IMG/VR virus record: IMGVR_UViG_3300037470_000856
Span: 32,001 to 96,000 of that record
Length of the DNA: 64,000 bases
Reading direction: 5' to 3' (one strand)
Origin: a virus
The translations under genes and the position numbers were made by a program. Below the pieces are notes generated by a model, which was not told the DNA's origin, ran no database searches, and saw only the letters and a list, made by a program, of their open reading frames with translations. Below are positions 1 to 64,000 of the stretch, piece after piece (positions within the stretch are counted from its first letter, which is position 1; each line of letters starts with the position of its first letter).

Positions 1-298
1 CGATCTCCCCGGTTTCGACCCAGTCAACGCCGTGGAGGTCCATGTCGCCGAGGCGTACGATCGAGAAGCCGAGCGTCGCCAGCCGGACCCGGTCCATGAA
101 GTCTTGGTAGGCGGCGGTGTCGCCTTCTTCTCCCATCCCCTCCCACGCAACCTGTGCGTAGCGTTGCACATCCGTCTCCTCGTTGGAGCGAAGCGGCCTC
201 AGGGTGATGGCTTGTCCGTCGACCGTGAACGTCAGTTCATGGGCGTGGATCGTCTCGATTTGGTTGATTGCGGCCTCAAGGGCCTTGAGCTGGACCAT
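1..298 (-). CDS. Probable tail assembly chaperone-like protein (runs off window start)
   Basis: Not in the ORF track. Read by hand: ATG at 298 preceded by GGAGA, open to base 1 (MVQLKALEAAINQIETIHAHELTFTVDGQAITLRPLRSNEETDVQRY...). Lies directly downstream of the tube gene, the usual chaperone position. Confidence 0.55.
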   Translation of the reverse strand, partial: MVQLKALEAAINQIETIHAHELTFTVDGQAITLRPLRSNEETDVQRYAQVAWEGMGEEGDTAAYQDFMDRVRLATLGFSIVRLGDMDLHGVDWVETGEI

Positions 299-580
299 GA
301 CTGTCTCCACAGGGTCGTGGAGCAAGTCGGTGGTTCGTTTTCACAGCGCAAGCGGGTTCACATTTGTGGAAACCCATCTTCATCTTCATGGTGACCGTCC
401 CCGAGGGGAGGAGGGAGAACAGCTCGATGAGCGATCTGTCGGTTCCCATTTTTTCACGTTCACATTCGCGTCTGTGACGCTCCACCGATTGCTCGGGTTG
501 CACGAAAACCCCCCGCCCGAGAGCGCGGAGGCACTGTGGGGACAGGACGGCATAAACCACCCTACCCCCGGAATTCAGGG

Positions 581-1372
581 CTAGACCGTGATGAAGTCGG
601 ACGCGGTGCGCTGGTCGGAGGCGTTGAAGCGCACCGAGCCCACCTGGCCGATGGTCGGGTCGTTGCCGGTGGCGAGGAACTCGCCGTACTCGGACGAGAA
701 GTCGTGAACGTCACTGATCGTGACGTCGCCGGTCTCCATCAGCATCCCGGTGTCGCGGCTCAGGTTGGTGAGCGACCACGAGTTGAACCAGCAAGTCTCG
801 TACAGCGTGATGATCGCGGTGTGACCGCGAAGATCCCCGGGGAAGTTGTTCGGGTCGTTGGTGACCTGCGGGTAGACGATCTCCTTGACGCCGCCGTCGA
901 AGGTGCCGCCGCCGCCGTTGAACCCGACGCCCGACTGCCCGGTCAGGTCGAGGTCCGCGAGGGTCGAGAAGACGAGCTGCTGCTCGATGTCGAAGGGCCA
1001 CCGGTGGTGACGCAGCGAGCGCACGGGACCCGAGACTCCGCCCGCGTAGCCCGTGGCCTGCCAGAGATTGGCGAGATACAGGAGCGCGCGTTCGAAGCCG
1101 GCGGTCATCGCCTCCGTCACCGACGGGACGAGCTCGGCGATCATGTCGCCGAAGCCGATGCCCCGGAGGGTGTCAATCGTGCGCGTCTCGTTCGGCGTGA
1201 AACTCGAGAGGACGCCCATCTGAAACAGGAGGTTCGCGTCCGACCCGTAGGCGGGGGTCAAAAGGCGAACCTTCTGCGAGACGGCCGTGCGCGTCTGTGG
1301 GGAGGTGCCAAAGTCGTACAGGTAGCTCGATCCCTGTACGCCGTTGCTGGGGTTGATGTCCTTGTTGGCCAT
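581..1372 (-). CDS. Tail tube protein
   Basis: 263 aa, beta-rich, with ETR...RGIG...ELVP, PFDI and TLYETCWF..WS motifs typical of myophage tube proteins. Downstream of the sheath gene; GGAAGG RBS. Confidence 0.75.
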   Translation of the reverse strand: MANKDINPSNGVQGSSYLYDFGTSPQTRTAVSQKVRLLTPAYGSDANLLFQMGVLSSFTPNETRTIDTLRGIGFGDMIAELVPSVTEAMTAGFERALLYLANLWQATGYAGGVSGPVRSLRHHRWPFDIEQQLVFSTLADLDLTGQSGVGFNGGGGTFDGGVKEIVYPQVTNDPNNFPGDLRGHTAIITLYETCWFNSWSLTNLSRDTGMLMETGDVTISDVHDFSSEYGEFLATGNDPTIGQVGSVRFNASDQRTASDFITV

Positions 1373-1636
1373 GGTGCCTTCCTTGTTGGTCAGACGGCTA
1401 GCCCCAGCCGGGGCGACTCACCGCGCAAAGTGGAGACGAGACGGTCCCCTCTACAAGAGACGCCGCCTATAAACGGAGAAACGAAGAGAGCCACGCGCGG
1501 GCGACGCGCGAGGCGCTCCAGGCTAGAGGGTTGCCTTGGCGCATGGCCCAGCGTTTTGCGGGGTCCGACTCGGTCTCGAAACGCCGCGCGAGCTCGGTAG
1601 GCGGGACGTTCATGTAGGCCACATCGTGAAACTCGC

Positions 1637-2098
1637 TCACGGCCAGTGTCTCACAATCCAGTGGCTCGACCTGATTTTCACGTTGAAGCGAGATTGCAGG
1701 AACTCGTCCGTCGCCGACGAGCTGAACTCCTTGCAGGAGAACACATCGAGCGCGAAGCGGTGACGCAGGGGCCAGGTGTGGATGCTGAGATGGCTCGTGG
1801 TGTGGATGCTGAGATGGCTCGTGGTGTGGATGCTGAGATGGCTCGTGGTGATGATGCAGGTGCCCGTGACGCCGCCGTCGTCCTCGAGCGTGCCCCCCAT
1901 CTTGGCCGGCTCGAGCGGGACGGTCTTGAACGTAGGGGCGACGAGCACCTTCATGTCGAGGAGTTCTACGAGGTCGAGGAACACCTTCTTGAGGAACACG
2001 ACGTCCCCGAGCTGCCCCGACTTCTCGGGGTTCACGACGGCGTCGTAGGTAAGGTGCCAGCCGGCGTAGTTGTTGTCCATGGCGGCACTCGGGTTCAC
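1637..2098 (-). CDS. speD: S-adenosylmethionine decarboxylase proenzyme family
   Basis: GWHLTYD, GGVTG..IITTSHLSIHTWP and ALDVFSCKEF match prokaryotic AdoMetDC (G.HL..D; GvTg...l.ESH.SIHTWP; lDvFsC). Confidence 0.85.
   Translation of the reverse strand: MNPSAAMDNNYAGWHLTYDAVVNPEKSGQLGDVVFLKKVFLDLVELLDMKVLVAPTFKTVPLEPAKMGGTLEDDGGVTGTCIITTSHLSIHTTSHLSIHTTSHLSIHTWPLRHRFALDVFSCKEFSSSATDEFLQSRFNVKIRSSHWIVRHWP
1776..1850. repeat. 24-bp exact tandem repeat x3 inside speD
   Basis: gtgtggatgctgagatggctcgtg at 1776, 1800 and 1824, encoding TTSHLSIH three times. Confidence 0.95.
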
Positions 2099-2108
2099 GC
2101 CAACCGTT

Positions 2109-4703
2109 TCAAGCCCGGAACACCAGGAGCGGATCAGCTCTCGTGGCGCCGGATTTCAGCCTTCTCACCGGCATGTAGATGGTCGGCTCTACGCGGAAAC
2201 CAAGACGGGATGCTTCCCTGACCGCTTCGTCCGCGAGGACCACCCCATCGAGCGGCTTGGCGGGAAGGTTCAGGACGAGATGCGCCCCGAGCTTGAGACG
2301 GGCACGTGCCGTTTTCATCACCGGCACCAAGAACCCGGCGATCCACCTCGCAATGCTCCCGTACGATAATGCCTCGGCCGAGGCGCTCCCGTAGACCTCC
2401 AAGTCGAAGTAGGGAGGGGACGTGAAGACGAGGTCCAACGGACGACCAGGATCAAAAGTCTCCGCCCGGGCGCAAACAATCTCGCACCTGTCGACAACTT
2501 CAAGATCCCGGGCCAAGCGCAGGTTGCCCTCAACAGTCTGAGGTTCGACGTCGGTCCCGAGGTAAGTCCCCACCCCTGCAGCCATCGCCCCGAAAAGACG
2601 GCCACCATATCCTGCGCAAGGGTCCCACACGACGCCTCCGCGATCACCATAAGTTTGGCAGATGTACTTCGCCACCGCAGGCCGAAACACGGACGGCGTC
2701 CGGCACAGCATCTGGAGGGCCCGCAGCACGCGTGCTGGCGTCGTGGGGTGCCCCGCGTTGAGTTGCACTCGGACCGCGGCCCTAAGCCTGTCGTCGTCGT
2801 CCCATGCTTCCCGAACGCTACGCGCTTTCTTGTACCGGGCCTCGTAGCGATTCGGGAAGAAAGAGGCACACGCGATCGTGCCGCGCAAGGTGTACGGCCG
2901 CACGAATCCTTCCCCGTCAAGCCACACTTCCTGTTGACGCAACTTGGTGAACTCGGCCTTGGTCTTGGGTGACGGGAGGATATCAGGAAACCCTTGGGCC
3001 CTCAGCGTCTCCAGGATCTCCTCTACGTCCCGCACCTTGGCCTCTTCGCTCTTGTTGGCCCATAACGTGACATCGTTCCCAAGAAGTCTTTTCCAAAACC
3101 CTTGGTCGTGGATCGGATCGCTGTACCGCACGATTTTCACCGTGTACCCAATCTCCCGCGCGCGGGAGACCTTGAAGTCGTCAATCTCGCGGAGGCGCTC
3201 AAATTCTTCGTGGGTCTTGTGCCACGATTCGATGAAGTAAAAATGCTGCTCTCCGTGGGCCTCAATGATCAGGTTACGCGCCGGGAAATAGCCGTCAAAG
3301 TGAAATTTGCGCCCCGTTGCACCGTTCACAATTCTCGGGTCCGTCCACTCAGGTTCGTAGTGAACCCCCAAAAACGACGCCACCCCGTCCAGCACGGCCT
3401 TTTGCCAAGCGAGACGGCTCCGCGTTTTCAACCCGAGATCGGAACAGTTTCGGCGAATTTGCCACTGTGCGCAGCGGAAAGCCCTTGAAGCAGCAGCAGC
3501 GATGACTCGTCCTTTGTCATCCATGAAGGGACGGAGTTGCTCCGCCGTCAACACGAGTTTGTTGGTGGGGGGGAGCCGCTGTCCGGCTCGTAGTGCCGTC
3601 AGGGGGGCCTTCGGATGGTCCCGGCAATAACGTTCAAGGGTGTGCGCTGAACGGACGTGAGACGTGAGATTCTCCGCACGATGCCCGCACTCCCGGCACA
3701 TCACGAAGTCCTCCGGCTCGCTCTTTTCTCGCCACAGCACAAGGTCGTCCTCTGCCTTGCATTCCTCGCAGCGCAGATCGTGCAGTGAGCCCGCGAACAG
3801 AGACACCCGGACACCTTGTCCGCAGGTTGGACACGAAACCTCCTTGAGGGTCCCTTTCATGTAGTCGTTCGCTGCTCGGCCCTCTAACGAGCGCGCCAGT
3901 CGTGCCTGCTCAACCTTCTCAATGCGCCAGCGCACACCGGGCCACTTCGCCACGTAGACGGACGGAGTTGTCCTGTGCTCAGTCTTGAGGTGCTTCCACA
4001 AGTTCAGCGCACGATGTCCGCACTCCATGCAGACGACGTGGTTAATGCCCTCCTCGCCGAGTCGCTCCTGCTCACGCCGCTCACGCCATGCCCGGTGCTC
4101 GTCGTCTTTGGCGTGAGAAAAATGAGCGCCGAGTCCTCTCTGCCCTACGCACATCGTTCCGCACACGGGACAGGACGTGTCGGCTCCTCGATCCTTGAGG
4201 TCGCATGTCGTGCACAGAAACCTCGATCGCTTGGAGGCAGAGATGGCAGACACCTCCATCGGCTCCCCACATCCCTCACAGGGAACCTCGACGGTTCTGA
4301 TTTGTCTCGACTCCCTGGCGCGTGCCCGGTTGTTCTCAGTGGCTCTCACCGTCTGGAGTTCCCGTCCCCGCTCCCGAACCACATCACCGCCGTACACCTC
4401 CTCCCACCACGCCCGCACCTGCGTGTAGTGGACACCGAGGCGCTTCGCGACACCCTTCATCGGCTCACCCCTCTCAAAGGCCACGACGGCCTTGGCTTGA
4501 ACCGCAGAGTTCCCTGCGTTCCCCGTCTGCGCCTTGGCGAGTCCGCGAAGACGGTTGCCACGCTCTCGCACGGCATCACCGAACTCTTCCTTCCACACAC
4601 GGTAGACCCGATCACGACCCACGCCCACCCGCTTGGCCACGACGTTGGCAGCATCGTTGGAGCGGAAGGCGTCGAGGATCTGCGAGCGGACTTCAGGAGT
4701 CAC
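2109..4703 (-). CDS. HTH/zinc-finger + PD-(D/E)xK (Vsr/DUF559-like) endonuclease + amino-DNA methyltransferase fusion
   Basis: N-terminal HTHs; several CxxC/CxxC..H fingers; nuclease motif FHFDGYF...IIEAHGEQH; C-terminal MTase FRPAVAK..DPCAGYGGR..TSPPYF. Confidence 0.75.
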   Translation of the reverse strand: MTPEVRSQILDAFRSNDAANVVAKRVGVGRDRVYRVWKEEFGDAVRERGNRLRGLAKAQTGNAGNSAVQAKAVVAFERGEPMKGVAKRLGVHYTQVRAWWEEVYGGDVVRERGRELQTVRATENNRARARESRQIRTVEVPCEGCGEPMEVSAISASKRSRFLCTTCDLKDRGADTSCPVCGTMCVGQRGLGAHFSHAKDDEHRAWRERREQERLGEEGINHVVCMECGHRALNLWKHLKTEHRTTPSVYVAKWPGVRWRIEKVEQARLARSLEGRAANDYMKGTLKEVSCPTCGQGVRVSLFAGSLHDLRCEECKAEDDLVLWREKSEPEDFVMCRECGHRAENLTSHVRSAHTLERYCRDHPKAPLTALRAGQRLPPTNKLVLTAEQLRPFMDDKGRVIAAAASRAFRCAQWQIRRNCSDLGLKTRSRLAWQKAVLDGVASFLGVHYEPEWTDPRIVNGATGRKFHFDGYFPARNLIIEAHGEQHFYFIESWHKTHEEFERLREIDDFKVSRAREIGYTVKIVRYSDPIHDQGFWKRLLGNDVTLWANKSEEAKVRDVEEILETLRAQGFPDILPSPKTKAEFTKLRQQEVWLDGEGFVRPYTLRGTIACASFFPNRYEARYKKARSVREAWDDDDRLRAAVRVQLNAGHPTTPARVLRALQMLCRTPSVFRPAVAKYICQTYGDRGGVVWDPCAGYGGRLFGAMAAGVGTYLGTDVEPQTVEGNLRLARDLEVVDRCEIVCARAETFDPGRPLDLVFTSPPYFDLEVYGSASAEALSYGSIARWIAGFLVPVMKTARARLKLGAHLVLNLPAKPLDGVVLADEAVREASRLGFRVEPTIYMPVRRLKSGATRADPLLVFRA

Positions 4704-4704
4704 A

Positions 4705-4735
4705 CACTGGTCCTACCATGTCAGTAGGACCAGTG
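4705..4735 (-). promoter_or_regulatory. 12-bp perfect hairpin immediately upstream of the nuclease-MTase start codon
   Basis: cactggtcctac(4705-4716)-catgtca-gtaggaccagtg(4724-4735). On the minus strand the 3' arm contains AGGA and ends 1 nt before GTG 4703. Confidence 0.7.
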
Positions 4736-4747
4736 CAACTACTGAGA

Positions 4748-7700
4748 TCAACCTCCTAGGTTGGAGCGGAGGTTGAAGGTTATAACGATGTATAAAAGTG
4801 GAAAGACGGGCTGGTAGAACGCCTCCACCTCGACGACCGTCGGGTCGTTGGTGGTGCGCGCCTGGATGCCGGTGAACGCCGTGATGATCTCGGCGTTCTT
4901 GAGCGCCTTCATCGTCGTGGCGAGCTGTCCCTCGATCTCGGACAGGACTCCCGGCAGGAACTTGATGCCGATGAACCTGTCGAGGTCGCGCCGCGCGGCC
5001 CTCTGCACCTCGTCCGCGATGGTGATCACGGTCGGGAGCTTCGTGAGGATGTTGCTGATGTCCGTCGTCAAACCCTGGCGGATGCGGATGACGGTGCCGC
5101 TCTGGTCGAGCACGGTGACACCCTGGACAGCCACCTGGTTCTGCTCCACCGCGTCGAGGTTGCGCTGGAGTTGGTCGAACCCGACGATGCGAGCTCGCGT
5201 CCACGGGGTCGCCACGTCGATGTTCGGCCGCGCCCGGTCACCCGCGACCGCGGCCGCGAGGTAGGTCCCGTCGACCAGGAACTGCTTGTCGTTGCCGAGC
5301 GCGTCCTGGATGGTGACGGTCACGATGTCCGGGTAGACCAGGCGGATGCGGGTGTTGTGGATCTGGTTGGCGATCCCGCCCACGTCGCTCGGCTGCGTCC
5401 CCGACGACACCCCGATGATGGCCGTCCGCTCGGAGCGGTACCGGATACTCGACTGGATGTCGCAGTGGTTCTTGAGAGCCAGGAACAGGTCGACGTCGTC
5501 GCCCTTGAGCGGGGTGATGGTGTCGAGCGTCCCGCCGCCCGGAAGCGGCCCGCGCAGGTCGTTGAGCGCATCAAGGTACGACGGTGTGCTGGCCTGGTTG
5601 CTGCCCGGGATCTTCGGCACCTGCTTGATGCCGAGGACCACCGCGCCGTTCAGGAAACTGAGGAACGCCGCGAGAGAGACCGGGTTGTCCGGGCTGATTT
5701 CACCGTAATTGCGCTCCACGGCCCGCTGGTTCGTGAACAGCATCGTCTCGAAGTCGGCCTCGGTCTTCGTGTAGTTGTAGGTCACGAAGTAGCTGTCGCC
5801 GACCGCCGGCTCCTGGCCACCGCTCTCGAAGGTCTCGACGATCGCGGTGTCCCCCTGCGGGATGGTCGACCCCTCGGTGTTGGCCACCGTGAGCTCGAGG
5901 CCCGGGATCGAGTTGGCCGGGAGGTTGGCGTCAGTGGTGACGAGTTTGCGCACCTCGAAGGTGAACCAGGCCCCGGCCCCGGTCGGGTAGTCCGCCCCGC
6001 CCTGACGCTCGAGGATCGTGAACACGAGCCCCGTCTTGGTGTCGCGGTAGGTCTGCCCGATGACGCCGTCCTGGCCCACGCCGTTGTTGAGACACGAGGT
6101 GTCCACCGAGCCCGACCCGTCGATCGGATCGGAGCTCGTGACGTAGAAGCCCTGGAAGCCGCTCTCGCCGGACGCTCCGTCGCCGGAGGCCACGTCGAGG
6201 CCGGTTCCCGTGAGCAGCCACGAGGCCGTGCTCGCGTTCAGGAACGAGATGTTCGAGGACGCCCCCAAGCCGACGATGTTGTTGGCCTGCGACTGAACGA
6301 ACAGGAACTCGTTGTTCGCCGAGTCCACCATCTTGCCCGCGAGGGCCTGGTCGGCGAAGAACGTGGTGTCCGGGCTCTGGTAGTCCAGGAGCGCCCCGTT
6401 GACTGTCGTGCTGTGGTGCATCATCAGCGCCGAGGCGACCTTCTCCACCTCGACCAGAGACCGCGCGGCCGTGGCCCCCTCGGAGAACCCGAGGACGTCG
6501 TTGGCGTTGCCGTCGTTGATCGTCACCGCGGAGCTGGTGTCGGACAGGCTCGAGACGAGGCGGATGCCCGCGCCCTCCTGCACGACCGAGTCGGCGGGCA
6601 ACCCCGCTCCGACGCACGCAGTCTGGATCTGACGCAACACCGTGTTCGGGCTCGTCACCGGGCCGAGCGGCACGAGCGCCTCTCCGGCCGCCGGGATCGC
6701 GGCTCCGGTTCCGTCCGTGACGACAACCGTCACCGGGGTCCCGTCGATGTTGAACTTGAACACGTTGTTGCGCGGGTTTAGGCCGCTCGCCCCGTAGAAC
6801 TGCACCGCGGGCTGACCGTCACGGTCGTCACCGTAGGTGCCCGAGGCGACCTGGCCGTCCTTGAACCCGACCTCGCCGAAGAGGCTGGCGGGGCGGATGG
6901 TCGCCTCGATGTCCGCCTGCCCGAAGGCCTTGGCCGACAGGCCGGTGAACGCGGAGGCGTTGGTCCCCTCGACGACCAGGGAGGTCTGCGCGACCTGGCT
7001 CTCGGGCCGGATTGACCCGGATCCCGGGACGACGCGGTTGCGCATGAGGATGCGGTCGTAGAGGAGGCGACCCGAGGAGCCGGCCACGGTGAACCGACGG
7101 GCGATGTCGCCGTCGATGACCTTGGTCTGCTCCTGGCTCGGAAGCGCGTCCGTGGACAGGCCCGCGAGCACCGCGAAGTCCTCGCCGACCGACGATGCGT
7201 CGATGAACTCGAATACGCCGCCGCCGAGGCCGGTGCCGCCCGTGAGGGTGGACGCCGACACGGGGAGACGCACCCCGCTGCTCGAGGACAGGTCGATGAA
7301 GTTGCCGCTCGGCCCGGGGACGGCCGCCGTGAGATCCACGGTGGATGATGTGCCCGAGGTGTTGTCGGCCGTGACGAGCGCGTCGAGCCCGTTGAGGGGG
7401 TCGGTGGTCGCCGTGACGATAGTCGTCGCGACGCCCACGTCGGTGAGGCCCCCGCCGAAGGTCGCTCCCGAGACGGGGAGGCGCACGCCGGGCGAACTCA
7501 TGAGCAGGACGCCGTTCGCCCCCACGCCCGGGATGTTCGCCCACACGGTGACCGTGGTGGACGTGCCACCCTCGTTGTTCGCCGTGAGGTACAGCGCCAG
7601 GCCGTTGCCGGGATCGTTGATCGCGGCGACGATAGAGGTGGCCACCGACAGGTTGGTACCGACGCCTCCCTGGAGGGTGAGGGCCGACATGAGCAGGCGA

Positions 7701-10700
7701 GTCGCGCTCGAGCTCGTGGTGTCGATGATGTTGCCCGCGTTTCCGGGGGTGACCGCGGTCATCGTGACCCCGCTGCCCACCGCCATGGCGGTGACCGTGA
7801 CGCTGATGCCGTTGCCGGCGTCGTTGATCGCCGCGGCGATGGAGGCCGCCACCGTGGTGTTGTCGCCCACGCCGCCGAGCAGCGTGCCGCCCGACAGGAC
7901 AATGCGCGCCGCCGCGGTGGTGCTGAGAGTGATGCCGTCGCCGACGATTCCCGGGGTGAACGCGTCGATGGTGACCACGTTCGAGGTGCCGCCGACGTTG
8001 CTCGCGACCACGAGGGTCAGGCCGTTGGCCAGGTCGGTGATGGCCGCCACGAGGCTCGTCGCCACCGAGATGTCGTCGCCCACGCCACCGAGCAGCGTGC
8101 CGCCCGACAAGACGAAGCGTCCCGCCGCGGTGGTGCTGAGGGTGATGAAGTTGCCGACGATTCCCGGGATGACCGCCGTGAGATTCACAGTGGTGCCCAC
8201 GACGACCGCGCTGACGTCGCCGTCGAACGAGTTCGCCACGTCGTTGATGGCCGCCGCGGCGTCCGTGGCCGCGGTCGCGTCGGTCCCGACGCCGCCCATG
8301 AGGGTGGCCGCGCCGAAGGTGAGTCGAACTGGCGCCGTGGAGACGGTGCTGATCGAGTCGCCCGCGACTCCGGGGGTGATGGCCCGGATGTCGACCACCG
8401 CCGAGGCGCCACCCGTGTTGTGGGCCTGCACGGTGCCCGTGAGTCCGTTGAGCGGGTCGAGGATCGCCGCGACGATGGCCGTCGCGGTGGCGATCTCGTC
8501 GCCCACGCCGCCGCCGAAGCCCCCGGTGGTGGTCACGGTGCCGTCCGAACTCATGTTCGTGACGACGTTGGCGAACGATCCGGGGACCGTCCAGGGCAGC
8601 GTCACGTCCGAGGGCCCAGGCCCCACCGCCGCGGACATAAACGTCGAGAAGGAGTTGGCCGGGTCGTTGAGGGCCGCCGCGATCTCGGCGGCGATGGCCG
8701 CCGTGGTGCCGAGCGTCTCGTCGTAGTCGTTCGCGCCCGGAGTGCGGGGGCCGCCCGCGGGAGAGAGCGGGAATGGACCGCCGTTGGCGCCACCCGAATC
8801 GATTGTAATCGTGGCGGAGGCCGGCGCGGCCATCACAATAAGCGTGTCGATCGCCTGGATGCCGGCGTTGAAATTGAGGCCGCCGGGGGTGGTGACGTCG
8901 TCAGCCGTGAGGGCGATGCCCGCGATGATGAGGGTGTCGCCGTACAAGACACCCGTGCTTGGGCCGAGCGAGTCGGCCACGACGGTCAGCATGCCAAGGG
9001 ACCGCGTGCCCGCGTCGAAGTCGTCCGCGCCTGGGGTGCGGGCGCCCTCGACCGGGGTCAGCACGTTGCCGTTGATCGCGGTGGTGTCCGCCGCGACGAC
9101 GGGCCACGGGCCGGCCGAGACCGCCCGCACGCCCATCGTCATGAAGTCACCGGTGGCCGCGGTACCGACGTTGAAGTCCATGCCGCCCGGGGTCAGCGTG
9201 TTGCTGGCCGTCAGGGTGACCGGACCTCCACCCACCACCGAGGTGTCGATGGTGATCGTGTCGCCGTACTGGACGCCGGTGAGCGTCGCCGAACCGGTCG
9301 AGCGGGTGCCCTCGTCGAAGTTGAGACCGCCCGGGGTCTGCGCACCCAGGGCCGTCAGGGTGATGCCGTCGACGGTGACCGTGTCGTTCGGGATCGGGCC
9401 CGAGACGGTGAGGGTGCCCGTCGCCTGGGTGCCCTCGTTGAAATTAATGCCGCCCGGGGTCTGAGCGCCGGTCGCCGTGATGAGCACGGGACCGCCGCCG
9501 AGCACGGTGGTGTCGATGGTGAAGGTGTCACCCGGTTCTACGCTCATCGGGATGAGCGTCCCTCGAGCCTGGCCCGTGTCGTAGTTCAGGCCGCCCGCGG
9601 TGACGCCCAGCTCGCCCGTGAGAGTGATGCCCCCGATGGTGATGGTGTCGCCCACGATCGATCCGACGTTGGTCACGGTGCCCGTGGCGAAGGTGCCGAG
9701 GTCCGTGTCCGCACCGGTGAAGGTGAAGCGCATCTGGCCGTCCGCGTTCGCGCTGCAGACGATGTCGATGCCGTCGAAAGAGGCCGGGAGGGCCGCGATC
9801 GCGGTGTCGAGCGCCGAGTTGACCGCGGCCGCCATGGTGGAGGGCGACAGGTAGATTCCCGGGGCGATAGTCGCCGTGACGGGGCCCGTCGAGCCGTTGG
9901 TGACGCCCATGTAGTTGAAGACGAGCTGGTCGTACTCGCCCGCCGTCATGACGGTCGCCCCGAGGAACCGCGTCGTGCCGTCCAGGAAGGGAGCGTTGGC
10001 GACGAGTTTGGCGTCGGCGTTGATGGCCTCGACGTAGGCGTCGGCGTCGACGCCCGTCTGCGAGGGCACCGTCACGGTGAGGACCACTCCATCCACGGTC
10101 ATCGCCACGGTGTCATTGATGCCCGAGAGGATGTCGTAGGTCGTCTTACCCGAGTCGTCGGTGTAGGCGATCTCGTCGCCGAGCAGGCTCGCGCTGAACC
10201 CGAGACCCTGCACCCCGTGCGGGGCGGACAGGTCGATGCCCGCAGCTCCGCCCGCCAGCACCGCGCTGTCCACGAGGAAACGCGCGCGGTCGGACTCGCC
10301 GGTCACGAAGGCGTAAGGACCCGCGCCATCGACCGTGAACTTGGCGATGGTGGCGTCCTCGTCCGCGAAGGTGACGGTGACCGTCTCCTCGACGGGACCG
10401 TCCGTGCCACCCTCGAAGTGCACGTCCGGCGTGAGCTCGGAGCCCGAGGGGAACTGCACGGTGACGCCGGTCATGGCCGGCCCCTTCACGCCGAAGTTCG
10501 GCGTGAAAATCGGGTTTCCGTTCGAGTCGAACAGGAAGTAGTTGCCGATGCCCGAGGGTCCGGAGGTCTCGACCGTGACGGTGTACTCCTCGTCGACGAG
10601 GATGTTGTAGTAGAAGGTCGCCCACACATCGGCGCCCACGGGCACCGGGTCCTTGAGGGTGATCTCCGTGCCGTTGACCGCCGTGACGGCGACCGCTCCG

Positions 10701-12190
10701 CGCTGGACAGCGTCCTGGAGGCCAAAGCCCCAGTACGCCTTCACCAGGTTAGGGTTGTTGGTCGGGAGGTCGATGCGGTTGTTCGAGAGCGACAGGAAGA
10801 CGTTCTGGCCGAGCGGGTTGTTGCGCCCGTTGCCCGTGGTGGGCTGAGTCGGCAGCGTGAACTTCGTCCGGTCCTCCACCGGAGGTGTCACGGCATCGTT
10901 GACGACGGGCTCCGTCGGCGCCAGAAACCAGCGGTTGTCGACGAGCAGACCGCTGATCTGAGTCGGGCCGAAGGGCGGAGCACCGGGCGTGGTGACGCCC
11001 GGGTTCACGAGGAACGCGGTGCCCCAGACGATGAGGTCGTCCTTGAGGACGAAGTCGGCGTCTTCGATGAAGTCGTTGTTGCCGGGGACGATGCCGCAGC
11101 GCAGGACCTCGGTGACGTTGATGTTCGCGAGGTAGTCGAACGTGTCCTGCCAGGAATTGAAGAAGTACTGGATCGTAACACTCTCGCCGACGCCCGGGGC
11201 GAAGGGGAGCACGACCGCGCGGTTCTGGCCGTCGACCTCGGTCGGGATGACCTGCGTGCCGTCGACGCGGACGGTCACCTTCGAGGTATCCATCGTGGTG
11301 ATGCCGCCGTTGGTGCCGTCCACGATCGGCCCGTTGAAGACGTAGAACGTCCTGTTGCGGTTCGTGTCCTGGCCGTTGGTGAACCCGAGCACCACGTTGA
11401 CGGTGCCCGCGAGGATGCGAATGGCTCGGTCCGCCACAAGACGCACGGCGGTGAGCCCGAAGTTGTTCGTGTAGGTCGAGGCCACCAGGGAAGTGGCCGA
11501 CGCAGCACCGTTGATGAGGGAGACGACCGTGGCCGCGCTCACGCTGCCCGTGGGGAAGGTGACCGAGATCTCCTGGTTCTGGTCGTCGTCGACCCGGAAG
11601 TTGAACTCGTTGGTGTCGACGGTGAACTCGTAAGTGTTCCCGATGGCGCCGTCGAGCACGGCCGACTGAGGCGTGACCTGGTCCGACACGGTGTCGGTGA
11701 TCTGCGTGTCCGTGCGCTTGAAGAAGTAAGTGACGCGGACGTCGTCGCCCAGAACCGGGGCCGTGCTGATCTCGATGACACCGATGTTGGCGCGCGCAAC
11801 GCTCAGGACTACGTCGGGCTGTCCGTTGATCGTCACGAAGATCGAACTGGGATCGGTGGCGATGGTGCCGCTCCCGTCACCGTTGGTGATCGGGTAGTTG
11901 CGGACCTGGATGCGCCGGCGCTCTCCGTTGAAGTTGCCGAGCGTGACCTCGCCCGTCTGGCTGATGCTCACGACGGCGCGACCGGTCTCGTCCTCCTGGG
12001 GGACCTGCTGGTCCACCGACGAGCTCGAGCCACGGAGGACCTCAAGGCTCTGCTGCTGGAGAAGTTCGTTGCCCGTCCCGATCATGACCGGGATGCGCAC
12101 ACCTGCGAGGACACCCGAGACCGGGTTGTCGAATTTTGTGCGGGTGTAGACGCCAGGGGGGCTGTAAATGGTACCCGGAAAATTTGCCAC
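4748..12190 (-). CDS. Giant tail sheath protein with large internal insertions
   Basis: N-terminal YSPPGVYT motif and C-terminal sheath domain (ERTAIIG...IRIRQGLTT...FIGIK...FYQPVFPLLYIVITFNL) of contractile sheaths; 2480 aa. Confidence 0.9.
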   Translation of the reverse strand: MANFPGTIYSPPGVYTRTKFDNPVSGVLAGVRIPVMIGTGNELLQQQSLEVLRGSSSSVDQQVPQEDETGRAVVSISQTGEVTLGNFNGERRRIQVRNYPITNGDGSGTIATDPSSIFVTINGQPDVVLSVARANIGVIEISTAPVLGDDVRVTYFFKRTDTQITDTVSDQVTPQSAVLDGAIGNTYEFTVDTNEFNFRVDDDQNQEISVTFPTGSVSAATVVSLINGAASATSLVASTYTNNFGLTAVRLVADRAIRILAGTVNVVLGFTNGQDTNRNRTFYVFNGPIVDGTNGGITTMDTSKVTVRVDGTQVIPTEVDGQNRAVVLPFAPGVGESVTIQYFFNSWQDTFDYLANINVTEVLRCGIVPGNNDFIEDADFVLKDDLIVWGTAFLVNPGVTTPGAPPFGPTQISGLLVDNRWFLAPTEPVVNDAVTPPVEDRTKFTLPTQPTTGNGRNNPLGQNVFLSLSNNRIDLPTNNPNLVKAYWGFGLQDAVQRGAVAVTAVNGTEITLKDPVPVGADVWATFYYNILVDEEYTVTVETSGPSGIGNYFLFDSNGNPIFTPNFGVKGPAMTGVTVQFPSGSELTPDVHFEGGTDGPVEETVTVTFADEDATIAKFTVDGAGPYAFVTGESDRARFLVDSAVLAGGAAGIDLSAPHGVQGLGFSASLLGDEIAYTDDSGKTTYDILSGINDTVAMTVDGVVLTVTVPSQTGVDADAYVEAINADAKLVANAPFLDGTTRFLGATVMTAGEYDQLVFNYMGVTNGSTGPVTATIAPGIYLSPSTMAAAVNSALDTAIAALPASFDGIDIVCSANADGQMRFTFTGADTDLGTFATGTVTNVGSIVGDTITIGGITLTGELGVTAGGLNYDTGQARGTLIPMSVEPGDTFTIDTTVLGGGPVLITATGAQTPGGINFNEGTQATGTLTVSGPIPNDTVTVDGITLTALGAQTPGGLNFDEGTRSTGSATLTGVQYGDTITIDTSVVGGGPVTLTASNTLTPGGMDFNVGTAATGDFMTMGVRAVSAGPWPVVAADTTAINGNVLTPVEGARTPGADDFDAGTRSLGMLTVVADSLGPSTGVLYGDTLIIAGIALTADDVTTPGGLNFNAGIQAIDTLIVMAAPASATITIDSGGANGGPFPLSPAGGPRTPGANDYDETLGTTAAIAAEIAAALNDPANSFSTFMSAAVGPGPSDVTLPWTVPGSFANVVTNMSSDGTVTTTGGFGGGVGDEIATATAIVAAILDPLNGLTGTVQAHNTGGASAVVDIRAITPGVAGDSISTVSTAPVRLTFGAATLMGGVGTDATAATDAAAAINDVANSFDGDVSAVVVGTTVNLTAVIPGIVGNFITLSTTAAGRFVLSGGTLLGGVGDDISVATSLVAAITDLANGLTLVVASNVGGTSNVVTIDAFTPGIVGDGITLSTTAAARIVLSGGTLLGGVGDNTTVAASIAAAINDAGNGISVTVTAMAVGSGVTMTAVTPGNAGNIIDTTSSSATRLLMSALTLQGGVGTNLSVATSIVAAINDPGNGLALYLTANNEGGTSTTVTVWANIPGVGANGVLLMSSPGVRLPVSGATFGGGLTDVGVATTIVTATTDPLNGLDALVTADNTSGTSSTVDLTAAVPGPSGNFIDLSSSSGVRLPVSASTLTGGTGLGGGVFEFIDASSVGEDFAVLAGLSTDALPSQEQTKVIDGDIARRFTVAGSSGRLLYDRILMRNRVVPGSGSIRPESQVAQTSLVVEGTNASAFTGLSAKAFGQADIEATIRPASLFGEVGFKDGQVASGTYGDDRDGQPAVQFYGASGLNPRNNVFKFNIDGTPVTVVVTDGTGAAIPAAGEALVPLGPVTSPNTVLRQIQTACVGAGLPADSVVQEGAGIRLVSSLSDTSSAVTINDGNANDVLGFSEGATAARSLVEVEKVASALMMHHSTTVNGALLDYQSPDTTFFADQALAGKMVDSANNEFLFVQSQANNIVGLGASSNISFLNASTASWLLTGTGLDVASGDGASGESGFQGFYVTSSDPIDGSGSVDTSCLNNGVGQDGVIGQTYRDTKTGLVFTILERQGGADYPTGAGAWFTFEVRKLVTTDANLPANSIPGLELTVANTEGSTIPQGDTAIVETFESGGQEPAVGDSYFVTYNYTKTEADFETMLFTNQRAVERNYGEISPDNPVSLAAFLSFLNGAVVLGIKQVPKIPGSNQASTPSYLDALNDLRGPLPGGGTLDTITPLKGDDVDLFLALKNHCDIQSSIRYRSERTAIIGVSSGTQPSDVGGIANQIHNTRIRLVYPDIVTVTIQDALGNDKQFLVDGTYLAAAVAGDRARPNIDVATPWTRARIVGFDQLQRNLDAVEQNQVAVQGVTVLDQSGTVIRIRQGLTTDISNILTKLPTVITIADEVQRAARRDLDRFIGIKFLPGVLSEIEGQLATTMKALKNAEIITAFTGIQARTTNDPTVVEVEAFYQPVFPLLYIVITFNLRSNLGG

Positions 12191-12422
12191 GGTTTCAACT
12201 CCTTACGAGCCTTCTTGAAAGCCCCGGTTGCAGGTCGCTGGTTGCGCGCTCGAGGCACGCTTGAGTTCACATGCGAGGTCCCATATCGGTTCGTCTATCG
12301 GTTTCCATCTGGCCATCCCCGAGGGGAGGAAGGGTTTGAGTCCCGCGCTCGGCGGGGTCTGTGTCGATCTCGGTCTGTCTGGTCTGGCTACGTTTGGGTC
12401 CCCCTCGAGGAGGGGGCCGGGG

Positions 12423-12905
12423 TTAGCGACCGCTCCCTGTCGCAGGAGGCTGCTTCGACGCGTCTTTTCGGCGCGCGTCCTTCCAATCCTGAATGCGGTG
12501 CATCGCCTCCTGGTTCTGGAGACGAGCCTTCTTGGCGGCCACGCGCTCTTGCTCGGACATGACGAGATACTCCCCGTCATCGAGCCGGCTAAGATGGTCG
12601 CCGGTGGTGTTGTTGGCGGCGATCACGCGCCGCTTGTAGTCCTGCCGCCGCTGGAACTCGGCCAGGCTCTGCGCCGCGCTCCTGCCGATCACCACGTCAA
12701 CGTCGTGATCGACCGAGGTTGCCCCCGTGTTCTGCGGGGCCGGGCTGCCGGGCCGGTGGGCGAATTTGGAACCCGCCGTCGAGAGCTGGCGAAACGCACT
12801 CTCGCCGCACCGCCTGCACGAAAGGGACTCCTTCGCGCCCTGGGTGGATTGCATCGCCCCGAACTGTGATCCGCAGCTCTGGCACTGGTACTTGAAAATT
12901 GGCAA
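12423..12905 (-). CDS. FmdB-type zinc-ribbon protein
   Basis: MPIFKYQCQSCG...CRRCG signature. Confidence 0.7.
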   Translation of the reverse strand: MPIFKYQCQSCGSQFGAMQSTQGAKESLSCRRCGESAFRQLSTAGSKFAHRPGSPAPQNTGATSVDHDVDVVIGRSAAQSLAEFQRRQDYKRRVIAANNTTGDHLSRLDDGEYLVMSEQERVAAKKARLQNQEAMHRIQDWKDARRKDASKQPPATGSGR

Positions 12906-12945
12906 GCGCGCGTGCTCCGTCTATTAGGGCGCCGATATAGGCTCA

Positions 12946-14205
12946 CTAACGGAGCATCTCACCAGTCCCGTAGACGCCGGGGCGTCCCTTCTTACCGACG
13001 AAGAAGGGATCCCACGGAGCGTGGAGGCCCAGAGTCTCCAGGGCGCGGATGTTGGTCTGGATTTCGGCGATCTGTTCGTCCGTGAGCCCGGCGATCTGCT
13101 CGATGAAAGGCGGAGTCGTGGGCGAGGTCCCCGGCTCAAGGGGCGGCCCGCCCCCGGGCTCAACGCCCAGCAGGGTGATGCCGAGGGGAACGTGGATGGC
13201 CCAGTCCGTCTGGAGTTGCATCGAGATGCTCCCGTTGTAGAAGTAGTCATCGGCGTTCTCGTCGTAGACCTCCTCGGTCTCGCCGCCGAAGTTCACGGAG
13301 AGGATCTCGATCCCCTGGCTCGAGAGCCGGGGCCGCGCGGTCGACCAGAGGTACAGGCCCGTCTGGTCGACAATTTCACGTTGGGCGCGGGGGTCCCGGG
13401 CGATGATGTCCATGTCGAGGGTCAGGTCCCAGCGGCCGCCGTACTCGAACGCGGCGATGGTACGCTTGCGCTGCACCACCACGGCGAGGCGGTCGCCGGC
13501 CGTGACGCGACGGCCAAAGGCGAGGATGGTTCCCGGGATCGGCTCGCGGAGAGCCCTGTTCTCAAAGACCTCCCAGGGACCGGTCGTCTCGCCGGGACAC
13601 CGGTAGTCGGCCGAGAGGAACTCGTCGTCCTCGAGGTCGTCGACGAGGGTGACCTCGCCAGTGGCGGGGTCCGCCGTATAGTTCGTCCCCTCGTACAGCC
13701 GGAGGTTGCCAGGCATCCGGTAGAGTTTGAGCGTCCCGGACAGAAACTTGCCCTTCTGGAGCTGGTACTGCGTGTCGTTGATCTGGAGGGGGGTCTCGTC
13801 GATGACGTCGAACAACGGGTCCACGAAGAATGTCTGGTCCGTCGGGTTGCCGTTCGCGTCGCAGAAATCGATGAAATAGATCCCCGGCTCACTCGGGAAC
13901 ATGCCGTCGTTCGCCTGGATGGCGAGCGCGTCCTCCCGCACCCACTCGATGGACAGGTTAGGCTTGCCATCCACGAACGCGAGGTACACGTAGCTCTGCA
14001 CCGTCCCCTGGAAATTGTCGGCGGCGAGTTGGGCCTGGTTGCCGGCGCTGTTCTTGAGGACGATGCCAAACTGCGGGCGCTCGCGGAAGCTGTACTTCCC
14101 CTGAATGTGGGAGACGATGCCCTTGTACTTGGGGTGGTACGCCCAGTACCTGCGGAGTTCCTCGATGAATTTCCGCTGCACCTGTTCGGTCAAAAAATAA
14201 TACAT
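12946..14205 (-). CDS. Putative tail completion/terminator (neck) protein
   Basis: 419 aa structural-type ORF with an Ig-like insert (EGTNYTADPATGEVTL), upstream of the sheath. Function inferred from position. Confidence 0.5.
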   Translation of the reverse strand: MYYFLTEQVQRKFIEELRRYWAYHPKYKGIVSHIQGKYSFRERPQFGIVLKNSAGNQAQLAADNFQGTVQSYVYLAFVDGKPNLSIEWVREDALAIQANDGMFPSEPGIYFIDFCDANGNPTDQTFFVDPLFDVIDETPLQINDTQYQLQKGKFLSGTLKLYRMPGNLRLYEGTNYTADPATGEVTLVDDLEDDEFLSADYRCPGETTGPWEVFENRALREPIPGTILAFGRRVTAGDRLAVVVQRKRTIAAFEYGGRWDLTLDMDIIARDPRAQREIVDQTGLYLWSTARPRLSSQGIEILSVNFGGETEEVYDENADDYFYNGSISMQLQTDWAIHVPLGITLLGVEPGGGPPLEPGTSPTTPPFIEQIAGLTDEQIAEIQTNIRALETLGLHAPWDPFFVGKKGRPGVYGTGEMLR

Positions 14206-14214
14206 TTCAACACC

Positions 14215-14835
14215 TTACAGGTTTTGATCGGTCACTTTGAACGTCCAGCCGCGGCTATGAGCGAAACGCCTTCCGGTGTTCAGCTTGTCGTTTTCGATCA
14301 CGCGCCGAGGTTTGATCTCCTCCAACTCAGGCGTGCGTCCCTCGTAGATCACGAGGATGTCCGGCGTGTAATGTTTGGTCGTCCCCTCCCACGGGTACGG
14401 GATTGAGCAAGGCTGCGGCTTGGACATGAGCACGTCTGGATCGCCGTCGAGTTCTTGGAACCGGAAGAGTTCCCACAAACTCATGTAGAAGACGCGCCCG
14501 GCCTTGGGTGACTCGTAATACCCGCGCAGGAAACCTGCGCCCGTGGTTCGAAGGCGCTGAGTGACGATGCGGGACATCTTGGCCCGGTACGCGGGCGTCC
14601 GAGCGACCTTGTCCTTCTTGCCCGTGCGTGCTGCCGAGATTTTCGCCCGAGTCTCGGGGCTGCGTACGATGCCGGTCATAGCCTCAGACCGCCATTTCAA
14701 CCCATGTGCTCGAAAAGAATCGCGCACAAGGCTGTAGGGAACCGCTTTGGCGATCTTGTGAAGGGATAGACCTTGGTCGAAGTAGAGCCCCTCCAGAATT
14801 TCACGTTCAAGAAGCGGTTGGGTACGTGCCGGCAC
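14215..14835 (-). CDS. Putative free-standing homing endonuclease (NUMOD3-like + TnsA-like PD-(D/E)xK)
   Basis: RSPETRAKISAARTG (NUMOD3-like) and SLWE...YTPDILVIY...EEIKP (TnsA_N-like). Composition appears less GC-rich than the neighbours. Confidence 0.7.
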   Translation of the reverse strand: MPARTQPLLEREILEGLYFDQGLSLHKIAKAVPYSLVRDSFRAHGLKWRSEAMTGIVRSPETRAKISAARTGKKDKVARTPAYRAKMSRIVTQRLRTTGAGFLRGYYESPKAGRVFYMSLWELFRFQELDGDPDVLMSKPQPCSIPYPWEGTTKHYTPDILVIYEGRTPELEEIKPRRVIENDKLNTGRRFAHSRGWTFKVTDQNL

Positions 14836-14837
14836 AG

Positions 14838-14874
14838 CTCAAAGCCTCCTGTGACTCTCACAGGAGGCTTTGAG
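14838..14874 (-). promoter_or_regulatory. 17-bp perfect hairpin sequestering the RBS of the endonuclease gene
   Basis: ctcaaagcctcctgtga-ctc-tcacaggaggctttgag. On the minus strand AGGAGG lies in the 3' arm, just before GTG 14835. Confidence 0.8.
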
Positions 14875-14883
14875 ATAGGACGA

Positions 14884-15939
14884 TTAGTCCCCGGAGCCGC
14901 CGAACGCCTCGTTGAGTGTCGCGGCGATGGATTCCCGGTCCGGCATCTCGTCCTCTTGGTGCGTCTCGCAGAGTCCCCACCGGAAGCAGCCACCACCGGG
15001 GGGAAGCTGCGCCAGACGCACCTTGTGGCCCTTCCGATCGGTCCGGGCCCAGTCCACCACTTCGTCAATCTTCGCAGAGCCCTTTGAGCTGTTGCGCTCG
15101 ATGACCGCCTCAAAGAAGGCCGGGTTCTCCTTGCCGTAGCGGCCGGGCTGCTCCTCGTTGCGGCGACTCCGGATCGCGTGGAAGAGAGTCTCGAGTTCGC
15201 GGACCATTTCGATGTGCTCGGGCGCGAGCTTTGCGATGAGGGCGATCTCGTCCTTGCGCGCGAGGATGCACGGGTAGCAGCCGACGCGGTTGTGCCCCAT
15301 CGTGTAGAGCGGGTTCACGGGGATGTCGTGGCGCTGGTGAATGCGAAGCACGTCGTCGGTACGCCAGTGGTGGATCGGGAGCCACATTTGGCCGTCCCAC
15401 TGCGAGTCGAAGTACCACCGCTCCTTCGCGGCTCGAGACACGCTCTCCTCGGCGCGCACGCCGATGACGTTGACCGTGTCGAGGTCGGTCTCCTCCTGCA
15501 CTCTGAGGTGATAGTTCTTGATCGGGCGCAGCTTGTACTCGATCGTGCACCACCGTCCGATGCGAAGAGGCGACCCTCCCCGGTACAGCATCCCGCGGGG
15601 GAGCGCGCCGAATTTGCGGCCGAGCCTCTTCTCCGCGGCCTCGACGAGTTCCTCAGCCCACGGCTCGAGCTCGGGAGGCGTCGTGCCGACCACGGCCACG
15701 TCGAGCCCGAGTTTCTCGGAGATCTCGTGCACGTAGTCGACGGTGCTGTCGGCCTCCCACCCCGTGTCGGCGAAGACGTGCCTCGCCTCGATGCCGTGCT
15801 CGATCAGGGCGAGCGCGGTGGCGACCGAGTCCTTCCCCCCGCTGAACGAGACGATGGGCTGGTAGTCGGTGAGGTCTGGGACGAAGGAGAGGTCGGTCTT
15901 GGTTTCCGTCCACAGGGAGAGACCGTCGGACTTGCTCAC
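14884..15939 (-). CDS. PAPS/APS reductase family protein
   Basis: SFSGGKDS PP-loop, ADTGWE, WCT..YK, GVRAEES..R, RVGCYPC. Confidence 0.85.
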   Translation of the reverse strand: MSKSDGLSLWTETKTDLSFVPDLTDYQPIVSFSGGKDSVATALALIEHGIEARHVFADTGWEADSTVDYVHEISEKLGLDVAVVGTTPPELEPWAEELVEAAEKRLGRKFGALPRGMLYRGGSPLRIGRWCTIEYKLRPIKNYHLRVQEETDLDTVNVIGVRAEESVSRAAKERWYFDSQWDGQMWLPIHHWRTDDVLRIHQRHDIPVNPLYTMGHNRVGCYPCILARKDEIALIAKLAPEHIEMVRELETLFHAIRSRRNEEQPGRYGKENPAFFEAVIERNSSKGSAKIDEVVDWARTDRKGHKVRLAQLPPGGGCFRWGLCETHQEDEMPDRESIAATLNEAFGGSGD

Positions 15940-16949
15940 TCGTCCTCGTATTCCTGCAAGGCCTGGACGAGCAGGCCCCGCGCGACCGCGTCGAGCGGCT
16001 CACGGGCCGCGCGAACCTCCGACACCTCGATCGGAAACTTCCTCTTCTTCTGCTCGAAGACCTGCTGGAAGAACTCAAGGAAGCCCCCGGCCTTGCTCGT
16101 GCCGCCCGAGATGACAATCGGGATCGGGTTGGGCAGTGCGAACTTGTTCTGGATCTTGACGAACTCCTTGGCGACGTTGTCGAGCGCGTACTCGATCAAC
16201 GCCTTGTAGTACACGCAGAGCGCCTCCTCGTCGCGGCTCTGCGGGTGCACGAGATTGAGCCCCTTCTCCTTGAGAGAGCACATGCGGGCCTGCGTCGAGC
16301 CAACAGACTTCGCCGCGCCCGCGTCGATCCAGTCTCCTCCGCGCGCCACCGAGAAACTCAGCCCCTCGATGGTGTTGATGGCGAGTGTCACGTTCGTCAT
16401 GCCCGACCCGAACGAGAAGGCGATGCCGCTGAACACATCCTTCGCGCACTCGGAGTAGATGATGGCCAGCGCCTCGTTGCTCGGGAAGGGACGGTATCCA
16501 CACTCGCTCACGATACGCTCGAGGACGCCGCGGTGGTACACAATGTCGCGAGACGGGTCGTCGACGGGAGCCGCGGGCACGGAGAAGTAACAGATCTCGT
16601 TCTCCTCCTTCGGCTCGCCCAGGACGTGTCGCACGAGGACGCCGAGGATTTCGAGCGCGTCGATCTCCCCGGCCGCGACAAGCCCCGACTGGAGCGGACG
16701 ACGGACCTCCCTGCTCATCATGTTCGCCATGTCGTAGGCGGCGTCCCCCACGACGATGAGGTCGTTCTCCTTCTCGATGTAGTTCACGCCCGACAGCCGC
16801 AGCATCTTGCGGTTCTCGGCAGGCAGGTCGAGGAAGGCGTCACGGATACGGTTCGTGACTACGCCCTTCTTGGTGCGCCTCGCGGCCACGATGTTCATCG
16901 TGCCCATGTCGAGGCCAACGCCCAGGGTCAAAACTTCTTCTTCGGTCAT
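15936..16949 (-). CDS. Actin-like (MreB/FtsA/ParM superfamily) ATPase
   Basis: GLDMGT (phosphate 1), NEA, SFGSGMT (phosphate 2), GGDWID and ISGGT (adenosine) actin-fold motifs. Confidence 0.8.
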   Translation of the reverse strand: MTEEEVLTLGVGLDMGTMNIVAARRTKKGVVTNRIRDAFLDLPAENRKMLRLSGVNYIEKENDLIVVGDAAYDMANMMSREVRRPLQSGLVAAGEIDALEILGVLVRHVLGEPKEENEICYFSVPAAPVDDPSRDIVYHRGVLERIVSECGYRPFPSNEALAIIYSECAKDVFSGIAFSFGSGMTNVTLAINTIEGLSFSVARGGDWIDAGAAKSVGSTQARMCSLKEKGLNLVHPQSRDEEALCVYYKALIEYALDNVAKEFVKIQNKFALPNPIPIVISGGTSKAGGFLEFFQQVFEQKKRKFPIEVSEVRAAREPLDAVARGLLVQALQEYEDE

Positions 16950-16952
16950 CGG

Positions 16953-17699
16953 TCACTTCTCCTGGCTGCCCTTACTTCTACCGCGCCGAATTCGCTTCAT
17001 TTCACGAAGCGCGGCCTGGGCGGCGTCGAGGTCGCCCGTGCCCTCGGTCTTCTGGCTTTTCACGGTGATCTTGCCTTTCGCGTCCTTGTCCACGATGGCC
17101 GCGGGGATGAACAGCGGGTCCTCGGGACCGTCGGAGGTCGATCCCTGCCGTCCCGGGGCACCCACGGGCGCCGGGACTCCCACGCGTCTGAGGACGCTCT
17201 CGAGGACGTTCTCGAGCTGAGCGGCGTCGAGCCCTGGCTGCTGCGCCGGGGCAGGCTGAGGAGCCTCGTGCGGCTCTCGAGCGGCGAGGGCCTTTCCCAC
17301 CTCCTCGGCGATGGCCGCTCGGAGGCTGGGGACGAGATCGCCGATCAGTTCGGCCTTTATCTTGCGCGCAAACTCGTCCGTGTCGATCTTCGACTCGACC
17401 TCGACGATGCGCTCGACCTCGATCACTTCGGGCTCGCGGCGGGGAGCGACCTGCGGACGCGAGCCCGCCACGAAGGGGGGCGGAGGACGACGAGGGGGCG
17501 GAGGACGACGAAGGGATTTCTCCATGCGACGCACCTTTCTGTAGACGCGGACGTTGCCCTTGCGCTGCTCCTTCGCCAGGTCAGAGGACGCGTCCGCGGC
17601 CGCGATCGAGACCCACCGTTCCTCCCCACGCCTGAGCCCGACGATCCCGAGATCCGGGATGTTGCAGGGATCGCAGCAGATAATTTGTGCCTCAATCAT
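16953..17699 (-). CDS. Hypothetical protein (start reassigned to MIEAQIICC)
   Basis: ATG at 17699 overlaps the upstream stop (ATGA); Pro-rich linker. Confidence 0.6.
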   Translation of the reverse strand: MIEAQIICCDPCNIPDLGIVGLRRGEERWVSIAAADASSDLAKEQRKGNVRVYRKVRRMEKSLRRPPPPRRPPPPFVAGSRPQVAPRREPEVIEVERIVEVESKIDTDEFARKIKAELIGDLVPSLRAAIAEEVGKALAAREPHEAPQPAPAQQPGLDAAQLENVLESVLRRVGVPAPVGAPGRQGSTSDGPEDPLFIPAAIVDKDAKGKITVKSQKTEGTGDLDAAQAALREMKRIRRGRSKGSQEK

Positions 17700-18238
17700 A
17701 CGATGGGCGTCTTCTTGAGGATGTTGCCGACCTGCTTCTCGAGCTCGAGCGCGAACTTCCGTCTGGCCTTCTCGTACCCACGTCGGAGGAAGTTGTGCTT
17801 CCTGAACCCCGGGTGAACCCAGGGCTTCTGCATGAGTCCAGGGGTGCTTCTGATCAGCACTGTACCGGGCTGCTTGCCAGCCATCGGGACACGCGAGACG
17901 CCCTCGACCTGCGTGAGCCACTCCATCGGATAGGACTTGCGCCCCTCCGTGATCTGCTCGATCCACGGCCACGTCGAGTGGATCTCGATCGTGTTGCCGT
18001 CGACCTTGTACGAGAAACTCTGGAAGAATTTTTCGGAGGCCGGAATGCCCTCGGGGACCCCCTCAGGCGTGGGACGGCCGCCCTGTTTGGCGAAGTCCTT
18101 GCGCGCCTCGAGGAGAATGGCGCCGAGGAGGAAGCCCCCAAGTTTCTCCATGAAGGGCGGCGTGAGGAAGTCCTCCTGCTTGAGGCCCACCCACGTCTTG
18201 CCGCGGGTCTGCTTGAGTTTGGCGGAGGGTTTGGCCAT
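17696..18238 (-). CDS. Putative neck/tail-associated morphogenesis protein
   Basis: Basic 180-aa ORF with WVHPG...NFLRRG motif, in the neck gene cluster. Confidence 0.45.
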   Translation of the reverse strand: MAKPSAKLKQTRGKTWVGLKQEDFLTPPFMEKLGGFLLGAILLEARKDFAKQGGRPTPEGVPEGIPASEKFFQSFSYKVDGNTIEIHSTWPWIEQITEGRKSYPMEWLTQVEGVSRVPMAGKQPGTVLIRSTPGLMQKPWVHPGFRKHNFLRRGYEKARRKFALELEKQVGNILKKTPIV

Positions 18239-18251
18239 TCACCATTCCACC

Positions 18252-19763
18252 TCAGAAGTTGAGCAGATTGCCCATGAAGAACAGAAAAGGTAGCGCGTAG
18301 GTGATGTTGGACCAGACCGGAGTGCGGCCCCGCTGCTCGCGCTCTTCGGGGATGTTGTCCTTCTCGGTCTGCCACGCGCCGCCCTGAAGCACGGCCGGGC
18401 GTCCGCGGCACTCGGGCCAGCACAGCTCGGTCGTATCAAACAGCGGAATCTTATACCTGATGTCGCCCTCCTCGAGGTAGGCGATCTGGAAGTGCTGCTG
18501 CATAATGTTGCCGCGATTCGACGGCTTGCGAACCGGGCCGATCGAGTAGCGCTCCCCCGTGAGTTTCACGATGAAGTCACGCTGCGTCAGCAACGGCGAC
18601 GGCCCCGTCCACACGTCCTGGAGGTGCGAGACGTAGCGGCCGTTGGGGGTCTGCCGGACGGCACGCTCGGCGTCATCGGGGGCGACGATCATGTCGTAGG
18701 GCCCCTCGTAGCCGCCGATGTAGCCGGTGCCGAAGCACTCAAGGCAGCGAGAATTGGGCTGCTGGTCCCACTCGATGGTTCGCGGGTCGGAACGGCAGAA
18801 GCACTGGTGTCCGCTCGTCTTCTTGACGAAGACCTTCACGCGCTCGCCGCCCTGCTCGAGGACCCAGTTGTTGCGCCGGATCGCCTCGCGCCAGATGTAG
18901 TCAAGGCGCTCGATCTGCCGGTGGGTGCTGGGCTCAGCAAAGTCGAGAGGCGTCTCGCGGAAGCCGGTCGGGGAGTCGGGATCTCGCGCGACGGTCGTGA
19001 CACGGTACCACGTCTTCTTATCGAGGTCGGTCCTGACTGTGTTCTTGTTGTAGTGGTAGCTGACCGCCACGGCCGACTGCGGCCCCTGGGGGAGGACCGG
19101 CTCGATCCAGCGCTCAGTGGCGAAGTTGTAACCGCGCACGTTGACTAGGGTGATCTCCCCGGTGGGGCCGAAGACCGCTTGCACGGGGACGACCTGCCCG
19201 TCGATGGTGAGCACGATGTCCATCGGACTGTCGGCCGCGATGGACTGCCCCGACTTCTTCACGATCGGGGAGTGCTTCACGCGGAAAGTCCACCGCGCGT
19301 TGTTGGCCTGCACTCCCCGGGAGAGCCAACTCGCGTCCCAGTCCACGACCTCGTTCTCCACGAAGGCATTGTCCGTGAAGTCGCGGTAGAAGGTGCCCCC
19401 CACCGGGGCCGCGTTCAGGCGCACGTAGGGACCACGCTCGGAGGTGTCCGAGCGGTACACATTGACGCCGACCACGGCAAACTTGCCGTTCTTGGCGAGG
19501 ATCGCCGAGTTGTCCCACCGGATGTCGAGCGTCCCCGTGAACAGAGGAGAGACGACCTCGACGTTGATGGGAGGAGCCGGACACTCGTTCGGCCCCGCCT
19601 CCCACCCGATGCAACCCGGGCCGAACGGTCCGGGACTCGGGCACGGGTCAGGGCACGGCGGAGGACATGGATCTGGGGGCGAAGGCGTAGGCCCACAAGA
19701 CTCCGGCCCCTGAGGGTTGGTCTTGGTCGCCCACGGTTCGAGCCCCTTGTTGATGCACGTCAT
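18252..19763 (-). CDS. Putative neck/head-closure protein
   Basis: 503 aa; FN3-like N-terminus (GVNVYRS) and CFC...CLECFGTGYIGGY zinc motif, as seen in large-phage neck proteins. Confidence 0.55.
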   Translation of the reverse strand: MTCINKGLEPWATKTNPQGPESCGPTPSPPDPCPPPCPDPCPSPGPFGPGCIGWEAGPNECPAPPINVEVVSPLFTGTLDIRWDNSAILAKNGKFAVVGVNVYRSDTSERGPYVRLNAAPVGGTFYRDFTDNAFVENEVVDWDASWLSRGVQANNARWTFRVKHSPIVKKSGQSIAADSPMDIVLTIDGQVVPVQAVFGPTGEITLVNVRGYNFATERWIEPVLPQGPQSAVAVSYHYNKNTVRTDLDKKTWYRVTTVARDPDSPTGFRETPLDFAEPSTHRQIERLDYIWREAIRRNNWVLEQGGERVKVFVKKTSGHQCFCRSDPRTIEWDQQPNSRCLECFGTGYIGGYEGPYDMIVAPDDAERAVRQTPNGRYVSHLQDVWTGPSPLLTQRDFIVKLTGERYSIGPVRKPSNRGNIMQQHFQIAYLEEGDIRYKIPLFDTTELCWPECRGRPAVLQGGAWQTEKDNIPEEREQRGRTPVWSNITYALPFLFFMGNLLNF

Positions 19764-19776
19764 CCGTTACCTGTCA

Positions 19777-20151
19777 TCAGGAGGGCTGCGCGCCTCCCCC
19801 CTCTTGAATCTGAGCCGTCCCGGGTCTGTTGACCAGTCGGATGGTGCCGTCCTGCAGCCCGTGCCACTGCACGCCGTCGGGGAGCCCCAGGCGCTTCGTG
19901 ATGCCGGCGATGATCTTCTGACCTTCGTCGTCGAGTTCCTCGACGCGCGCCACGATGCGGAGTTTGAGCAGCTCGTGCTCTCCGCACTTGGCCAGAAGCT
20001 GCTGGGACTCCGCGCGGATGCGTGTCATCGCCCCCTGCTCCTCGGGAGTCAGGCGTCCGAGGATGGACGGGTCGCTCGGAGCCTCGGTGGTGGTCTCGGT
20101 GGTGGTCTCGATCTCGGTGGATTCGTTATTTTCCATGTGAACCTCCGTCAC
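19777..20151 (-). CDS. Hypothetical coiled-coil protein
   Basis: Compact ORF with normal composition, tiling between neighbours. Confidence 0.55.
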   Translation of the reverse strand: MTEVHMENNESTEIETTTETTTEAPSDPSILGRLTPEEQGAMTRIRAESQQLLAKCGEHELLKLRIVARVEELDDEGQKIIAGITKRLGLPDGVQWHGLQDGTIRLVNRPGTAQIQEGGGAQPS

Positions 20152-20401
20152 GGGACACTGTACCCACGCGGCCGAGTTCCTTCTCCTTCTCCTCCTCGAC
20201 GATCAGACGCTTGACGGCCCGCAACTCGGAAAGATACGTGTCGAAAGGCGTTCCCACGCGGTCGTCCAGGCGCAGGGTCCTGCTGTGCGTCACGACGGAC
20301 GAAAAACGAGTGAACGACCAGAAGATGTTGCCGTCCTGGTCCGTATATTCGTAGATTCGGTGCCCCTTCGAGATGGCGGCTTCCTTGGATGTGTCCGTCA
20401 C
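20126..20401 (-). CDS. Hypothetical protein (start reassigned to GTG 20401)
   Basis: GTGA overlap with the upstream stop; MTDTSKEAAISKGHRIYEY... Confidence 0.55.
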   Translation of the reverse strand: MTDTSKEAAISKGHRIYEYTDQDGNIFWSFTRFSSVVTHSRTLRLDDRVGTPFDTYLSELRAVKRLIVEEEKEKELGRVGTVSRDGGSHGK

Positions 20402-20910
20402 GGTCCCCCCTTCTCGGCGCCCTCTCTCTTCTGCTCCTCGCGCAGGATCTCGAGAATCTCGTCGAGATCGTCCTCGGCCTTCTCGACCTGCGCCACCTGC
20501 TGCTCGAGCAGCTCGTGCGCGGCCTCGGCGGCCTGCTGAAGTTTGGCGGCCTTGTGGTACTTCTCGAGGGCCTCGCGCTCGCGCTCGTCGAGCACCTTCT
20601 TGACCTTCTCCTTGGGTCGGCACTCGCCCTCGAAGAGCATCTCGTCGGCTCCGCACCCGTCGCGGTGTGGCGGCACGGCCTCCTCCCCGCCAGTCTCGTC
20701 CTGCGCTCCGGAATTCTCGATCTCGTGACCGGACTGCTTATCGCCGTGAGGCTCCTCGAAGCCGTCGTCGGCCTTTCCCTCGTCCATGCTCGCGTCGACG
20801 ATGGAGACCTGTGTCACGTCCTCGTGCTTGTCGTCCTTCGGCACCAGACAGGAGATCGAAAGCAGGAGGAGGCTACTGCTCGCGACCGCGGAGTAGCTTC
20901 TTGACTTCAT
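20398..20910 (-). CDS. Lipoprotein, candidate o-spanin
   Basis: MKSRSYSAVASSSLLLLSISC lipobox-like signal, C-terminal coiled coil; its start overlaps the end of the upstream membrane protein gene. Confidence 0.5.
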   Translation of the reverse strand: MKSRSYSAVASSSLLLLSISCLVPKDDKHEDVTQVSIVDASMDEGKADDGFEEPHGDKQSGHEIENSGAQDETGGEEAVPPHRDGCGADEMLFEGECRPKEKVKKVLDEREREALEKYHKAAKLQQAAEAAHELLEQQVAQVEKAEDDLDEILEILREEQKREGAEKGGP

Positions 20911-21169
20911 CGATCTTCTCGTCCACATTGTCGAGTTTGCCCTCGAGGCGCACGAGCGTGAGCGTGTTCCTCTGAACCGTCTCGGTCACGTCGGCGAGTT
21001 TATCAAGATCCTCCCGCAGCTCCAAGATGCGCTCGTCCTGGATCGCGTTCGTCACCTCGAGTTTGACGCCCCAGACGATGAGCGGGATGACGAACGCCGA
21101 CAAGACCTTCATGGTGATGTCAAGGACCTTCGCTGTCGAGCCGGAGGTAGTCGTCTGCGAGGAGGACAT
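20873..21169 (-). CDS. Single-TM coiled-coil membrane protein, candidate i-spanin/holin-like
   Basis: MSSSQ...VLSAFVIPLIVWGV hydrophobic helix followed by a heptad-rich coiled coil. Confidence 0.5.
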   Translation of the reverse strand: MSSSQTTTSGSTAKVLDITMKVLSAFVIPLIVWGVKLEVTNAIQDERILELREDLDKLADVTETVQRNTLTLVRLEGKLDNVDEKIDEVKKLLRGREQ

Positions 21170-21206
21170 GCGAGAACTGCTCTGCCTGCGGGTCTCTATA
21201 GGCTCC

Positions 21207-21569
21207 CTAACAAGCCCGGGAAACGGCGGAGGCCATGAAGCGGCGCGCAACCCGGGCGATCTTGTCGAGAGACAACTCGCCCTTGGTCTCCTTGATCCAT
21301 CCATCCTTCTTGAGAGCGTCCACCGCGCTTCGGAAAAGAGTCTCGCCCTCACCGTGAAACGGCCAGTGGCGGCTGATGTCCTCGGCCATGGTGCTCACGT
21401 TCACGGTGTCCTGGGCGGGCATGGTCTCGAGGTAGCGCAGGATGGCACTCTGGACCTGCTTCATCTGATCCCCGGCGTTGTCGTTGCGCAGGTCCGTGAG
21501 GCCTGAGCGTCGGGCAGCCAGGTCCCCTCTCAGGTACTCCCAGGTCTGTGATTCGTGACGAGCTCGCAT
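21207..21569 (-). CDS. Hypothetical protein with C-terminal RVARRF motif
   Basis: 120 aa ORF preceded by a late-promoter-like motif. Confidence 0.55.
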   Translation of the reverse strand: MRARHESQTWEYLRGDLAARRSGLTDLRNDNAGDQMKQVQSAILRYLETMPAQDTVNVSTMAEDISRHWPFHGEGETLFRSAVDALKKDGWIKETKGELSLDKIARVARRFMASAVSRAC

Positions 21570-22065
21570 TTTGGGCCTCGCGGCGGGCTAGGGGTCACCT
21601 ACGGGTCGTGATAGGAGGGTCACCGGAGGCAAGTTCGTGAAAATTAGGACGGGGTGTCCGAGTGCGTCGAGCAGCCCGTGTAGTCGTGGATCACGTGCCT
21701 GAGGAAGACCGAGTCGGTGCTCCCCGTGTACGTGTTGCTCGTGTCGGTCTGCTGGGCCTCCATCGCCGACTTCGATCCGCCGTAGTACATCACGTAGGCT
21801 GGCGACGTGTTGATGGTTTCGGACCCGCAGTACAGACCTCGGGACAGACCCTGCGTGGTCGCGTAGTCGTGCCACGGCTCGAAAGGACAAGGCTCGAAGG
21901 ACGTAGCCAGGTGTGCTCCGATCGCCATGCCGCCGCCAGGACCATCTCGAGGAACTCGAGGTTCCCGTCCGTGTTGATGCCCGCGACGTAGGCCAGATCC
22001 CCCGGGTGACGCGCCATCGGGACCCGATCCAAAAGAGCAAAGAAATCAACACTCTGTGAGAAACC

Positions 22066-22971
22066 TCACACAAAGCTCCTAGGTGAAAGAACCCCCCGAC
22101 CGACATTGGGGCCGAAGCTAGAGCGCACGCCGAAGCCGAACTTCGGCTGCTGCAGACCACGGATGAACTTGACGGTGCGAGCCTTGGCTTCGGCGGCCTT
22201 GTCCTGCTGTCCCTCGGCGTTCTGCTTGAGGCTCTCGTACTTGCTCGACTTCTCGATGCTGAGGCTGATGCCCCCGATCGAGTAGTCGAACTCGTCCGCG
22301 ACCCAGTTGACGCTCAGAGCGAACAGGGCATGCACCGCCGCGCCCCACAGGATGAAGGTGCGCCACTCAGGCTTCTGCTGACAGAGCATGTTGAGCGTGC
22401 TGATACCCGTGGCCGGAGGCAGCGAGTTGAACCAATCGAGTGACATCTGGAGGTAACACAACAGTTCATAGTCCTCCCACAGGTAGCCGAAGACGCGGTT
22501 GAACTGCTTGATCTCCCCCTCCTGCTCGGGAGGACGGAAGTGGTAGTTGCGGTCCGGGTTGTTGTCCCGGAGCATCACGCGGAGTTTGTCGACCAGGCCT
22601 GCCTCGCAGGTGGACAGGATAGGCTGACCCATCACCTGCGACTCGGGGTTGGTCACGCCGAACTCCTGGACAACGACCTGCTCCTCGCCGCCGACGGTCT
22701 TCGTGAACGTCCAGCGAATGCGATAGTCGCCCCCGGACGCTCCCGGGGGCACAAGGAGCGCGGCGTAGTACTCGCCGATGGACGGGTTGACCGGGGTGCG
22801 CTCGGCGGGTCCGATCAGCACCTCGATACCCGGCTCCCCCATGCTCACGTCCACGAAGTAGATCGCGTAGGAGATCGTCGCGGCGTTGCACGGCACGCCG
22901 AGCTCGTCCACGAGGAAGATGGAGAGGTCATTACGACCGAGTTCCGTGCCGACGTTGAAACATACGGGCAC
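22066..22971 (-). CDS. Putative head-tail adaptor/neck protein
   Basis: Ig-like N-terminus (GEYYA...GDYRIRW); helical C-terminus with FDYSIGGISLSIEKS motif. Confidence 0.55.
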   Translation of the reverse strand: MPVCFNVGTELGRNDLSIFLVDELGVPCNAATISYAIYFVDVSMGEPGIEVLIGPAERTPVNPSIGEYYAALLVPPGASGGDYRIRWTFTKTVGGEEQVVVQEFGVTNPESQVMGQPILSTCEAGLVDKLRVMLRDNNPDRNYHFRPPEQEGEIKQFNRVFGYLWEDYELLCYLQMSLDWFNSLPPATGISTLNMLCQQKPEWRTFILWGAAVHALFALSVNWVADEFDYSIGGISLSIEKSSKYESLKQNAEGQQDKAAEAKARTVKFIRGLQQPKFGFGVRSSFGPNVGRGVLSPRSFV

Positions 22972-23044
22972 GGCTCACATCCTCACGTCCTGGAGCCCGA
23001 AGACGTCGGCGGGGTCGAGGTCGAGGCTGCTCCTCATGCGCTCC

Positions 23045-23302
23045 TCAGTCCTCGTGTGTCAGCCCCTTCATCACCCGAATCTCGTCCACGTAGGTCAGGG
23101 CGGCCACCTTGCTGGTGCGGTTGTAGTACTGCTGCTTGAGTTCGCGGATGGACACGGCGCCGCCGTCCTCGAAGAGGAAGGACACCCGCCCCCCGTCGCG
23201 CGCGGTGCCGGCGAACGTAACACCCGCCACCTTGAGATAGGCCGCGTAATACAGGTCGCTCGTCCTGTAGTGCCTATTCTTCTGTTGTACCTGGTTCTCC
23301 AT
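23045..23302 (-). CDS. Small DUF5659-like protein
   Basis: YRTSDLYYAAYLK...RVSFLF pattern; start reassigned to MENQVQ. Confidence 0.55.
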   Translation of the reverse strand: MENQVQQKNRHYRTSDLYYAAYLKVAGVTFAGTARDGGRVSFLFEDGGAVSIRELKQQYYNRTSKVAALTYVDEIRVMKGLTHED

Positions 23303-23394
23303 CGTGTTCGTCTCCGTTTCCTGACCATCCCCGGCGGGGAGGAAAAGCGCGGGGGCGACAAGGCCACGAAAGTGACCACGTCGTCCCTCGGTGC

Positions 23395-24069
23395 CTAGAC
23401 GTACAGGGTGCCATCTTCGGCGTAGACCGTGACGGCCTGCTGCTCGACGTCGAGGTACGTGAAGTTCGGGTCCTTGAGCAGCGACACGTTCCCGTTCAGG
23501 TGCGAGCACTTGAACTGGCCGATGTCATAGAGCTGCTTGTAGGTCCCCTCCACGAAGTCCCCGACCGGGCCGATGAACGCTCCACCGCCGTCGGACAGTG
23601 CGGTGCCCGACGAGACGAGATACACATTGCCGGCCAGAATGCTCAGCAGCTCGGTGAGGACGCCCGTCGAACCTCCAGCCGTGAGGGAGGCTCCACCCAC
23701 GACGCCGCCGATGACGGCGTTCACGGCCGCCAGGTTGAGAGCCGTGCCTCCTCCGGGGTCCGCCTGCGTGATGGCCAGGAGACCCGCCGCGATGGCGTCC
23801 GCGTCGGCCGCGGTGATCGTCGCGCCGCCGTCGTCGATGTTGCCGAGCATGTACGCCCCGACCCCGTAGAGGTCCGCCATGGCGACCACGGGCGGACCCG
23901 TGTCCACGCTGCCCGCCATGAGCGGCGCCGGGATGTTGTGGATGTACCCCGTCTGACCGAGTCCCGGCGGGTAGATGTAGTTCTTGCTCGAGGTGTTCGG
24001 CCAGAGGTCGACGACCTGGAGTTCCCCGTCGGGGATGTCGGTCCGGTTCATGATGAGAAAGACTTGCAT
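23395..24069 (-). CDS. Virion structural protein, paralogue 3
   Basis: MQVFLIMNRTDIPDGELQVVDLWPNTSSKNY..PPG.GQ N-terminus shared with the two upstream genes. Confidence 0.65.
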   Translation of the reverse strand: MQVFLIMNRTDIPDGELQVVDLWPNTSSKNYIYPPGLGQTGYIHNIPAPLMAGSVDTGPPVVAMADLYGVGAYMLGNIDDGGATITAADADAIAAGLLAITQADPGGGTALNLAAVNAVIGGVVGGASLTAGGSTGVLTELLSILAGNVYLVSSGTALSDGGGAFIGPVGDFVEGTYKQLYDIGQFKCSHLNGNVSLLKDPNFTYLDVEQQAVTVYAEDGTLYV

Positions 24070-24081
24070 CGTCCTTGTCTC

Positions 24082-25110
24082 CTACGGGGTGAAGAAGGTC
24101 CCGTCGTCGTTGTAAACGACGACCGCCTCGCCGTTGGGGTCACCAGCCACGCCGGCGTAGACGAAGCTGTTCGCGGTGAACGCGGAGAGCTCACCCATGA
24201 CGAACGACAGTGGCAGGCCGTCGTTGAGGAAGAGCGCCCGGTTGCCACTCAACGAACTGACCGGGGGGCTCACGACGTGGAAACCGCCCGCGTCCGCGAC
24301 CTGCGTGCCGGCCGGGAGCGTGAACTTGGCCCCGGCGAGCATGTTGAGCAATTCGGCGAGCGATGTTGTGTCGAGGACGGCCCCCACGAGGAGGCCGTTG
24401 ACGGTGGCGAGATCCAGGACGCCCGCGGCCGACGTCAAGTCTCCGAAAGCGAGTTGACCGAGCGTTGCCGCGGCACTCGCGTTCGCGTCCGCGGCCGTGA
24501 TGGCCGACGCGTCCACGCCGCCCGCCATCGCCGCGGACACCGAGAGGTTGGCGCCCACCTCGGAGAGGAGGATGCTGTTGCCGGCGGTCCCGGCCGTCAC
24601 CGCCGTGATGTCGATGTCCACCGGAGCAGCACCCCCCGGCGTTGCCGCGGTGACGTAGGGGCTCAGGCCGTTCAGCGGGTTGTTGATCGTATTGACCAAG
24701 TTGGTCGCCGAGTCGGCTTCGGTGGCACCCACGAGCACGTCCGTCGTCGCGACCGGAGCCGCGCTGAACGTGAAGGTGACCGAGGGGCCCCCCACCACCG
24801 TGGCGTTGATGGTGGCCGTGTCGCCGGGAGCGACGTTGCCCGCCGCGATCTGGAACTGCCCGGTCGCGGCGACGGCCGTGCCGTCGTTGGTGCGCGCGAG
24901 GAACCAGGCCGACAGCCCGGAGTACGTGCGGAAGGACGTGACGGGGCCCGCGCCGAGCGTGATGACCGTCTCGTTGTCGACCGCGTTGACGTACTTGGTC
25001 TGACCAGGGGCGTCGAGGGTGTAGTTCCGCTGCGACGTGTTGGGCTCCATGTCGAGGATCTGGAGCGTCCCATCGGGGATGTCGCTGCGCTTCATGATGA
25101 TGTACGGCAT
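24082..25110 (-). CDS. Virion structural protein, paralogue 2 (carries a sheath-type inserted domain)
   Basis: MPYIIMKRSDIPDGTLQILDMEPNTSQRNYTLDAPGQ, plus an internal ATG...GDT...TAVTAGTAGNSI...AGG domain. Confidence 0.65.
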   Translation of the reverse strand: MPYIIMKRSDIPDGTLQILDMEPNTSQRNYTLDAPGQTKYVNAVDNETVITLGAGPVTSFRTYSGLSAWFLARTNDGTAVAATGQFQIAAGNVAPGDTATINATVVGGPSVTFTFSAAPVATTDVLVGATEADSATNLVNTINNPLNGLSPYVTAATPGGAAPVDIDITAVTAGTAGNSILLSEVGANLSVSAAMAGGVDASAITAADANASAAATLGQLAFGDLTSAAGVLDLATVNGLLVGAVLDTTSLAELLNMLAGAKFTLPAGTQVADAGGFHVVSPPVSSLSGNRALFLNDGLPLSFVMGELSAFTANSFVYAGVAGDPNGEAVVVYNDDGTFFTP

Positions 25111-25122
25111 CGGTCGATCTCC

Positions 25123-25788
25123 TTACAGGACGGTTCCGTCGTCGGCGAGAACGAGGATGGCCGGCCCGAACACGCCGTTGTACTCGAAACCCACCTGCTT
25201 GTAGTTGAAGAGGTCACCTGCGCCGTTGCTGACGTTGAAGGCGCCCGTCGCCAGGATGTTCTTCACGCCCGGCGTCGTGGCGAAGAAACCCTGACGAACC
25301 GGGTTGAAGGCATTGGCGCCGTCCTCGACCTCGGAGCCGGCCGGCAGTTGGTATTCCGCGCCAGAGAGGATGAAGAGGAGTTCGGAGAGCATGCCCGTCG
25401 AGGCGCCCGCCTCGAGGCTGGTGCCCGCCGTGGCTCCGGCCGCGACGAGCGCGGCGTCCACGTCGGTCAGGGTCAGCGTGAAACCGCCCACCGCTCGGGC
25501 GATGATGGTCGCCGCCGCCGCATTGGCCACCGCCGCCGTGATCGCGGTGCCCGAGGAGTCCTCGACGTTGTCGATCAGGTAGGCCGCGAGCCCGCAGGCG
25601 TCACGCACCGTGAGGATTGGACCCGCTCCCGTCGTGATGACGGTGTCGCTGACCGGGATCTGGCGCACGTACCCGCTCTGACCTGGAGGATCGAGCGTGT
25701 AGTTGCGCTGAGAGTCGTTCGGCTTGAGGTCGATGATCTCGAGCACCCCGTTCGGGATGTCGGCGCGACGCATGATGATGTACGGCAT
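25123..25788 (-). CDS. Virion structural protein, paralogue 1
   Basis: MPYIIMRRADIPNGVLEIIDLKPNDSQRNYTLDPPGQ; ends in DDGTVL, like the other two. Confidence 0.65.
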   Translation of the reverse strand: MPYIIMRRADIPNGVLEIIDLKPNDSQRNYTLDPPGQSGYVRQIPVSDTVITTGAGPILTVRDACGLAAYLIDNVEDSSGTAITAAVANAAAATIIARAVGGFTLTLTDVDAALVAAGATAGTSLEAGASTGMLSELLFILSGAEYQLPAGSEVEDGANAFNPVRQGFFATTPGVKNILATGAFNVSNGAGDLFNYKQVGFEYNGVFGPAILVLADDGTVL

Positions 25789-25867
25789 CGTGAAAATCCT
25801 CCGGTGTCCGGGCTGCGGGCCTTCTCTGTATAGGGGGCCCTATAAAACGAAAACCGATAGGGTGCGT

Positions 25868-26650
25868 CTAGCGCAGACCCGTCACGGTCGAGATCAGCAG
25901 CGAAAAGTTTGGGTTCCCCCCCGTCGAGCACAGGACAAGATCGTCCTTCATTCCGCTCGCGTGGGAGATGCTCGTCTCGGGGTCGATCTGGATGAGCGGC
26001 TGGCCCTCCGAGATCGAGAAGTAAAGGGGGAGCGCCATGTCGTGGTTCGTGATAATGATGGCGTCCGCGAACGCCGGGACGGCGAACACCAGCGCCTCGG
26101 GAGGCGCAGGGAGCCCCGGCACGGCCGTGGCCAGGTTCGGCGCCGTCCCGTACAGCGAGAGCGCGGGGCGAGGGACGCTCTGGAAGTCGGGGTCGCGCAT
26201 GATCATGATCTTCGACTGGTTCGACGCGTTCGCGGTGCCCGGGAACACGCCGCCGGGGAACCCGGCCGGCACGCTCCCGGAGATCGCCGCGGTGGCCACG
26301 GTGCTGACCTGCACACGGATGAACCAGAGATGGGAGTCGGGCGGAACCTCGGGGCTGAGCCCGAAGAACTCGTTCGGGTCGAAGGTGGCACGCGTCTGTC
26401 CGCGGGTAATGTCTCCCGAGATGCCCGTCCGTCGCTGTCGAATCGTCTTGGAGATGAAACTCCGGCCGCGCAACACGTCGAACAGGGCCGTGGTGCCAAC
26501 CCCGGTGACTCCGTTGAAAGTGCCGTAGGCGTCGTCGAGGCTGTTGGCGACTCGAACGCGGTAGCCGAGGATGTCCTCGTTGTTGATGAACTGGAGCGTC
26601 GCGAACCCCTTGGCTCGCTCCAGCATGTTGGGAATCGGGATGGTGGTCAT
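25868..26650 (-). CDS. Hypothetical beta-rich (probably virion) protein
   Basis: 260 aa; ATGA-coupled to the upstream gene. Confidence 0.55.
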   Translation of the reverse strand: MTTIPIPNMLERAKGFATLQFINNEDILGYRVRVANSLDDAYGTFNGVTGVGTTALFDVLRGRSFISKTIRQRRTGISGDITRGQTRATFDPNEFFGLSPEVPPDSHLWFIRVQVSTVATAAISGSVPAGFPGGVFPGTANASNQSKIMIMRDPDFQSVPRPALSLYGTAPNLATAVPGLPAPPEALVFAVPAFADAIIITNHDMALPLYFSISEGQPLIQIDPETSISHASGMKDDLVLCSTGGNPNFSLLISTVTGLR

Positions 26651-27045
26651 GCGCTACCCGTCCTCTCCTTGCGGGCATAGGACTCGTATCCGCTCGTGTC
26701 ATTGCCCTTGGACCGGGCGAGTTTGGCCGCGTCGCTCCAGGTCTCGGTGCGCTCGCCACCCACGTTGGGCTGGAGCGACGGGATCGTCCCGTCCCCCTTC
26801 TGCTCCCGCTTCTTGTCGGCCAGGCGTTCATTCTTGCGGCGCATCTGGCCGGCGACGCGGTTATTCTTCGTGGCCCACCCGTCGCCCGAGAAGTTGATCA
26901 TCGGCGGCGTGAAGATGCGCACCGACCTCTCCTCCACGCCGCACTCGGGGCACGGCGGCTTCATGGAAGTGCCATACTCGGACATCTTCATCACGAGCTC
27001 GAATTGGTGCTCGCAGCTCTGGCACTCGTAGGGGTACGTCGGCAT
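26647..27045 (-). CDS. FmdB-type zinc-ribbon protein
   Basis: MPTYPYECQSCEH...CPECG...FSGDGW. Confidence 0.75.
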   Translation of the reverse strand: MPTYPYECQSCEHQFELVMKMSEYGTSMKPPCPECGVEERSVRIFTPPMINFSGDGWATKNNRVAGQMRRKNERLADKKREQKGDGTIPSLQPNVGGERTETWSDAAKLARSKGNDTSGYESYARKERTGSA

Positions 27046-30000
27046 CAGGAGTCCTCCCCGTCAACGTACCGACGGGCCACGCGCCGAACGACGTCTCGCT
27101 CGGCGACCCTCTGCGCCACGCGCGTCACGATGTCCTGTTCGTCGGTCACGACTTCAATAGCTGCAGGGCTATCGACCGAAAACCGAGAACCCAGCTTCTT
27201 GAGGGGGCTCTTCTCGGGGCGCACGAAGAAGTCCTGGGACTTCTCGAGAACCGCGTAGGCGTGCTTGCAGACGGGTCTCCAGCGAGCCGGGTCCCTGATC
27301 TTGGGGTAGGTGGCGGTCCCGGGGGCCTCCCCTTTCTGGTAGTCGGACTTTGTGGCCCAGTGGGCGGGGCCCCACCACCGCCAGTAGGGGCACGAACATG
27401 AAACTCGGAGATTGAGCTTCGGAACATTCGAGGTGTTCCCCCGCTTGAAAGCCTGGACACGGACGACGTGGTTTCCCACGTCCCAGTGCCAGATCCAGTT
27501 CTTCGTGTCGGTGCGCGCGAGCTTGGGCGTGTACTGCCGCGACCGCTCCTTGATCTTCTTGTCGCAGCGCCTGAGGATCTCGCGGACCGTCGTCGCCACG
27601 CGTCGAAGGCCTTCCTCTGGACCGAACGCGGAGCGCACCCCGTGCCCGAAGTGCGCGTCGAGGATCTCGCGGACGAGAGCCCGCGTCGCCTGCTTGACCT
27701 CGAAATTGTTGTTATGGAGGTAGCGATCCTGCCGCCCGTCCGAAACCTGCTGCGTGTTGTTGGCGAGGTCCGTGTAGTACGACATCGGAAGAACTTTCCC
27801 CGAGCCGTCCGTCGGGTTCATCGTGTTCCGCACCTTGTCGTCCGGGTAATCGAGGCCCCCGGGGGCCGGGGGCCGAATCTCCCACTTGAGACCCGTCTGA
27901 GGGTGCCCGTCCAGGTTCGGAGCCTGGAGATCTTCGCCCTTCTGCTTGCCTGGGTCCTTGCGCGGCGTCCCGGTGTCGCGGCTCTGCCCCTTCCCGTAGT
28001 TCTGGTCGAGCTGCTCGGGGGGCTTGGTCTCCTTAACGTGCGTGTTCCAGTTCGAAGGCCAGTTGGCTCCTTCAATCTCGAGACCGAGGAGGTCGAACGC
28101 CTCGGCAAGCGCACCGAACCCCGCGTTTCTGTCTCGCATGCGATCCTTCTGCTGCTCGGGCGTGATGCCCTTGCGACGACGCTCCGCGAGCTGCTCCTCG
28201 CGCCACTCCCTGGTGCGTTCGGCCGGGAGCCGAAACCCGATCCCGCGTCGCTCGTAGCGCTTCGGGTACAGACGGTAGTACTTGTTTTTGAGTTTCTTCC
28301 GCGGCAGCCGTTTGTCGCGGAGGCGATACTTCATCCGCATCTTCCGCTTTTTCTGCGGGTGCTGCCGGTAATCCTGCTTCGACCGGAGTCGCGCGGGGCC
28401 GGCCTGGTTCTTCTGGTGCTCCTTCGGGAAGGGGCCTTGACGCTCGACCGCGACCGGATCGTGCCCCTCCTCGTCGTCGAATGCCGTCGGGCCGTCCACC
28501 CGGCGCGTCGGCATGTTGTAGTCGTACTTGGTCGGGTGCCCGTACTCGTCGCCCTTCTCGTCCAGGGTGCGGTAGGGGATGTGGCGCGGCTTGTTGTAGT
28601 AGGTTGGCCCGATCCGCTTCTCGCGGTTCTTGCTATGGTTCGAGGGCAGCGGGAGAGCCCGCTCCTTCTCTCGAGACTGAGGGAGCTGCACGGGCCACGC
28701 GGAGTCGAGATTCGACTGCCCCCGGTCCGGGCTCGTGTTCTCCGTGTCGGCCGGGGTGATGCCAAGCTGCGACTTCTGGTCGACGACCGTCTTGTAGCCC
28801 GGAGTGTCCTGCCAGCGCGGGCGGTAGGCAAGGATGCCGGCCGCGGCTCGCAGCTCCCGGAGGCCCGCGGTCCTGGAGGCAAACATGAACGGCTTGCCGC
28901 TTTGAGGCTCGCCCTTTCCGTCATCCTTCCCCTTCCCCTTCGGGCCCGACGTCGCGGGGACCTTGGGAGGCGCCTTCTTCTTTCGCTTCGGGAACTTGCG
29001 GTCGTCCTTGAGGCGCATGGCCTTGGACTTCGACATCTTGTCGTCGTCGAACTCGATGAATTTGAGCGTGGTGAGATCACCGTTGTCGGGATGGAGCGCG
29101 TCGACGAACAGACGTCCTCCGGTGCCCACCCGGTCGACACGGCCGACGTACCAGCGGCCGTCGTGCTCGTACCCGAACATATCGCCCTTCTTGAGTCCCT
29201 CGACGCTCGACAGCGCCTCCCCCTCGAAACTCTCGGGCTTCTTCTTGGGGGCCTTCTCCTTGGTGACCCGGGGCTGCCCCTGAGAGGGGAAAAGCTGCTT
29301 CTTGTGCTCCTCCCACTCCTCCTTATCGTGCGCCTCCCACTCCTCCTTGGTCTTGATGACCGCGGGGATCTTCCCCCACCCGGAGATCTCGGCGTTCTTG
29401 TAGGTGGAGTTGCCGTCGCGGACCGTGTACGTGCCGTCGCCGTTGTCGATCAGGCTGATCGGCTTGCGCTTGCCGTACTTCCCCTTCGCCGCCATGGCGA
29501 GCAACTCGTTGCCGTTGAGGACGCCCTTGAGGCGCACCTTGGCCGGCTGGATCTTGCTCATGTCCACGAGCTCGGACTTCTTGTCGTCGCGGAAGTACTT
29601 CTCCGGGTCCTCCTTGAGTTTCGATAACCCTTCGTACAGGGCCTTCTCGTTCTCCTTGGCGGGGTCGGGAGGGGCGTGCTTCACCTTGTGCACGTCCATC
29701 TGACCGAGGTTGTAGTCGCGGAACTCCTCGAAACCGTGCTCCTTGAGTTCGCCGGTCTTGGGATCAATGTCGATCGTGAAGAACTCGTGGCCGCGGGAGT
29801 CGATCACCCGACCGTGGTGGACGGCACCCTTGTGGTGGTACGAGACGACGTCGCCGACCTTGACGTCCTTCGGGTTCTTGAGCGGCTCGCCCGTCTTGCC
29901 CATCTCCTCGACGGCGGCCTTGCGCTTCTTCTCGGCCTCCTCGCGTTCCTTCTTCTCCTTCTCGCGCTTCGCCTTCTCCTCGGGCGAGAGCTCCTTCACC

Positions 30001-30713
30001 TTCGGCTTGCCCGACGAAGGAGCGTCCTCCTCGTCGGGGTCGAAGTTTCCCCACAGGTCCTCGTCGACCAGGAGAGCCTCGCGGTCCTTCACCTTCTTCT
30101 TGTCGAAGGACCACTCCGTCTTGTCCGTGACCTTGCCGGTCCTGGAATCGACCTCCTGAATCCAGAACCTCGAGTCATCCTCCGACACTCGCGTGACGCG
30201 GCCCATCCGGTCGTTGCCTTTGACCCTGTAGGCGACGACGTCGCCCGCGAAGATGTCGTCGAGCGAGAGCTCAGGCCACGTCTTCTTGTTCTTGAACGGG
30301 TCGGAGACCCTCGAGGGCTGAATCGTCCGCACGTCGAACGACTCGACGGCCACCTGCGGGATCGAGAGGGGCGCCTCCTTCATCGGCTTGCCAGTCTTGA
30401 GGTCGAGTCTTTGCGCGACGACGTTGCCGTCGGACGCCGACGTGACGAGAGCGTGGATCGTCAAGTTGGGTGCCTGGATGGAGAGCACGTCGCCCTCGCG
30501 GACGTCCTTGATGTTCTCAACCTTCTTGCCCTCCTTGGGCCCCGGCTCTACGAGGGACTGATACTGCTTCCACTGCTCGTAGATGCGGTGCTGCTCATCC
30601 ATCGGCAGCGACGTGTAGAGCACCAGGTTGCCGGTTTCGGGGTGCTTGAACTTGCGCCCCTCGACGGCCTTGCCGAACTCCGACAGAGCTGTCCTGATGC
30701 CGAAGTCGGGCAT
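27045..30713 (-). CDS. Large modular protein: KHPETGN module, SH3/KOW-like repeats, ParB/Srx-like domain, C-terminal SWIM zinc finger
   Basis: RKPISLIDNGDGTYTVRDGNST (ParB-like), VSCSCPYW...VCKH (SWIM), repeated GD.v.y...grV units. Confidence 0.6.
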   Translation of the reverse strand: MPDFGIRTALSEFGKAVEGRKFKHPETGNLVLYTSLPMDEQHRIYEQWKQYQSLVEPGPKEGKKVENIKDVREGDVLSIQAPNLTIHALVTSASDGNVVAQRLDLKTGKPMKEAPLSIPQVAVESFDVRTIQPSRVSDPFKNKKTWPELSLDDIFAGDVVAYRVKGNDRMGRVTRVSEDDSRFWIQEVDSRTGKVTDKTEWSFDKKKVKDREALLVDEDLWGNFDPDEEDAPSSGKPKVKELSPEEKAKREKEKKEREEAEKKRKAAVEEMGKTGEPLKNPKDVKVGDVVSYHHKGAVHHGRVIDSRGHEFFTIDIDPKTGELKEHGFEEFRDYNLGQMDVHKVKHAPPDPAKENEKALYEGLSKLKEDPEKYFRDDKKSELVDMSKIQPAKVRLKGVLNGNELLAMAAKGKYGKRKPISLIDNGDGTYTVRDGNSTYKNAEISGWGKIPAVIKTKEEWEAHDKEEWEEHKKQLFPSQGQPRVTKEKAPKKKPESFEGEALSSVEGLKKGDMFGYEHDGRWYVGRVDRVGTGGRLFVDALHPDNGDLTTLKFIEFDDDKMSKSKAMRLKDDRKFPKRKKKAPPKVPATSGPKGKGKDDGKGEPQSGKPFMFASRTAGLRELRAAAGILAYRPRWQDTPGYKTVVDQKSQLGITPADTENTSPDRGQSNLDSAWPVQLPQSREKERALPLPSNHSKNREKRIGPTYYNKPRHIPYRTLDEKGDEYGHPTKYDYNMPTRRVDGPTAFDDEEGHDPVAVERQGPFPKEHQKNQAGPARLRSKQDYRQHPQKKRKMRMKYRLRDKRLPRKKLKNKYYRLYPKRYERRGIGFRLPAERTREWREEQLAERRRKGITPEQQKDRMRDRNAGFGALAEAFDLLGLEIEGANWPSNWNTHVKETKPPEQLDQNYGKGQSRDTGTPRKDPGKQKGEDLQAPNLDGHPQTGLKWEIRPPAPGGLDYPDDKVRNTMNPTDGSGKVLPMSYYTDLANNTQQVSDGRQDRYLHNNNFEVKQATRALVREILDAHFGHGVRSAFGPEEGLRRVATTVREILRRCDKKIKERSRQYTPKLARTDTKNWIWHWDVGNHVVRVQAFKRGNTSNVPKLNLRVSCSCPYWRWWGPAHWATKSDYQKGEAPGTATYPKIRDPARWRPVCKHAYAVLEKSQDFFVRPEKSPLKKLGSRFSVDSPAAIEVVTDEQDIVTRVAQRVAERDVVRRVARRYVDGEDS

Positions 30714-30716
30714 CGG

Positions 30717-31133
30717 CTAACTCCCCTCGGCGTGCCGCTCCGCCACTTGTCGCGCGATGTAGCGCTCGAGGACGCGCTCAGCCGACGTGCGTGGCATCGG
30801 GGCTCCGAAGGCCGGCGTTCCTTCGACCGTCTGCTCGACCGTGTTACGACGCGAGATGGGGAGCCGATCCTTGAGATGGTCCTTGCCCATGAGTGAGAGC
30901 GCGTAGCCGGTCTCGTCGAGCTGCTCCTCGAGTCGCCCCACGCAGCGCGGAAGATCCACGATGAGATCTCCGGCCACCTGGTACAGGTGCTCGCGCTGGG
31001 GGCTCGACTCAACGAGCGCGAGCACCTTGTTGAGAAGCTGGTGCAGCCGGTGGGCATCCACTCGCGCGGAGTTCACGCCCCCGGTGATCAGGGCCCAACC
31101 CGCCTGGCTGCCAGCTTTTCGTGAAAAGGACAT
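30717..31133 (-). CDS. Hypothetical helical protein
   Basis: 138 aa; preceded by a late-promoter-like motif; C-terminal ERVLERYIARQVAERH. Confidence 0.6.
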   Translation of the reverse strand: MSFSRKAGSQAGWALITGGVNSARVDAHRLHQLLNKVLALVESSPQREHLYQVAGDLIVDLPRCVGRLEEQLDETGYALSLMGKDHLKDRLPISRRNTVEQTVEGTPAFGAPMPRTSAERVLERYIARQVAERHAEGS

Positions 31134-31176
31134 GGACCGCCTTCACAGGAGGGTGGTCCATCGACGGAAAACCGAA

Positions 31177-32796
31177 CTAGTCGGCCTTCTGTGCCCTCTG
31201 TGCCCTCTCAAGCAGGCTCGCGAGCCCCTTCTTGATCTCCTCGCGGGTAAACGCGGTCTCCACGGCGAGGATGCCCTTCACGAACAGCGGGTTCTTGACG
31301 TGCTTGAGGGCCTCGGCGACGCGCTCCTTCATCGGACGGTCCTTGTTCCACTCGAAGTCGGGGACGAACATCCTGACCGCCGCGTAGGCCGGGTCCTCCT
31401 CGGGACGCCGGTGAACCTCGGGAGCAGGCGTGGCCGCGTCGGGCAGCAGCTCCTCGAGCGTGTCTCCCGTGCGGGCCTCCTGCACGTCGCCCGTCGCCAC
31501 GACCTTCGCCTTCCCAGGGCCCTCGGAGGCGTCCCCCTGGTCGGACTCGACCTCGTACCTCTCCACCTTGGGCCTGCGCCCCTTCGCCGTGCGCTGGATC
31601 GCGTCGGGAGATGTGTTGCGTGCGTCGGCGGTGAAGGTCTGGTGGGTGGGGGACAGAATGCGGCCGACGGCGACTCCCTGGTCCGTCTCGGGCGCGCGGG
31701 CCATCTGCTTGCGAGGGCCCACCTGCGCCGTGTCTGCCATCCGGATCATCTCGTTGCCGCTGCTCGTCACGGCCGCGGACTCATTGAGTTTGATGGCCGG
31801 CGTGTTGCTCGAGAGGGCGATGGCGCCCATGTCGCGCTGCTCGTCGTGGATGATGGCCCCCACGCCTCCGAACCTCGGTCGCGGAGCGGGGCTCTTGTTC
31901 TCGGGCTTGGCCTGCGCGACGTCGAGGGCGAACTCTCGCTCGCGCTCGACCACCGCCTTGTTCTGGTCGGAGACCCTGCCGACCACGTCGCCCGCATTCT
32001 CCATCGCGTCCTCGCGCACGATGGGCATCGAGGGACGCGCGTCCTGGTTCTCGACGGGCATCGACATGCGCAGGTTCGCGGACGCCCCTGTCCTCATCTG
32101 CGAGACGGGATGCATGGCCGCGCGCGTGCGCGGGGCGGATCGACGGGGAGCCCGAGCCGGAGCGTCATCGTCCTCGACCGAGTTGAGCATGGCGAGGATG
32201 TCCGCCTCGGCCTGCGCTCGGACGGCGTCCTCGGGATCCTCGTCCTCGGGATTCTCGTCCTCGTCGCGGGACTGCTCGTAGGTCCACATCTGCGAGTCGA
32301 GCACGTCGGCGAGGTTGTCAATCTCCTCGTCGCCGCTGCTCCACAGGGGCGCTATCGCGACCTGTGCCTCGCGCGACTGCAATGGCACCTTGCGCGTCGC
32401 CTCGGCGTTGGTTTCCTCGCGCCTGCGCCTCCGGTCCTCCACAGACATGATGGCTCGCTCCTCCGCGCGAGTCGTCTCGATAGTGGTCTTGACGGGGCGC
32501 TCGGTGCCGCGGTGCTCCGTCGCACGGACCTGGATGCCCGCGGCCTTGGGCCGGTAGGCCGTCACCTCGGACCCCACCTGGGAGATCCAGCCCTCTCGAA
32601 TCGCGCTGCGTAGCTGCGGCGCGTCCGAAAACTCCCGGCCGTCCCTGAGGATGACCGTGCTGCCGTCGTACTTGAACGTCTCGCCAAGCGCCGGACTGTA
32701 GCCACCCGTCTGCGTGTCGATGAACCCGAAGGAGACACCCTCCCGGACCAACTTGTAGGTTCGGAACTCGTTGACTTGAAAGTTGATCTCCGACAT
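31177..32796 (-). CDS. Hypothetical protein
   Basis: 539 aa ORF with phage-like codon usage. Confidence 0.65.
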   Translation of the reverse strand: MSEINFQVNEFRTYKLVREGVSFGFIDTQTGGYSPALGETFKYDGSTVILRDGREFSDAPQLRSAIREGWISQVGSEVTAYRPKAAGIQVRATEHRGTERPVKTTIETTRAEERAIMSVEDRRRRREETNAEATRKVPLQSREAQVAIAPLWSSGDEEIDNLADVLDSQMWTYEQSRDEDENPEDEDPEDAVRAQAEADILAMLNSVEDDDAPARAPRRSAPRTRAAMHPVSQMRTGASANLRMSMPVENQDARPSMPIVREDAMENAGDVVGRVSDQNKAVVEREREFALDVAQAKPENKSPAPRPRFGGVGAIIHDEQRDMGAIALSSNTPAIKLNESAAVTSSGNEMIRMADTAQVGPRKQMARAPETDQGVAVGRILSPTHQTFTADARNTSPDAIQRTAKGRRPKVERYEVESDQGDASEGPGKAKVVATGDVQEARTGDTLEELLPDAATPAPEVHRRPEEDPAYAAVRMFVPDFEWNKDRPMKERVAEALKHVKNPLFVKGILAVETAFTREEIKKGLASLLERAQRAQKAD

Positions 32797-32859
32797 GAGC
32801 CTCGTCCCGGTTCGTGAAAACCAGTGTGAGACACCCTACCGGTCTACGGAGGCCCGGGT

Positions 32860-33153
32860 TCAGTGGACGGGCTCCTTAGCCTTTCGATAGGCGATCGGAG
32901 GCGCCGCCGCGTCCTGGGAGGCGTCCGAGAACGTCACCACGGCGTCGCCGATCTTGCTCCTGATGCCCTCCAGGAAGTCGCGCCGGACGCGAACTCGAGC
33001 AACCACGGTCGCCTCGTTCTCGGCCGCGGAGTAGACCATGAAGTCGAGGAAGCAGTCGGGGCCTGCCTCCTCGACGACTCGGAAAGCGTTGGCGAAGACG
33101 CCGAACTTGACCGCTTCGTCGACGTTGACGTCGATGTGCTCTGGATTAGGCAT
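32860..33153 (-). CDS. Small DUF3467-like protein
   Basis: GVFANAFRV...FLDF...VVARVRV pattern. Confidence 0.5.
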   Translation of the reverse strand: MPNPEHIDVNVDEAVKFGVFANAFRVVEEAGPDCFLDFMVYSAAENEATVVARVRVRRDFLEGIRSKIGDAVVTFSDASQDAAAPPIAYRKAKEPVH

Positions 33154-33511
33154 CAGAAAACTCGGTCTCGCTTGGCACTGTACCCTCGGGCTCCACGTCG
33201 AGGTCGCCCGCGTTCCAGCCCAGCTCTCGAAGGCGCTGGACCATCCTGCGGGGGACCTGGAACACGAAGGTCAGGTGCCCGTTGATGAAAAAGGTCTGGG
33301 GTGAGTAAGAGGCATCGGGGCACTCCTCGAAGATGTGCGCGAGCGTGTCGAACTGCTCGGCGACTCGCTCCATCTCGGACGCGATCGCGGCCATCCCCGA
33401 CGGCACGTCCTCCTCGTCTCCGATGACGTGGTCGAACCGCGGGACGGTCAGATGGCAGGTGACCTTCTCTCGAGGGACGGGCAGCCGCAGTACTTTCGAC
33501 TCGGATCCCAT
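33146..33511 (-). CDS. Hypothetical protein (start MGSESK)
   Basis: ATG at 33511 just after the upstream stop. Confidence 0.5.
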   Translation of the reverse strand: MGSESKVLRLPVPREKVTCHLTVPRFDHVIGDEEDVPSGMAAIASEMERVAEQFDTLAHIFEECPDASYSPQTFFINGHLTFVFQVPRRMVQRLRELGWNAGDLDVEPEGTVPSETEFSDA

Positions 33512-33515
33512 GTGC

Positions 33516-34103
33516 CTAAACCTCGGCAGATATAGGGTCGATACCGTTGGCGGCGAGGAAAGCGTGCAGCTCCGGCGCATTTCGGAACCACTCTCCCTCC
33601 ATGCGCAGATGGGCGAAGCGCGCGTGTAATGCAGCTTCCGTCTCTCGCGTCCCCGGAACGGCTCCGAGCACCACGAGCCGTCGCGCGTTGGCCGTCTGGA
33701 GCGACGCGCGTCGTTGAGGGATCTTCTGGCTCCACCCGATCTTGATCGAGCCGCCCTCCCCCGCCTGGATGAAGTAGACGAGTCCCTCGCGCTCGTTCAC
33801 CGGCACGTAGTGCGCGTCGTACCTCACCGGCGTCGCGTCGACGCGTCCGTGCACCTCGAGCGACTGCCAGAGACCCGTGGACAACACGCCGTACAGGGGA
33901 CGCTCCTCGTCGGGGCCGTAGGCGTAACGCACGCCCCGCTCGTCGGTCTCGGAGAGGCACACGTAGTCGAGCCGGATCACGCGAGAGCGATCGCGCGTGT
34001 CCAGCACTCGGGCTCGGTGCGTGGGGGTGAAGGACTCCGGCGATCCGGGGTAGCAGTCCTCGACGTCCGCGCGCGTCACGATGGGGCGACGAGCCACGCT
34101 CAC
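33516..34103 (-). CDS. T5orf172/MUG113 (GIY-YIG-like) domain protein
   Basis: LVYFIQ...IKIGWS...R...LQTAN...E..LH..F...R..GEWF. Confidence 0.8.
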   Translation of the reverse strand: MSVARRPIVTRADVEDCYPGSPESFTPTHRARVLDTRDRSRVIRLDYVCLSETDERGVRYAYGPDEERPLYGVLSTGLWQSLEVHGRVDATPVRYDAHYVPVNEREGLVYFIQAGEGGSIKIGWSQKIPQRRASLQTANARRLVVLGAVPGTRETEAALHARFAHLRMEGEWFRNAPELHAFLAANGIDPISAEV

Positions 34104-34129
34104 CTCTACCCGCGCGCGCGGAGATCAGA

Positions 34130-34762
34130 CTACGGGGCCACGCTGTCGAGCATCCAGATCTCGATGGCCTTCTCGACCGCGTACTCGCGGGGCATGAGGC
34201 CGAGCTCGTAGCTCTCGTACAGGCTCTCCGCGCGCGGGCGCATGCGGTCCCTGATGCGGTCCTCGGGCACGCCGAAGGTGCGGGCGACGCGGAAGCTCTC
34301 GCGGTACGCCTGGACCTCGAGCGCCCACCGGCCCTCCGCGGTGATGTACATGAGCCCCATCAGCAGCTCGCCGTGCTCGTCGTACTCGCGGACGTGCACG
34401 AGCTCGTGCCAGAGGATCTCCGCCTGCACGTCCTCGGACTTCTCGTCCCAGTCCACGGAGACGTAGATCTTCGTGGGGAAGGTCGTCGTGAACTTCTGCC
34501 ACTGCTCGATGCCCGACGCCTTCGGCAGGATCTCGATGCCGTGATCCTCGATCTCCTGCATCGCGACGAGCCACGCCTCGTGCGGGTCCGAGGGGATGGC
34601 GCCCTCGGGAGCCATCTCCGAGGTGCGCATCGCCAGCTTCTCGTAGTAGGTGTCGGACGGAACTCCGTCCGCATACTGCGGAGGCGCGTGCACGCGGACG
34701 GACGTTCCGGGGCAGCCGGAGAGGAGCAGGCAGGCGGCGAGAGAGGCGAGTAGCTTCCTCAT
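34130..34762 (-). CDS. Lipoprotein with HExxH zinc-metallopeptidase-like motif
   Basis: [17 protein letters not shown] lipobox; [10 protein letters not shown]...LEVQAY. Confidence 0.7.
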
Positions 34763-34798
34763 GGTCGAACCACGGGCGGGTATAGAGAGAACAGCGCT

Positions 34799-35152
34799 AT
34801 GTGGTGGGTCTATGTCATCCAGAGCGAGCAGCCGAGATTCACGAAGCGAGGATCGGCGCCCGGGTTCTTCTACGTCGGGTCGACCACCAACCCGGCGCGA
34901 CGCCTGAGGCAGCACAACGGCGAGATCAAGGGCGGAGGTCGCTACACGGCCAAGCACCGACCGTGGGTTCCACGAGCCCTCTACGGCCCCTACGCGGACC
35001 GGAGCGAGGCGTTCAAGGCCGAGATCGCGCTCAAACGAGGCAAGCGGGGAGCGGGTCGCGCGAGATGGTCGTCGAGCGACCACACGCTGTGTCGGGGCGA
35101 CGGGCCCGACCATCCGTGGGTGAAGGACGCTAGCTGGAACCCCGACGCCTAG
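34799..35152 (+). CDS. GIY-YIG endonuclease (SLX1/UPF0213-like)
   Basis: WVYVIQS...[17 protein letters not shown]...GGRYT...RPW...AEIALK. The only clear plus-strand gene in the window. Confidence 0.85.
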
Positions 35153-35541
35153 ACGACCGAGCGTACGTGCTTGATCTTCACGAGGGGGTAGGCTCGCCCT
35201 CGGACAGGCTCGTAGACGACGCCCTCGGACTGTCCTCGATCGACGAGCATCTCTCGACCGTCGGGCGACGCGAGCTCGACGCTGCGGTCGGCCGGGTCGT
35301 AGTCGAACATGACGGCTCGCGTGACGTCCTCGGAGGGACGCCCCCCTCCGGTCTCAAACGAGATGCGCACCGTGTCTCCGGCCTTGAGACCGGTGAGCAG
35401 CACCTCCTGCGACTCGCGGTCGACCGCGAAGTCGCGGATGGGCTTCATGCGCCGCATGGCTCCGAGCAGCTCCTCTCGGAACTCCTCGTTGTCCTTGGCG
35501 AGGCGCAGGATGCTCTTGGTGGTGGGGTCCTTGATGGGCAC
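35149..35541 (-). CDS. Hypothetical protein with N-terminal [16 protein letters not shown] motif
   Basis: GTG 35541 with AAGGAG RBS. Confidence 0.6.
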
Positions 35542-35554
35542 GGTAGTCTCCTTG

Positions 35555-38500
35555 TCATCTGGCCGCGTCGAGCAGCGCCTTGCGAAGTTGGGGTCTGGCA
35601 AGCGCGAGGCGCAGCACCCGGGCCGCGGTCTTCTTGGCCTGGATCTTCTCCGCGTACCTCTCGCGCTGCTTCTTGAGGCTCTCTCGACGAGCCAGCAGCG
35701 TCTTGTAGAGCTTGTCCTTCTCGGCGCCCTTCGGGCCCCACTGGTCCACGAGCTTCTTGATCTTGCTCTCGGGGATCTCGAGCACGCGGTCGATGCTGTC
35801 CACGATCTGCTGCGGGGTCGCGTGGTGGAAGACGCTCCCGGACTTGCGGTCGGGATCGGTGAAGGTGTCGAGCTCCGTGACCTCGTCTCCGAACGCGTCG
35901 CCCTTCGGCGCTCCCATCGCGCGGTAGCGGAGGGCGCCCCCGGTGTCCACGCGACGGCCTCGTCCCTCCTCGTCCACGAGCAGGTTGTCGTAGTCGAGAC
36001 CGACCACGTCCCAGTTGCCGAGCCACGCGTCCACGGCGATGCCCTCGAGGACTCCGGGCACGTTGCCCTTGCGGAGGGCGCTCGAGTTCTGCTTGAGCCC
36101 CGGGATGATCTTGCTCGCCACGCTGAACTGGCCGTCGCGCGTGGCCGGAGAGAGATCGGGGACGCCGATGCCGGCGAGCTCGTACAGCTTGCCGGCGAGG
36201 ATCTCGTTGCGGGCACGGTCCTCGGACTTCGGCGTCTTCACGTAGTAGCGGTCGCCGTTCTCGGCCTGGTACAGGCCCCCCGGGTTGCTGCCCGTCTGCG
36301 GCCCCACCTGCTTGAACTCGTCCGAGTCGATGTCGAGCACCTCCTGGGACTTCGGAGCCTCGGTCTTCGCGCCGCCTCCAGTCTCGTCGACCTTGGCCTG
36401 GGTCTTGAGGTCCGAGAGGGCCTTCTGCACCGCCTCCACAAGCTCGGGCTGATCCTCGTACACCTCCCACGCCACTTCCTGGATGTCCGCAACGTCGGAG
36501 CCCGAGAGAGGGGCCCCTTTCTGGACCTTGTCGAGAAGCTCGTGCCAGCCGGACTGCGCCTCCTCGTCCCCCTTGTTCATGTCGAGTTTCACGTCGAGCA
36601 CGTCCACGAGGGTGGACTGCGGGGACTTGGGTTTCGGCTTGGGAGGCACGACCTTGAACCCCTTCCCCCAGTTCCACTCGGCACCCGCGGTGTCCTTGAT
36701 GACCCACTTGCCATCGTCTTCGTCTTGGTACACGTCCGCGACCTCGATCTCGTGTCCCTCGAGGTCGGGGTCCGGCACGACGAGGGTGACGCCGGGCTTC
36801 ACCTTCGGGGGAGGCGGACGATGCCAGTCGTCGGCGCGCTCGACCTTGCGTTCCTTCATCTTCTCCGCGTCGAACGACACGGGCTTGAAGCGGACCTGCT
36901 TGCCCGTCTTGGGGTTGTAGACGAGCGCCTTGAAGTCGTCCTCGTCGGCCGAGACGACCTCCCCGATCATCTCCTTGCCCTTGAACGTGTAGCGAATCTT
37001 GTCGCCGATCTTGAGGTCGGATGGCTTGGTGAGATCAGCCGGCTTCTCAGGCTTCTTCGCCTTCGACTCCGTCTCGTCGGGACCCTTGCTCACGGAGCCG
37101 GGGGCCTCCTGCTGGGCCGTCTCCTGCTGGTACTCGGCGTAGACCTTGGCGGCGAACGCCTTGTCCTTCATGGCCGTCGAGGCCGCGACCTCTGGATACT
37201 TGTCCTTGGTCTTCGGGTTTGGGTTTGGGACCTTCTTCTTGCCGCCCTCGTAGCGCTTGCCGAACCACTCGTCGAAGTCGGCGCCTCCCGACGGCTGCTT
37301 CGGGCTCTCCTGCTGAGCTGGAGACGTGGAGGGGGCGTCGAAGATCGAGACCGCCACGCGCTCGGAGGGCGAGTCGAAGATGGTCGTGGCGCGCTTCGGG
37401 ATCTTCCTGATCTGGGCGAACAGTTCGCGCCGGAACCCAACGTTGACGGAGGCGAAACGCAGGATGCGGACGGCCGCGACGCGGGGCGCCTGCTCCTCGA
37501 TGAGCCAATCCTGTGCGTGGCAGTGCTGTGGCCACCATGTGTCCTTGACCGGCGAGCGCAGCCAGTCATCATCCTCGGGCTCGAACTCGATGACGAGTAC
37601 GTCGTCGTCGAAGACCTCGCCGAACAGCGGGCGCCGCTCGTACGAGGCGAGTTTCATCTTCTCCGAGCTGAAGTCGGACATGGAGTGGGGCATGACCTTG
37701 CCCTCCATGCCGTCCTGGCCGGCCACGACGTACTCATTCTCCGAGTACGGCGGCTTGGCCGAGGAGAGGCTCGCGTAGGTCACCGGAGAGACGAACAGGC
37801 GTGAGACGGGCACCTTGTACCTGACGACGCGCTTTTCTGCGCCCGCGAAGTTGTAGGCCACCTGCGGGTCGATCGAGAAGGACGCGAGTTCCCGCGCCGT
37901 GGTCGTCGTGATCTTCTTGCCCTGCGCGGCACCCTGGACCGGCTTGGTCTTGGTGCCGCGGTAGAGGGTGACGTGGTCGACGCCGAGTGCGTCGTAGACG
38001 AGCTGACTGTACGCCATGGCCTTGGAGATGGCGCGGTGCAGGGCCTCGTTCTTGCGCCCCTCCTCGCGATGGTGCTGGACGTTGGCCGCCTCGAAGTACT
38101 TGGGGCCGCCCTCGACACCGAGGTTCTCAAGGCCACCCATGAGTTTGTGGGCCGTTGTTGCACCGCTCGATCCCTGCCAGGAGGAGAGGGCGCCCTGCCA
38201 CGCCTCCCACTCGTCGTCGGTGAGGAGTTTCTTGAACTCGTCCGCGGCGATGTGCCCGGACTGCGCGAGTTTACGTTCGCCCTCGGTCATGTCGTTCCAC
38301 TGGGTCGCGTTCCCGTGCCAGTAACTCTTGCCCGACGACATGTCTTTCACAATGTCCTTGACCTTGTCGCCGATCAGCTCCTTATACTGCTCGAAGAAAC
38401 GGTCAGCGTCACGAGCGATGGAACTGCCGTGGGCCCACGACGAGGGCGGCGAGAGATGCTGGAGCGCGCCCGTGTGGGTCTCCTCCTTGCCCGCCATCGC

Positions 38501-41239
38501 GGCCTCGTACTCGGCCACGTCCTGGGCGTACTGCTCGTCAATCTCCTTGAGCTTCTTGGTGTACTCCTTGACCTGGGCGTCGTACCCCTTCATCTCCTCC
38601 TTCGTGAGGATTCGGGGCTTGCGCTTGTCGATTTTCGCCTGGTCGAAGGAGGGGGTCTTGAAGGTTTTCTCGCCCGTCGTCTCGTCGTACTTCTCGTACT
38701 TGGCGACGTACGCGGGCGGGTAGATGATGCGGACGCGGAACTTCTCGCCGGGCGTGTCCCAAGACACAACCTCGCCACGGTACGCCGTGCCGTTATGCTC
38801 GTACTCGATGACGTCGCCCTCCTGGACCTGGTCAGGAGACGCGACGAGTTTGCCGCTCGGACGCTCAGGGGGCTCTGGAGCCTTGACCTTCTGCGGCTTG
38901 TCGCCGCGCGAGACCTTGAACTTGCCCTTGGTCTTCTCAAGATTCGACTTAGGGAGGACGACTCCACTCTCGAGACGGATACCGGTGGCCGTGCGGCCTA
39001 CGACGCGCTGCGGGCCGTACTCCTTCGTGTGGACCATGTCGCCCGTCTGGATGGCGTCCCAGTCGACCTCGTGGGTCTCGAGTTTCCATTTCCCCTTGTC
39101 GACCTTCTTGGGCTTCTTGGGCTTCCCCTTGCTCTTGGCCTTGGCGAGTTCCTCTTCCGCGTGGAGTTCCATTATGAGAGAAAACGGGTCGACGGGCTCG
39201 CCCTCCTTCTTGGGCTCCTTCTGAAGGGTCTTGGGGACCTTGGACTTCGGCAGCCTCGAGACCTGCAACTCCTCCTCGAAGGTCTTGGGGGAGACCGTAC
39301 GCGTGTCCTTCACCTGCCCAGTCTTCGGGTTGATGATGTTGTAGACGATCCAGCCGTCGTCGTTCTTGATGACCTGCGCGGTGTAGACCTTGCCGCCGTT
39401 GTACTCGTGGATGCGGAGGACGTCCCACTGCTTGAGTTTATTGGGGTCCGTGACCTCCTTGCCGGTGAGACCCTTCTTGACCTTCATCGGCTTGGTCTTC
39501 GTGGTCTCGACCCCCGTCAGCTTGTCGTCGGCGAGGAACCACGGCTTGCCGATGAACTTAGCGGACTTCGGGCTGTAGTCCTGGAGCATCACGCCAGGAC
39601 CGCGCGGGTCGTCGGGCCCTACCACCTCGATGATCTTGCCAAGGTACTCCTCGTTGAAACCATCGGGGTCCGGGATAAGGATCCAGTCGTCCTTGGAGAG
39701 CTGCGACGACGACTGCACCACGTCGCCGACGTCGGCCTTCTCCTTCTCCTTCTCCTTCTCCTTCTTCTTCTCCTTCGTTTTGGAGAGGCCATCCTCGTCT
39801 ACCCACTTGAGGGACCCGTCGGGCATCTCGATCTGGACCTGCATGAAGCCGCCAGGGTGCTTCTTGGAGGTGATCACCTTGACCTCGACGCCAGTCGGTG
39901 TGTAGACCTTTTCGCCAGTCTCGTAGACTGGCCTGAGTTCCCCCTCCTTGTGGTAAAGGTACGAGTGGGCGCCCGGCAGATCGGGCTTGTCTACGTCGTG
40001 CATGTGCACCCACTCGCCGTTGTCGAGCAGGAACTTGTTGCCATGCTTGCTGTCCTCGACCTTCTTGATCTGGTGCGGCTTGCCCTCCATCCAGACGGTG
40101 TCTCCGGCCGAGACATCCTCGCCTCCGGTAACCTTCCCGCCCTCCGGGACCTGCGACGCAGGGTCCTCAACGACCGTGAAGTGCTGACCCGAGAAGTACG
40201 CCTCCGCCTTCTCCTTGGTGATCTTCTGCGTGCCCTTCCACTTGCCGGTGATGTTGTCGAACTGGCGGTAACGGAAACCCCCGTCCGGCAACATGGAGGT
40301 GATCTTGCCAATGGTGCCCCACGCGTTCCCGAAGAAGATTCCGGGAACGATGTCATCGATGCTGTCGAGTTTCGCCCCGACATCCAGTTTCTTGGGTTTC
40401 GGCTTGGTCTTCTTGACCTTGCCCTCCTCCATCGCAATCTCATCCTCGAAGAAGTAGCCGTCCTCCGCCAAGAGAGCGGGCTTGCCCTTCACCTCGCTGT
40501 ACTTCTCGACGGTGAGAGACTTGTCCTCGTGCCCTATCTCGTAGAACGTGTCTCCGGGCTTGAGCGCGGAGAGAGGGCTTTTCTTCTCGTCATCCTTGTC
40601 CTTCTTCTTGGAAACAAAGAAACTCGACCCGTACCCGATGCCTCCGATCGCGGGACGATCAAAATCAAGCTGGCTGACCCACTCGCCCTCCCCCTCGAAT
40701 TTCACCCGAACCCCGAACTTGTCCGGATCGGGCTCAAACTCCGCGACGACCTTCGGACTTCCGCCGTACCAGACTTGGTCCCCCACTTCGAGGTCCTTGT
40801 TGGTGGACACCTTGGCGCCCTCGGGCAGTTCCGTGATTTTCGGAGGCTCAGGCTCCTCCGCCTCGACGCCCTGCTGCAGCCACGCCTGAAACTCCTTCCT
40901 CACCTTCGCGGCGAAGACATGGTCCTTGAGGGCCGTGCTGAGTTGGACCTCGGGATACTGGTCCTTCGTGTCGGGGTTCGGGTTCTTGACCTTCTTCTTG
41001 CCACCCTCGTAGAACAGCTCGAGGAACTCGACCCACTTTCCGGCGTTGCCGTCGGGAGCGGGCACCTCGGCCGGAGGCGGCTCAGGCGGAGGCGGCTCAG
41101 GCGGCTTCTCCTCCTTCGGAGGCTCAGCCTGCACCGACTCGGGCGAGTCGAAGATGGACAGCGCCACCTTCGAACGCGCCTCGGACTGCTCGGCGATCAA
41201 GTCGACGAAGAAATTTGGCCACTCAAGGTCGGACATCAC
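35555..41239 (-). CDS. 1894-aa modular protein: SH3/KOW-like repeats, ADP-ribosyltransferase domain, PI3/4-kinase/HipA-like domain
   Basis: ART triad TLYRG...ASFS...SENEYVV (~37700-38000); kinase motifs GSNPGG, YYVK, NE, DAWLGNWD..N...VDTGG (~35700-36330). Confidence 0.7.
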   Translation of the reverse strand: MMSDLEWPNFFVDLIAEQSEARSKVALSIFDSPESVQAEPPKEEKPPEPPPPEPPPAEVPAPDGNAGKWVEFLELFYEGGKKKVKNPNPDTKDQYPEVQLSTALKDHVFAAKVRKEFQAWLQQGVEAEEPEPPKITELPEGAKVSTNKDLEVGDQVWYGGSPKVVAEFEPDPDKFGVRVKFEGEGEWVSQLDFDRPAIGGIGYGSSFFVSKKKDKDDEKKSPLSALKPGDTFYEIGHEDKSLTVEKYSEVKGKPALLAEDGYFFEDEIAMEEGKVKKTKPKPKKLDVGAKLDSIDDIVPGIFFGNAWGTIGKITSMLPDGGFRYRQFDNITGKWKGTQKITKEKAEAYFSGQHFTVVEDPASQVPEGGKVTGGEDVSAGDTVWMEGKPHQIKKVEDSKHGNKFLLDNGEWVHMHDVDKPDLPGAHSYLYHKEGELRPVYETGEKVYTPTGVEVKVITSKKHPGGFMQVQIEMPDGSLKWVDEDGLSKTKEKKKEKEKEKEKADVGDVVQSSSQLSKDDWILIPDPDGFNEEYLGKIIEVVGPDDPRGPGVMLQDYSPKSAKFIGKPWFLADDKLTGVETTKTKPMKVKKGLTGKEVTDPNKLKQWDVLRIHEYNGGKVYTAQVIKNDDGWIVYNIINPKTGQVKDTRTVSPKTFEEELQVSRLPKSKVPKTLQKEPKKEGEPVDPFSLIMELHAEEELAKAKSKGKPKKPKKVDKGKWKLETHEVDWDAIQTGDMVHTKEYGPQRVVGRTATGIRLESGVVLPKSNLEKTKGKFKVSRGDKPQKVKAPEPPERPSGKLVASPDQVQEGDVIEYEHNGTAYRGEVVSWDTPGEKFRVRIIYPPAYVAKYEKYDETTGEKTFKTPSFDQAKIDKRKPRILTKEEMKGYDAQVKEYTKKLKEIDEQYAQDVAEYEAAMAGKEETHTGALQHLSPPSSWAHGSSIARDADRFFEQYKELIGDKVKDIVKDMSSGKSYWHGNATQWNDMTEGERKLAQSGHIAADEFKKLLTDDEWEAWQGALSSWQGSSGATTAHKLMGGLENLGVEGGPKYFEAANVQHHREEGRKNEALHRAISKAMAYSQLVYDALGVDHVTLYRGTKTKPVQGAAQGKKITTTTARELASFSIDPQVAYNFAGAEKRVVRYKVPVSRLFVSPVTYASLSSAKPPYSENEYVVAGQDGMEGKVMPHSMSDFSSEKMKLASYERRPLFGEVFDDDVLVIEFEPEDDDWLRSPVKDTWWPQHCHAQDWLIEEQAPRVAAVRILRFASVNVGFRRELFAQIRKIPKRATTIFDSPSERVAVSIFDAPSTSPAQQESPKQPSGGADFDEWFGKRYEGGKKKVPNPNPKTKDKYPEVAASTAMKDKAFAAKVYAEYQQETAQQEAPGSVSKGPDETESKAKKPEKPADLTKPSDLKIGDKIRYTFKGKEMIGEVVSADEDDFKALVYNPKTGKQVRFKPVSFDAEKMKERKVERADDWHRPPPPKVKPGVTLVVPDPDLEGHEIEVADVYQDEDDGKWVIKDTAGAEWNWGKGFKVVPPKPKPKSPQSTLVDVLDVKLDMNKGDEEAQSGWHELLDKVQKGAPLSGSDVADIQEVAWEVYEDQPELVEAVQKALSDLKTQAKVDETGGGAKTEAPKSQEVLDIDSDEFKQVGPQTGSNPGGLYQAENGDRYYVKTPKSEDRARNEILAGKLYELAGIGVPDLSPATRDGQFSVASKIIPGLKQNSSALRKGNVPGVLEGIAVDAWLGNWDVVGLDYDNLLVDEEGRGRRVDTGGALRYRAMGAPKGDAFGDEVTELDTFTDPDRKSGSVFHHATPQQIVDSIDRVLEIPESKIKKLVDQWGPKGAEKDKLYKTLLARRESLKKQRERYAEKIQAKKTAARVLRLALARPQLRKALLDAAR

Positions 41240-42678
41240 TGTCTCTCTCCGGTCAGGACCCGTCGGAGGGCTCGTCGGAAGTCAGGGTCCTGGAAGGCGC
41301 GATGTCGGAGCGCGGGCACGAGAGGACTTCCTGCGACCTTCTTCTTGCCGGATGAGCGCCACCTCTCTCGCGCCTCGACGAGATTGTCAAACTCCTCCTC
41401 GGTGATCGGGACGGCCCGCTCGGCGAACCAAGCGAGGCTGTCCACGGGGGCGACGAGGTCGCCCCCGTGGATGACCGGCATCTTGGGCTGCACCCACTTC
41501 ACCGGAAGTCCATCGACGTCGAAGTAGAACCCGCTCTCCTCCGCCCGCTTGGACACCGGGGTCTTGCGCTTGCGCCTGGGGATCTTGGGAAGCAGGAGGG
41601 ACTTGGGCGCATCGAAAATGCTCGAGGGCTCAGATTTCGAGGCAGACTCCTGCCACGCGCGCTCGTAGACCTCACGCTGGCGAGAGGTGAGCGTATGGAA
41701 CCGCTCCATCACGTCCTCGGGGATCTCCTCTCTCCTCTTGTCGCGGACCTTGTCGTCGAGCCCCTTGATCTGGGAGTACAGCGCGTGGTTCTGCTCCTTC
41801 GCCTGGAGCATGGGCTTGAGGTGAAGTTGCAGCTCCATAACGTGCCCGTTGGGCAACCTCGCGTTCAGCACGACGTCCCGGTACCCGGCGGCCGTGGCGG
41901 TCCGAAAGCGATTCCGAGGGCGAGAGACGAGTTCTATGCCGCTCTTCTTGAGCTTGTCGATGACCCCTCGGAGGTCCTCGTACTTATCGACGGCGATCGA
42001 CGCCCGCACGAGGTCGACCGCCCCCTCGGACCAGTTCCCTCCGTAGCGCTCTCGAACCTTGTCCTCCGCGGCCTCGCGCTTCTTCGTCGACCCAATCACC
42101 ACGACGGGGCCCGGGGTCGAGTAGTCGATTTCGCCGTCAGGGTCCTCGTCTCGACGGACGACCTCAGCTCCAAGGGCCTTGTCGATCCCCTCACCGCGAT
42201 CGAGCCAGTCGAGCATCTGATCGTGCCCCTCCTCGGCCTGGGCGAAGAGACGGTCCGGGACGGAGTGCGACTGCAAGGCCCACCTGGGGAGTTTCTCGAT
42301 CTCCGCCTCGGAGAACAGGGCCTTCGGCTTGAACTGACGTCTGTGCTCGCCCGGAGGTGCCCACATGCCGCGCCCCCACATCCTCTGCGTCCTGCGTCCC
42401 TTTTGGCGCTTGAGATTCTCGATGAGAAGTTTCCTCTGCTCCGATTTCTGCGGCGCTCCTGGATCGCGCCCGAACACGTAAGCCTCCCACTGCTCGCGGG
42501 GCAGTGGTGTGCCGTTCTCGTCTTTCTTGCGCTGGACGTAGTCCTCGTACTTGGCGTCGGCCGTGAGGACCCGGGCCAGAGATTCACGAAACGCAGGATC
42601 GCTCGCAGCGCGGTGCCGCAGCGCGCGCACGAGGTTCTGGTCAGAAGCGGATCGAAAGTGGGCCATGCGGGCGTTCAC
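41236..42678 (-). CDS. RelA/SpoT-like nucleotidyltransferase (small alarmone synthetase-like) domain protein
   Basis: KK...AEDKV...DLVRASI...GYRDVVLN...VMELQLH match RelA/SpoT synthetase motifs. Confidence 0.75.
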   Translation of the reverse strand: MNARMAHFRSASDQNLVRALRHRAASDPAFRESLARVLTADAKYEDYVQRKKDENGTPLPREQWEAYVFGRDPGAPQKSEQRKLLIENLKRQKGRRTQRMWGRGMWAPPGEHRRQFKPKALFSEAEIEKLPRWALQSHSVPDRLFAQAEEGHDQMLDWLDRGEGIDKALGAEVVRRDEDPDGEIDYSTPGPVVVIGSTKKREAAEDKVRERYGGNWSEGAVDLVRASIAVDKYEDLRGVIDKLKKSGIELVSRPRNRFRTATAAGYRDVVLNARLPNGHVMELQLHLKPMLQAKEQNHALYSQIKGLDDKVRDKRREEIPEDVMERFHTLTSRQREVYERAWQESASKSEPSSIFDAPKSLLLPKIPRRKRKTPVSKRAEESGFYFDVDGLPVKWVQPKMPVIHGGDLVAPVDSLAWFAERAVPITEEEFDNLVEARERWRSSGKKKVAGSPLVPALRHRAFQDPDFRRALRRVLTGERQ

Positions 42679-42797
42679 CTACGGCGACCCGATAGAACGA
42701 AAATCAGGTCTTGAACGTGAGGAGCGGCCACCACTTCACGACAGGCTCGAGAAGCCTTTCCTTGCGCAGGGTGATGCACTCGACGCCTACCGCCCGG

Positions 42798-43136
42798 TCA
42801 TTCCTCGGGCTCCATCATGACCTGGAGCGGGTGCTCGTACTTCTGCGCGTAGGCCATCGAGAGCACCACCTTGGTCTCGGCGATCTCGTGGGTGTAGACC
42901 CCGACCACCGCCGATCCCGCCTGGTGGACCTTGAGCGTGATCTGAGCCGCCTCCTCCGGAGTTTTACGAAACACCGTGGCAACGAGCTGCACGACGAAGT
43001 CGATGGGCGTGAAGTCGTCGTTAAGGATGATGACGCGATACTTCCGGGGGCGCTGAGTGTGCTGCTCCTTGCGCTCCTTGCGCTCCTTGAGACCGACGCC
43101 TTCTCGGCGTTCCTCCTGGCGGTCCTTCTCCGGCAT
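42798..43136 (-). CDS. clpS: ATP-dependent Clp protease adaptor ClpS
   Basis: YRVIILNDDFTPIDFVV...VH..G.AVVGVYTHEIAETK...HPL. Confidence 0.92.
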   Translation of the reverse strand: MPEKDRQEERREGVGLKERKERKEQHTQRPRKYRVIILNDDFTPIDFVVQLVATVFRKTPEEAAQITLKVHQAGSAVVGVYTHEIAETKVVLSMAYAQKYEHPLQVMMEPEE

Positions 43137-43172
43137 GACCCCCTCTTATACCCCGGAGTGAATAGGGAGACG

Positions 43173-43397
43173 TCACGACCTCCTCGCGATCGCCGCGTTA
43201 GCCCACATCACGCACTGCTCGAGGTTGGTCAGCGCGGTGGCCTGCTCCCGGCTGCTTGGGCAGAGATCCACGATCGCCTCCGCGAGGTTCTTGGCCTTGT
43301 CGCGCAGGGCTTCGTACTTCGCGGGCTGACCTTCCTTGGGAGGATGGTACATGAAGCGGGTGGCAATCTCTTCGGGGGTGATGGGTGGCATCGACAT
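43173..43397 (-). CDS. Acb2/Tad1-like nucleotide-signal sponge (candidate anti-CBASS/anti-Thoeris)
   Basis: RFMYHPP...YEALR...CPSSRE...ALTNLEQCVMWANAAIAR matches the Acb2/Tad1 helical-hairpin pattern. Confidence 0.7.
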   Translation of the reverse strand: MSMPPITPEEIATRFMYHPPKEGQPAKYEALRDKAKNLAEAIVDLCPSSREQATALTNLEQCVMWANAAIARRS

Positions 43398-43628
43398 GCG
43401 ACACTGTACCATCGTCACTTCTTGAGAACCCACCGATAGATCGGCGCCCGCTGGATCGGAGGATCGGGGTTCCTGTGCCCCTCCTGCGCGATGTTCCACC
43501 GGCAGAAGTGGTGCCGATTCTCGGGGAGGACCCCGAAGCACCTGCGGTGCTGGCTCATTTCGCTCTGAAACGCGACCTACCTCTACGATAGGGGCCTCAT
43601 CGAAGGAAGGGACTCGACGCGCGGGAAC

Positions 43629-44159
43629 TCACTCCTCGCCGAACAGGTCGAGCACGGAGGGCTGGTTCTCCCCGGTGCTCTCCCGGATCTGATGCTCCGT
43701 GCACAGCTCGCCGTCCCCCATGATGTGGACGAGTTCGTAGCCTCGCTCGATGAGGCCCACGCCCACAAGCCGCCTGCGGTGGCACCCGGCCGGGTCCTGC
43801 TCGCTGCACATGAGCGCGAGCGGGGTCATGGGCGACTCAAGGCCCGTGGCGAGGTCGGCGAGGTCGGCGAGGCCGTCCTGGTACGTCTGCGACGCCCTGA
43901 TCTTCGCGTAGTCCGGGCTGCCACGCGTCCTGAGTTTCGGATCGTCGGGCACGCCGCCGAGGGAGTGCCCGAGCCACACGTACGGGATGCCGGCGAGGCG
44001 CAGGGCCTCGGCCACGTCGTGTCGGTTGAACTGCGGGTTGTGCCGACTGAACGGCTTGCTCCGAACGTCGACGAGCACCTTGACGCCGTGTCGCCTGAGG
44101 CGGTCGATCAAGTGACCGACAGGGCGGTTACTGTGCCCGATGGTGTAGACGGTCTTCAC
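43629..44159 (-). CDS. DUF488 family protein
   Basis: YTIGHSNR...LVDVRSKPFSR...LGG...ALMCSE.DP..CHR; GTG start overlapping the upstream stop. Confidence 0.85.
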   Translation of the reverse strand: MKTVYTIGHSNRPVGHLIDRLRRHGVKVLVDVRSKPFSRHNPQFNRHDVAEALRLAGIPYVWLGHSLGGVPDDPKLRTRGSPDYAKIRASQTYQDGLADLADLATGLESPMTPLALMCSEQDPAGCHRRRLVGVGLIERGYELVHIMGDGELCTEHQIRESTGENQPSVLDLFGEE

Positions 44160-44473
44160 CGGCGCCCCGCATTGTACTCGTCCCACATGGACTGCCAGTA
44201 CTCGCGGTCGTACTCCGCGCAGTCGGGGCAGTAGGGGACGGGGACGTTGGGGTCCGGGTCCTCCTCGGTCGGCTCATACGCCGTGTGGGCGTCCCAGAAC
44301 TCGACGCCCTCCGTCGTGCCGCAGTGGGTGCAGAGGAGGCCGGCCCCGTGCTGCTCGCCGTCGAGCCACACGCCGTACAGCATCTCGAGCAGCGCGTCCG
44401 AGAACTCCTCGGATCGCTCGCCGAGCCGAGCCTCAAGACGAAGCATGAACAGCGCGTCGTAGCGCGCCTTCAT
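44156..44473 (-). CDS. Small zinc-binding hypothetical protein
   Basis: CTHC...CPDC; ATGA-coupled to rnhB. Confidence 0.55.
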   Translation of the reverse strand: MKARYDALFMLRLEARLGERSEEFSDALLEMLYGVWLDGEQHGAGLLCTHCGTTEGVEFWDAHTAYEPTEEDPDPNVPVPYCPDCAEYDREYWQSMWDEYNAGRR

Positions 44474-45144
44474 GTGGCGCCGTTTAGCAAGTCCGCAATG
44501 TCTGGTCCATCGACGAAGTCTGGCTTCTTCCTCCACGTCCATGATCTGCGCGCCTCCGGTGGAAGTTCTCCGTGCTTGGCCTCATACGCCTCGAGGAACT
44601 TCCGACTGCCCTCGTTAACATACCCGCCGCCAGTGATCTTGCCGAACTCGGTCTCGTACTTGCGCACGATCTCGTCCATCAGTTCGTCGCGCCGGACCTT
44701 GGCGACGATGGACGCCGCGGACACACAGACATGCCTGGCGTCGGCCTTGTTCTCGGCGACGAAATTTGGCCATCTATCCTGGGAAAGGCGGCCAAAAATG
44801 GGAGCACCGTCGCAGATGATCCTGTCATTGGTCGCCGCCCCGATCTTATTGAGGAGCAGCAGGGCTCCCTCGCGCTCAAGGTCGTCGAGCCGTCCCTGCC
44901 GGACGTATCGGTCGATCACCTCGGGCTCGAACACGACGACCCGATGCTCGCAGCGCGACAGGACAGCGGGGAGCGCGGCGAGCCGAGCCGTCTTGGCCTT
45001 CTGGCCGCTCCCGTACTTCTTGCTGTCCTGGATGCCGAGCTTCCTGAGTTCAGCCTCCTGCTCCGTCGTGAGCAACACGGCCGCCATCACCATCGGTCCG
45101 AGCACGGGACCGCGACCGGCCTCGTCGATGCCAATCAACCTCAT
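44470..45144 (-). CDS. rnhB: Ribonuclease HII
   Basis: IGIDEAGRGPVLGP, DSKK, KAD...VSAASIVAKV.RD. Confidence 0.92.
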   Translation of the reverse strand: MRLIGIDEAGRGPVLGPMVMAAVLLTTEQEAELRKLGIQDSKKYGSGQKAKTARLAALPAVLSRCEHRVVVFEPEVIDRYVRQGRLDDLEREGALLLLNKIGAATNDRIICDGAPIFGRLSQDRWPNFVAENKADARHVCVSAASIVAKVRRDELMDEIVRKYETEFGKITGGGYVNEGSRKFLEAYEAKHGELPPEARRSWTWRKKPDFVDGPDIADLLNGAT

Positions 45145-45392
45145 CGCCTGGGCACCCCTGCCTCCGCCATGCACGCGGGGCAGACGATGCCGTCCTTGTT
45201 GCAGCGTCCGATCTCAATGCGCTTCTGGAGGTCAGCGAGCCCCTTCCAGACGTGCCCTCTTCTGCGCGCGAGCTCAACCTCGAACTCCTCCGTCGGGATG
45301 CTCGAGAGATTGATCCCGAACGCGTCTCCTCGCTCCCTCTGGCGCTCGATGGCCCGTCGCGCCGCGGTGTAACTCTTCCCTGTCTCGGTCAT
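45141..45392 (-). CDS. Small hypothetical protein
   Basis: MTETGKSYTAARR...CPAC; ATGA-coupled on both sides. Confidence 0.5.
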   Translation of the reverse strand: MTETGKSYTAARRAIERQRERGDAFGINLSSIPTEEFEVELARRRGHVWKGLADLQKRIEIGRCNKDGIVCPACMAEAGVPRR

Positions 45393-45832
45393 CCGGACAC
45401 GGACGACTTTCTTGAATTTCCCACGTCTTCCCTCTTCCTCCGCGCCAACGTGTCTCTCAGGTTCTCGATCCCGAGCGCAAATTCGTCTCCCTCGACGAGA
45501 CGCCTCAGCGCCACGGTGACGTGATCGCGCAGCAGCGTGCGGATCTCGGGGTTGTTCAGCACGTCCTTGAGCGGGGAGGAGAAGCGGGGCTGCGGGACGA
45601 ACACAGAGACGCACGCGAGATGCGGCACGTCGGCGAACCCCGCGGCCCTCACCGCTTCCCGGACGCCGAGGACGTGGGACCCGGAGCGCGTGCGCACCGT
45701 GTTGCCCCAGGAGAAGAAGGTCTCGCCGTCGCCCATCTCTTGGCCGGTGTGCCACTGGAACGCGACGTCGAAGGAGAGACCACCCTGATTGACGCGGAGA
45801 CGGAAGGGTCGTGGAGAATCTATTCGGCCCAC
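45389..45832 (-). CDS. Stand-alone GyrB/ParE transducer-like domain
   Basis: DVAFQW...FSWGNTVRT.SGSH..G.R...SVFVPQPRF...KDVL.N resembles the GyrB second (transducer) domain; no ATPase or TOPRIM domain. Confidence 0.6.
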   Translation of the reverse strand: MGRIDSPRPFRLRVNQGGLSFDVAFQWHTGQEMGDGETFFSWGNTVRTRSGSHVLGVREAVRAAGFADVPHLACVSVFVPQPRFSSPLKDVLNNPEIRTLLRDHVTVALRRLVEGDEFALGIENLRDTLARRKREDVGNSRKSSVSG

Positions 45833-46113
45833 CGAGCCTTCGGATCTCGATGTGGGTTGGCCACAGAGGCCGGGCGCCAGTCCGGGTCCACACGGGCGAA
45901 TCGCTCGTGCTCTCGGGAGAACTCTCCGAGGCGCTCGGCGATCTCGTCCTGGGACATGTCCTGCGCGGCATCGTGTCCGATGACGATGTTGATGTGGAGG
46001 GACCGCAGCCATCCCCGGAGCATCTCGATGCCAGCCAAGTGGTTTCTATCGGGTTTCTCCGCGTCGAGGCGAATTTTGCGGAGTTCGAAAAGAGGGTCTT
46101 GGTTCGGGCTCAC
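45820..46113 (-). CDS. Hypothetical protein
   Basis: GTG 46113 with GGAG RBS; tiles between neighbours. Confidence 0.45.
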   Translation of the reverse strand: MSPNQDPLFELRKIRLDAEKPDRNHLAGIEMLRGWLRSLHINIVIGHDAAQDMSQDEIAERLGEFSREHERFARVDPDWRPASVANPHRDPKARWAE

Positions 46114-46126
46114 CTGCGTACTACTC

Positions 46127-46984
46127 CTACAGGGTTGTGCCCGCATCGGCGTCGAGGAGCGCCTTGCGGAGCATGTCGAGGTTCGGGGCCTCGGTCTCGA
46201 TCTTGAGTGCAGGCGTGTACCAACCCACCCGGAACGGACGCTCAAGTTCGTGCGGCACATGGATGACGACGTCGGAGTCTCCAAGACCCAGGAGTACTAT
46301 CGTGTCCACGAGCCCCTTCTCCATCGCTGCGGCCGCCACCTCGGCATGATCGTCTTCCGCCAGGAAACGGAACACCTCTTCCAACTCGCGGTCTTCACGA
46401 ATGATGGTGTCGTGGGTGTGGTCCCAAACCCCGTGCTCGCCGTCGAACCAGAAGATCTCCGGGGAGCTCGAGAAAGAGGCACCTCGGATCGTCGCGACGA
46501 CTTCTTCGAGATGCTTCCGGTACTCTCCGCGGACACGCTCGGATTCCTTGAGATCGGAGAGGGCCTTATCTCGGAGTTCCGCCAGTTTCATGGGTAGCCT
46601 CATGCGTTCTACTCTCTGAAGAAGCTTGGCCGTCGAGGGCCTCTGAGTGTAGGGGTCGATGCCTCGAGCCGCAGCCAGAGAGCAAAGCCATGCCGCTGCC
46701 CGGCGCGATTTTTTCGATCCCGGATGCGGGTCAACATCACCCGGTCCGTCACAAGGCCCTTGCGCCACGCGAGCAGCTCCTCGGGCGGCAGGTACCCGTG
46801 CCTCGTCGCCGCGGTCACCCCGAAGTAGATCAATCCCGAGCCCTCCTTGGACGGCCCAAGAGTAGGTCCATGTGACGTCCTCGACGGTGAGTTCGGGCAC
46901 CTCCTTGTGGAACTTGGCCATGATGTGTGCCACCAACTCCGGGTGATGCTCCACGACTTGCTTGGGTTTCAGGTGGCGTTCCAT
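46127..46984 (-). CDS. Hypothetical protein(s); possibly two genes joined by a frameshift
   Basis: The middle of the ORF reads like off-frame sequence, while the overlapping 46609-46833 frame reads protein-like. Confidence 0.4.
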   Translation of the reverse strand: MERHLKPKQVVEHHPELVAHIMAKFHKEVPELTVEDVTWTYSWAVQGGLGIDLLRGDRGDEARVPAARGAARVAQGPCDGPGDVDPHPGSKKSRRAAAWLCSLAAARGIDPYTQRPSTAKLLQRVERMRLPMKLAELRDKALSDLKESERVRGEYRKHLEEVVATIRGASFSSSPEIFWFDGEHGVWDHTHDTIIREDRELEEVFRFLAEDDHAEVAAAAMEKGLVDTIVLLGLGDSDVVIHVPHELERPFRVGWYTPALKIETEAPNLDMLRKALLDADAGTTL

Positions 46985-46987
46985 CGC

Positions 46988-47383
46988 TCAATCCGTGAAC
47001 GTCCCATCAGGACCAATGCCCAACGCTCCCCCAAGGCTCTTCGTGCCCGGAGCCTGATGAGAGATCGAGCGGGCCTCCACGGTGCCCAGGAGTTGACGGA
47101 CACCCTTCTTCCACTCCTCGACGTCGTCCCAGTCCAGCGACTTCCCATCGTAGGACAGGAGTCGTTTCAGGGCGACTATCCCAGCCGTCAAGTCCAGCGC
47201 CAAGTCCCCGGGCCAGATGCCCTGATACCCGAGGCGTTGCAGCAGGTCGGCGCAGGCGAACACCTCCACCGTGAAATCCGACCGGAGACCTTTGCGAACT
47301 TTCGCAACGACGTCCTGGAGAGCCTCCGCATAGAACTCCTGGCCCATGTCGCTCTCGACGGGATGGTAACCCCAAGCACCCAT
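46988..47383 (-). CDS. DUF4259-like protein
   Basis: MGAWGY..ESD N-terminal signature. Confidence 0.55.
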   Translation of the reverse strand: MGAWGYHPVESDMGQEFYAEALQDVVAKVRKGLRSDFTVEVFACADLLQRLGYQGIWPGDLALDLTAGIVALKRLLSYDGKSLDWDDVEEWKKGVRQLLGTVEARSISHQAPGTKSLGGALGIGPDGTFTD

Positions 47384-47409
47384 AGCAGCACCCTACCTGG
47401 CTGGCGGCT

Positions 47410-47556
47410 TCAGGGCCACTCCGAACAGGCGACGACCTCCGGCTTGGTCGCGTCGCGTGCCATGTCCCAGAGGAGCCGCTTCGCCCCGGTGCCGTCGTCC
47501 TGGATGTGGATCCCGGCAGCCTCCGACTGGTCTTCCTTGAGTTTCGTGACCGTCAC
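47410..47556 (-). CDS. Small 48-aa ORF
   Basis: GAAGGAG RBS then GTG; MTVTKLKEDQSEAAGIHIQDDG...; fills the gap between neighbours. Confidence 0.35.
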   Translation of the reverse strand: MTVTKLKEDQSEAAGIHIQDDGTGAKRLLWDMARDATKPEVVACSEWP

Positions 47557-47605
47557 GCTCCTTCTACTCCGAGCTCAACGCGTTGCTACCGCCGCAGGCG
47601 CCGGC

Positions 47606-48142
47606 TCAGCCCTCTTCCGAGATCGCGTGGAGAAGCTGCGAGCAGACCTGGACCCACTGGCGCATCTTCTTGAAGTGATCCTTCGATCCCTCGTCCTTCG
47701 GCATGCGCACCGAGGTCTGGATGCCGGGGCGCACCGGGTCGTCGAGAGGCAGGTCCCGAGGCACCTCCACGATCGTGCACGTCAGGATCTCGCCCTCGGG
47801 ATGCTCGCTGGAGACGCGAACCTGGGCAGCGCGGAACGTGCCGTGCAGCTCCTTCTTCGATGGGTTCCCGTGGCGGTCGAAGCGGAAGCACTCCGCGAGG
47901 TCCTCGCCGACCGGCCGCCAAGCACCCACGATGCGCCCCGCATCGGCCACGACCACGATTGGCCTTTCGAGGCGAGGGAGCGCAGGCTCGTCCGGCATCC
48001 ACTTGTCCACGTCGTGCAGGTACAGCACCTCCGCGACGAAGCCGTGGGTGACGTCGGCGATGACGCTGAGAGAGTCGATCAGCGTCTCCTGCGAGATGCC
48101 GGGCATCTTGCCGGCCATGAAGTCTCCGAGTGTGAAGGACAT
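47606..48142 (-). CDS. Hypothetical protein (start MSFTLGDF)
   Basis: AAGGAGG RBS before ATG 48142. Confidence 0.6.
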   Translation of the reverse strand: MSFTLGDFMAGKMPGISQETLIDSLSVIADVTHGFVAEVLYLHDVDKWMPDEPALPRLERPIVVVADAGRIVGAWRPVGEDLAECFRFDRHGNPSKKELHGTFRAAQVRVSSEHPEGEILTCTIVEVPRDLPLDDPVRPGIQTSVRMPKDEGSKDHFKKMRQWVQVCSQLLHAISEEG

Positions 48143-48384
48143 GTCCCTCCTTTTACACCTTCGTCGGTCCGCGATCCTACGGCTTGCGGAACACCAGGAT
48201 GGGCTCTCGTGCCTGGTCCTGCGACCGGTTGAGAGACGAGGTGGGTCGGTGGCGGTGCAATGGCGGTGACCCCGAGACGACCACTGATCCCACCGGTTCG
48301 CCACAGCCTCAAACCCCATCTCGACCGTAGGTCTGCTCGTCCCGCTCCGCGCTCCACGGACAGACGCCAGTAGCCGCGATCCTC

Positions 48385-50901
48385 CTACGGCTGATCATCG
48401 AGCATGGGGTCGGGCTTGCGGAAATCTTGGACTGACCCCACCTCACCGCGACGCAGCAGTTTCTCCCGACGCCGGTGCTCCTCGTGACAGAACTTCCCGC
48501 TGTTCTGCTTGCTGTAGTCCACGAACTCCCGGCCACAGTGACGGTACGCGCACGTCTTCGTGCGACGTCGAAACTCGTCGGCCTCCATCATCTCGACGCG
48601 GCATTTGGGGCAGTGCTTCGGACGCCCTCCCGTCAAGGACACCTTGAAGTCTTGGCCGCAGCTTTCGTTCTGGCAGGTGAACACACGATGGTCTTTCCGA
48701 GGATGCCTCCTCCGCTGCGCCCTACGTCGTGCTCGAGTAGCACAGGATTCGCCACAGAACCGGTTGTTCGTCCGCGACGCGTGGAACTGGCGCGTGCACC
48801 CTTCGCACACCTTCACGATCTCCTTCTGTGGGCGCTCTGGCAAAGGCATCACTACCTCGACAGGCTCGCGGAACTCCTGCTCCTCGGCGAGGGCCCCGCG
48901 TCTGCACCACACCAAGACCCACTCGCAATTATCAGCCTTCACCGGCGACGGCATCGCGTACCGTATGCGTTCCGGTTGCCCGAGACCGAGTTCGATGCCG
49001 ATGGCGGCGGTGTCTTCCACGAGGTTGTACTTCACACCCCGGTAGATGAAATCGTCCACGTTCAGCACGAGCCAGCCCCCTGGCGCCAAGGTACGCACGG
49101 CACGCTCCACCACAACCTTCCAGAACCGCTCAAGCCATACCTCGTAGGTCCCATAGCGCGCGCTCGACTGCGTGTTCTCGTCGGCGTAGTGCTCCTGTTT
49201 CCAGTACGGAGGCGATGTGAGCACCATGTCAACGCCGGGGGGAGGCTCAAACTCTTCGGCAGCCACGCAGCTCAGCTCGACGCGCTTTTCAGATCCCGGC
49301 ACGTAACGATCCACCCACCGCGCGAGCTCGTGCAGCCCTTGGAACGATTTCGTGCTCGGCTCGCAGGCGATGTACCGTGCCTTGGCCGAGGAGGTGAGCG
49401 CCCCGAGCATGCGCCCTCCCCATCCCCCGCACGGGTCGAACACGGTGCCCCCCTCGGGGCAGTAACGGTCCACGAGGACCTTCGCCACCGAGGGTCGGAA
49501 GTTGTAGACGCCCGACAGCCGGTAGCGGAGCCCTCTGCGAACGCCGGCCGCGTTGGGGACTTGTCCACGCTCAAGCACCCCCTCAAGGACACGGCGCAGC
49601 TCTGTGTCGTCGTCGAACATGGCCTTCGGACTGACGCGGCTCCCCGCGTTGTGGGCGTCCCAGATGTGAGGCATGAACGCCTGGCAGCTAGACTGACCCA
49701 CCTGCCGCGCCTTGAGGGTGTCTCTTTGCAGGATGTGGCCGAGTTCAAGACGCGCGAGGGTAGACAAGTCCTCTGGCCGTGCGACGTGATAGGGGAACCC
49801 GGCACCTCTCCAGAAAGCGAGCAGATCATCAACTAGCTGATTGTCACCCTTCGCCCATGCCTTGCAGCGCTCGCGAAGTTCCTTCGGCAGCGATATCCTC
49901 TCGCTGGTCTGGATCTTCGGAAGCGGCCGCACTTCCTTCGGCCAGAATCGTTCCGGGAGCTTGTGCAGCATGTCGGGGGTGATATGCGGAGCGACTATCT
50001 CGAACAGGCGCCTTGCTGAGGCGGCTCGAATTTTGACCATCTTGCAGGTGGGATGGTGAGTAGTGACGTAGATCCTCAGGTTGAATCGCCTTCCCAGACC
50101 CTCCGCAATCTCCTGTGCTTGCTCTTCCGAAAAGTCCCCCACAGCGAAAGCCGGGATGCCGCCGTCCTCCAAGGTTCCATCATCGAAATACCAGAACGCC
50201 AAGGACCTCTCCGTCAGAGACTCGATGATCGAGGGCAGGAATACTTTCTCGCCGTTCGGATAGAGCAGCCGCCGCATCGCTTTAAGCCAGACGTGCTGGT
50301 CTGTGCGGAACCCGAAGCCGGCCCGTACCTCACCGGAGTCGTGCATCTGCTTCTCCTCGTAGAACATGGGGCGCGAAATCGGGGACAAAATGTCGTGGAC
50401 GTGCTTGAGGTAGGCGTGCGTGACCTTGAAAATCCCTCGCTCAAGCAGATGCCCGTCGCCCAGCATCGACCCGATGATGACCTCCTTCTGCTCTTCGGTG
50501 AGCTCAACGACCGACGTTGACCGCTCCGTCTTACTGATCGCCTCGATGCCCCACAGTTTCCGGAGCCGTTGGATCGCGGACTTTTTGACGCCGTAGTGCT
50601 TGGCGATTTGGCGCTCGCCCATACGGCTGTAGAGGTCCCGCAGGATGGCGGGCGTCACGTCGTCGAGAGACGGCCCAGCATGGCCCTCCTGCCGTTCCCT
50701 CCTCTGTCGCGGGGTGATGGGGCCGATGCCCCAACGCTTCCTCAAGCGCGCCACAGCAACGTCGCTGAACGCCGTCTCAAGGCCAAGGTCAGCGGCCACC
50801 TTCGCCGCGATCTGCGCGTCGGTCAGCAGATCCTCTTTGTAAAGGCGCCGCAGTTTCATCTCATCCAGGGCCTTGGAGAGCATCCCGTATTTGGTGGCCA
50901 T
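48385..50901 (-). CDS. HTH + LAGLIDADG endonuclease + amino-DNA methyltransferase + zinc ribbons fusion
   Basis: IIGSMLGDGHL and LAFWYFDDG (LAGLIDADG_2-type); FRPSVAK..DPCGGWGGR..TSPPYW MTase; C-terminal CxxC repeats. Confidence 0.8.
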   Translation of the reverse strand: MATKYGMLSKALDEMKLRRLYKEDLLTDAQIAAKVAADLGLETAFSDVAVARLRKRWGIGPITPRQRRERQEGHAGPSLDDVTPAILRDLYSRMGERQIAKHYGVKKSAIQRLRKLWGIEAISKTERSTSVVELTEEQKEVIIGSMLGDGHLLERGIFKVTHAYLKHVHDILSPISRPMFYEEKQMHDSGEVRAGFGFRTDQHVWLKAMRRLLYPNGEKVFLPSIIESLTERSLAFWYFDDGTLEDGGIPAFAVGDFSEEQAQEIAEGLGRRFNLRIYVTTHHPTCKMVKIRAASARRLFEIVAPHITPDMLHKLPERFWPKEVRPLPKIQTSERISLPKELRERCKAWAKGDNQLVDDLLAFWRGAGFPYHVARPEDLSTLARLELGHILQRDTLKARQVGQSSCQAFMPHIWDAHNAGSRVSPKAMFDDDTELRRVLEGVLERGQVPNAAGVRRGLRYRLSGVYNFRPSVAKVLVDRYCPEGGTVFDPCGGWGGRMLGALTSSAKARYIACEPSTKSFQGLHELARWVDRYVPGSEKRVELSCVAAEEFEPPPGVDMVLTSPPYWKQEHYADENTQSSARYGTYEVWLERFWKVVVERAVRTLAPGGWLVLNVDDFIYRGVKYNLVEDTAAIGIELGLGQPERIRYAMPSPVKADNCEWVLVWCRRGALAEEQEFREPVEVVMPLPERPQKEIVKVCEGCTRQFHASRTNNRFCGESCATRARRRAQRRRHPRKDHRVFTCQNESCGQDFKVSLTGGRPKHCPKCRVEMMEADEFRRRTKTCAYRHCGREFVDYSKQNSGKFCHEEHRRREKLLRRGEVGSVQDFRKPDPMLDDQP

Positions 50902-50968
50902 ACTCGGGATACTACCGAACCCATGCCCGAACGTCCAGACTAACGGATGAGTCCAACCGTAGACGTAG

Positions 50969-51000
50969 AAAAGGCCACTCCGGCGAACCGGAGCGACCTT
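50969..51000 (-). terminator. Intrinsic terminator after the major capsid gene
   Basis: Minus strand GGTCGCTCCGG-TTCG-CCGGAGTGGCC followed by TTTT. Confidence 0.75.
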
Positions 51001-51019
51001 CTCAGATCAGTCGCTATTC

Positions 51020-51895
51020 CTAGCGAGTGACCGTCAGGCGCGTCAACCCACGTGGGTTGTAGGCCCCAATGCCAAGGTTCTCGAACACACTGAAGCCAAT
51101 GGTTCTAGCCTTCGGATCGTCGGCAGACAGAACGGTCAGCTCCGTCCTGACCGGGATCCTCCCGAACATCTCGGGTTCGCAACACACGTACACGGTGCCC
51201 GCGGGCACGATGCGGCTCGTGATGACCTGGGAACCCCAGAGGGTGGCCTGGAGGCCGGTCTTGAGCAGTGTCGCCTGGCTCTCGATGTCCAGGATGTCCC
51301 GACCGAACTTGCGGATGTCGGCGTAGTCCCGAGCGTTCAGGTACACGCGCGCGACCCGGAGGTCGTGGCGCTCGATGAGCGCGAAGGCATCGGCCAGCAC
51401 CGCACCGGAGATCGGAGCGACCACCGGGATGTCGGGGTTGGTTCCACCGGGGATCGAGTCGAACCCGTTGGTGGCGATGGCATCCAGAACGGCGAACACT
51501 CGCTCGTCCTCGGCGGCCTGGATCTGCGCTCGCGCGAGGTTCTGGGCACGCTCGATGAGGTCGAAGCGGCGCTCCTTGATCTGGGTGAGGGGAATCTCCG
51601 GGTTCGAGGCGATCTCGAACAGCGGGAAGATCACGCGACGCGGCTTGGTGACCGCGATGATGTTCTCGCCCTCTTCGCCGACCACGAACGCGGTGACGTC
51701 GGGGTCTTTGTCGTAGATGGGCAGAGCACCGTCGGGGAGTTGCTCGACCAGGAAGGTCTTGCGTCCCACCGAGGTGTAGTCTCGCCGAGTACGGAGAGGC
51801 TGCGTCAGCGACGCGGCCAGCTTGGCACGACCCGCGGGGGTCTTGATGTACTCGGAGATGAGTCTTTGCTTCACAGCGTTGGAAACACCGGTCAT
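51020..51895 (-). CDS. Major capsid protein (HK97 fold)
   Basis: 291 aa from MTGVSNAV with AAGGAGA RBS; GRAKLAASLTQPLR, FEIASNPEI and FSVFENLGIGAYNP; follows protease, scaffold and decoration genes. Confidence 0.85.
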   Translation of the reverse strand: MTGVSNAVKQRLISEYIKTPAGRAKLAASLTQPLRTRRDYTSVGRKTFLVEQLPDGALPIYDKDPDVTAFVVGEEGENIIAVTKPRRVIFPLFEIASNPEIPLTQIKERRFDLIERAQNLARAQIQAAEDERVFAVLDAIATNGFDSIPGGTNPDIPVVAPISGAVLADAFALIERHDLRVARVYLNARDYADIRKFGRDILDIESQATLLKTGLQATLWGSQVITSRIVPAGTVYVCCEPEMFGRIPVRTELTVLSADDPKARTIGFSVFENLGIGAYNPRGLTRLTVTR

Positions 51896-51911
51896 TGTCT
51901 CTTCTCCTTTC

Positions 51912-52571
51912 CTAGACGCGCTGGTCGTAGACCAACTCGAACTGCTCCGAGTCGGGCGGCATCTTGAGGATGCCCAGCAGGGTGGAGGCCGCCGCACCGT
52001 TTGCGACCTGGGACGTGATCGTCGCGATGTCGAGGGACACCGCGGCGCCGGTTTGGGTGGTGACACGCATCATCAGGTAGCCGTTGCGCGAAGCGACGAG
52101 TTCCTGACCGGCCGTGTAGATGAGGTCGTCGCCCGCGGCGAGCGGAGCGGCGGCGGCCAACGCCTGCGTCTCGAAGAGTTGGTTCCCGTAGGTTCCCTGG
52201 GCGGACACGTAGGTGTTTTTGCCCGAGGCGGGTCCCGGCTGGTTCTCGAACGCGTTCCCGACAGCCGTGTTCACGAACACGCCGAGAGGCTGGATGAGGA
52301 TGTTGTCGGGGGCGCCCGGCTCGACCGGACCTCCGATGAAGTTCGACCCTTGGTCGGGTCGGGTGAAGGCGACGCTGCCGCTCAGGACACCGAGCACTCC
52401 GGTGTTGGTCTGAGTGGAAATCGTGCCTGCGGTGGTGACGATGGGCGGGTTGGTCTGAGTGAAGCCATCCGCCGTCAGAACGCCGGTGGCGTTCCTGATC
52501 CCTACGTGCAAAAGACGCAGGGCAGCGGAGCTCTCGGTCCACCCACCACTCGCCTGTCCAAGCATCGGCAT
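51912..52571 (-). CDS. Capsid decoration/cement-like protein
   Basis: Gly/Ala/Thr-rich, PLGVF..., SGKNTY; directly upstream of the capsid gene. Confidence 0.6.
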   Translation of the reverse strand: MPMLGQASGGWTESSAALRLLHVGIRNATGVLTADGFTQTNPPIVTTAGTISTQTNTGVLGVLSGSVAFTRPDQGSNFIGGPVEPGAPDNILIQPLGVFVNTAVGNAFENQPGPASGKNTYVSAQGTYGNQLFETQALAAAAPLAAGDDLIYTAGQELVASRNGYLMMRVTTQTGAAVSLDIATITSQVANGAAASTLLGILKMPPDSEQFELVYDQRV

Positions 52572-52699
52572 TTGCTGTTGCTCCTTGTTTACTGGCTGAG
52601 TGAGGTGGGGTTCGTGTCGGCGGACCTGGGAATCAGAGTCACTTCACGCTACCGGCCCGAACCATTCACATATAGGCGCCCTGGATAGGGGCTTTACCG

Positions 52700-52742
52700 A
52701 GGTCGAAGGGGCTTATAGGGAAACTAAAAACCCCTTCGACCT
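52700..52742. promoter_or_regulatory. 12-bp inverted repeat between scaffold and decoration genes
   Basis: aggtcgaagggg...ccccttcgacct with a 19-nt AT-rich loop. Confidence 0.6.
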
Positions 52743-52757
52743 GGAGGGGCCGTTCGA

Positions 52758-54218
52758 CTAGCGCGAGCGGGGGAGTCCGAAGACCTCGGCGACGTCGGGA
52801 GCGGTGTCCCAGATCTTGCCGAGCTCGGCGATCTCATCGTGGGCAGCCTTGGGCATGCCCGCGACGTTGCCAAGCGACTTGGCGCCGGCGGAGGCGGCCT
52901 TGGGCTGCGGGCGCAGCTTGGGGGCGCCGGCCTTCTTGCCGCCCTTCTTCTCGTCGGAGCCGAAGTCGAAGTCGTCCTTCTCGGCCTTCTCGTCGGTGCC
53001 GGCGTCGGCGTCCTCGGGCTCCTCCTTGGACTCCTCCTCCATCTCCTCTTCCTCGCCGCCCTTCTTGGCGGTCTTCGGGAGGTCGAGGTCGGCGTAGAGC
53101 GCGAGCAACTCGTCGTCGGCGGAGGCTTCCTTGTCGGACTCCATGAGGCCCATCGGGTCGGTGCCCGCGGTGATCTCGATGTCGTTCTCGGTCGGGTCGC
53201 CCTCGCCGGCCTTCTTCTCCGAGCCGTTGCTCTGTGCGACGACGGGGGTGTGTGCGGCGGGATCGGGGTTGACGTTGCCGCCCTCGCCCGACTGGATATC
53301 CGCGCCCTTGGCGAGGGGATCCCGGTTGTCCTCGGCCTTCTTGCCGGCCATGACGGACATCTCCTCGTCCATCTCCTCGAGCATGGCGCGGAGCATAGCC
53401 TCTTCCTCCTCTTCCTCCTCTTCCTCCTCCATGGCGCCCTTCTCGCCGGAGTAGCTGTAGTCGGCCTTGTTCTGGTCGACGCCGTCGCCGTCCATGTCCT
53501 CGGCCATGAGGTAGGCCATGAGTTCCTTGTCGCTCATGCCCTCGTCCTCGTCGTCGTCGGCGCCAAAGAAGTGGCCCATCGCCTTGACGATGCGGCCAAG
53601 CGCGCCATCGATCTTGTCGAGGCGGGCGGTCATCTCGTGAGCGGCCTTCTTGCCGCCCTCGTCGAAGAGTTTGGTGCCCTCCGACTCCTCGCCCTTCTCG
53701 AAGTCCTTCTCGAAGTCCTTGTCGTCGTCAGCATCCTCGCCGGCGAGGACGGAGAAGGTCTCCATCGCCGCCTTGAGTTTGGCGTCGTCGAGGTCCATGA
53801 GCCGCACGGCGCGGTCCTCGACCGCGCTGACCAAGGCGTTGGGCAGCATGGCCGACGCGAGGCGGACGCACAGTGCGGCGCGCTGCTCGGCGAGCTGCTT
53901 GAGGGATGCCTGCTTGCCGCCACCCTCCGCCATCGCCTGCTCGGGCTTCTTCTGGAATTCCGAAGTGGCGGGATGGTCGAGTTTCTCCGTCGTCAGGTTG
54001 CCGGGCATCGCCGGAGACGGAGACTCGGGCTCCATCGGCTTGTGGAGGTCTTCCGCCCACGAGATAGTGTCGCCGTTCTCGTACTTGTCGGCGTCGGGAT
54101 CAGGGTAATAGGCTGGGGACGCAGGGCCTTCGGTGCGGTCCACCGCAGGCATCTGCGGAGGCGGCGAAGCCTTCTTGCCCTGCTCGGCCAGTTTTCGGGT
54201 GAGTCGTTGACGTGCCAT
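52758..54218 (-). CDS. Putative scaffolding protein
   Basis: Very acidic, low-complexity 486 aa between protease and capsid genes; many K-x-A motifs. Confidence 0.6.
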   Translation of the reverse strand: MARQRLTRKLAEQGKKASPPPQMPAVDRTEGPASPAYYPDPDADKYENGDTISWAEDLHKPMEPESPSPAMPGNLTTEKLDHPATSEFQKKPEQAMAEGGGKQASLKQLAEQRAALCVRLASAMLPNALVSAVEDRAVRLMDLDDAKLKAAMETFSVLAGEDADDDKDFEKDFEKGEESEGTKLFDEGGKKAAHEMTARLDKIDGALGRIVKAMGHFFGADDDEDEGMSDKELMAYLMAEDMDGDGVDQNKADYSYSGEKGAMEEEEEEEEEEAMLRAMLEEMDEEMSVMAGKKAEDNRDPLAKGADIQSGEGGNVNPDPAAHTPVVAQSNGSEKKAGEGDPTENDIEITAGTDPMGLMESDKEASADDELLALYADLDLPKTAKKGGEEEEMEEESKEEPEDADAGTDEKAEKDDFDFGSDEKKGGKKAGAPKLRPQPKAASAGAKSLGNVAGMPKAAHDEIAELGKIWDTAPDVAEVFGLPRSR

Positions 54219-54245
54219 CGTGGTTTCTCCTCTTGGTGTGCCTGG

Positions 54246-57200
54246 CTAGAACCGGGTCTGCTTTCGCAGCGAAAGGATTCGCCCAAGACGCACCAAGGTC
54301 TTGGCTTCTCCCGTTTGTGGTTTGCGACCGAGCACCTCGGCACAGCGCGCGAGGTACTTATCGAGGGACGGATGCCCGTCGGTAGACCCGACCCGGAGAG
54401 CGGTCCTGTAGAGATCCCTCGAAACTTGGAAGTCGTGGGTCTGCTTGAGCCGGGCGATCCCGTCGATCAACTCCACGTCGGACCGGGCGATGCAAAGCAG
54501 CGCCTCGGTCCCGGCGGCCAGCTTGGCCATGGCCGCCTGGTGGTTGATGTTCTCGTTGGTGGAGGTCTCGAGTTCGGCGGGCGAGGGCTCGTCCTTGTCG
54601 CCCTCGTCGCCCTGCATCTTGTCGCGGAGCTTCTTCTTGATCTTGTCGAGGACGTACTTCTCGACCGCGTCCTCGAGATCCTTCATCGGGTCCGCGTCCT
54701 CGCCCCCGCCCGGGTCGCCTGGCATCCCGGGCATGCCGCCTCCGGCGTCGTCTCCGGCGTCGTCTCCGGGAGGAGCGGTGAGCTGCGCGAGGCGAGCGTG
54801 CGCGAGGCGGGCCTGGCGACGCTCCTCGGCGAGCTCGGCCGCGGTCTTGGATCCCTCGAAGCTGACGGTCATGTCGCGCGCGGCCTTGGCCATCTCGTCC
54901 TCGCTGGCCGTCCACTGGCGCGGGGGCTCCGAGAGGAGGCGCTGCATCTGGCTGCGTGTGTCGAGGTTGATACTGTCGGGCTGCAGGATGTTGCGCATCA
55001 CGGCGCCCTGGAACGCCGGGACGTCGACCCAGGATGCCTCGATGAAGGTAACGCCACCCGTGGGGTCGAGCGTCTCGTGGCCGCACAACTCGGCGACCCG
55101 AAATTTGTTGCCAAGCTGGTCGTACTCGTACTGGCCCTTGCCATACTTGACGTGCTCGCAGTTGTGAACGGCAAGGCCCTCGACCACATATGAATGATCG
55201 CCCTCGACCCCGAAGTTGTGGACCGGACCAGAGTAGGGCTCGCAGGAGACGCCCCGAACGCGGTAAATGAGCCAGTTACCGACGCGCTTGAACCCATCGG
55301 TCACGGCCGACATCGTGACACGGGCTGTCTCCCGGTCAGAGAACCTGACCTCATCACCGAACCCTTGAGGATCGGAGACCACAAGACCGAACGAGGGGAG
55401 CCACCCACGGTGGTCGCGTACGGTAACGGAACCGTCACCGTTCACCACTTGGTCGAGGGTCGCGCTGCGACCTCCAAAGGTGACCTTCTTGTACGAGTAC
55501 AAGCCGCACCGCGCGGCTAAGATGTGCATCTGGTTCAACAGGTTGAGTGATGTAGTGGAGCCAACGATACCGACGTCCGCCTGCGTTGCATCACCGCCGA
55601 GCCACCCGAACAGGACGTGCTTCTGCACCTCAGGACTCCATCGGAGAATTGAGGGATCAAGACGTTTTTCGTGCGAATACTCGCCGCAGTACCGGAAAAA
55701 GAACTCGGCGACCTGGGCATCCATGAAACGGACATCCACGGACCCGCTGTCCTCTGTGCTGCCGGAATTCCGGTTCCGATGCACCCGGACCGACCTGTCT
55801 GCGCTCCCCACCCACTGCCGGTTGCAAACCTTGCACTGGTAACAGTCATCGGCCCCTTTCTTGAACCGGACGTTGTACGCGTACTCCGAGGGAGCCCGGC
55901 ACCCCGGGCACATGACGTCAGAGGAGACCGACCGGCTCGTGCTACGTCGATGGACCGGAGTCACGCTGTCGCGGGCGACCAAGGTGCGCCAGTTTTCCGA
56001 CGAAACCCGTCGCTCGTCGCGGCCGAACTCCTCGTTCAGGAGCTTCTCCACCTCAGCCGCGAGAGTGTCATGCTCGTGGTGGCCGAATGTGAAACTGACC
56101 CCGACCCTCTCACTGTCCCGCTTGATGAAGGATCCCTCGGCCAGGAAATAGCCAATAAGCCGCGCCCTGTTGACGGTAGCGTCGTCTGTGTTCTCCGTCT
56201 CCTGCGGGATGGGGAAAGCGAGATAGTCCCCAGCCCTGAGGTCTCTAGCCGCGACGAATTCCAAGTCCACGTCGAACAGGCGTTTATAATCCCCCATCTC
56301 CACGACGTTCACGGCATAGGGATTCGGGTTTTGCAGCCGCGTGTTGTGGCCTGGGAGGAACCGGCGCCGGAACGCCTTCACCGAACCGCGCTCGTGCTCC
56401 ACCGTACGCCGAAGCGGAGCTCCACAGCCGCACGCGCAGATCTGTGCGGGTCGGAGCGTCCAGTACGGATGGTTGGGGGTGGAGCGCAATCCAACTGGGA
56501 CCCCGTCGACGTCGAGCGAGATGAGATGCCCCTCGTACGGACGGCGCATTGTCTCTGTGACGGCGCCCGTCAAACCTGTGTGGGTAACGACGGCATCTCC
56601 CTCGACAATCTCCTCGATCGGCACGTACCGTCCGTCCGCCAGGAGCACACGGGTGCCGGGAGGGAAACACATCTCGGTCTCGTCCGCAGCCACGTTCCCG
56701 CACTTCGTGCAGATCGTCTCCGTGACGCTGCAGCCCATGCTCATCGTGCCCATGCGGCCCGACTCGATGTCGCGGATCAGGCTCGCGTGGCGACGGCTCG
56801 TGGCGATGAGGATGTCGACGTAGACCGAGTCGCCGATGTCGCGGGCGGCGGCGTCGATGATGCGGCCCTTGGACTGGTCCTCGATCTGGACGTGCTCCAC
56901 GAAGTTGTGGGCGCCGACGAAGGTGCGGTAGCTCTTGAGCAGCACCGGGCGGTCCCACGCGTCGTGGTTGTTGTTGATGTAGATGTCGCACTTCGGGAGG
57001 ATGTGGTAGTTCGCCCACCGCCGATTCACCCGACGTCCCATCTCGCTGACGTTGCCGAGTTTGACGTTCGACACCTCGGAGGTGTCCACCGACGCCACGA
57101 TGGTCGCGTGCGTCAGGAGATACTTCTCCGGGGAGAACTGGTCCTGGAGGATCTCCGACGCCTGCGCCACGAGGTTCGGCGAGCTCGAGGCGGTGCGGAC

Positions 57201-57293
57201 GCGGCCCCTGGCACGCTGCACGAAGTTCCCCCAGTAGTCGATCGACCACGAGGGCTGTGTCACGTCCGCGCGGGCGTACTTGAGGAAGGCCAT
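54246..57293 (-). CDS. Putative prohead protease containing an intein
   Basis: NNNHDAW, FVEH, GRIIDA, SMGC...CTKCGN and ASWV..PAF motifs; position upstream of scaffold and capsid genes. Confidence 0.7.
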   Translation of the reverse strand: MAFLKYARADVTQPSWSIDYWGNFVQRARGRVRTASSSPNLVAQASEILQDQFSPEKYLLTHATIVASVDTSEVSNVKLGNVSEMGRRVNRRWANYHILPKCDIYINNNHDAWDRPVLLKSYRTFVGAHNFVEHVQIEDQSKGRIIDAAARDIGDSVYVDILIATSRRHASLIRDIESGRMGTMSMGCSVTETICTKCGNVAADETEMCFPPGTRVLLADGRYVPIEEIVEGDAVVTHTGLTGAVTETMRRPYEGHLISLDVDGVPVGLRSTPNHPYWTLRPAQICACGCGAPLRRTVEHERGSVKAFRRRFLPGHNTRLQNPNPYAVNVVEMGDYKRLFDVDLEFVAARDLRAGDYLAFPIPQETENTDDATVNRARLIGYFLAEGSFIKRDSERVGVSFTFGHHEHDTLAAEVEKLLNEEFGRDERRVSSENWRTLVARDSVTPVHRRSTSRSVSSDVMCPGCRAPSEYAYNVRFKKGADDCYQCKVCNRQWVGSADRSVRVHRNRNSGSTEDSGSVDVRFMDAQVAEFFFRYCGEYSHEKRLDPSILRWSPEVQKHVLFGWLGGDATQADVGIVGSTTSLNLLNQMHILAARCGLYSYKKVTFGGRSATLDQVVNGDGSVTVRDHRGWLPSFGLVVSDPQGFGDEVRFSDRETARVTMSAVTDGFKRVGNWLIYRVRGVSCEPYSGPVHNFGVEGDHSYVVEGLAVHNCEHVKYGKGQYEYDQLGNKFRVAELCGHETLDPTGGVTFIEASWVDVPAFQGAVMRNILQPDSINLDTRSQMQRLLSEPPRQWTASEDEMAKAARDMTVSFEGSKTAAELAEERRQARLAHARLAQLTAPPGDDAGDDAGGGMPGMPGDPGGGEDADPMKDLEDAVEKYVLDKIKKKLRDKMQGDEGDKDEPSPAELETSTNENINHQAAMAKLAAGTEALLCIARSDVELIDGIARLKQTHDFQVSRDLYRTALRVGSTDGHPSLDKYLARCAEVLGRKPQTGEAKTLVRLGRILSLRKQTRF
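55161..56669 (-). mobile_element. Intein (503 aa) with LAGLIDADG homing endonuclease
   Basis: Starts CFPPGTRV (Cys209); block B TPNHPY; LIGYFLAEG and GWLGGD; ends HNFGVEGDHSYVVEGLAVHN followed by Cys. Confidence 0.92.
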
Positions 57294-57294
57294 C

Positions 57295-57945
57295 TCAGCA
57301 GGCTCCTTCCGCGGGCGCGCAGTGGTCGTCGAGGATGTCCGAGGCCCGGATCATGAACAGGCACCGCGGACACGCGTGGAGTTTGACCATCTGGCCGTCC
57401 TCCATCTTGTAGGAGGCGCGACGCAGGGTGCCGCCGCACGCCTTGGCGGGGCAGCCGTAGCTCCCGCTCGCGTGCTCGTTCCGGCTCACGCGGTACTTTC
57501 GGTCGCGCGCGTGCCAGTAGAGCGACTTCTTCACGAAGGCCTGAGCGACGCGCTGCGTCATCACGCTGCGGCTGGCGGCCTGCTTGCCCCCGACGCCGTC
57601 GGGGCCGACCTCGTGGACGAGCTCGACCTGGGGGACCTTGCGCTCGATCGTGTTCGTCGCGGGAGCGCCCACGGCCACGTCGCCGGAGATCCCCGCGCCG
57701 CCGGGCACGTCCTCGTGCATCGGGGAGATGAAGGGGTTGTCGCCCGGGTTGACAATCTGGAGGGACTCGACGGGGATGCGGTACGATGTGTGCGGGAACT
57801 GGACGTCGCACATGCCGATCCCGGGCCACGTCGCGACGACGCGCCCGATGTCGGTCGCCCCGCCGTTCACGAGCCGGACGGAGTGCCCGACCTCGAACTC
57901 CTGGCCTCGGGCCTGCCAGTTCCCCTCGTCTGCGCGTCGTTCCAT
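57295..57945 (-). CDS. Hypothetical head-region protein with C-terminal zinc ribbon
   Basis: Start MERRADEG; CPAKAC...CPRC. Confidence 0.6.
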   Translation of the reverse strand: MERRADEGNWQARGQEFEVGHSVRLVNGGATDIGRVVATWPGIGMCDVQFPHTSYRIPVESLQIVNPGDNPFISPMHEDVPGGAGISGDVAVGAPATNTIERKVPQVELVHEVGPDGVGGKQAASRSVMTQRVAQAFVKKSLYWHARDRKYRVSRNEHASGSYGCPAKACGGTLRRASYKMEDGQMVKLHACPRCLFMIRASDILDDHCAPAEGAC

Positions 57946-57950
57946 AGTCC

Positions 57951-58898
57951 CTACGCGGTCAGGCTGTAGCCGTGATCCGCGGCCTCCTTCCCCTTGTCGT
58001 CGGTGCGGTGGCCCGGGACCCACCCCTCGTCCTCGTCGCCCTCCTCCTTCGGTCCCTTGGACTCGTTGCCGGGGACCCGCGACTCCGCCGTGAGGACGTA
58101 GCCGTGCTCGGGGACCGGGACCGACGCCTTCTTGTCGTCCTTCTTGTCGTCCTTCTTGTCGTCCTTCTTGTCGTCCTTCTTGTCGTCCTTCTTGTCGTCC
58201 TTCTTGTCGTCCTTCTTCGCCTTGGCCTCGTCCTTCTTCTTCTGCGCGTTCTCGAGGAACTCGGGCGGCAGGCCGGCGGTGAGGCTGTAGCCGTGCGCGC
58301 TGGCCTCGACGTCGACCTCCTCGACGTCGCCGGGCTCCACGACCTCGACCCCGGACTCCTCAACCTCGGGGGCCGTGGCCTGGGCCGGCTCGTGCTCCTT
58401 CATGCCCTCGCGGATGGCCTTCTCGGCCGCGTCGCAGATCTTCTCGACCGCCTTGGCGCTGGCCTTCGCGGAGATGTCTCCCTCCTTGCCGGCCCTCGAC
58501 TCGCGCATGTCCTTGACGGCCCCCGCGATCCTGCGGAGCGCCTCGATCGCCTCGCTGACGAGGGTCTCGACGTGGTGCTCAAGGGCGCGGCCCATGCAAG
58601 CCCCGACCTCGTTGAGATAGGAGACCCGGTGCGGTCGCTTGAGTGACTCCCGGATCTTCTCCGTCTGCGCGTGCAGGAACCCGTCGAACTCGAGAAGATG
58701 TTCCTTGGCCCCCCCGACGTACTGGACGTGCTCTCGCGCGGAGTCACAAGCATCCTTGAGCCTACCTGCCGCGACCGCCTGGTCCTTGCCGGCGTCCTTG
58801 GCCATCACCTCGGCGACACGGCAAGACCGGGTGAGTTCGTTCTCAAGATCACCCAGCTTGTCGATGTACGCTCGGGTCTGGTGTAGGGAGAGTGCCAT
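57951..58898 (-). CDS. Head-region protein with KKDD repeats and HGY(S/V)LTA x3
   Basis: 315 aa ORF. Confidence 0.65.
   Translation of the reverse strand: MALSLHQTRAYIDKLGDLENELTRSCRVAEVMAKDAGKDQAVAAGRLKDACDSAREHVQYVGGAKEHLLEFDGFLHAQTEKIRESLKRPHRVSYLNEVGACMGRALEHHVETLVSEAIEALRRIAGAVKDMRESRAGKEGDISAKASAKAVEKICDAAEKAIREGMKEHEPAQATAPEVEESGVEVVEPGDVEEVDVEASAHGYSLTAGLPPEFLENAQKKKDEAKAKKDDKKDDKKDDKKDDKKDDKKDDKKDDKKASVPVPEHGYVLTAESRVPGNESKGPKEEGDEDEGWVPGHRTDDKGKEAADHGYSLTA
58128..58217. repeat. 12-bp tandem repeat x7.5
   Basis: cttcttgtcgtc units encoding (KKDD)n. Confidence 0.95.
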
Positions 58899-58919
58899 TC
58901 GTGCTTCCCAGGGGGGCTA

Positions 58920-59435
58920 CTAGCCGGCGGCGACCGGGACCTTGACGTCGTTGGTGCTCAGGAGTTTGGCCATCTTGGCGATGAGCGCCGAGGCGGCCTT
59001 GGCGTTCGAGAACATGCCGTCCTGCTGGACCTGGCGAAGCTGGTCGAACTCGTCCTGCTTGAAGACGTCCATGTAGGGCTCGTCCTGGTTGCGCAGGAGG
59101 GCGCCGGACTGCTCCTCCCCGATCTCCGCGGGGTTGAACTCGTTCGGCTTCACGTCCTCCATCGTGTAATTCTTCTTCGGGTCCATCTGGGCCCGCTTCG
59201 ACAGGGCGGAGGCGTACCTGGCCAGCTCGGGGTCCTTGAGGGTGCCGTCTTCGGTGCGCTCGACGCCGGCACGCTTCTCGACGTGGTCGGAGAGGATGTC
59301 GCAGCGGAGGGCGAAGTCCTTGGCGATCTTCGCGGAGAGCCTCAAGGTCTCGGTCTCGGACATGAAGAGGGTGGCGAGGCGATCGAGGTCGGCGGTGACC
59401 TGCAGGGCGCCCTGTTTCGTGAGCTGATTCGGCAT
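58920..59435 (-). CDS. Hypothetical head-region protein
   Basis: 171 aa; AGGAGA RBS; preceded by a late-promoter-like motif. Confidence 0.65.
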   Translation of the reverse strand: MPNQLTKQGALQVTADLDRLATLFMSETETLRLSAKIAKDFALRCDILSDHVEKRAGVERTEDGTLKDPELARYASALSKRAQMDPKKNYTMEDVKPNEFNPAEIGEEQSGALLRNQDEPYMDVFKQDEFDQLRQVQQDGMFSNAKAASALIAKMAKLLSTNDVKVPVAAG

Positions 59436-59781
59436 TGAACTTCTCCTGGCGTGTCAGCGAAGAGGTTTGGTTGCTGACGAAAGCGGGCGCGCATAGGACC
59501 CTCAAGATGGAGGGGCAGCCCTTCGTCCTATTTGGGCCGCGCTATAAGGCGAAAAACGGCGACTTCTGCACTTTTTCTGGGAGGCAAACCTCCCCCGAAC
59601 GCGCCCGTCCGACCTCGACCGGAGTTTCTCGGGAGGATCTGACGACTCTCAGGTGCCCAAGGAGGACAAACCGTTCCAGTCAAGGGATCTCTGCATACTC
59701 GGAACCCTTCTAAGGAGCATTCAGGCCCCTAGAACCCACGTGGCCGGAGACCGCGTGAGGTTCTAGGGATGTTTTCGACCT

Positions 59782-62700
59782 TCAGGCCACGTCGAGCACG
59801 ACGACGGGGCGAAGCGGGTCGTCCGGGTGGAACGACCGGACGTGCGCGAGCCAATCGCCAGCCATACGTCCGTGGCGACCGCGCTCAAGCCACACCTGGG
59901 CAACGCGCTCAACCGCGAAGCGGGTCGGGCCGCGCTCCTCGAAGTCGCCGAACTCGGCGGAGAATTCCTCGCCGGGAGCCTCGCCCCCGCGCGCCGGCTT
60001 CTTCTCGTCCTCGTCGCCACCCTTGTCGGCGTAGCGCTCGGCCTCGTCGCGCTTCTTGAAACTCTTGGGGACGCCGTCCTCGTTCTTGGCGCGCCAGTTC
60101 CCCTGCTCGGTCCCCCAGACGTCGCCGGGGCCGTGCTCCTCGTCGTCCTTGACCTCCTCAGAGTCCGCACTCTCGGGAGTTTCACGATCGGAGGTCTCTG
60201 CCTTCTCATGCTCCTCCCTGGAGCGTGGCTCCTTGGCCTTCTCGTCGGGGTGCGGCAGCGTCTCCTGCTCGAGCACCTCACGCTCGCCGGTCTGCACGAA
60301 GTGGTTGAGCACCGCGGAGGCAGGCGAAATCACCACCTTGTCGAACTTGTCGCGGATCGTGTTGAGGATGGCCTTCGCCTTCTCGCGCAGTCCGGTTCCC
60401 TTCTTGGGATCGAACGTGCCCTCGACCATCTCGAGGTCCTCAGCCGAGGGCTGCTCGCCGTTCCTCTGCGCCTCCGCGATCCGCTCCTGCGCCTCGAGCA
60501 CCTTCTCCATGCGGGGCTTCATCCGGGAGGTCGCCTCGCCGAGCACCTCGGCGCGCGCCTCGGGGTCGTCGGCGTCGGCGATGCCGGCCGCCTGCATGGT
60601 GTCGCGCACGGCCCGGTCTCCCCACTGGTCGTTGAGGATGTCTTGGACCAGGAAGTCCTTCATCATCGCTCGCAGGACGTCGGGCGTGCCGTCGTTCTTC
60701 ATGAGGTCGACGAGGTCCGCGTAGCCATGCTCCTCGTCGCCGCCCGTGGTGAGATCGCCGAGCTGCTCAAAATTCATGTCGTCGAGCCCCTCCTGCATCT
60801 TGCGGCGCGCCTGCTCGGCGAAGTAGTCCTCGGTCGTCCTGAACAGCTCGGACCCCTTCCCGTCCACGACCATCTGCTTGACCAGCGCGGCCATGCCCTT
60901 GCTCGGCTGCGGACGACCTGGGAGCGACTCGCCAGTCACGGCGACCTGCGCGATGTTCATGCCGGTCAAAATCGCGTTGAGCTCCTGCGCCCGGTTGGTC
61001 TCGGGATCGAGACCCTTGAGGGCCCGCGCGACCTGATCGGCCGCGCGCCTGCGCAGGGACGACGGGAGGCGCTCGAACTGCTTGAACGCCGCCTGCGCCC
61101 GCTCCGAGTACTTCTCGGAGTCCATCTCGGTGACGCCGACCGGCGTCCCTCCGATGTTCATCGGGTTGCCCACGATGCGCTCGGCGTAGCTGAGTTGTGC
61201 GAGGCGCTCCGCGAGCTCTTTCGGGTCGGTGAGGCCGTGCAGATCTCCGAACTTGGCGGCTCTCGACGCGACGTCGACGGCCTCCTCGGAGCTTGGGTCC
61301 ATCTGCTTGAGATTCTTGAGCGTGTCCTGGAAATCGATCGAGAAGCTCTCGACCTGCGCCTCGTCGAGGTCGTTGAGGGCGCCGCCGATCTGCGTGGCGA
61401 GGTCGGGGGGAAGCCGCGTTTCCTTGCCGAGCATCTCCTCCATGTTGGTCTGCGCGCGCTCGACGGCGCGCTCGACCTTCTTGGCCCGCTCCTGGCGCAG
61501 CTTCTCCTCGCGCTTCTCCTTGGCGAAGCCCGGGTCCTTGCGCTCGCGCCTGAGCTCGTCGACGCGCGCCTTGGCGTCCGCGTGCTCCTCCTTCTTGTCG
61601 TCGAGCTCGTCCTGCTTGCGCCCCATCTCGCGCTGCATCTTCTGCATCGAGTCGAGTAGCTGCTGCCTGCCGGGGCCCTCTCCCATGTGAGGCAGGTACT
61701 CGTCGCGCTGCTGATTGATCTTGGACTTGAGGTCCTTGATCTCGTCGGTGAGGTCCCCCATCTGGGCCTCGATGTCGCGCATCTCGTCGCGCGCCTGCTC
61801 GAGCTCGACGTGCACGTCCTCGGTGGTGCGCTCCTTGTCCTCCTCGGTCTTCTTCCCCTTGTCGGTGCCCTCCTCCTCGGGCTGCTGCTGGCCCCGCCAC
61901 TTCTCGCGGATCTTGGTCTGCTCGTCAGGGGGCAGCGAGGTGAAGCCGACGTCGTTCCCGGTCTCGGGGTGCTTGAACTTCTGGTTCTTGACCCACTCCT
62001 CGAAACTCAGGCCGCTCTTGGGCTGCACCGGGGCCTCGGCCATGACGTGGCGCAGGGCCACGCGACGCGCGACCTTGTTCCACTTCATGGACAGGTCGGG
62101 GTCTCCCTTGTCGCCGCCGCCCATGCCGTCGAGGTCAGGGTCTTCCTCGTCCAGAGTCCGGTTGTCGCGGAGGTCGTAGCGCGGAGGCTTCTTCTTGGGC
62201 TCCGTGCGGAGCATCTTCTCGACGGCCTCATCCTCCTTCTCCGCGGGCGACTTCGTGGCCGTCTTCGCCTGCGGAGTCCTGATCATCGCGTCCTGAAAGC
62301 GGAAGTCCTTGTTGCGCCCCTTGTTGGGCCCCTTGTTGGGCACGAAGCCCATGCCGCGGTACCACTTCTCGAGGTGCTTCTTCGACGAGCCGAACTCGGA
62401 GGTCGGGGTGAACGTCACGGTCACGCCGTTGCTGTCAACCCAGTCGAGCGTCTCCTCCATTGCTCTCGAGGCGCTGCCCGACCCGCGCCTGTCCTCGTTC
62501 ACCCGGATCAGGTCCACGGACATGTGGCGGTGCTGCGGACGGTAGGCGGCGTGGGAATCTGTGAGGCTGTGCCTCTCGATCATAGACTTGCGCAGAGCGT
62601 CCCACTCCTCGCGGCTCGGGGGCTCGCGCTCGGGCGCGTCCTCGTCGTCGACGCCCATGACCCTGGCCTCCCACTCTTCGCGGGACAGAGCGGGACCTCC

Positions 62701-63999
62701 CTCTCGGCGCTTGCGCTGCACGTAGGCGTCGTAGGTCGGAGCGGCGAGCCTCGCGTTCGGGCGCGGCCGGTACTGCTCCTCGGGCGAATTGTCGACGTGC
62801 CGGCACATGTCGCAGCGTGTCCCGCACCGCCAGTACTCCTCGGAGTCAAAGGGGTAGCCGTCGTCGAGACCGTAGTGGTCGAGCAGCACGTTGAGGCAGC
62901 GCTCGCAGCTCTTCGCGGCGACCATGATGGCGTCGCCGACGTCCCACTGTCCGCTGCGCACCATGGTGTTGACGAGGTCGGTCGGGTACGACGACTCGCC
63001 CGCGCCTACGTCGGTGCTCGTGCCATCCTCGTTCAGACGTAGGATGCTGTGGTGCAAGACGTGGGGGAACTGGCTGTGCATGTACTCGGCGCCCTCGGGG
63101 GGCTGCCACGTCTCGTACTCGCCGAGGTCGCCGCCGCCGAGGCGGTTGCCATGGGCGTCCTCGTACCAGAGGATCGTGAAAATCTGGGGGTCGAACTCAA
63201 GCCCCTCGACGTGAGGGCGCGGACGCTCGTGCTCTCGGGCGATCCGGTAGACGGCCGGCGCGTTGCGGAGCCACCACCGACGGTCTCGGGACACGAGGAC
63301 CGGGGCAACCCCGGCGTGCGCCAAAATGAGGCGCTCGGTGTCGGTGCCGAGGAGCGCCGCCGTGCGCATGATTTTGGGGTCCGACGCCTTCCTCGTGTGG
63401 CTCTCGTTGACGGTGCCGTCCTTCATGTAGCCGTCCTCCAAACCCGGCACGAGGTACTGGCTGCGAAGGGTCGAAGGATCGTGCCCCACGGCCTCCGCCG
63501 TCGCTTCGAGGGCCTTCTTGAACTCGTCCTTGAGTTTCTTCTCGCGCTCCTTTCTGTCCTCGGGGAGTTTGCCCTTACGGACCTTGCGGAGTTGCGCCTT
63601 CATCTCGCGGTTGGCGTGGAACCCACGGAGGTCCTTCGCGGTGATGTCAAGCGGCTCGAGGTACTCGTTGACCTCCTGCGCCGAGACGCTCAGGACGCAG
63701 TCGTTGGGCTTCTTGCCCTTGCACGCCTCCTTGAGCGCCGAGACAACTCGCGGGTTACTGATCTTCTTCTTCTGCTCGACGCCCGACTTGCCGACGTAGG
63801 AGACCGTGACGGAGCCCCGGCCGAGGGTGATGTGCTTGACGCGCCAGGTTGTGACGCCGAAATGGCCCTCCTTGGCGCTGTCGTCGTTCCCGACGCGCTC
63901 AAACGTCTCGTCCATGAGGCCCACGGCCAACGCGAGATCGCGGGTCTTTTCGTCCTTCGACTTCACGTCCTTGCGGACCTTGGTCTGGAGTTTCTTCAT
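59782..63999 (-). CDS. Large modular protein: DNA topoisomerase IB catalytic domain + GNAT-like domain + coiled coil (5' end outside window)
   Basis: TopIB residues in ERVGN, YVGK, AKDLRGFHAN and VGH...RSQYL (~63400-63999); GNAT-like RRGSGSAS...LEKWYRGMGF (~62280-62530). Confidence 0.8.
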   Translation of the reverse strand: MKKLQTKVRKDVKSKDEKTRDLALAVGLMDETFERVGNDDSAKEGHFGVTTWRVKHITLGRGSVTVSYVGKSGVEQKKKISNPRVVSALKEACKGKKPNDCVLSVSAQEVNEYLEPLDITAKDLRGFHANREMKAQLRKVRKGKLPEDRKEREKKLKDEFKKALEATAEAVGHDPSTLRSQYLVPGLEDGYMKDGTVNESHTRKASDPKIMRTAALLGTDTERLILAHAGVAPVLVSRDRRWWLRNAPAVYRIAREHERPRPHVEGLEFDPQIFTILWYEDAHGNRLGGGDLGEYETWQPPEGAEYMHSQFPHVLHHSILRLNEDGTSTDVGAGESSYPTDLVNTMVRSGQWDVGDAIMVAAKSCERCLNVLLDHYGLDDGYPFDSEEYWRCGTRCDMCRHVDNSPEEQYRPRPNARLAAPTYDAYVQRKRREGGPALSREEWEARVMGVDDEDAPEREPPSREEWDALRKSMIERHSLTDSHAAYRPQHRHMSVDLIRVNEDRRGSGSASRAMEETLDWVDSNGVTVTFTPTSEFGSSKKHLEKWYRGMGFVPNKGPNKGRNKDFRFQDAMIRTPQAKTATKSPAEKEDEAVEKMLRTEPKKKPPRYDLRDNRTLDEEDPDLDGMGGGDKGDPDLSMKWNKVARRVALRHVMAEAPVQPKSGLSFEEWVKNQKFKHPETGNDVGFTSLPPDEQTKIREKWRGQQQPEEEGTDKGKKTEEDKERTTEDVHVELEQARDEMRDIEAQMGDLTDEIKDLKSKINQQRDEYLPHMGEGPGRQQLLDSMQKMQREMGRKQDELDDKKEEHADAKARVDELRRERKDPGFAKEKREEKLRQERAKKVERAVERAQTNMEEMLGKETRLPPDLATQIGGALNDLDEAQVESFSIDFQDTLKNLKQMDPSSEEAVDVASRAAKFGDLHGLTDPKELAERLAQLSYAERIVGNPMNIGGTPVGVTEMDSEKYSERAQAAFKQFERLPSSLRRRAADQVARALKGLDPETNRAQELNAILTGMNIAQVAVTGESLPGRPQPSKGMAALVKQMVVDGKGSELFRTTEDYFAEQARRKMQEGLDDMNFEQLGDLTTGGDEEHGYADLVDLMKNDGTPDVLRAMMKDFLVQDILNDQWGDRAVRDTMQAAGIADADDPEARAEVLGEATSRMKPRMEKVLEAQERIAEAQRNGEQPSAEDLEMVEGTFDPKKGTGLREKAKAILNTIRDKFDKVVISPASAVLNHFVQTGEREVLEQETLPHPDEKAKEPRSREEHEKAETSDRETPESADSEEVKDDEEHGPGDVWGTEQGNWRAKNEDGVPKSFKKRDEAERYADKGGDEDEKKPARGGEAPGEEFSAEFGDFEERGPTRFAVERVAQVWLERGRHGRMAGDWLAHVRSFHPDDPLRPVVVLDVA

Positions 64000-64000
64000 C

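What the first reader, a model, noticed from the sequence alone, without database searches (positions are those of the whole stretch)
7235..9691. Matryoshka (7+7 nested) domain insertion in the tail sheath
Seen: the sheath has seven consecutive half-repeats of type A (ATGT.T...GDT.TI.G..LT....TPGG.NF..G), followed after a pivot near 8715 by seven half-repeats of type B (A..I.AAI.D..NG....A....V.ITA..PG..GN.I.LS......L..SG.TL.GG). The intact A+B unit occurs once, contiguously, in the 342-aa protein (~24515-24870). The order A1..A7 B..B, rather than (AB)n, implies each domain is inserted in a loop of the previous one. Inference: the chain runs out and back, forming a 7-domain stalk on every sheath subunit, i.e. 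integral sheath fibres built by recursive insertion.
Basis: partly seen in the sequence, partly recalled or inferred. Interest (0 to 1): 0.82.

Follow-up and report, generated by a model that had tools for sequence, protein, structure and literature searches.

The report
Seven-deep nested domains in phage sheath
The 2,480-residue tail-sheath protein of an uncultured giant phage carries seven copies of one small surface domain, each inserted inside the previous one like Russian dolls, so every sheath subunit probably bears an out-and-back arm; nesting is known in sheaths and flagellins, but I found no paper showing one domain repeated this deep.

Summary
Confirmed. The ORF at 4748-12190 (-) is a contractile tail sheath of a jumbo phage. 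It holds seven A halves, then seven B halves (aa 834-1652). All 45 sheaths of its clade have A7B7.

The register is nested (Ai pairs with B8-i):
- AlphaFold2 (pLDDT 91.6) pairs A7-B1 through A2-B6.
- ESMFold2 pairs A1-B7 and A2-B6 as separate chains (0.80, best control 0.00).
- The mirror-tree test ranks the nested order first of 5040.
- One motif pair sits at positions summing to n+1 in 11 natural proteins with n = 3, 4 or 7.

The unit has the outer-domain fold of known sheaths, FliD and flagellin D2 (Z 10.8-12). It sits in a further nested parent domain. Other phage proteins carry 2, 3, 4 or 5 levels. The family of the 342-aa protein includes a 5+5 form, and a second split point gives up to 9 levels.

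Not shown: that the arm is an extended fibre, or what it does. Russian-doll sheaths and a two-level self-insertion of a FliD-D2-like domain (Geovibrio flagellin) are published, so this is a new variant. This scan already reported the A7B7 sheath in other genomes.

The parts
4748..12190 (-). Tail sheath gene, 2480 aa, about 253 kDa
4748..5800 (-). Conserved sheath core, C-terminal part (aa 2131-2480)
   Evidence: tblastn to phage G gp178 and Tunturi_5 sheath; PF17482 E 0.008; Atlas sheath clusters 0.95
9572..9691 (-). A1 (aa 834-873), N-half of layer 1 (base); pairs with B7
9431..9571 (-). A2 (aa 874-920), layer 2; pairs with B6
9308..9430 (-). A3 (aa 921-961), layer 3; pairs with B5
9164..9307 (-). 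A4 (aa 962-1009), layer 4; pairs with B4
9008..9163 (-). A5 (aa 1010-1061), layer 5, with a ~10-aa loop insertion; pairs with B3
8861..9007 (-). A6 (aa 1062-1110), layer 6; pairs with B2
8507..8860 (-). A7+B1 (aa 1111-1228): the only contiguous domain, tip of the nest
   Evidence: Z 10.8 to 8kee residues 91-185
8291..8500 (-). B2 (aa 1231-1300), C-half of layer 6
8084..8284 (-). B3 (aa 1303-1369), C-half of layer 5
7871..8077 (-). B4 (aa 1372-1440), C-half of layer 4
7664..7864 (-). B5 (aa 1443-1509), C-half of layer 3
7448..7657 (-). B6 (aa 1512-1581), C-half of layer 2
7235..7444 (-). B7 (aa 1583-1652), C-half of layer 1 (base)
9692..9964 (-). N-part of the parent domain that hosts the nest (about aa 743-833)
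   Evidence: model of single-unit relative P0047: ranges 199/215-455/458 close around the unit at 299-416 (mapped)
7103..7234 (-). C-part of the parent domain (about aa 1653-1696)
24517..24873 (-). Single contiguous A+B unit (aa 80-198) in the 342-aa protein (24082-25110). Family member P0213 has a 5+5 nest at the same site

Best explanation
This is the contractile tail sheath of a jumbo phage (IMG/VR record, 31% complete at 141 kb; a relative's contig is 619 kb). A ~115-aa alpha/beta surface domain has been inserted repeatedly into its own loop between the fourth strand and the helix. The fold is that of the outer domain of many sheaths and of FliD/flagellin D2. The chain runs out through A1-A7 and back through B1-B7, giving seven domains Ai+B(8-i) joined by short two-stranded linkers. 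SHOWN (by models plus natural sequences; probability about 0.95): the nested register, the fold, and that the nest sits in a parent domain itself inserted in further outer domains. INFERRED from known sheaths (about 0.9): it lies on the outside of the tail and is not needed for contraction, since about 44 relatives lack the unit. INFERRED (about 0.55-0.6): it forms a projecting arm of roughly 20-25 nm (my estimate, about 3-3.5 nm per domain) on every subunit, a bottle-brush tail. The most likely job is weak multivalent adhesion to, or spacing and shielding from, cell-surface polymers and particles. The arm is acidic (59 D/E vs 13 K/R) and varies most at its tip. INFERRED origin: the nest grows and swaps as a cassette by recombination with two out-of-register crossovers, one in the A arm and one in the B arm. 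That adds or replaces whole A+B layers in one step and keeps the counts equal.
For: AlphaFold2 on 45 clade sequences: pLDDT 91.6. Small single-domain PDB chains align to model ranges 283-401, 234-475, 183-544, 135-614, 95-684 and 46-757, which are exactly A7B1, A6B2, A5B3, A4B4, A3B5 and A2B6; no range corresponds to another A-B pairing. ESMFold2 on A1A2 plus B6B7 as separate chains: score 0.80, best control 0.00, runs agree in 99% of contacts, partner pLDDT at least 91, contacts A2-B6 and A1-B7. The mark was reached by 58 of 80 solved and 2 of 110 mismatched pairs, and split halves tend to pass by likeness. Mirror-tree test: nested order 1st of 5040, parallel 4606th; 36 of the top 50 gap-free covarying A-B pairs fall in nested blocks against about 7 expected. 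A diagnostic A motif and B motif co-occur in 11 proteins at indices 5+3 (n=7), 2+3 (n=4) and 2+2 (n=3), always n+1. Balanced nests of depth 2, 3, 4 and 5 occur in other proteins. Conservation falls from base to tip and the halves track each other in nested order (r 0.86, rank 49/5040). DNA shows two-layer periodicity on both arms. The inner four layers of one subclade match the 4-nest of the P0123 family layer by layer. Extra sheath domains lie away from the tube (PMC9230969; PMC6088184).
Against: No experimental structure and no cultured member. pTM 0.52 leaves the long-range shape open, and I could not measure coordinates. The covariation tests use the same 45 related sequences that both predictors saw and are confounded by ancestry. 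The similarity-matrix test (rank 41/5040) rests largely on A7 and B1 both being outliers. No function was tested. Some distant small proteins give unbalanced profile patterns (for example AABBB), probably missed weak A halves but not checked one by one.
Confidence: 0.8

Rival explanations
1. The nesting is right, but the arm is not a free fibre. It curls or lies along the tail and contacts arms of neighbouring subunits, forming a second shell or lattice that stiffens or armours the sheath.
For: In Geovibrio flagellin the self-nested D4/D5 pair bends up or down and dimerises between subunits (PMC11532411). Extra sheath domains have been proposed to cement the tail (PMC9230969). Depth is fixed at exactly seven in 45 sheaths down to 48% identity in the arm, which suggests a geometric constraint. 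pTM 0.52 does not fix the shape.
Against: The arm is strongly acidic and has no cysteine, which disfavours dense self-packing. Its tip is the least conserved part (55-59% vs 60-72% in layers 1-4). Close relatives carry one unit or none at the same site.
Confidence: 0.33
2. The halves pair between different sheath subunits (domain swapping), knitting the sheath together, rather than within one chain.
For: The halves can associate as separate chains in a model. Sheath subunits are densely packed.
Against: A7+B1 is contiguous and seeds an intramolecular zipper, and the linkers are only 2-4 residues. The same nests occur in non-sheath proteins. The monomer model is complete at pLDDT above 90.
Confidence: 0.04
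3. A and B are two independent tandem repeat arrays (or pair in parallel order), and the 7+7 count is coincidence.
For: The sequence alone allows it; the two arrays could have expanded by separate tandem duplications.
Against: A and B are the two halves of one solved fold (Z 10.8-12.0 to 8kee). The parallel order ranks 3352, 4633 and 4606 of 5040 in three tests. The motif-index rule holds in 11 of 11 proteins. Counts are balanced at n = 1, 2, 3, 4, 5 and 7.
Confidence: 0.02
4. The nest is neutral baggage from a domain that inserts easily. It has no selected function and may be trimmed by a protease in the virion.
For: The module also turns up in unrelated proteins, including a 2+2 nest inside a methyltransferase-like fold (P0126). 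Many sheath relatives lack it.
Against: It adds 79 kDa to a protein made in hundreds of copies (copy number from general knowledge), and it is kept intact at 7+7 across a clade with 55-72% mean identity per layer.
Confidence: 0.08

Closest known systems
'Russian doll' sheath architecture (T4 gp18, diffocin CD1363, DSY3957; PMC6088184) and type-3 multi-domain sheaths (Evseev 2022, PMC9230969)
   Same: Sheath core made of N- and C-terminal parts; extra outer domains inserted one in another, some formed by an outgoing and a returning stretch of chain.
   Different: There the nested domains are few (3-4, '5+' at most) and are not described as copies of one domain. The longest of 153 listed sheaths is 1283 aa. 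Here seven homologous copies are self-nested in a 2480-aa protein, on top of the ordinary nesting.
Outer domain of cyanophage A-1(L) sheath (8kee, residues 91-185), PhiTE (9cb9), Mu (9khy), Bas63, Sf14, Milano and E217 sheaths
   Same: Same fold as one A+B unit (Z 10.8, rmsd 2.3 over 93 aa in the nest; Z 12.0, rmsd 1.9 over 93 aa in the single-unit relative).
   Different: Each of those chains matched over one domain only; none matched as a repeated nest.
Geovibrio thiophilus flagellin D4/D5 (9au6; PMC11532411), FliD D2/D3 and P. aeruginosa FliC D2 (4nx9)
   Same: The paper states that D5 is a duplication of D4 inserted in one of its loops, that D4 is related to FliD D2, and that the outer surface is acidic. 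The unit matches FliC D2 (Z 7.8-9.0) and FliD (Z 7-8.4).
   Different: Two levels rather than seven; flagellar rather than phage. The match to 9au6 itself is weak (Z 4.3-5.2).
Bacillus phage G gp178 and Tunturiibacter phage Tunturi_5 sheaths
   Same: Closest cultured sheath cores (28% and 31%). Tunturi_5 is a myovirus with a contractile tail (PMC11924767).
   Different: They are much shorter, and the unit itself found no match among GenBank phages by tblastn.
'Hairy' jumbo myoviruses (CBB, Y3; PMC5259590, PMC13282480)
   Same: Fibres along the contractile tail: the appearance this sheath might give.
   Different: The passages read do not attribute those hairs to the sheath chain, and no homology was tested.

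Membership tests
Contractile tail sheath proteins | C-terminal core homologous to known sheaths | tested here: met
   tblastn to annotated sheaths, E 1e-48 to 1e-9; Atlas 0.95 with 178 shared features; PF17482 only E 0.008, below cut-off
Contractile tail sheath proteins | Encoded in a tailed-phage structural region with a tube gene | tested here: inconclusive
   The record is an IMG/VR virus, 31% complete, with 7 tRNAs. No tube, capsid or terminase gene was identified by Pfam or PHROGs among the ORFs tested
Contractile tail sheath proteins | Polymerises around the tube and contracts | not testable with these tools
   Uncultured phage
Russian-doll (type 3) sheaths | Extra domains formed by outgoing and returning chain, inserted one in another | tested here: met
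   Nest ranges; parent ranges 215-455 and 34-856 in the single-unit relative
Russian-doll (type 3) sheaths | Extra domains point away from the tube | not tested
   The full-length protein exceeds the folding limit; inferred from PMC9230969 and PMC6088184
Sheath outer / FliD-D2 / flagellin-D2 alpha-beta domain | Fold | tested here: met
   Z 10.8-12.0 to 8kee, 9-10 to 9cb9, 7.8-9.0 to 4nx9
Sheath outer / FliD-D2 / flagellin-D2 alpha-beta domain | Sequence-level family match | tested here: inconclusive
   No Pfam or PDB sequence hit for the unit; identity in the structural alignments up to about 29%
Self-nested duplication as in G. thiophilus flagellin D4/D5 | A copy of a domain inserted in a loop of itself | tested here: met
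Self-nested duplication as in G. thiophilus flagellin D4/D5 | Same insertion loop, and dimer contacts between subunits | not tested
Tail fibres (trimeric receptor-binding fibres) | Separate trimeric protein with a receptor-binding tip | tested here: not met
   The arm is part of the sheath chain, folds as a monomer, and its tip is another copy of the same domain

The most novel reading that the evidence does not exclude
These megaphages use a self-inserting domain cassette as a general way to build arms of adjustable length. The cassette nests through either of two loops (depths 2-7 by one, up to 9 by the other) and moves as whole multi-layer blocks between the sheath and other virion genes. 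In this clade it gives every sheath subunit a covalent ~20-25 nm bristle: a bottle-brush contractile tail whose fibres are the sheath chain itself.
Probability: 0.45. Interest if true: 0.75.

Novelty: new variant of a known kind. Interest (0 to 1): 0.56.

Why it matters
It is a clean natural case of recursive domain self-insertion: a folded structure with six long-range half-domain pairings, the outermost spanning about 800 residues. Natural variants at depths 1, 2, 3, 4, 5 and 7 make it directly testable how such proteins fold (presumably zipping from the tip) and how nests grow by recombination. It nearly doubles the longest sheath in the one published survey I checked (1283 aa) and predicts a distinctive tail shape for an uncultured megaphage clade. 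A domain that tolerates repeated self-insertion is also a ready scaffold for two-stranded protein spacers. The principle (Russian-doll sheaths, two-level self-nesting in flagellin) is already known, which limits the surprise.

Tried and rejected
1. Pfam, PHROGs and PDB sequence searches of the whole protein or the repeat region gave nothing useful.
2. Foldseek against viral models gave only unnamed or weak hits.
3. Collapse of the nest to one domain: P0047, a single-unit sheath, falls inside the A7B7 clade. Its unit does not score best against A1 and B7 and resembles other single units, so cassette replacement is as likely. Unresolved.
4. 'ABBBB'-type proteins first looked like unequal counts. 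They have a matching run of first strands ahead of the units (9+9 in P0189, 4+4 in four others, 2+2 in P0141), so they nest through a different loop.
5. Tandem (AB)2 and (AB)5 sheaths are not intermediates of this nest: they insert about 10 residues downstream, at a second site.
6. No sheath with a nest depth between 2 and 6 was found among proteins of 1364-4340 aa.
8. Literature searches found no paper describing a self-nest of this depth; the library is incomplete.
9. The function of the 221/342/224-aa paralogues stayed unknown.
Full report
Observation. The finding lies in a 2480-aa ORF at 4748-12190 on the minus strand. Profiles built from the repeats find seven consecutive A halves (aa 834-1160; 40-52 aa each) and then seven consecutive B halves (aa 1162-1652; 67-70 aa each). 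They also find one contiguous A+B unit at aa 80-198 of the 342-aa ORF at 24082-25110. The DNA copies are diverged, and 44 homologues at 56-83% identity share the order, so this is neither chance nor misassembly.

What the protein is. The C-terminal ~390 aa match annotated tail sheaths: Tunturi_5 at E 1e-48, phage G gp178 at E 2e-25, and many actinophage sheaths. The ESM Atlas neighbours are sheath clusters. PF17482 matches weakly over nearly its full length. The record is an IMG/VR virus of 141 kb judged 31% complete; a relative's contig is 618,736 bp. At 253 kDa it is about twice the longest sheath in the survey of PMC9230969 (1283 aa).

Nesting: structure models. AlphaFold2 on aa 828-1660 with 45 clade sequences gave pLDDT 91.6 and pTM 0.52. 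Coordinates are not returned, so I read the topology from where single-domain PDB chains align. The ranges are 283-401, 234-475, 183-544, 135-614, 95-684 and 46-757, each with only about 60-100 aligned residues. These are A7+B1, A6+B2, A5+B3, A4+B4, A3+B5 and A2+B6. The last pair was tested with ESMFold2, giving A1A2 and B6B7 as separate chains. The score was 0.80 against 0.00 for the best control, the runs agree in 99% of contacts, and partner pLDDT was at least 91. The best contacts are A2-B6 and A1-B7, although the crossed register was open to the model. That mark was reached by 58 of 80 solved and 2 of 110 mismatched pairs, and split halves tend to pass by likeness. The register, not the pass, is the information.

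Nesting: natural sequences. (i) Mirror-tree test across the clade: the reverse order ranks 1st of 5040 pairings, the parallel order 4606th. (ii) 36 of the top 50 gap-free covarying A-B column pairs fall in nested blocks, against about 7 expected. (iii) Per-half conservation correlates in nested order (r 0.86, rank 49/5040) and falls from base to tip. (iv) The similarity matrices of A and B agree in reverse order (rank 41/5040) and not in parallel (3352). Tests i-iv share the same related sequences and are not independent of each other. (v) The cleanest test: an A half with the motif G[AM]YNF and a B half with LN[VI]P occur together in 11 proteins and never apart. Their indices are 5+3 in seven 7-deep sheaths, 2+3 in two 4-deep proteins and 2+2 in two 3-deep proteins. 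The sum is always n+1, as nesting requires.

Counts in relatives. At this region, sheath homologues have nothing (44), one AB (about 29), ABAB (1), (AB)5 (3) or A7B7 (45). The tandem forms use a second site about 10 residues downstream. Other phage proteins have balanced nests of 2+2, 3+3 and 4+4 (P0123 family and others). P0213, a member of the 342-aa protein's family (44.5% identity over the flanks, similar gene context), has 5+5 where the window's protein has one unit. Proteins that looked unbalanced, such as P0189, nest through the loop after the first strand instead: 9 first strands, then 9 remainders. Self-nesting is therefore a habit of this domain, not a one-off.

Fold and position. 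The unit has the fold of the outer domain of cyanophage A-1(L), PhiTE, Mu and Bas63 sheaths, of FliC D2 and FliD D2/D3, and of parts of T4 gp11 and T7-like tail proteins (Z 10.8 best in the nest, 12.0 in a single-unit relative). A model of the single-unit relative P0047 (pLDDT 93.3, pTM 0.86) shows the unit inside a parent domain (aa ~743-833 plus ~1653-1696 of the window's protein). That parent is itself enclosed by an FlgL-like domain (aa ~562 to ~2093). So the seven layers continue an existing Russian-doll hierarchy. Published sheaths place such domains away from the tube.

How it probably works. Shown: topology and fold. Inferred: folding starts at the contiguous tip A7B1 and zips back to the base. 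The short two-stranded linkers give a semi-rigid arm, by my estimate 20-25 nm, on each subunit. The core does the contracting, since many relatives lack the unit. The arm has 59 acidic and 13 basic residues, no cysteine, and a variable tip. That fits weak multivalent adhesion or shielding. The main rival is an arm that bends and links neighbours into a second shell, as the nested D4/D5 pair does in Geovibrio flagella. For origin, one recombination event with a misregistered crossover in each arm would add or swap whole layers while keeping the counts equal. Three observations fit this: two-layer periodicity in the DNA of both arms, A and B halves of a layer changing together in subclades, and layers 4-7 of sheaths P0039-P0044 matching the four layers of P0123/P0212 in order (some B matches are near ties). 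This is inference.

Comparison and novelty. 'Russian doll' insertion is the textbook description of sheaths (PMC6088184). Out-and-back domains are described in PMC9230969. A FliD-D2-like domain inserted into its own copy is solved in G. thiophilus flagellin (PMC11532411). I found no paper on seven-fold self-nesting. Earlier notes of this scan report the A7B7 sheath in other genomes, and nests of 4, 8 and 9 levels in other phage proteins. These are unchecked AI notes and are not counted as support. Verdict: real, well supported, a new and extreme variant of a known kind. The fibre shape and the function remain untested. Interest 0.56.

Noticed in passing
P0189, P0223, P0244, P0273, P0308, P0141: A second self-nesting mode of the same domain through the loop after its first strand: n first strands in a row, then n remainders (9+9, 4+4, 2+2).
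   Followed up: partly
P0126, P0129, P0218-P0220, P0222: A 2+2 nest inserted just after the SAM-binding motif of a methyltransferase-like protein of about 510 aa; possibly a virion protein derived from an enzyme.
   Followed up: partly
window 23395-25788 (-); L028: Three tandem paralogues (221, 342, 224 aa) of unknown function. Only the middle one has the unit here; in L028 the third carries a 5+5 nest.
   Followed up: partly
P0123 family, L025:3221-4786: Small proteins that are almost only a nest (2+2, 3+3, 4+4). The P0123 gene lies near ribonucleotide reductase and RecD2 genes. P0214 (3+3) and P0215 (2+2) both have a longest contig of 259,001 bp, so they may share a genome.
   Followed up: partly
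P0074, P0083, P0087, P0089: Sheaths with tandem (AB)2 or (AB)5 at a neighbouring site: the same domain makes a loop of beads instead of a nest.
   Followed up: partly
L027:10001-15319 (P0047): A single-unit sheath placed inside the A7B7 clade, suggesting that the whole arm was replaced or lost.
   Followed up: partly
genome C1 114353-115960 (-), outside the window: A 536-aa protein with one divergent unit inserted in what looks like a beta-helix or pectinesterase-like fibre protein.
   Followed up: no
window 4748-4822: The last 25 codons of the sheath gene have GC3 0.60 against 0.86-0.94 in the rest, next to an 864-aa HTH/ROS-MUCR/HNH/methyltransferase-like ORF (2109-4703).
   Followed up: partly
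window 15936-16949 and 14884-15939 (-): A Volactin (PF25216, E 1e-73) gene and a PAPS-reductase-domain gene upstream of the sheath; Volactin is also upstream in L027.
   Followed up: no

What the first reader, a model, noticed from the sequence alone, without database searches (positions are those of the whole stretch)
27045..63999. Candidate capsid-packaged modular effector system: large proteins with different enzymes and shared address-like modules
Seen: four large proteins encoded among head and neck genes carry unrelated enzyme domains: TopIB+GNAT (59782-63999), RelA/SpoT-like (41236-42678), ART+kinase (35555-41239) and ParB-like+SWIM (27045-30713). They share short modules in mix-and-match fashion. 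(a) KFKHPETGNLVLYTSLPMDEQHRIYEQW (1222 aa) vs KFKHPETGNDVGFTSLPPDEQTKIREKW (1405 aa). (b) YEDYVQRKKDENGTPLPREQWEAYVFG (480 aa) vs YDAYVQRKRREGGPALSREEWEARVMG (1405 aa). (c) YEGGKKKV.NPNP.TKD.YPEV...TA.KD..FAAKV twice in the 1894-aa protein. (d) (S/T)IFD(S/A)P in the 1894- and 480-aa proteins. Established: T4 packages and injects the ADP-ribosyltransferase Alt, and MuF-type toxins and polyvalent proteins show head-linked enzyme cassettes. Inference: this is a MuF-independent cargo system in which small shuffled modules load a variable enzyme toolkit into the head for injection.
Basis: partly seen in the sequence, partly recalled or inferred. Interest (0 to 1): 0.88.

Follow-up and report, generated by a model that had tools for sequence, protein, structure and literature searches.

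The report
Leader modules on huge-phage effector polyproteins
An uncultured giant phage strings together host-manipulating enzymes in very large proteins, each unit marked by short interchangeable "leader" modules that recur on hundreds of unrelated phage proteins; these leaders may be a loading or processing signal for proteins injected with the DNA, but that is not shown.

Summary
The window is part of a 141-kb fragment of a huge phage. Its capsid protein is at least 89% identical in 558 viral contigs. Modules a, b, c and d are real, conserved in orthologues, and far beyond chance. Module a is a large family known only from metagenomes: 368 cluster representatives, 1-6 copies per protein, no Pfam family, no PDB fold match. 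It is fused to TopIB, GNAT, SAM-lyase-like, kinase, 2H, exonuclease and pentapeptide domains.

Modules a, b and c are unrelated in sequence but replace one another at the same position of orthologous proteins. I also found a further tag, a helical hairpin (LRxxLIRLAHxxPELRxxLLPLL). It often precedes module a through a [KR]-x-A junction.

The enzyme calls are supported to different degrees. TopIB is strong. RelA/SpoT is supported at fold level. ART, GNAT, ParB, SWIM and kinase are weak but consistent.

The best filing is phage polyvalent proteins (Iyer 2017) with a new leader system. Packaging into the head remains inferred. In complete relatives the tagged genes are scattered over the genome, not confined to head genes, and no cultured relative carries the tags. 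The scan's earlier notes on this subject all concern this same genome.

The parts
27045..30713 (-). p1222 (1222 aa). N-terminal accretion (module a, SH3-like repeats, ParB-like domain) fused to a conserved C-terminal half with a SWIM finger.
   Evidence: ORF. 63% identical orthologue in L007, with conserved synteny in L007, L008 and L010. Only aa 629-1157 is conserved in LR745208.1. aa 1014-1158 matches Tunturi_5 gp336, annotated 'tail protein'.
30516..30695 (-). Module a, the copy in p1222 (aa 7-66). It directly follows the residues RTA at aa 7-9.
   Evidence: HMM E 6e-28. The family has 368 representatives.
29274..29576 (-). ParB/Srx-like segment of p1222 (aa 380-480).
   Evidence: Pfam ParB_N E 0.0097, 16.4 bits, below the 26.3 cut-off. 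Weak.
27048..27716 (-). C-terminal domain of p1222 (aa 1000-1222) with a CxC...CxH SWIM finger and a terminal RVAxR-type tag.
   Evidence: Pfam SWIM E 7.5e-4, 19.4 bits against a 19.6 cut-off. The orthologous 879-aa protein in L111 has SWIM followed by a C-terminal PELR helix.
35555..41239 (-). p1894 (1894 aa). Two concatenated units: unit 1 (aa 1-1282) ends in an ART-like domain, and unit 2 (aa 1283-1894) ends in a HipA/PI3-4-kinase-like domain.
   Evidence: ORF. Orthologues at 56-64% identity in L020, L021 and L022. Junction anatomy.
40865..41047 (-). Module c, copy 1 (p1894 aa 65-125).
   Evidence: HMM E 1.4e-36.
37106..37288 (-). Module c, copy 2 (p1894 aa 1318-1378).
   Evidence: HMM E 7.2e-35.
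37325..37477 (-). Internal junction of p1894 (aa 1255-1305): a PELR-like helix, then K-R-A, then TIFDSP and SIFDAP.
   Evidence: The same arrangement occurs in the orthologues L020 and L021.
41141..41167 (-). N-terminal motif d of p1894 (SIFDSP, aa 25-33).
38540..40822 (-). Array of SH3/Tudor-like ~50-aa repeats in p1894, also present in p1222.
   Evidence: Repeated BLAST matches between p1222 and p1894, E down to 2e-9. Motif GDxV..G.V...P.TG read. The fold was not tested.
37520..38242 (-). ART-like domain of p1894 (aa 1000-1240).
   Evidence: Pfam DRAT E 3e-4, below cut-off. 30% identical over 263 aa to a cassette inserted in the L012 TopIB polyprotein.
35558..36352 (-). Kinase-like domain plus C-terminal KTA-ARVLRLALARPQLR tag (p1894 aa 1630-1894).
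   Evidence: 41-45% identity, E 1e-34 to 1e-43, to a domain inside large phage proteins annotated as ADP-ribosyltransferase. HipA_2 E 0.14. 21 of 30 atlas hits are HipA_2. Tag.
41236..42678 (-). p480. Order: PELR-like helix, module b, RelA/SpoT-like nucleotidyltransferase, SIFDAP, small C-terminal domain, PELR-like helix.
   Evidence: Orthologues lie directly upstream of the p1894 orthologues.
42559..42642 (-). N-terminal helix tag of p480 (aa 13-40).
   Evidence: HMM E 6.7e-17. Conserved in L020 and L021.
41248..41331 (-). C-terminal helix tag of p480 (aa 450-477), a repeat of the N-terminal one.
   Evidence: HMM E 1.3e-15.
42454..42561 (-). Module b in p480 (aa 40-75).
41629..42291 (-). RelA/SpoT-like (small alarmone synthetase / toxSAS-like) domain of p480.
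   Evidence: AlphaFold core pLDDT 65-80. All top Foldseek hits are RelP, RelQ, Tas1 or CapRel. Atlas score 0.95. PDB profile hit SaSAS at E 0.3.
41605..41622 (-). Motif d in p480 (SIFDAP, aa 353-358).
59782..64000 (-). C-terminal 1405 aa of the TopIB polyprotein (full frame 2260 aa, real protein about 2010 aa; it continues beyond the window).
   Evidence: Orthologues of 3133 aa (L012) and 2184 aa (L035) gain or lose whole cassettes.
63469..64000 (-). Type IB topoisomerase catalytic core (the part inside the window).
   Evidence: Pfam PF01028 E 1.9e-27 on the full protein and 1.6e-24 on the window part.
62635..62751 (-). Module b copy in the TopIB polyprotein.
62245..62637 (-). GNAT-like domain.
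   Evidence: Pfam Acetyltransf_CG E 0.0016 and Acetyltransf_1 E 0.0034, both below cut-off. Also seen in the orthologue L012.
61843..62022 (-). Module a, second copy in the TopIB polyprotein. It is preceded by the helix KVARRVALRHV (62035-62076).
   Evidence: In the L023 homologue module c occupies this position.
59875..61797 (-). Long alpha-helical, charged C-terminal region ending in an RVAQVWL tag.
   Evidence: Weak match to PHROG tape-measure family phrog_167 (E 1.1e-4) and a match to phrog_10691 (E 1.9e-15). Tag.
51023..51895 (-). Major capsid protein (context).
   Evidence: phrog_2522 E 2.4e-49. 89% identity to LR745208.1, 48% to Tunturi_5, 38% to phage G.
52758..54218 (-). Acidic, low-complexity 486-aa protein in the scaffold position. 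It carries GGKQA followed by an amphipathic helix.
   Evidence: Position and sequence. No family hit. The scaffold role is inferred.
54246..57293 (-). Prohead protease interrupted by an intein with a LAGLIDADG domain (context).
   Evidence: phrog_18299 and Hint/LAGLIDADG matches. Homologues are phage G gp19 and Tunturi_5 gp331.

Best explanation
These are phage polyvalent proteins: very large polypeptides of a huge myophage that concatenate host-directed or anti-defence enzymes. The enzymes are TopIB, an Ntn-hydrolase, GNAT, ART, a HipA-like kinase, a RelA/SpoT-like nucleotidyltransferase and a ParB-like domain.

They are built from repeated 'units'. Each unit has a short terminal amphipathic helix or helical hairpin (PELR type or RVAxxW type). 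This is usually followed by a [KR]-x-A junction, then one of three unrelated but interchangeable ~45-60-aa modules (a, b or c), a charged linker, optional SH3-like spacers, and the enzyme.

My reading is that helix plus module is a common leader. It would direct each unit to one shared destination, most likely the assembling prohead, much as the T4 capsid-targeting sequence does. The [KR]-x-A junctions would be where the polyproteins are cut into single enzymes. The enzymes would then leave with the DNA at infection.

Shown: the modules, their spread, their interchangeability, their predicted fold, and the enzyme folds.
Inferred: the destination, the cleavage and the injection.
For: 1. Disparate enzymes sit in single polypeptides. 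The same domain set (ART, kinase, GNAT, RelA/SpoT, ParB, 2H) is listed for phage-type polyvalent proteins, which are predicted to be packaged (PMC5512222).

2. Module a is a true mobile module. It has 368 representatives at E<=1e-3 and 200 at <=1e-10, with 1-6 copies per protein. Of 199 copies, 112 start within the first 60 residues and 86 are at internal borders. Partner domains are diverse.

3. The modules are interchangeable:
- The TopIB polyprotein of L023 carries module c exactly where ours carries a.
- DUF3293/SAM-lyase-like proteins carry a (L011) or c (L024).
- One cargo domain has PELR plus a in P0077 and module b in L036.
- Yet a, b and c are not homologous (hhalign probability below 1%).

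4. Whole cassettes of [module a + domain] are gained or lost between orthologues (L012 against L035).

5. The PELR hairpin lies at residue 8-12 in most of the 25 of the top 150 module-a proteins that carry it; a few copies are internal or C-terminal, sometimes after GKTAS. Variants sit at both ends of p480 and at the end of each p1894 unit.

6. The leader is predicted with confidence (pLDDT 80-95) as a helical hairpin, a beta-hairpin and a helix. It has no known fold.

7. The TopIB and CCA/2H polyproteins lie between the portal and the prohead protease. Other tagged genes lie next to TerL, protease or baseplate genes.

8. The tagged N-terminal part of p1222 is fused to a conserved domain whose Tunturi_5 homologue is annotated as a tail protein.

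9. [KR][TQ]A sites coincide with homology-defined domain borders in p1222, the TopIB protein and p1368. They also occur in the scaffold-position protein and a head-module protein.
Against: There are no virion proteomics, and no cultured relative carries the tags: phage G and Tunturi_5 have none, and INPHARED gave no hit.

In near-complete relatives the tagged genes are dispersed. Most of the 10-11 PELR genes lie more than 30 kb from the capsid gene, and module-a genes of the 619-kb phage lie at 208, 306-316, 416 and 519-525 kb. Gene position therefore gives little general support.

The [KR][TQ]A motif is only weakly enriched overall, 54 observed against 41.7 expected. Its conservation upstream of module a is moderate: K/R 41% and A 40%.

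Some small proteins consist of tags alone, such as P0030 (PELR, module a, PELR), so the tags may have a function of their own. Module a is basic and could bind nucleic acid.

p480 and p1894 follow non-structural genes.
Confidence: 0.45

Rival explanations
1. The modules are substrate- or target-directing adaptors rather than an address. Modules a, b and c, and perhaps the SH3-like repeats, would bind DNA, RNA or one host machine. This would bring each enzyme to its substrate, whether or not the protein is packaged. Motif d could be a short docking motif for such a partner, for example a sliding clamp.
For: Module a has conserved basic residues (G-K/R-K/R-F-K/R-x-P) beside a beta-hairpin. Many partner domains act on nucleic acids: TopIB, exonuclease, 2H, CCA-adding enzyme, ParB-like. 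Up to six copies occur in one protein, as is common for binding repeats. Some proteins consist of tags alone. Motif d sits in Pro/Glu/Lys-rich linkers, as short linear motifs do. Its likeness to clamp-binding peptides is my own recollection and is untested.
Against: No known nucleic-acid-binding fold was found. Three unrelated modules substitute for one another at the same site, which fits a shared destination better than a shared chemical ligand. Partners also include enzymes that modify proteins or small molecules: GNAT, kinase, ART, SAM-lyase-like. The strong bias to the extreme N-terminus together with a helix tag is typical of sorting signals.
Confidence: 0.25
2. The tags are mainly processing cassettes. 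The helices and [KR]-x-A junctions would be recognition and cleavage sites for a phage protease, either the prohead protease or the Ntn-type domain inside the TopIB protein. Cleavage would release single enzymes from the polyproteins. Modules a, b and c would simply be the stable N-terminal caps of the released products.
For: Junctions coincide with domain borders. GKTAS or KxA precedes internal PELR helices and module a. An AAT/Ntn-hydrolase-like domain begins right after a KTA site. Polyvalent proteins are thought to need processing (PMC5512222).
Against: Most tagged proteins are small single-cargo proteins with nothing to release. Motif enrichment is weak. No cleavage data exist. This reading is compatible with the main explanation rather than an alternative to it.
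Confidence: 0.15
3. The proteins are not virion cargo. They would be intracellular phage enzymes, with TopIB and the CCA-adding/2H enzyme serving phage DNA and tRNA metabolism. The shared tags would assemble them on a common cytoplasmic hub or compartment made by the phage.
For: Tagged genes are dispersed through the genomes of relatives. The order CCA-nucleotidyltransferase then TopIB is conserved even in a 33%-GC phage, as expected for housekeeping functions. These phages carry many tRNA-related genes (PMC11924767).
Against: ART, HipA-like kinase, toxSAS-like and DNA-mimic-type (pentapeptide) partners are typical host-directed weapons. The TopIB gene sits between the portal and the protease. 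Tagged regions are fused to a virion-type domain. No hub or compartment gene has been identified.
Confidence: 0.15

Closest known systems
Polyvalent proteins of phages and conjugative elements (Iyer, Burroughs, Anand, de Souza, Aravind 2017; PMC5512222)
   Same: One polypeptide carries 2-15 domains of disparate activity. The domain vocabulary matches: ART, kinase, GNAT, RelA/SpoT, ParB-like, 2H. They are encoded by phages with a portal-terminase system, are predicted to be packaged and injected, and show rapid shuffling between orthologues.
   Different: None of the hub domains of that network was found: no MuF, no zincin MPTase, no ArdC, no SNF2. TopIB is a core domain here. Units are delimited by leader modules (a, b, c, PELR and RVAxxW helices) that have no Pfam or LPD family. 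The only LPD signal is a weak LPD1 hit on one PELR protein.
T4 capsid-targeting sequence and internal proteins (IPI-III, Alt). T4 head review PMC3012670 was listed; the details are my own knowledge.
   Same: A short N-terminal peptide shared by unrelated head-internal proteins, removed by the prohead protease. The genes are scattered in the genome, and the cargo includes an ART.
   Different: The T4 signal is about 10 residues and is cleaved after Glu. Here the candidate leader is 25-70 residues with a predicted fold, occurs at both termini and internally, has a candidate junction [KR]-x-A, and has no sequence similarity to the T4 signal.
Phage P1 Dar anti-restriction system (DarA, DarB, Hdf, Ulx and others). 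Own knowledge; the P1 virion paper PMC9024508 was listed but not read.
   Same: Very large enzymes are packaged in the head by N-terminal determinants and injected to protect the DNA.
   Different: P1 uses an ordered set of helper proteins. No homologues were seen here, although relatives of this clade do carry proteins annotated as DarB-like.
MuF-fused toxins and cargo (SPP1 gp7 / Mu gpF family; own knowledge)
   Same: A gene directly after the portal gene encodes a head protein carrying variable enzymatic or toxin domains.
   Different: No MuF domain was detected. The modularity here is carried by small leaders, not by a portal-binding MuF domain.
Ejection and inner-body proteins of phiKZ-like and SPN3US giant phages (PMC5694885 and PMC7411985, abstracts seen)
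   Same: Dozens of head-internal proteins are processed by the prohead protease and enter the host.
   Different: A different phage lineage, with no sequence relation found. The cleavage motif described there (small residue, any residue, Glu; own knowledge) differs from the candidate here.
Polymorphic toxins and encapsulin cargo-loading peptides (own knowledge)
   Same: The logic of a conserved trafficking or loading element joined to swappable enzymatic payloads. Encapsulin shells share the HK97 fold with this capsid.
   Different: These are cellular systems with unrelated sequences. No binding of the leader to the capsid protein could be tested.

Membership tests
Polyvalent proteins (Iyer et al. 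2017) | Two or more domains of disparate biochemical activity in one polypeptide. | tested here: met
   TopIB (E 1.9e-27) with AAT/Ntn and GNAT signals. ART-like plus kinase-like in p1894. 2H plus nucleotidyltransferase in p1368.
Polyvalent proteins (Iyer et al. 2017) | Encoded by a phage with a portal-terminase system, in a virion-gene context. | tested here: met
   The order is TerL, portal, p1368, TopIB polyprotein, protease, capsid protein. p480 and p1894 have a mixed context.
Polyvalent proteins (Iyer et al. 2017) | Presence of network hub domains (MuF, zincin MPTase, ArdC-N, SNF2, DdrB-type ParB). | tested here: inconclusive
   No Pfam hit to MuF, MPTase, ArdC or SNF2 at E<=0.01. There is only a weak ParB_N signal at E 0.0097. 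A missed remote homologue cannot be excluded.
Polyvalent proteins (Iyer et al. 2017) | Physical packaging in the virion and transfer with the DNA. | not testable with these tools
   The phage is uncultured. The cultured relatives, phage G and Tunturi_5, lack the tags.
T4-type capsid-targeting-sequence cargo | A shared short terminal peptide on otherwise unrelated proteins. | tested here: met
   The PELR hairpin starts at residue 8-12 in most of the 25 of the top 150 module-a proteins that carry it. 112 of 199 module-a copies start within the first 60 residues. There are 10-11 PELR genes per related genome.
T4-type capsid-targeting-sequence cargo | Removal of the peptide by the prohead protease at a consensus site. 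| not testable with these tools
   Only a candidate [KR]-x-A junction is available, and its overall enrichment is weak.
T4-type capsid-targeting-sequence cargo | The peptide is sufficient to load a foreign protein into proheads. | not testable with these tools
   Needs an experiment.
MuF-fused head cargo | A Phage_Mu_F / SPP1 gp7 domain. | tested here: not met
   No Pfam or PHROG match in any of the large proteins.
Type IB topoisomerase | Match to the Topoisom_I catalytic core above Pfam's curated cut-off. | tested here: met
   96.6 bits against a 23.7 cut-off.
Type IB topoisomerase | A complete R-K-R-H-Y catalytic set. | not tested
I did not align the protein to a solved TopIB.
RelA/SpoT homologue (small alarmone synthetase / toxSAS) nucleotidyltransferases | The RSH synthetase fold. 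| tested here: met
   The Foldseek top 20 are all RelP, RelQ, Tas1, CapRel or exported SAS, probability 1.00, TM by target 0.40-0.55 on a model with core pLDDT 65-80.
RelA/SpoT homologue (small alarmone synthetase / toxSAS) nucleotidyltransferases | Sequence match to PF04607 at the curated threshold. | tested here: not met
   No PF04607 hit. There is only a PDB profile hit to SaSAS at E 0.3 over the G-Y-[RK]...E-x-Q-x-H motif.
ADP-ribosyltransferase (R-S-E type) | Sequence or fold match to an ART family. | tested here: inconclusive
   DRAT E 3e-4, 20.5 bits against a 25 cut-off. The YRG / SFS / ExE pattern was read by eye. No structure was predicted.

The most novel reading that the evidence does not exclude
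A globally distributed clade of huge phages with a nearly invariant capsid protein uses a transferable, foldable cargo-loading leader. The leader is the PELR helical hairpin, a [KR]-x-A maturation site, and one of modules a, b or c. It would define a head-packaged proteome of roughly 10-20 effectors per genome. The hairpin would dock on the capsid or scaffold interior in the manner of scaffold helix-turn-helix domains or encapsulin loading peptides. Polyproteins such as those in this window would then be tandem fusions of complete cargo units.
Probability: 0.3. Interest if true: 0.85.

Novelty: new variant of a known kind. Interest (0 to 1): 0.62.

Why it matters
If the leaders are loading signals, they would let one read the injected proteome of uncultured huge phages directly from sequence: every protein bearing the tag. 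That would expose a large catalogue of first-strike anti-defence and host-takeover enzymes. Examples are TopIB, toxSAS-like enzymes, kinases, ARTs, SAM-lyase-like proteins and DNA mimics.

It would also give a portable tag for loading foreign proteins into very large capsids. Even if the destination turns out to be different, a 368-cluster family of leader modules is new vocabulary for how phage multi-enzyme proteins are built and shuffled. It has no Pfam entry, no known fold, and three non-homologous but interchangeable forms.

Tried and rejected
- Megablast of the region against INPHARED: no match.
- Direct Pfam, PHROG and PDB sequence searches of the whole large proteins found only TopIB. 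Cutting the proteins into domain segments gave the weak hits that I report.
- tblastn of a six-copy module-a protein against 50,697 phage records: no match.
- Module-a pattern scan of 185,579 prokaryote species genomes: no confirmed relative. The pattern was strict, so absence from cells is likely but not proven.
- Cluster look-up: ten family members come only from metagenome sources and have no informative names.
- Profile-profile comparison of module a with c and with b: probability below 1%. I therefore dropped the idea that they are one diverged family.
- Fold searches of the leader model: Foldseek best E 1.3, and VIA wide best Z 4.0 on generic helical matches. No fold was assigned.
- 'Modules occur only near head genes': rejected after genome-wide searches in five large relatives.
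- [KR][TQ]A as a statistically enriched motif: only 54 observed against 41.7 expected. I keep it as a positional observation only.
- The p480 terminal-helix HMM found no further copies in this contig.
- Contexts of P0001 and P0034 from the exact look-up were too short to be informative.
- The phage G multi-omics paper held nothing on head processing. Literal motif strings are absent from the searchable literature.
No binding test was made.

Full report
**Setting.** The window is bases 32001-96000 of a 141,029-bp IMG/VR record that CheckV rates 31% complete. Nearly all genes are on the minus strand, and GC is about 64%.

The capsid protein (window 51023-51895) matches PHROG 2522. It is 89% identical to the 485-kb uncultured phage LR745208.1. 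It is 48% identical to the jumbo myophage Tunturi_5 of Acidobacteriota and 38% to phage G.

The same capsid protein, at 89% identity or more, occurs in 558 IMG/VR contigs, some of 250-619 kb. This is therefore a fragment of a huge phage from a widespread clade.

- terminase with an intein, then the portal;
- a 1368-aa protein (module c, Zn ribbon, 2H phosphoesterase, CCA/polyA nucleotidyltransferase with an intein);
- the TopIB polyprotein and three small genes;
- the prohead protease with an intein, an acidic 486-aa protein, a 219-aa protein and the capsid protein;
- a methyltransferase-LAGLIDADG fusion, RNase HII and other non-structural genes;
- p480, p1894 and several small genes;
- a 539-aa and a 138-aa protein, p1222, and homologues of neck and tail genes;
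- a 2480-aa sheath.

**The observation.** All four ORFs exist. The '1405-aa' one is cut by the window edge. The full frame is 2260 aa, of which the first ~240 residues look like read-through of the upstream gene's end.

An all-against-all BLAST and a tblastn against the whole contig confirm the modules:
- Module a: three copies, at p1222 aa 7-66 and TopIB-protein aa ~316-372 and ~1515-1584. E values are 3e-12 to 1e-6.
- Module b: p480 against the TopIB protein, E 7e-6.
- Module c: two copies in p1894 and one in the 1368-aa protein, E about 1e-9.

HMMs of a and c find no other copy in the six-frame translation of the contig. Motif d, [ST]IFD[SA]P, occurs four times in the proteome, only in p1894 and p480. 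It is kept at the same places in orthologues.

**Enzyme domains.**
- TopIB is unambiguous (PF01028, 96.6 bits).
- For p480, a three-sequence AlphaFold model has a core of pLDDT 65-80. Its twenty best Foldseek matches are all RelA/SpoT-family small alarmone synthetases, the T6SS effector Tas1 or CapRel. The language-model atlas (0.95) and a PDB profile hit to a SAS (E 0.3) agree.
They are DRAT-type ART 3e-4, ParB_N 0.0097, SWIM 7.5e-4, GNAT 0.0016-0.0034 and AAT/Ntn-hydrolase 2.5e-4.
- The C-terminal domain of p1894 is 41-45% identical to a domain inside ~1200-aa proteins of cultured Pseudomonas, Yersinia and Escherichia phages annotated as ADP-ribosyltransferase. The atlas places it with HipA_2 / PI3-PI4 kinases.

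This domain set is the one described for phage-type polyvalent proteins (PMC5512222).

**Module a is a large, mobile family.** A 16-sequence profile searched against 1.84 billion representatives found 368 proteins at E<=1e-3 and 200 at E<=1e-10. They range from 68 to 2425 aa and carry one to six copies.
- Of 199 copies in the best 150 proteins, 112 begin within the first 60 residues and 86 are internal.
- Pfam has no model for it. Partner domains in 123 members include pentapeptide repeats, PI3_PI4_kinase, RNase_T, 2H-SAK, DUF3293/SAM-lyase, GNAT and HEAT.
- In IMG/VR loci it is fused to a SAM-lyase-like domain, GNAT, TopIB, or AAT+TopIB+GNAT, in contigs of 33-67% GC.
- It was not found in 185,579 prokaryote species genomes with a strict pattern, nor in cultured-phage records. 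Sampled members come from metagenomes only.

**The modules replace one another.**
- A homologous TopIB polyprotein (L023, 2264 aa) carries module c at the exact place where ours carries module a. That place is between a conserved TATK...PPR..DLR linker and the long helical tail.
- DUF3293/SAM-lyase-like proteins carry module a (L011) or module c (L024).
- One small cargo domain has PELR plus module a in P0077 and module b in L036.
- Profile-profile comparison nevertheless shows no homology between a, b and c.
- Orthologues of the TopIB protein differ by whole cassettes. L035 lacks the first [module a + unknown domain]. L012 (3133 aa) has an extra [module a + ART], and that ART is 30% identical to the one in p1894.
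- In LR745208.1 only the TopIB core and the C-terminal half of p1222 are conserved. The tagged parts are therefore recent accretions.

**A further tag and a junction.** Of the 150 best module-a proteins, 25 carry the motif LRxxLIRLAHxxPELRxxLLPLL, in most of them starting at residue 8-12. In some it also occurs internally after GKTAS, or at the C-terminus. Variants occur in three places:
- at both ends of p480, conserved in orthologues;
- at the end of p1894 (KTA-ARVLRLALARPQLR);
- at the internal junction of p1894, where helix, K-R-A, TIFDSP/SIFDAP, linker and module c follow each other exactly as at the protein's N-terminus.

p1894 is therefore two complete units in tandem.

Internal module-a copies are preceded by this helix or by an RVAxxW[LI] helix. 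A [KR]-x-A then precedes the module: K/R is 41% at position -17 and A is 40% at -15 relative to the core Phe.

In the window's proteins, [KR][TQ]A sites fall at borders defined independently by homology:
- p1222 at aa 9, 616 and 1009;
- the TopIB protein at aa 318, 518, 1069 and 1436;
- p1368 at aa 237 and 323.

Such sites also occur in the acidic scaffold-position protein and a head-module protein. Overall enrichment is weak, however: 54 observed against 41.7 expected.

**Structure of the leader.** With 38 sequences, AlphaFold predicts residues 1-67 of a small member at pLDDT 80-95. The elements are two helices forming a hairpin (the PELR motif), a short helix, a beta-hairpin (KFRNPxTGNxVxF) and a helix (SLPxxEQxxIRxxW). 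Disorder follows. Neither Foldseek (best E 1.3) nor an exhaustive VIA search (best Z 4.0) finds a related solved fold.

**Context test.** Some tagged genes sit beside virion genes:
- a protein consisting of tags alone lies right after the prohead protease (L013);
- a module-a protein lies right after TerL (L018);
- one lies beside baseplate genes (L016);
- module a + TopIB lies right after a tRNA nucleotidyltransferase, as in our phage (L019).

Genome-wide searches in five large relatives show a different picture. There are 10-11 PELR genes in three of them, and ten module-a copies in the 619-kb one. They are scattered over the whole genome, mostly more than 30 kb from the capsid gene.

So 'only near head genes' is false. 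T4's internal-protein genes are likewise scattered (own knowledge), so this does not refute packaging, but it removes the contextual argument. Different genomes favour different tags. Phage G and Tunturi_5 have none.

**Interpretation.** The safest filing is polyvalent proteins of a huge phage. They are built not around MuF or a zincin peptidase, neither of which was found, but from units marked by a previously undescribed leader system.

Several features are what one expects of a sorting signal with a processing site: terminal position, a conserved fold, indifference to the cargo, interchangeability of non-homologous forms, and a cleavage-like junction shared with head-module proteins. The position of the TopIB and CCA/2H proteins between portal and protease, and the fusion of tagged parts to a conserved virion-type domain in p1222, point to the prohead as the destination.

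I put this at about 0.45. The rivals are target-directing adaptors (0.25), pure processing cassettes (0.15, partly compatible with the main reading) and a cytoplasmic hub (0.15).

Literal searches of the literature for the motifs found nothing.

**Verdict.** What may be new is the leader system. All earlier notes of this scan on the subject are from this same genome.

Noticed in passing
window 51023-51895 (-) and loci L037-L116: The capsid protein is at least 89% identical in 558 IMG/VR contigs, including records of 250-619 kb. That is unusually strong conservation for a phage capsid protein across genomes whose accessory content differs greatly.
   Followed up: partly
window 54246-57293 (-); L002:15277-18564 (-); L002:7838-11944 (-): Three essential or large genes each carry an intein with a LAGLIDADG domain: the prohead protease, the large terminase and the CCA-type nucleotidyltransferase. 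LR745208.1 has the protease without the insert.
   Followed up: partly
window 59782-64000 and beyond (L002:7830-8564): The first ~240 codons of the 2260-aa frame are Arg/Pro-rich and overlap the 3' end of the 1368-aa gene. The real start is probably near the VARVAMRHLAA helix, since the metagenome gene call is 2010 aa.
   Followed up: partly
L002:6135-7022 (-), just beyond the window: An AAT/peptidase-C45-like Ntn-hydrolase domain begins directly after a KTA site (KTA-MLREAC...). Such enzymes activate by self-cleavage before a Cys, so the polyprotein may cut itself here.
   Followed up: no
window 41141-41167, 37325-37477 and 41605-41622 (-): Motif d ([ST][ILV]F[DE][AS]P, and QYSLFDAP in an orthologue) lies in Pro/Glu/Lys-rich linkers. 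From memory, it resembles sliding-clamp-binding peptides such as QL[SD]LF and the RB69 polymerase tail. The phage encodes a clamp loader (L005:8691-10163).
   Followed up: no
window 42798-43136 (-): By eye, the 112-aa protein just upstream of p480 has a ClpS-like core (YRVIILNDDFTP...). It was not tested with any tool.
   Followed up: no
L013:5899-6279 (P0030): A 127-aa protein made only of PELR helix, module a and PELR helix is encoded directly after the prohead protease of a 42%-GC phage. It is a protein of tags alone, whose role (decoy, plug, adaptor?) is unexplained.
   Followed up: partly
L019:4366-7290: The gene pair tRNA nucleotidyltransferase then TopIB is conserved between this 64%-GC phage and a 33%-GC, 330-kb phage. 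This suggests a functional link between the two enzymes.
   Followed up: partly
window 23395-25788 (-) and 4748-12190 (-): Three tandem paralogues (224, 342 and 221 aa) resemble the repeated insertion domains of the 2480-aa sheath (BLAST E down to 1e-13).
   Followed up: no
G002 (619-kb relative) against G001, G004 and G005: Tag usage is lineage-specific. The 619-kb phage has ten module-a copies and one PELR. The 485-kb phage has eleven PELR and no module a.
   Followed up: partly

Follow-up and report, generated by a model that had tools for sequence, protein, structure and literature searches.

Selfish nucleases come in two classic kinds, homing endonucleases and restriction-modification (RM) systems, which spare their carriers in different ways: the target is disrupted or mutated in the carrier of a homing endonuclease, whereas it is methylated in the carrier of an RM system. 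Free-standing homing endonuclease genes (HEGs) of phages cluster next to essential genes, capsid genes among them (PMC10448857). T4 segD, for example, separates genes 23 and 24, and HEGs are known to be controlled by hairpins that mask the start site (PMC2988022). These T-even and other phage HEGs encode GIY-YIG, HNH or T5orf172 enzymes without a modification domain; the word "methyl" is absent from the T4 review (PMC2988022), as is "methyltransferase" from the HEG-neighborhood paper (PMC10448857). A nuclease and an amino-methyltransferase do share one chain, with the nuclease at the N terminus, in the single-chain RM enzymes (Type IIL/IIG/IIC, such as MmeI, Eco57I, and TstI) (PMC2582602, PMC2731913). 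These cellular defense genes combine a PD-(D/E)xK nuclease, a gamma-class N6-adenine methylase and a shared C-terminal domain that recognizes a short site. According to Gosselin et al. 2023 (PMC9957025), no LAGLIDADG enzyme has been described within an RM system. In the literature that we searched, a LAGLIDADG-methylase fusion is touched on only in that paper and involves another methylase family. Its Taj_79 group consists of nine sequences from one phage cluster, in which a LAGLIDADG domain and a DNA methylase share a phage polypeptide. No transfer was shown, and the authors consider that the domain could be a selfish insert or that the protein could be a single-chain RM enzyme.

Here, we describe a fusion gene in a stretch of 64,000 nucleotides (the window) from a huge uncultured phage, which is part of a 141-kb record. 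The gene (48385 to 50901, minus strand) encodes an 838-amino-acid protein, P0001, delineated with the open reading frame (ORF) list, its translation, Pfam, and PHROGs. P0001 comprises, in order, two helix-turn-helix (HTH)-like repeats, a LAGLIDADG nuclease, an amino-methyltransferase module, and three Zn ribbons. This domain architecture is established, as are the intact catalytic motifs of both halves. We interpret the locus as a free-standing HEG whose product combines an I-SceI-type LAGLIDADG nuclease with a DNA amino-methyltransferase in one chain; cleavage of a site, methylation of a motif, and homing are all inferred rather than measured. Full-length homologs form about 50 clusters on huge-phage contigs, and NCBIfam returned no match for either P0001 or the stand-alone relatives of its methylase.

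The N-terminal region (amino acids 1 to 125; 50527 to 50901, minus strand) was read as two HTH-like repeats, each with RLRK(R/L)WGI at its end. HTH_23 scored in 16 of 63 homologs and HTH_28 in 10 of 63. The three C-terminal Zn-ribbon units, of the CxxC...FCxxxC type (48457 to 48819, minus strand), were likewise read directly, with weak matches to YdjO and zf-CGNR. Both regions are inferred from the sequence to be likely DNA-binding modules, the former serving the nuclease and the latter adding further contacts. An intein was considered and rejected, since Pfam detects no Hint domain in P0001. An intron-encoded ORF was also rejected: the neighboring capsid ORF is continuous, and the fusion gene comes after the capsid terminator.

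The nuclease domain (amino acids 126 to 320; 49942 to 50526, minus strand) is of the monomeric I-SceI type and bears the motifs IIGSMLGDG (D149) and LAFWYFDDG (D241). Pfam assigns LAGLIDADG_2 (PF03161) to amino acids 139 to 297 with an E value of 9e-21 and 75 bits, against a gathering cut-off of 25. A phmmer search of the PDB matches I-SceI to amino acids 126 to 318 (E value of 6.5e-12), that is, across the whole nuclease domain. Both LAGLIDADG motifs align, and LGDG (D149) and FDDG (D241) correspond to the catalytic residues D44 and D145 of I-SceI. Within the family, D149 is conserved in 100 of 103 sequences and D241 in all 103. P0001 thus meets the score and two-motif criteria of PF03161 at the level of sequence, while double-strand cleavage at a long site (14 to 40 bp) remains an inference. 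I-SceI itself differs in being encoded by a group I intron and in having no other domains, whereas P0001 is free-standing and adds HTH repeats, a methyltransferase, and Zn ribbons.

The methyltransferase module (amino acids 345 to 674; 48880 to 49869, minus strand) consists of a helical N-terminal subdomain (GFP, PH.W, DD..LR) and a Rossmann domain, and its AlphaFold model has a pLDDT of 94.2. Motif I (DPCGGWGGR, 489 to 497) precedes motif IV (TSPPY, 562 to 566), and D144, G148, G151, R152, S218, P219, and P220 are invariant in the family. These motifs and the fold establish a class I Rossmann amino-methyltransferase with a (D/N/S)PP(Y/F) motif. Membership of PF01555 proper, which has the beta-class order, was rejected: the motif order of P0001 is the reverse, and its score of 26.6 bits, from the motif IV stretch alone, lies under the gathering cut-off of 26.7. 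Among relatives, 41 of 63 match PF01555 at an E value of up to 0.001, and profile searches with the methylase recovered the DNA methylase 2zie and the N4-cytosine enzyme 8s9n. Foldseek against the PDB returned only generic Rossmann methyltransferases for the model. VIA-align placed the tRNA m2G enzymes Trm11, TrmN, and Trm14 at the top (Z of about 17) amid dense ties. With so many other Rossmann methyltransferases scoring equally well, the fold does not settle the substrate. SPPY is the motif IV usual in N4-cytosine enzymes. The case for DNA as the substrate (N4-cytosine or N6-adenine) is only indirect and rests on this motif, the profile matches to DNA enzymes, and the DNA nucleases to which the module is joined.

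The same module also occurs alone. Stand-alone relatives of about 340 to 365 amino acids are plentiful in viral contigs, where they are common orphan methylases of phage replication modules. Vibrio phage 2.058.O encodes one (NVP2058O_092, annotated as an N-4 cytosine-specific DNA methylase) with the same module of roughly 330 amino acids, 32% identity, the same motif order, and TSPPY, among genes for a helicase, a dCMP deaminase, and a thymidylate synthase. Such orphans differ from P0001 in standing alone, without a nuclease, in a module of replication and nucleotide metabolism. No Mycobacterium phage match to the P0001 module was found at an E value of 1e-8.

The two halves of the fusion have been inherited as a single unit. 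Across 90 fusions (4,005 pairs), the identity of two nuclease halves tracks that of their methylase halves (correlation r = 0.905), with zero discordant pairs and mean identities of 33% and 36%. Both catalytic centers are intact in 94 of the 99 members of the LAGLIDADG_2 fusion family (about 95%). The RM reading predicts that a live nuclease with a dead methylase is forbidden, and we surveyed active-site decay in these 99 members with that prediction in mind. With one nuclease-dead copy and two doubtful methylase variants, the decayed copies are too few to decide. The LAGLIDADG-methylase fusion is restricted to phage DNA. A survey of one genome from each of 185,579 species found it just twice, on a contig with a phage capsid gene upstream and on a 3-kb contig of a metagenome-assembled genome (MAG), and a bacterial origin is unlikely.

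The methylase module, whose family counts 4,601 representatives, has many other nuclease partners. In a sample of about 300 family members, the module of roughly 330 amino acids is fused to LAGLIDADG_2 (99 proteins), LAGLIDADG_3, HNH, endonuclease VII, DUF7487/"homing endonuclease" PHROGs, DUF559/Vsr-like, Ros plus HNH-like, ParB, and tandem PD-(D/E)xK domains. It is always C-terminal, across at least seven kinds of nuclease, and the methylase tree shows many partner switches. Models of the tandem PD-(D/E)xK partner best match NhoI and the homing endonuclease I-Ssp6803I (Z of 12.7 and 12.3). That likeness concerns the nuclease fold of sister elements and not P0001 itself, and the sister proteins differ by carrying the nuclease in tandem within one chain, along with Zn ribbons and a methylase; their Zn-ribbon units are of the P0001 type and lie N-terminally. 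The sole other copy in the 141-kb record is a paralogous fusion (2109 to 4703, minus strand) of the Ros plus HNH-like type, which joins an HTH, a Ros/MucR Zn finger, and a region with an HNH-like PHROG match to the same methylase family and has no LAGLIDADG domain. BLASTP aligns the two methylases at 30% identity over 262 amino acids (E value of 2e-29), a similarity well above chance expectation.

An earlier note, made without database searches, had proposed a LAGLIDADG-methylase fusion at 48385 to 50901 that parallels the paralogous one but bears a different nuclease. That proposal held on the translation, the Pfam and I-SceI matches, and the BLASTP alignment, and every methylase motif that it listed is present (GFP, DDDTELRR, FRPSVAK, DPCGGWGGR, AEEFEP, DMVLTSPPY, and W..F). 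It had regarded only distant relatedness of the two methylases as a refutation; they belong to one family but fall in different subclades at the 30% identity given above. It had also placed each fusion beside a highly conserved structural gene. This held for P0001, while the region next to the paralogous fusion (4748 to 12190) has no Pfam or PHROGs match, and a sheath or tube gene there was not confirmed. The recurring class of "homing nuclease plus methylase" elements that it envisaged is supported by the many partners, and the suggested mapping of nuclease types onto the methylase phylogeny yielded the partner switches. This class appears to be largely undescribed, and its function remains inferred.

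The conserved neighbor of P0001 is the major head protein gene (51020 to 52066, minus strand; phrog_2522, E value of 2.4e-49), which is also the candidate target region. The fusion gene starts 118 nucleotides past the stop of this gene and downstream of its terminator hairpin (50968 to 51003, minus strand; 16-bp stem with a UUCG loop), so the earlier placement directly after the capsid terminator held. Folding of the RNA from 50880 to 51025 gave a z score of -4.43, and a hairpin occupies the capsid-terminator position in all related loci. A second hairpin (50880 to 50912, minus strand) is predicted around the fusion ATG (50899 to 50901), and it may possibly dampen translation of the fusion, an inference only. 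Between the capsid gene and the fusion, we found neither a sigma-70-like promoter nor a copy of the candidate late-promoter motif, the nearest of which (52685 to 52699) lies upstream of the capsid gene.

We compared the slot behind the capsid gene among relatives. A capsid-gene search returned 572 related loci, of which the best 80 (78 to 98% identity) were used, and the genomic context of database homologs was taken from this search only. The slot holds a P0001-type fusion, a stand-alone LAGLIDADG gene without any methylase, another nuclease-methylase fusion, decayed remnants, or nothing; none of the 80 loci has a stand-alone methylase there. The HTH-like repeat of P0001 is also common to the stand-alone LAGLIDADG genes. 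PD-(D/E)xK-methylase fusions, those with the I-Ssp6803I-like fold, occupy the slot in L030, L032, L034, L053, L071, and L131. On the capsid tree, the nine fusion-bearing rows require 8 changes, compared with a mean of 8.5 for shuffled labels. The nearest capsid relative of the window (L004) carries a stand-alone LAGLIDADG gene instead, while L001, more distant in backbone, carries a P0001 ortholog and the same flank after the stop codon. Homology to noncarriers ends at the capsid stop codon, and homology to L001 runs on into the cassette. L058 and L007 have both flanks in common and differ by a 2.9-kb fusion versus a 1.2-kb LAGLIDADG cassette. Remnants include a truncated LAGLIDADG ORF in L041 and, in L064 and L080, an 83-amino-acid ORF whose tail is the last 54 amino acids of the methylase. 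No right-hand border of the cassette could be placed in the window. The convergent plus-strand genes at 43692 to 48232 lack counterparts among the 80 loci and match neither Pfam nor PHROGs.

The slot from the major capsid stop codon onward is thus a cassette site in a large clade of huge phages, with occupant turnover at one fixed position, a scattered distribution, and decayed remnants. The criteria for a free-standing HEG are met, namely, an intergenic ORF of its own, an uninterrupted capsid ORF, and presence/absence polymorphism among close relatives, whereas cutting of the HEG-less allele and copying by repair are inferred. An independent scan with the methylase only placed all eight long fusions directly behind a capsid homolog (capsid identity of 36 to 88%). 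Together with the slot in many relatives, this is strong support for an association of fusions with a conserved gene, the absence of which the earlier note had also counted as refuting. Fusion divergence roughly follows that of the capsid, with methylase identity of 77% at 93% capsid identity and about 30% at 36%.

Among described systems, the T-even free-standing HEGs (Seg, Mob; "intronless homing") resemble this locus in their own intergenic ORF beside an essential conserved gene, their sporadic distribution, their lack of a promoter of their own, their position behind a terminator, and their start-codon hairpin (PMC2988022; PMC10448857). Compared with the Taj_79 group, the P0001 family is large, holds a fixed capsid-flanking slot, and has many nuclease partners. 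Of the Type IIL/IIG criteria, P0001 meets that of one polypeptide and does not meet those of a PD-(D/E)xK nuclease and a shared C-terminal recognition domain. Its LAGLIDADG nuclease would bring its own long-site recognition, its C terminus consists of Zn ribbons, and it resides in a phage cassette. Protection of its own DNA by the same protein, as in single-chain RM enzymes, is the logic proposed here for P0001.

Our preferred explanation, held tentatively and with doubts that slightly outweigh our confidence, is self-immunity: a homing endonuclease with a built-in methylase that protects its carrier, with both cutting and methylation inferred. Under self-immunity, read-through past the capsid terminator would supply the fusion protein late and in small amounts. 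When a carrier and element-free relatives infect together, the nuclease, steered by the HTH and Zn-ribbon modules, would cut a long site that lies within the relatives' capsid region or close to it, and repair off the carrier genome would copy the cassette into the cut relative. The tethered methylase would mark the carrier's own DNA at or near the target site, and the marked carrier would escape cutting without mutating a constrained sequence. The net effect would be a single-chain RM unit that acts as a selfish element against rival phages. The physical link appears to matter, since the same module has been fused recurrently, and always C-terminally, to at least seven kinds of nuclease. No fusion-specific substitution in the last 870 nucleotides of the capsid gene was significant (best column, uncorrected P of 5e-4 in about 2,600 tests), as epigenetic rather than mutational immunity predicts, though this is weak evidence. 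Several points count against self-immunity. Stand-alone LAGLIDADG genes hold the same slot, so the nuclease needs no methylase; the common orphan methylases show that the module has an independent existence; the many partner switches are hard to reconcile with matched specificities unless a generic methylase acts by tethering; a methylase acting in trans would protect the rival's site too; and patchiness can be explained by loss and replacement alone.

A possible alternative is that the methylase is cargo, an ordinary anti-restriction enzyme that methylates a short motif genome-wide. Fusion to a homing nuclease would secure its coexpression and cotransfer, and the selfish gene would be kept because the cargo benefits the phage. 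Orphan phage methylases are established anti-restriction tools (PMC9957025 discussion; PMC4190342). The cargo reading is also supported by the abundance of stand-alone relatives, by the Vibrio phage relative in its setting of helicase and nucleotide metabolism genes, by a module that is conserved across all partners while the partners are frequently exchanged, and by the LAGLIDADG genes that do without a methylase in the same slot. However, adjacency would suffice for cotransfer, yet the module is fused to at least seven nuclease families in a constant order; no stand-alone methylase occupies the slot in the 80 loci; and both halves are intact together in about 95% of members. It is less likely that the fusion is a domesticated, immobile resident, for example, one that excludes superinfecting relatives or cuts host DNA while its own DNA is marked. 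Inheritance would then be vertical with the capsid module, and patchiness would reflect only loss and replacement. In its favor are the rough parallel between fusion and capsid divergence and strong purifying selection on both domains, unlike typical decaying HEGs. Against it, fusion carriers are no less scattered over the capsid tree than randomly assigned labels would be, L004 has a different occupant despite being nearest in backbone, whereas the more distant L001 shares the ortholog and flank, and the remnants indicate a cycle of invasion and decay.

Two further readings are very unlikely. One is that the fusion is incidental: homing nucleases would have repeatedly entered a conserved orphan methylase gene at its 5' end, with that gene as target or host, leaving two functionally unlinked halves. 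Precedent exists in the LAGLIDADG domain of actinophage Taj_79-type methylases (PMC9957025), Dunin-Horkawicz et al. caution that many nuclease fusions may stem from nuclease mobility (PMC1564403), and one methylase family does bear many different nucleases. Yet the fusion moves as a unit into a slot in which no stand-alone methylase was seen, its halves codiverge family-wide, unlike recent invasions, and fusions are tied to the capsid gene and not to the loci of stand-alone methylases. The other is that the methyltransferase modifies RNA (m2G or m6A type) or a protein, as the best structural matches would suggest (Trm11, TrmN, and Trm14, plus RsmC, METTL5, and PrmC). However, these top matches score no better than many other Rossmann methyltransferases, sequence profiles match the DNA methylases PF01555, 2zie, and 8s9n, the [ST]SPPY motif is that of N4-cytosine DNA enzymes, and the fusion partners are all DNA nucleases and DNA-binding modules.

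A bolder form of self-immunity is possible and not excluded, in which the fusions are single-chain "epigenetic immunity" homing elements whose generic tethered methylase marks the nuclease target on the carrier genome. If so, the element could attack an invariant stretch of an essential gene, in the capsid region, of rivals without an immunity mutation; RM-like units would have drawn in nucleases of the LAGLIDADG, I-Ssp6803I-like, HNH, and Vsr-like kinds alike; and the family would be an extant bridge from homing endonucleases to RM systems as well as a weapon of phage against phage. The elements could also supply rare-cutting nucleases of natural origin that bring along their own methylase, which may be directed to a site. 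A large, conserved phage family that unites a long-site homing nuclease with an intact methylase, and whose methylase also pairs with most known homing-nuclease folds, would bring together the two kinds of selfish nuclease. The old idea that homing endonucleases are "another type of RM system" (PMC1564403) would become testable, and the fusion could explain how a selfish gene keeps its hold beside a nearly invariant capsid gene.

The 838-aa product of the ORF at 48385-50901 (-), fusion #2, joins a nuclease to a methyltransferase, as an earlier note had proposed. Two N-terminal HTH-like repeats of ~60 aa, each terminating with RLRK(R/L)WGI, precede a LAGLIDADG_2 domain at aa 139-297, which scores 75 bits (E 9e-21; Pfam cut-off 25) and is followed by a methyltransferase module of ~330 aa and three Zn-ribbon units C-terminal to the module. 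I-SceI aligns with aa 126-318 (E 6.5e-12), matching both motifs and the catalytic aspartates D149 and D241. Fusion #2 is a free-standing LAGLIDADG homing endonuclease gene (HEG) with an intact fused methylase, as judged from domain and motif data; cleavage and methylation are untested. The claimed position beside the capsid gene also held, as the major head protein gene (51020-52066 (-); phrog_2522, E 2.4e-49) lies upstream. The capsid-gene terminator, a hairpin at 50968-51003 whose stem has 16 bp, separates the capsid stop codon from the fusion #2 ATG, and RNA folding predicts that a second hairpin encloses the ATG itself. Neither a sigma-70-like site nor the candidate late-promoter motif occurs in this gap; the closest instance of that motif is upstream of the capsid gene. 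The source record covers 141 kb of the genome of a huge uncultured phage, with an estimated completeness of ~31%. In its nearest public relative, LR745208.1 (485 kb), a capsid match on the same strand is followed just downstream by a methylase-module match and then a LAGLIDADG match, in corresponding order.

Four convergent ORFs of 180, 342, 358, and 461 aa (43692-48232 (+)) abut the 3' end of fusion #2, without a Pfam or PHROG match or a counterpart among 80 related capsid loci; many relatives have a conserved same-strand gene set (clusters c1-c2-c3) after the capsid gene in place of such a block. The 1015-aa product of 54246-57293 (-), encoded two genes before the capsid gene, has an N-terminal part with a match to head maturation protease PHROGs (aa 102-210). 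An intein-like insert with Hint_2/Hom_end_hint (from aa 208) and LAGLIDADG_3 (aa 374-429) matches interrupts or follows this protease part and would represent a second homing element.

Fusion #1, the paralogous ORF at 2109-4703 (-), carries a related methyltransferase module in its C-terminal part (30% identity across 262 aa, E 2e-29), and no further copy exists in the 141-kb record. Directly downstream of fusion #1, 1637-2098 (-) encodes an S-adenosylmethionine (SAM) decarboxylase domain (PF02675, E 2.7e-18), which places a SAM-consuming enzyme next to a SAM-dependent one. An alignment of 50 family members reveals invariant residues in motif I, DPCxGxGGR (F123, D144, G148, G151, and R152), and in motif IV, TSPPY (S218, P219, P220, Y227, and W244). 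In the confident AlphaFold model (pLDDT 94.2, pTM 0.92), a class I Rossmann domain is preceded by a helical N-subdomain. PF01555 matches only the motif IV stretch, 0.1 bit below the cut-off, because motif I precedes motif IV in the module whereas PF01555 has the beta order.

Evidence on the substrate is mixed. A PDB sequence profile search matched a DNA methylase (2zie, 2.6e-9) and a DNA enzyme specific for N4-cytosine (8s9n), and motif IV reads TSPPY in 247/279 and SSPPY in 22/279 family members. Motif IV of the SPP(Y/F) form is characteristic of DNA methylases that act on N4 of cytosine. A stand-alone relative of 330 aa in a cultured Vibrio phage, located among replication and nucleotide-metabolism genes, is annotated on the basis of that signature. 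In the fold comparison, the tRNA m2G enzymes Trm11, TrmN, and Trm14 rank first in a crowded field (Z ~17). We conclude that the module is an intact amino-methyltransferase, with DNA as its most likely, inferred substrate and the N4 of cytosine as its probable target.

An exhaustive search recovered 4601 module representatives, and the module is always on the C-terminal side. Among the 279 distinct modules sampled for partners, 135 stand alone and 99 are joined to LAGLIDADG_2; the other partners are a Zn ribbon with a tandem domain (10), HNH (6), ParB (6), Ros/MucR with an HNH-like domain as in fusion #1 (5), DUF7487 or "homing endonuclease" PHROGs (4), LAGLIDADG_3 (3), endonuclease VII (2), and DUF559/Vsr-like domains (2). 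The tandem-domain model (pLDDT 87) best matches NhoI, a restriction endonuclease (Z 12.7), and I-Ssp6803I, a homing endonuclease of the PD-(D/E)xK type (Z 12.3). A word-indexed search found ~50 clusters of full-length LAGLIDADG-methylase proteins (830 to 1230 aa), many from contigs of 250 to 530 kb. Three proteins, P0064 (1560 aa), P0008 (982 aa), and P0068 (1084 aa), each have two separate module matches and are possibly tandem or double fusions.

The methylase phylogeny with partners mapped, a check that the earlier note had called for, shows that partners are clustered yet often switched (49 changes, where 10 would be the minimum). The proposed relatedness of the two methylases held, although they fall in separate subclades. 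Within the LAGLIDADG_2 fusions, the halves diverge in step (Pearson r 0.905 over 4005 pairs, 0 discordant; mean identities of 33% and 36%), and both catalytic centers are intact in 94/99, indicating that this fusion is old and inherited as a unit with both halves under selection. Many of the best bacterial-genome module matches are Acidobacteriota MAG contigs (L164, L166, L168, L170, L176, L179, L184, and L199), and among cultured phages, the only one whose DNA resembles the capsid gene infects the acidobacterium Tunturiibacter; this hints, weakly, that the host may belong to Acidobacteriota.

Fusion #2 resides in a rapid-turnover cassette slot adjoining a conserved essential gene. IMG/VR contains 572 loci related to the highly conserved capsid protein, and the top 80 share 78 to 98% identity with it. 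In the 73 loci with sufficient downstream sequence, the slot just behind the capsid terminator holds a fusion #2 orthologue (9 loci, counting the window), a more distant LAGLIDADG-methylase fusion (3), a PD-(D/E)xK-methylase fusion (5), a stand-alone LAGLIDADG gene of 300 to 400 aa only 26 to 31% identical to the fusion nuclease (25), or none of these (31). Compared with noncarriers, the window loses homology at the capsid stop codon, while with the orthologue carrier L001 homology extends past the terminator. Loci L058 and L007 match at the end of the capsid gene and in the conserved gene that follows but differ in cassette, a 2.9-kb fusion cassette in L058 versus a 1.2-kb LAGLIDADG cassette in L007. 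The nine carriers require 8 changes on the capsid DNA tree, no fewer than shuffled labels (8.5), and the slot of the window's sister on that tree, L004, holds a stand-alone LAGLIDADG gene.

Remnants also occur in the slot. The LAGLIDADG ORF of L041 ends abruptly past the first motif. Directly after the capsid gene, L064:8104-8355 and L080:4250-4501 encode an 83-aa ORF with a short start resembling the HTH start of slot genes and with 54 final residues corresponding to the module C-terminal end (46% identity to L022), likely what an internal deletion left of a nuclease-methylase fusion. In a 619-kb phage contig, three tandem LAGLIDADG genes (293, 323, and 401 aa) follow one capsid gene (L003:8180-11294), so successive invaders can pile up in the slot. 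Sister elements in the slot (L030:7111-9315, L032:8088-10292, L034:2118-4156, L053:8045-10399, L071:1705-4089, and L131:2892-5087) combine N-terminal Zn ribbons and a tandem PD-(D/E)xK domain, a nuclease part unrecognized by Pfam and PHROGs, with the same methylase module.

Scanning viral contigs with the methylase pattern only yielded 8 further long fusions with upstream sequence, and 8/8 are located 100 to 200 nt behind a capsid homologue (88% down to 36% identity). The suggested association with a conserved gene therefore held for the capsid slot, and this linkage and the multipartner census support a recurring class of homing nuclease plus methylase. Across prokaryotes (one genome for each of 185,579 species), the fusion is present at only 2 loci; the first is preceded by a phage capsid gene, and the second is on a MAG contig of 3 kb.

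Several readings of the methylase's role compete. The one we prefer, though we would not put it at even odds, is self-marking akin to restriction-modification (RM), inferred without cleavage or methylation data. In a mixed infection, the nuclease would cut unmarked relatives, repair would copy the element into the cut relative, and the tethered methylase would mark the carrier's own site. This reading is favored because translational fusion arose with at least 7 nuclease kinds in constant order and because a bare methylase was never seen in the capsid slot. Weaker support comes from the final 870 nt of the capsid gene, where no substitution is diagnostic of carriers.

The main rival, possible and ranked just below, regards the methylase as ordinary anti-restriction cargo. 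For it speak the stand-alone module relatives abundant in replication modules, the LAGLIDADG genes occupying the same slot without a methylase, and the frequent swapping of nuclease partners. The remaining readings each receive a smaller share than either of these. A domesticated, nonmobile enzyme is unlikely, set beside the turnover of the slot. Incidental invasion of a methylase gene by a nuclease seems remote beside the co-divergence of the two halves, and a non-DNA methylation substrate, the direction of the fold ranking, is harder still to credit.

We found no prior description of the family, the capsid-flanking slot, or the range of nuclease partners, although the literature searched lacks most subscription journals. 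T4 segD separates gene 23 from gene 24, and hairpins at the start site are an established means of HEG control (PMC2988022). HEGs are enriched next to genes for capsid, terminase, and RNR (PMC10448857). Methyltransferases are mentioned in neither the T4 mobile-element review nor the HEG-neighborhood study. The capsid-adjacent placement of fusion #2 and its inferred weak, terminator-shielded expression are consistent with known free-standing HEGs. Gosselin et al. (2023) described a LAGLIDADG domain within nine actinophage methylases, which belong to a different methylase family, discussed the same two readings, and stated that LAGLIDADG enzymes were undescribed as parts of RM systems (PMC9957025). 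Dunin-Horkawicz et al. (2006) reported GIY-YIG/N-methyltransferase fusions in Lactobacillales and proposed that homing endonucleases can be viewed as a kind of RM system (PMC1564403). In its architecture, fusion #2 is a homing endonuclease gene whose product also contains a methylase, and both activities are inferred.
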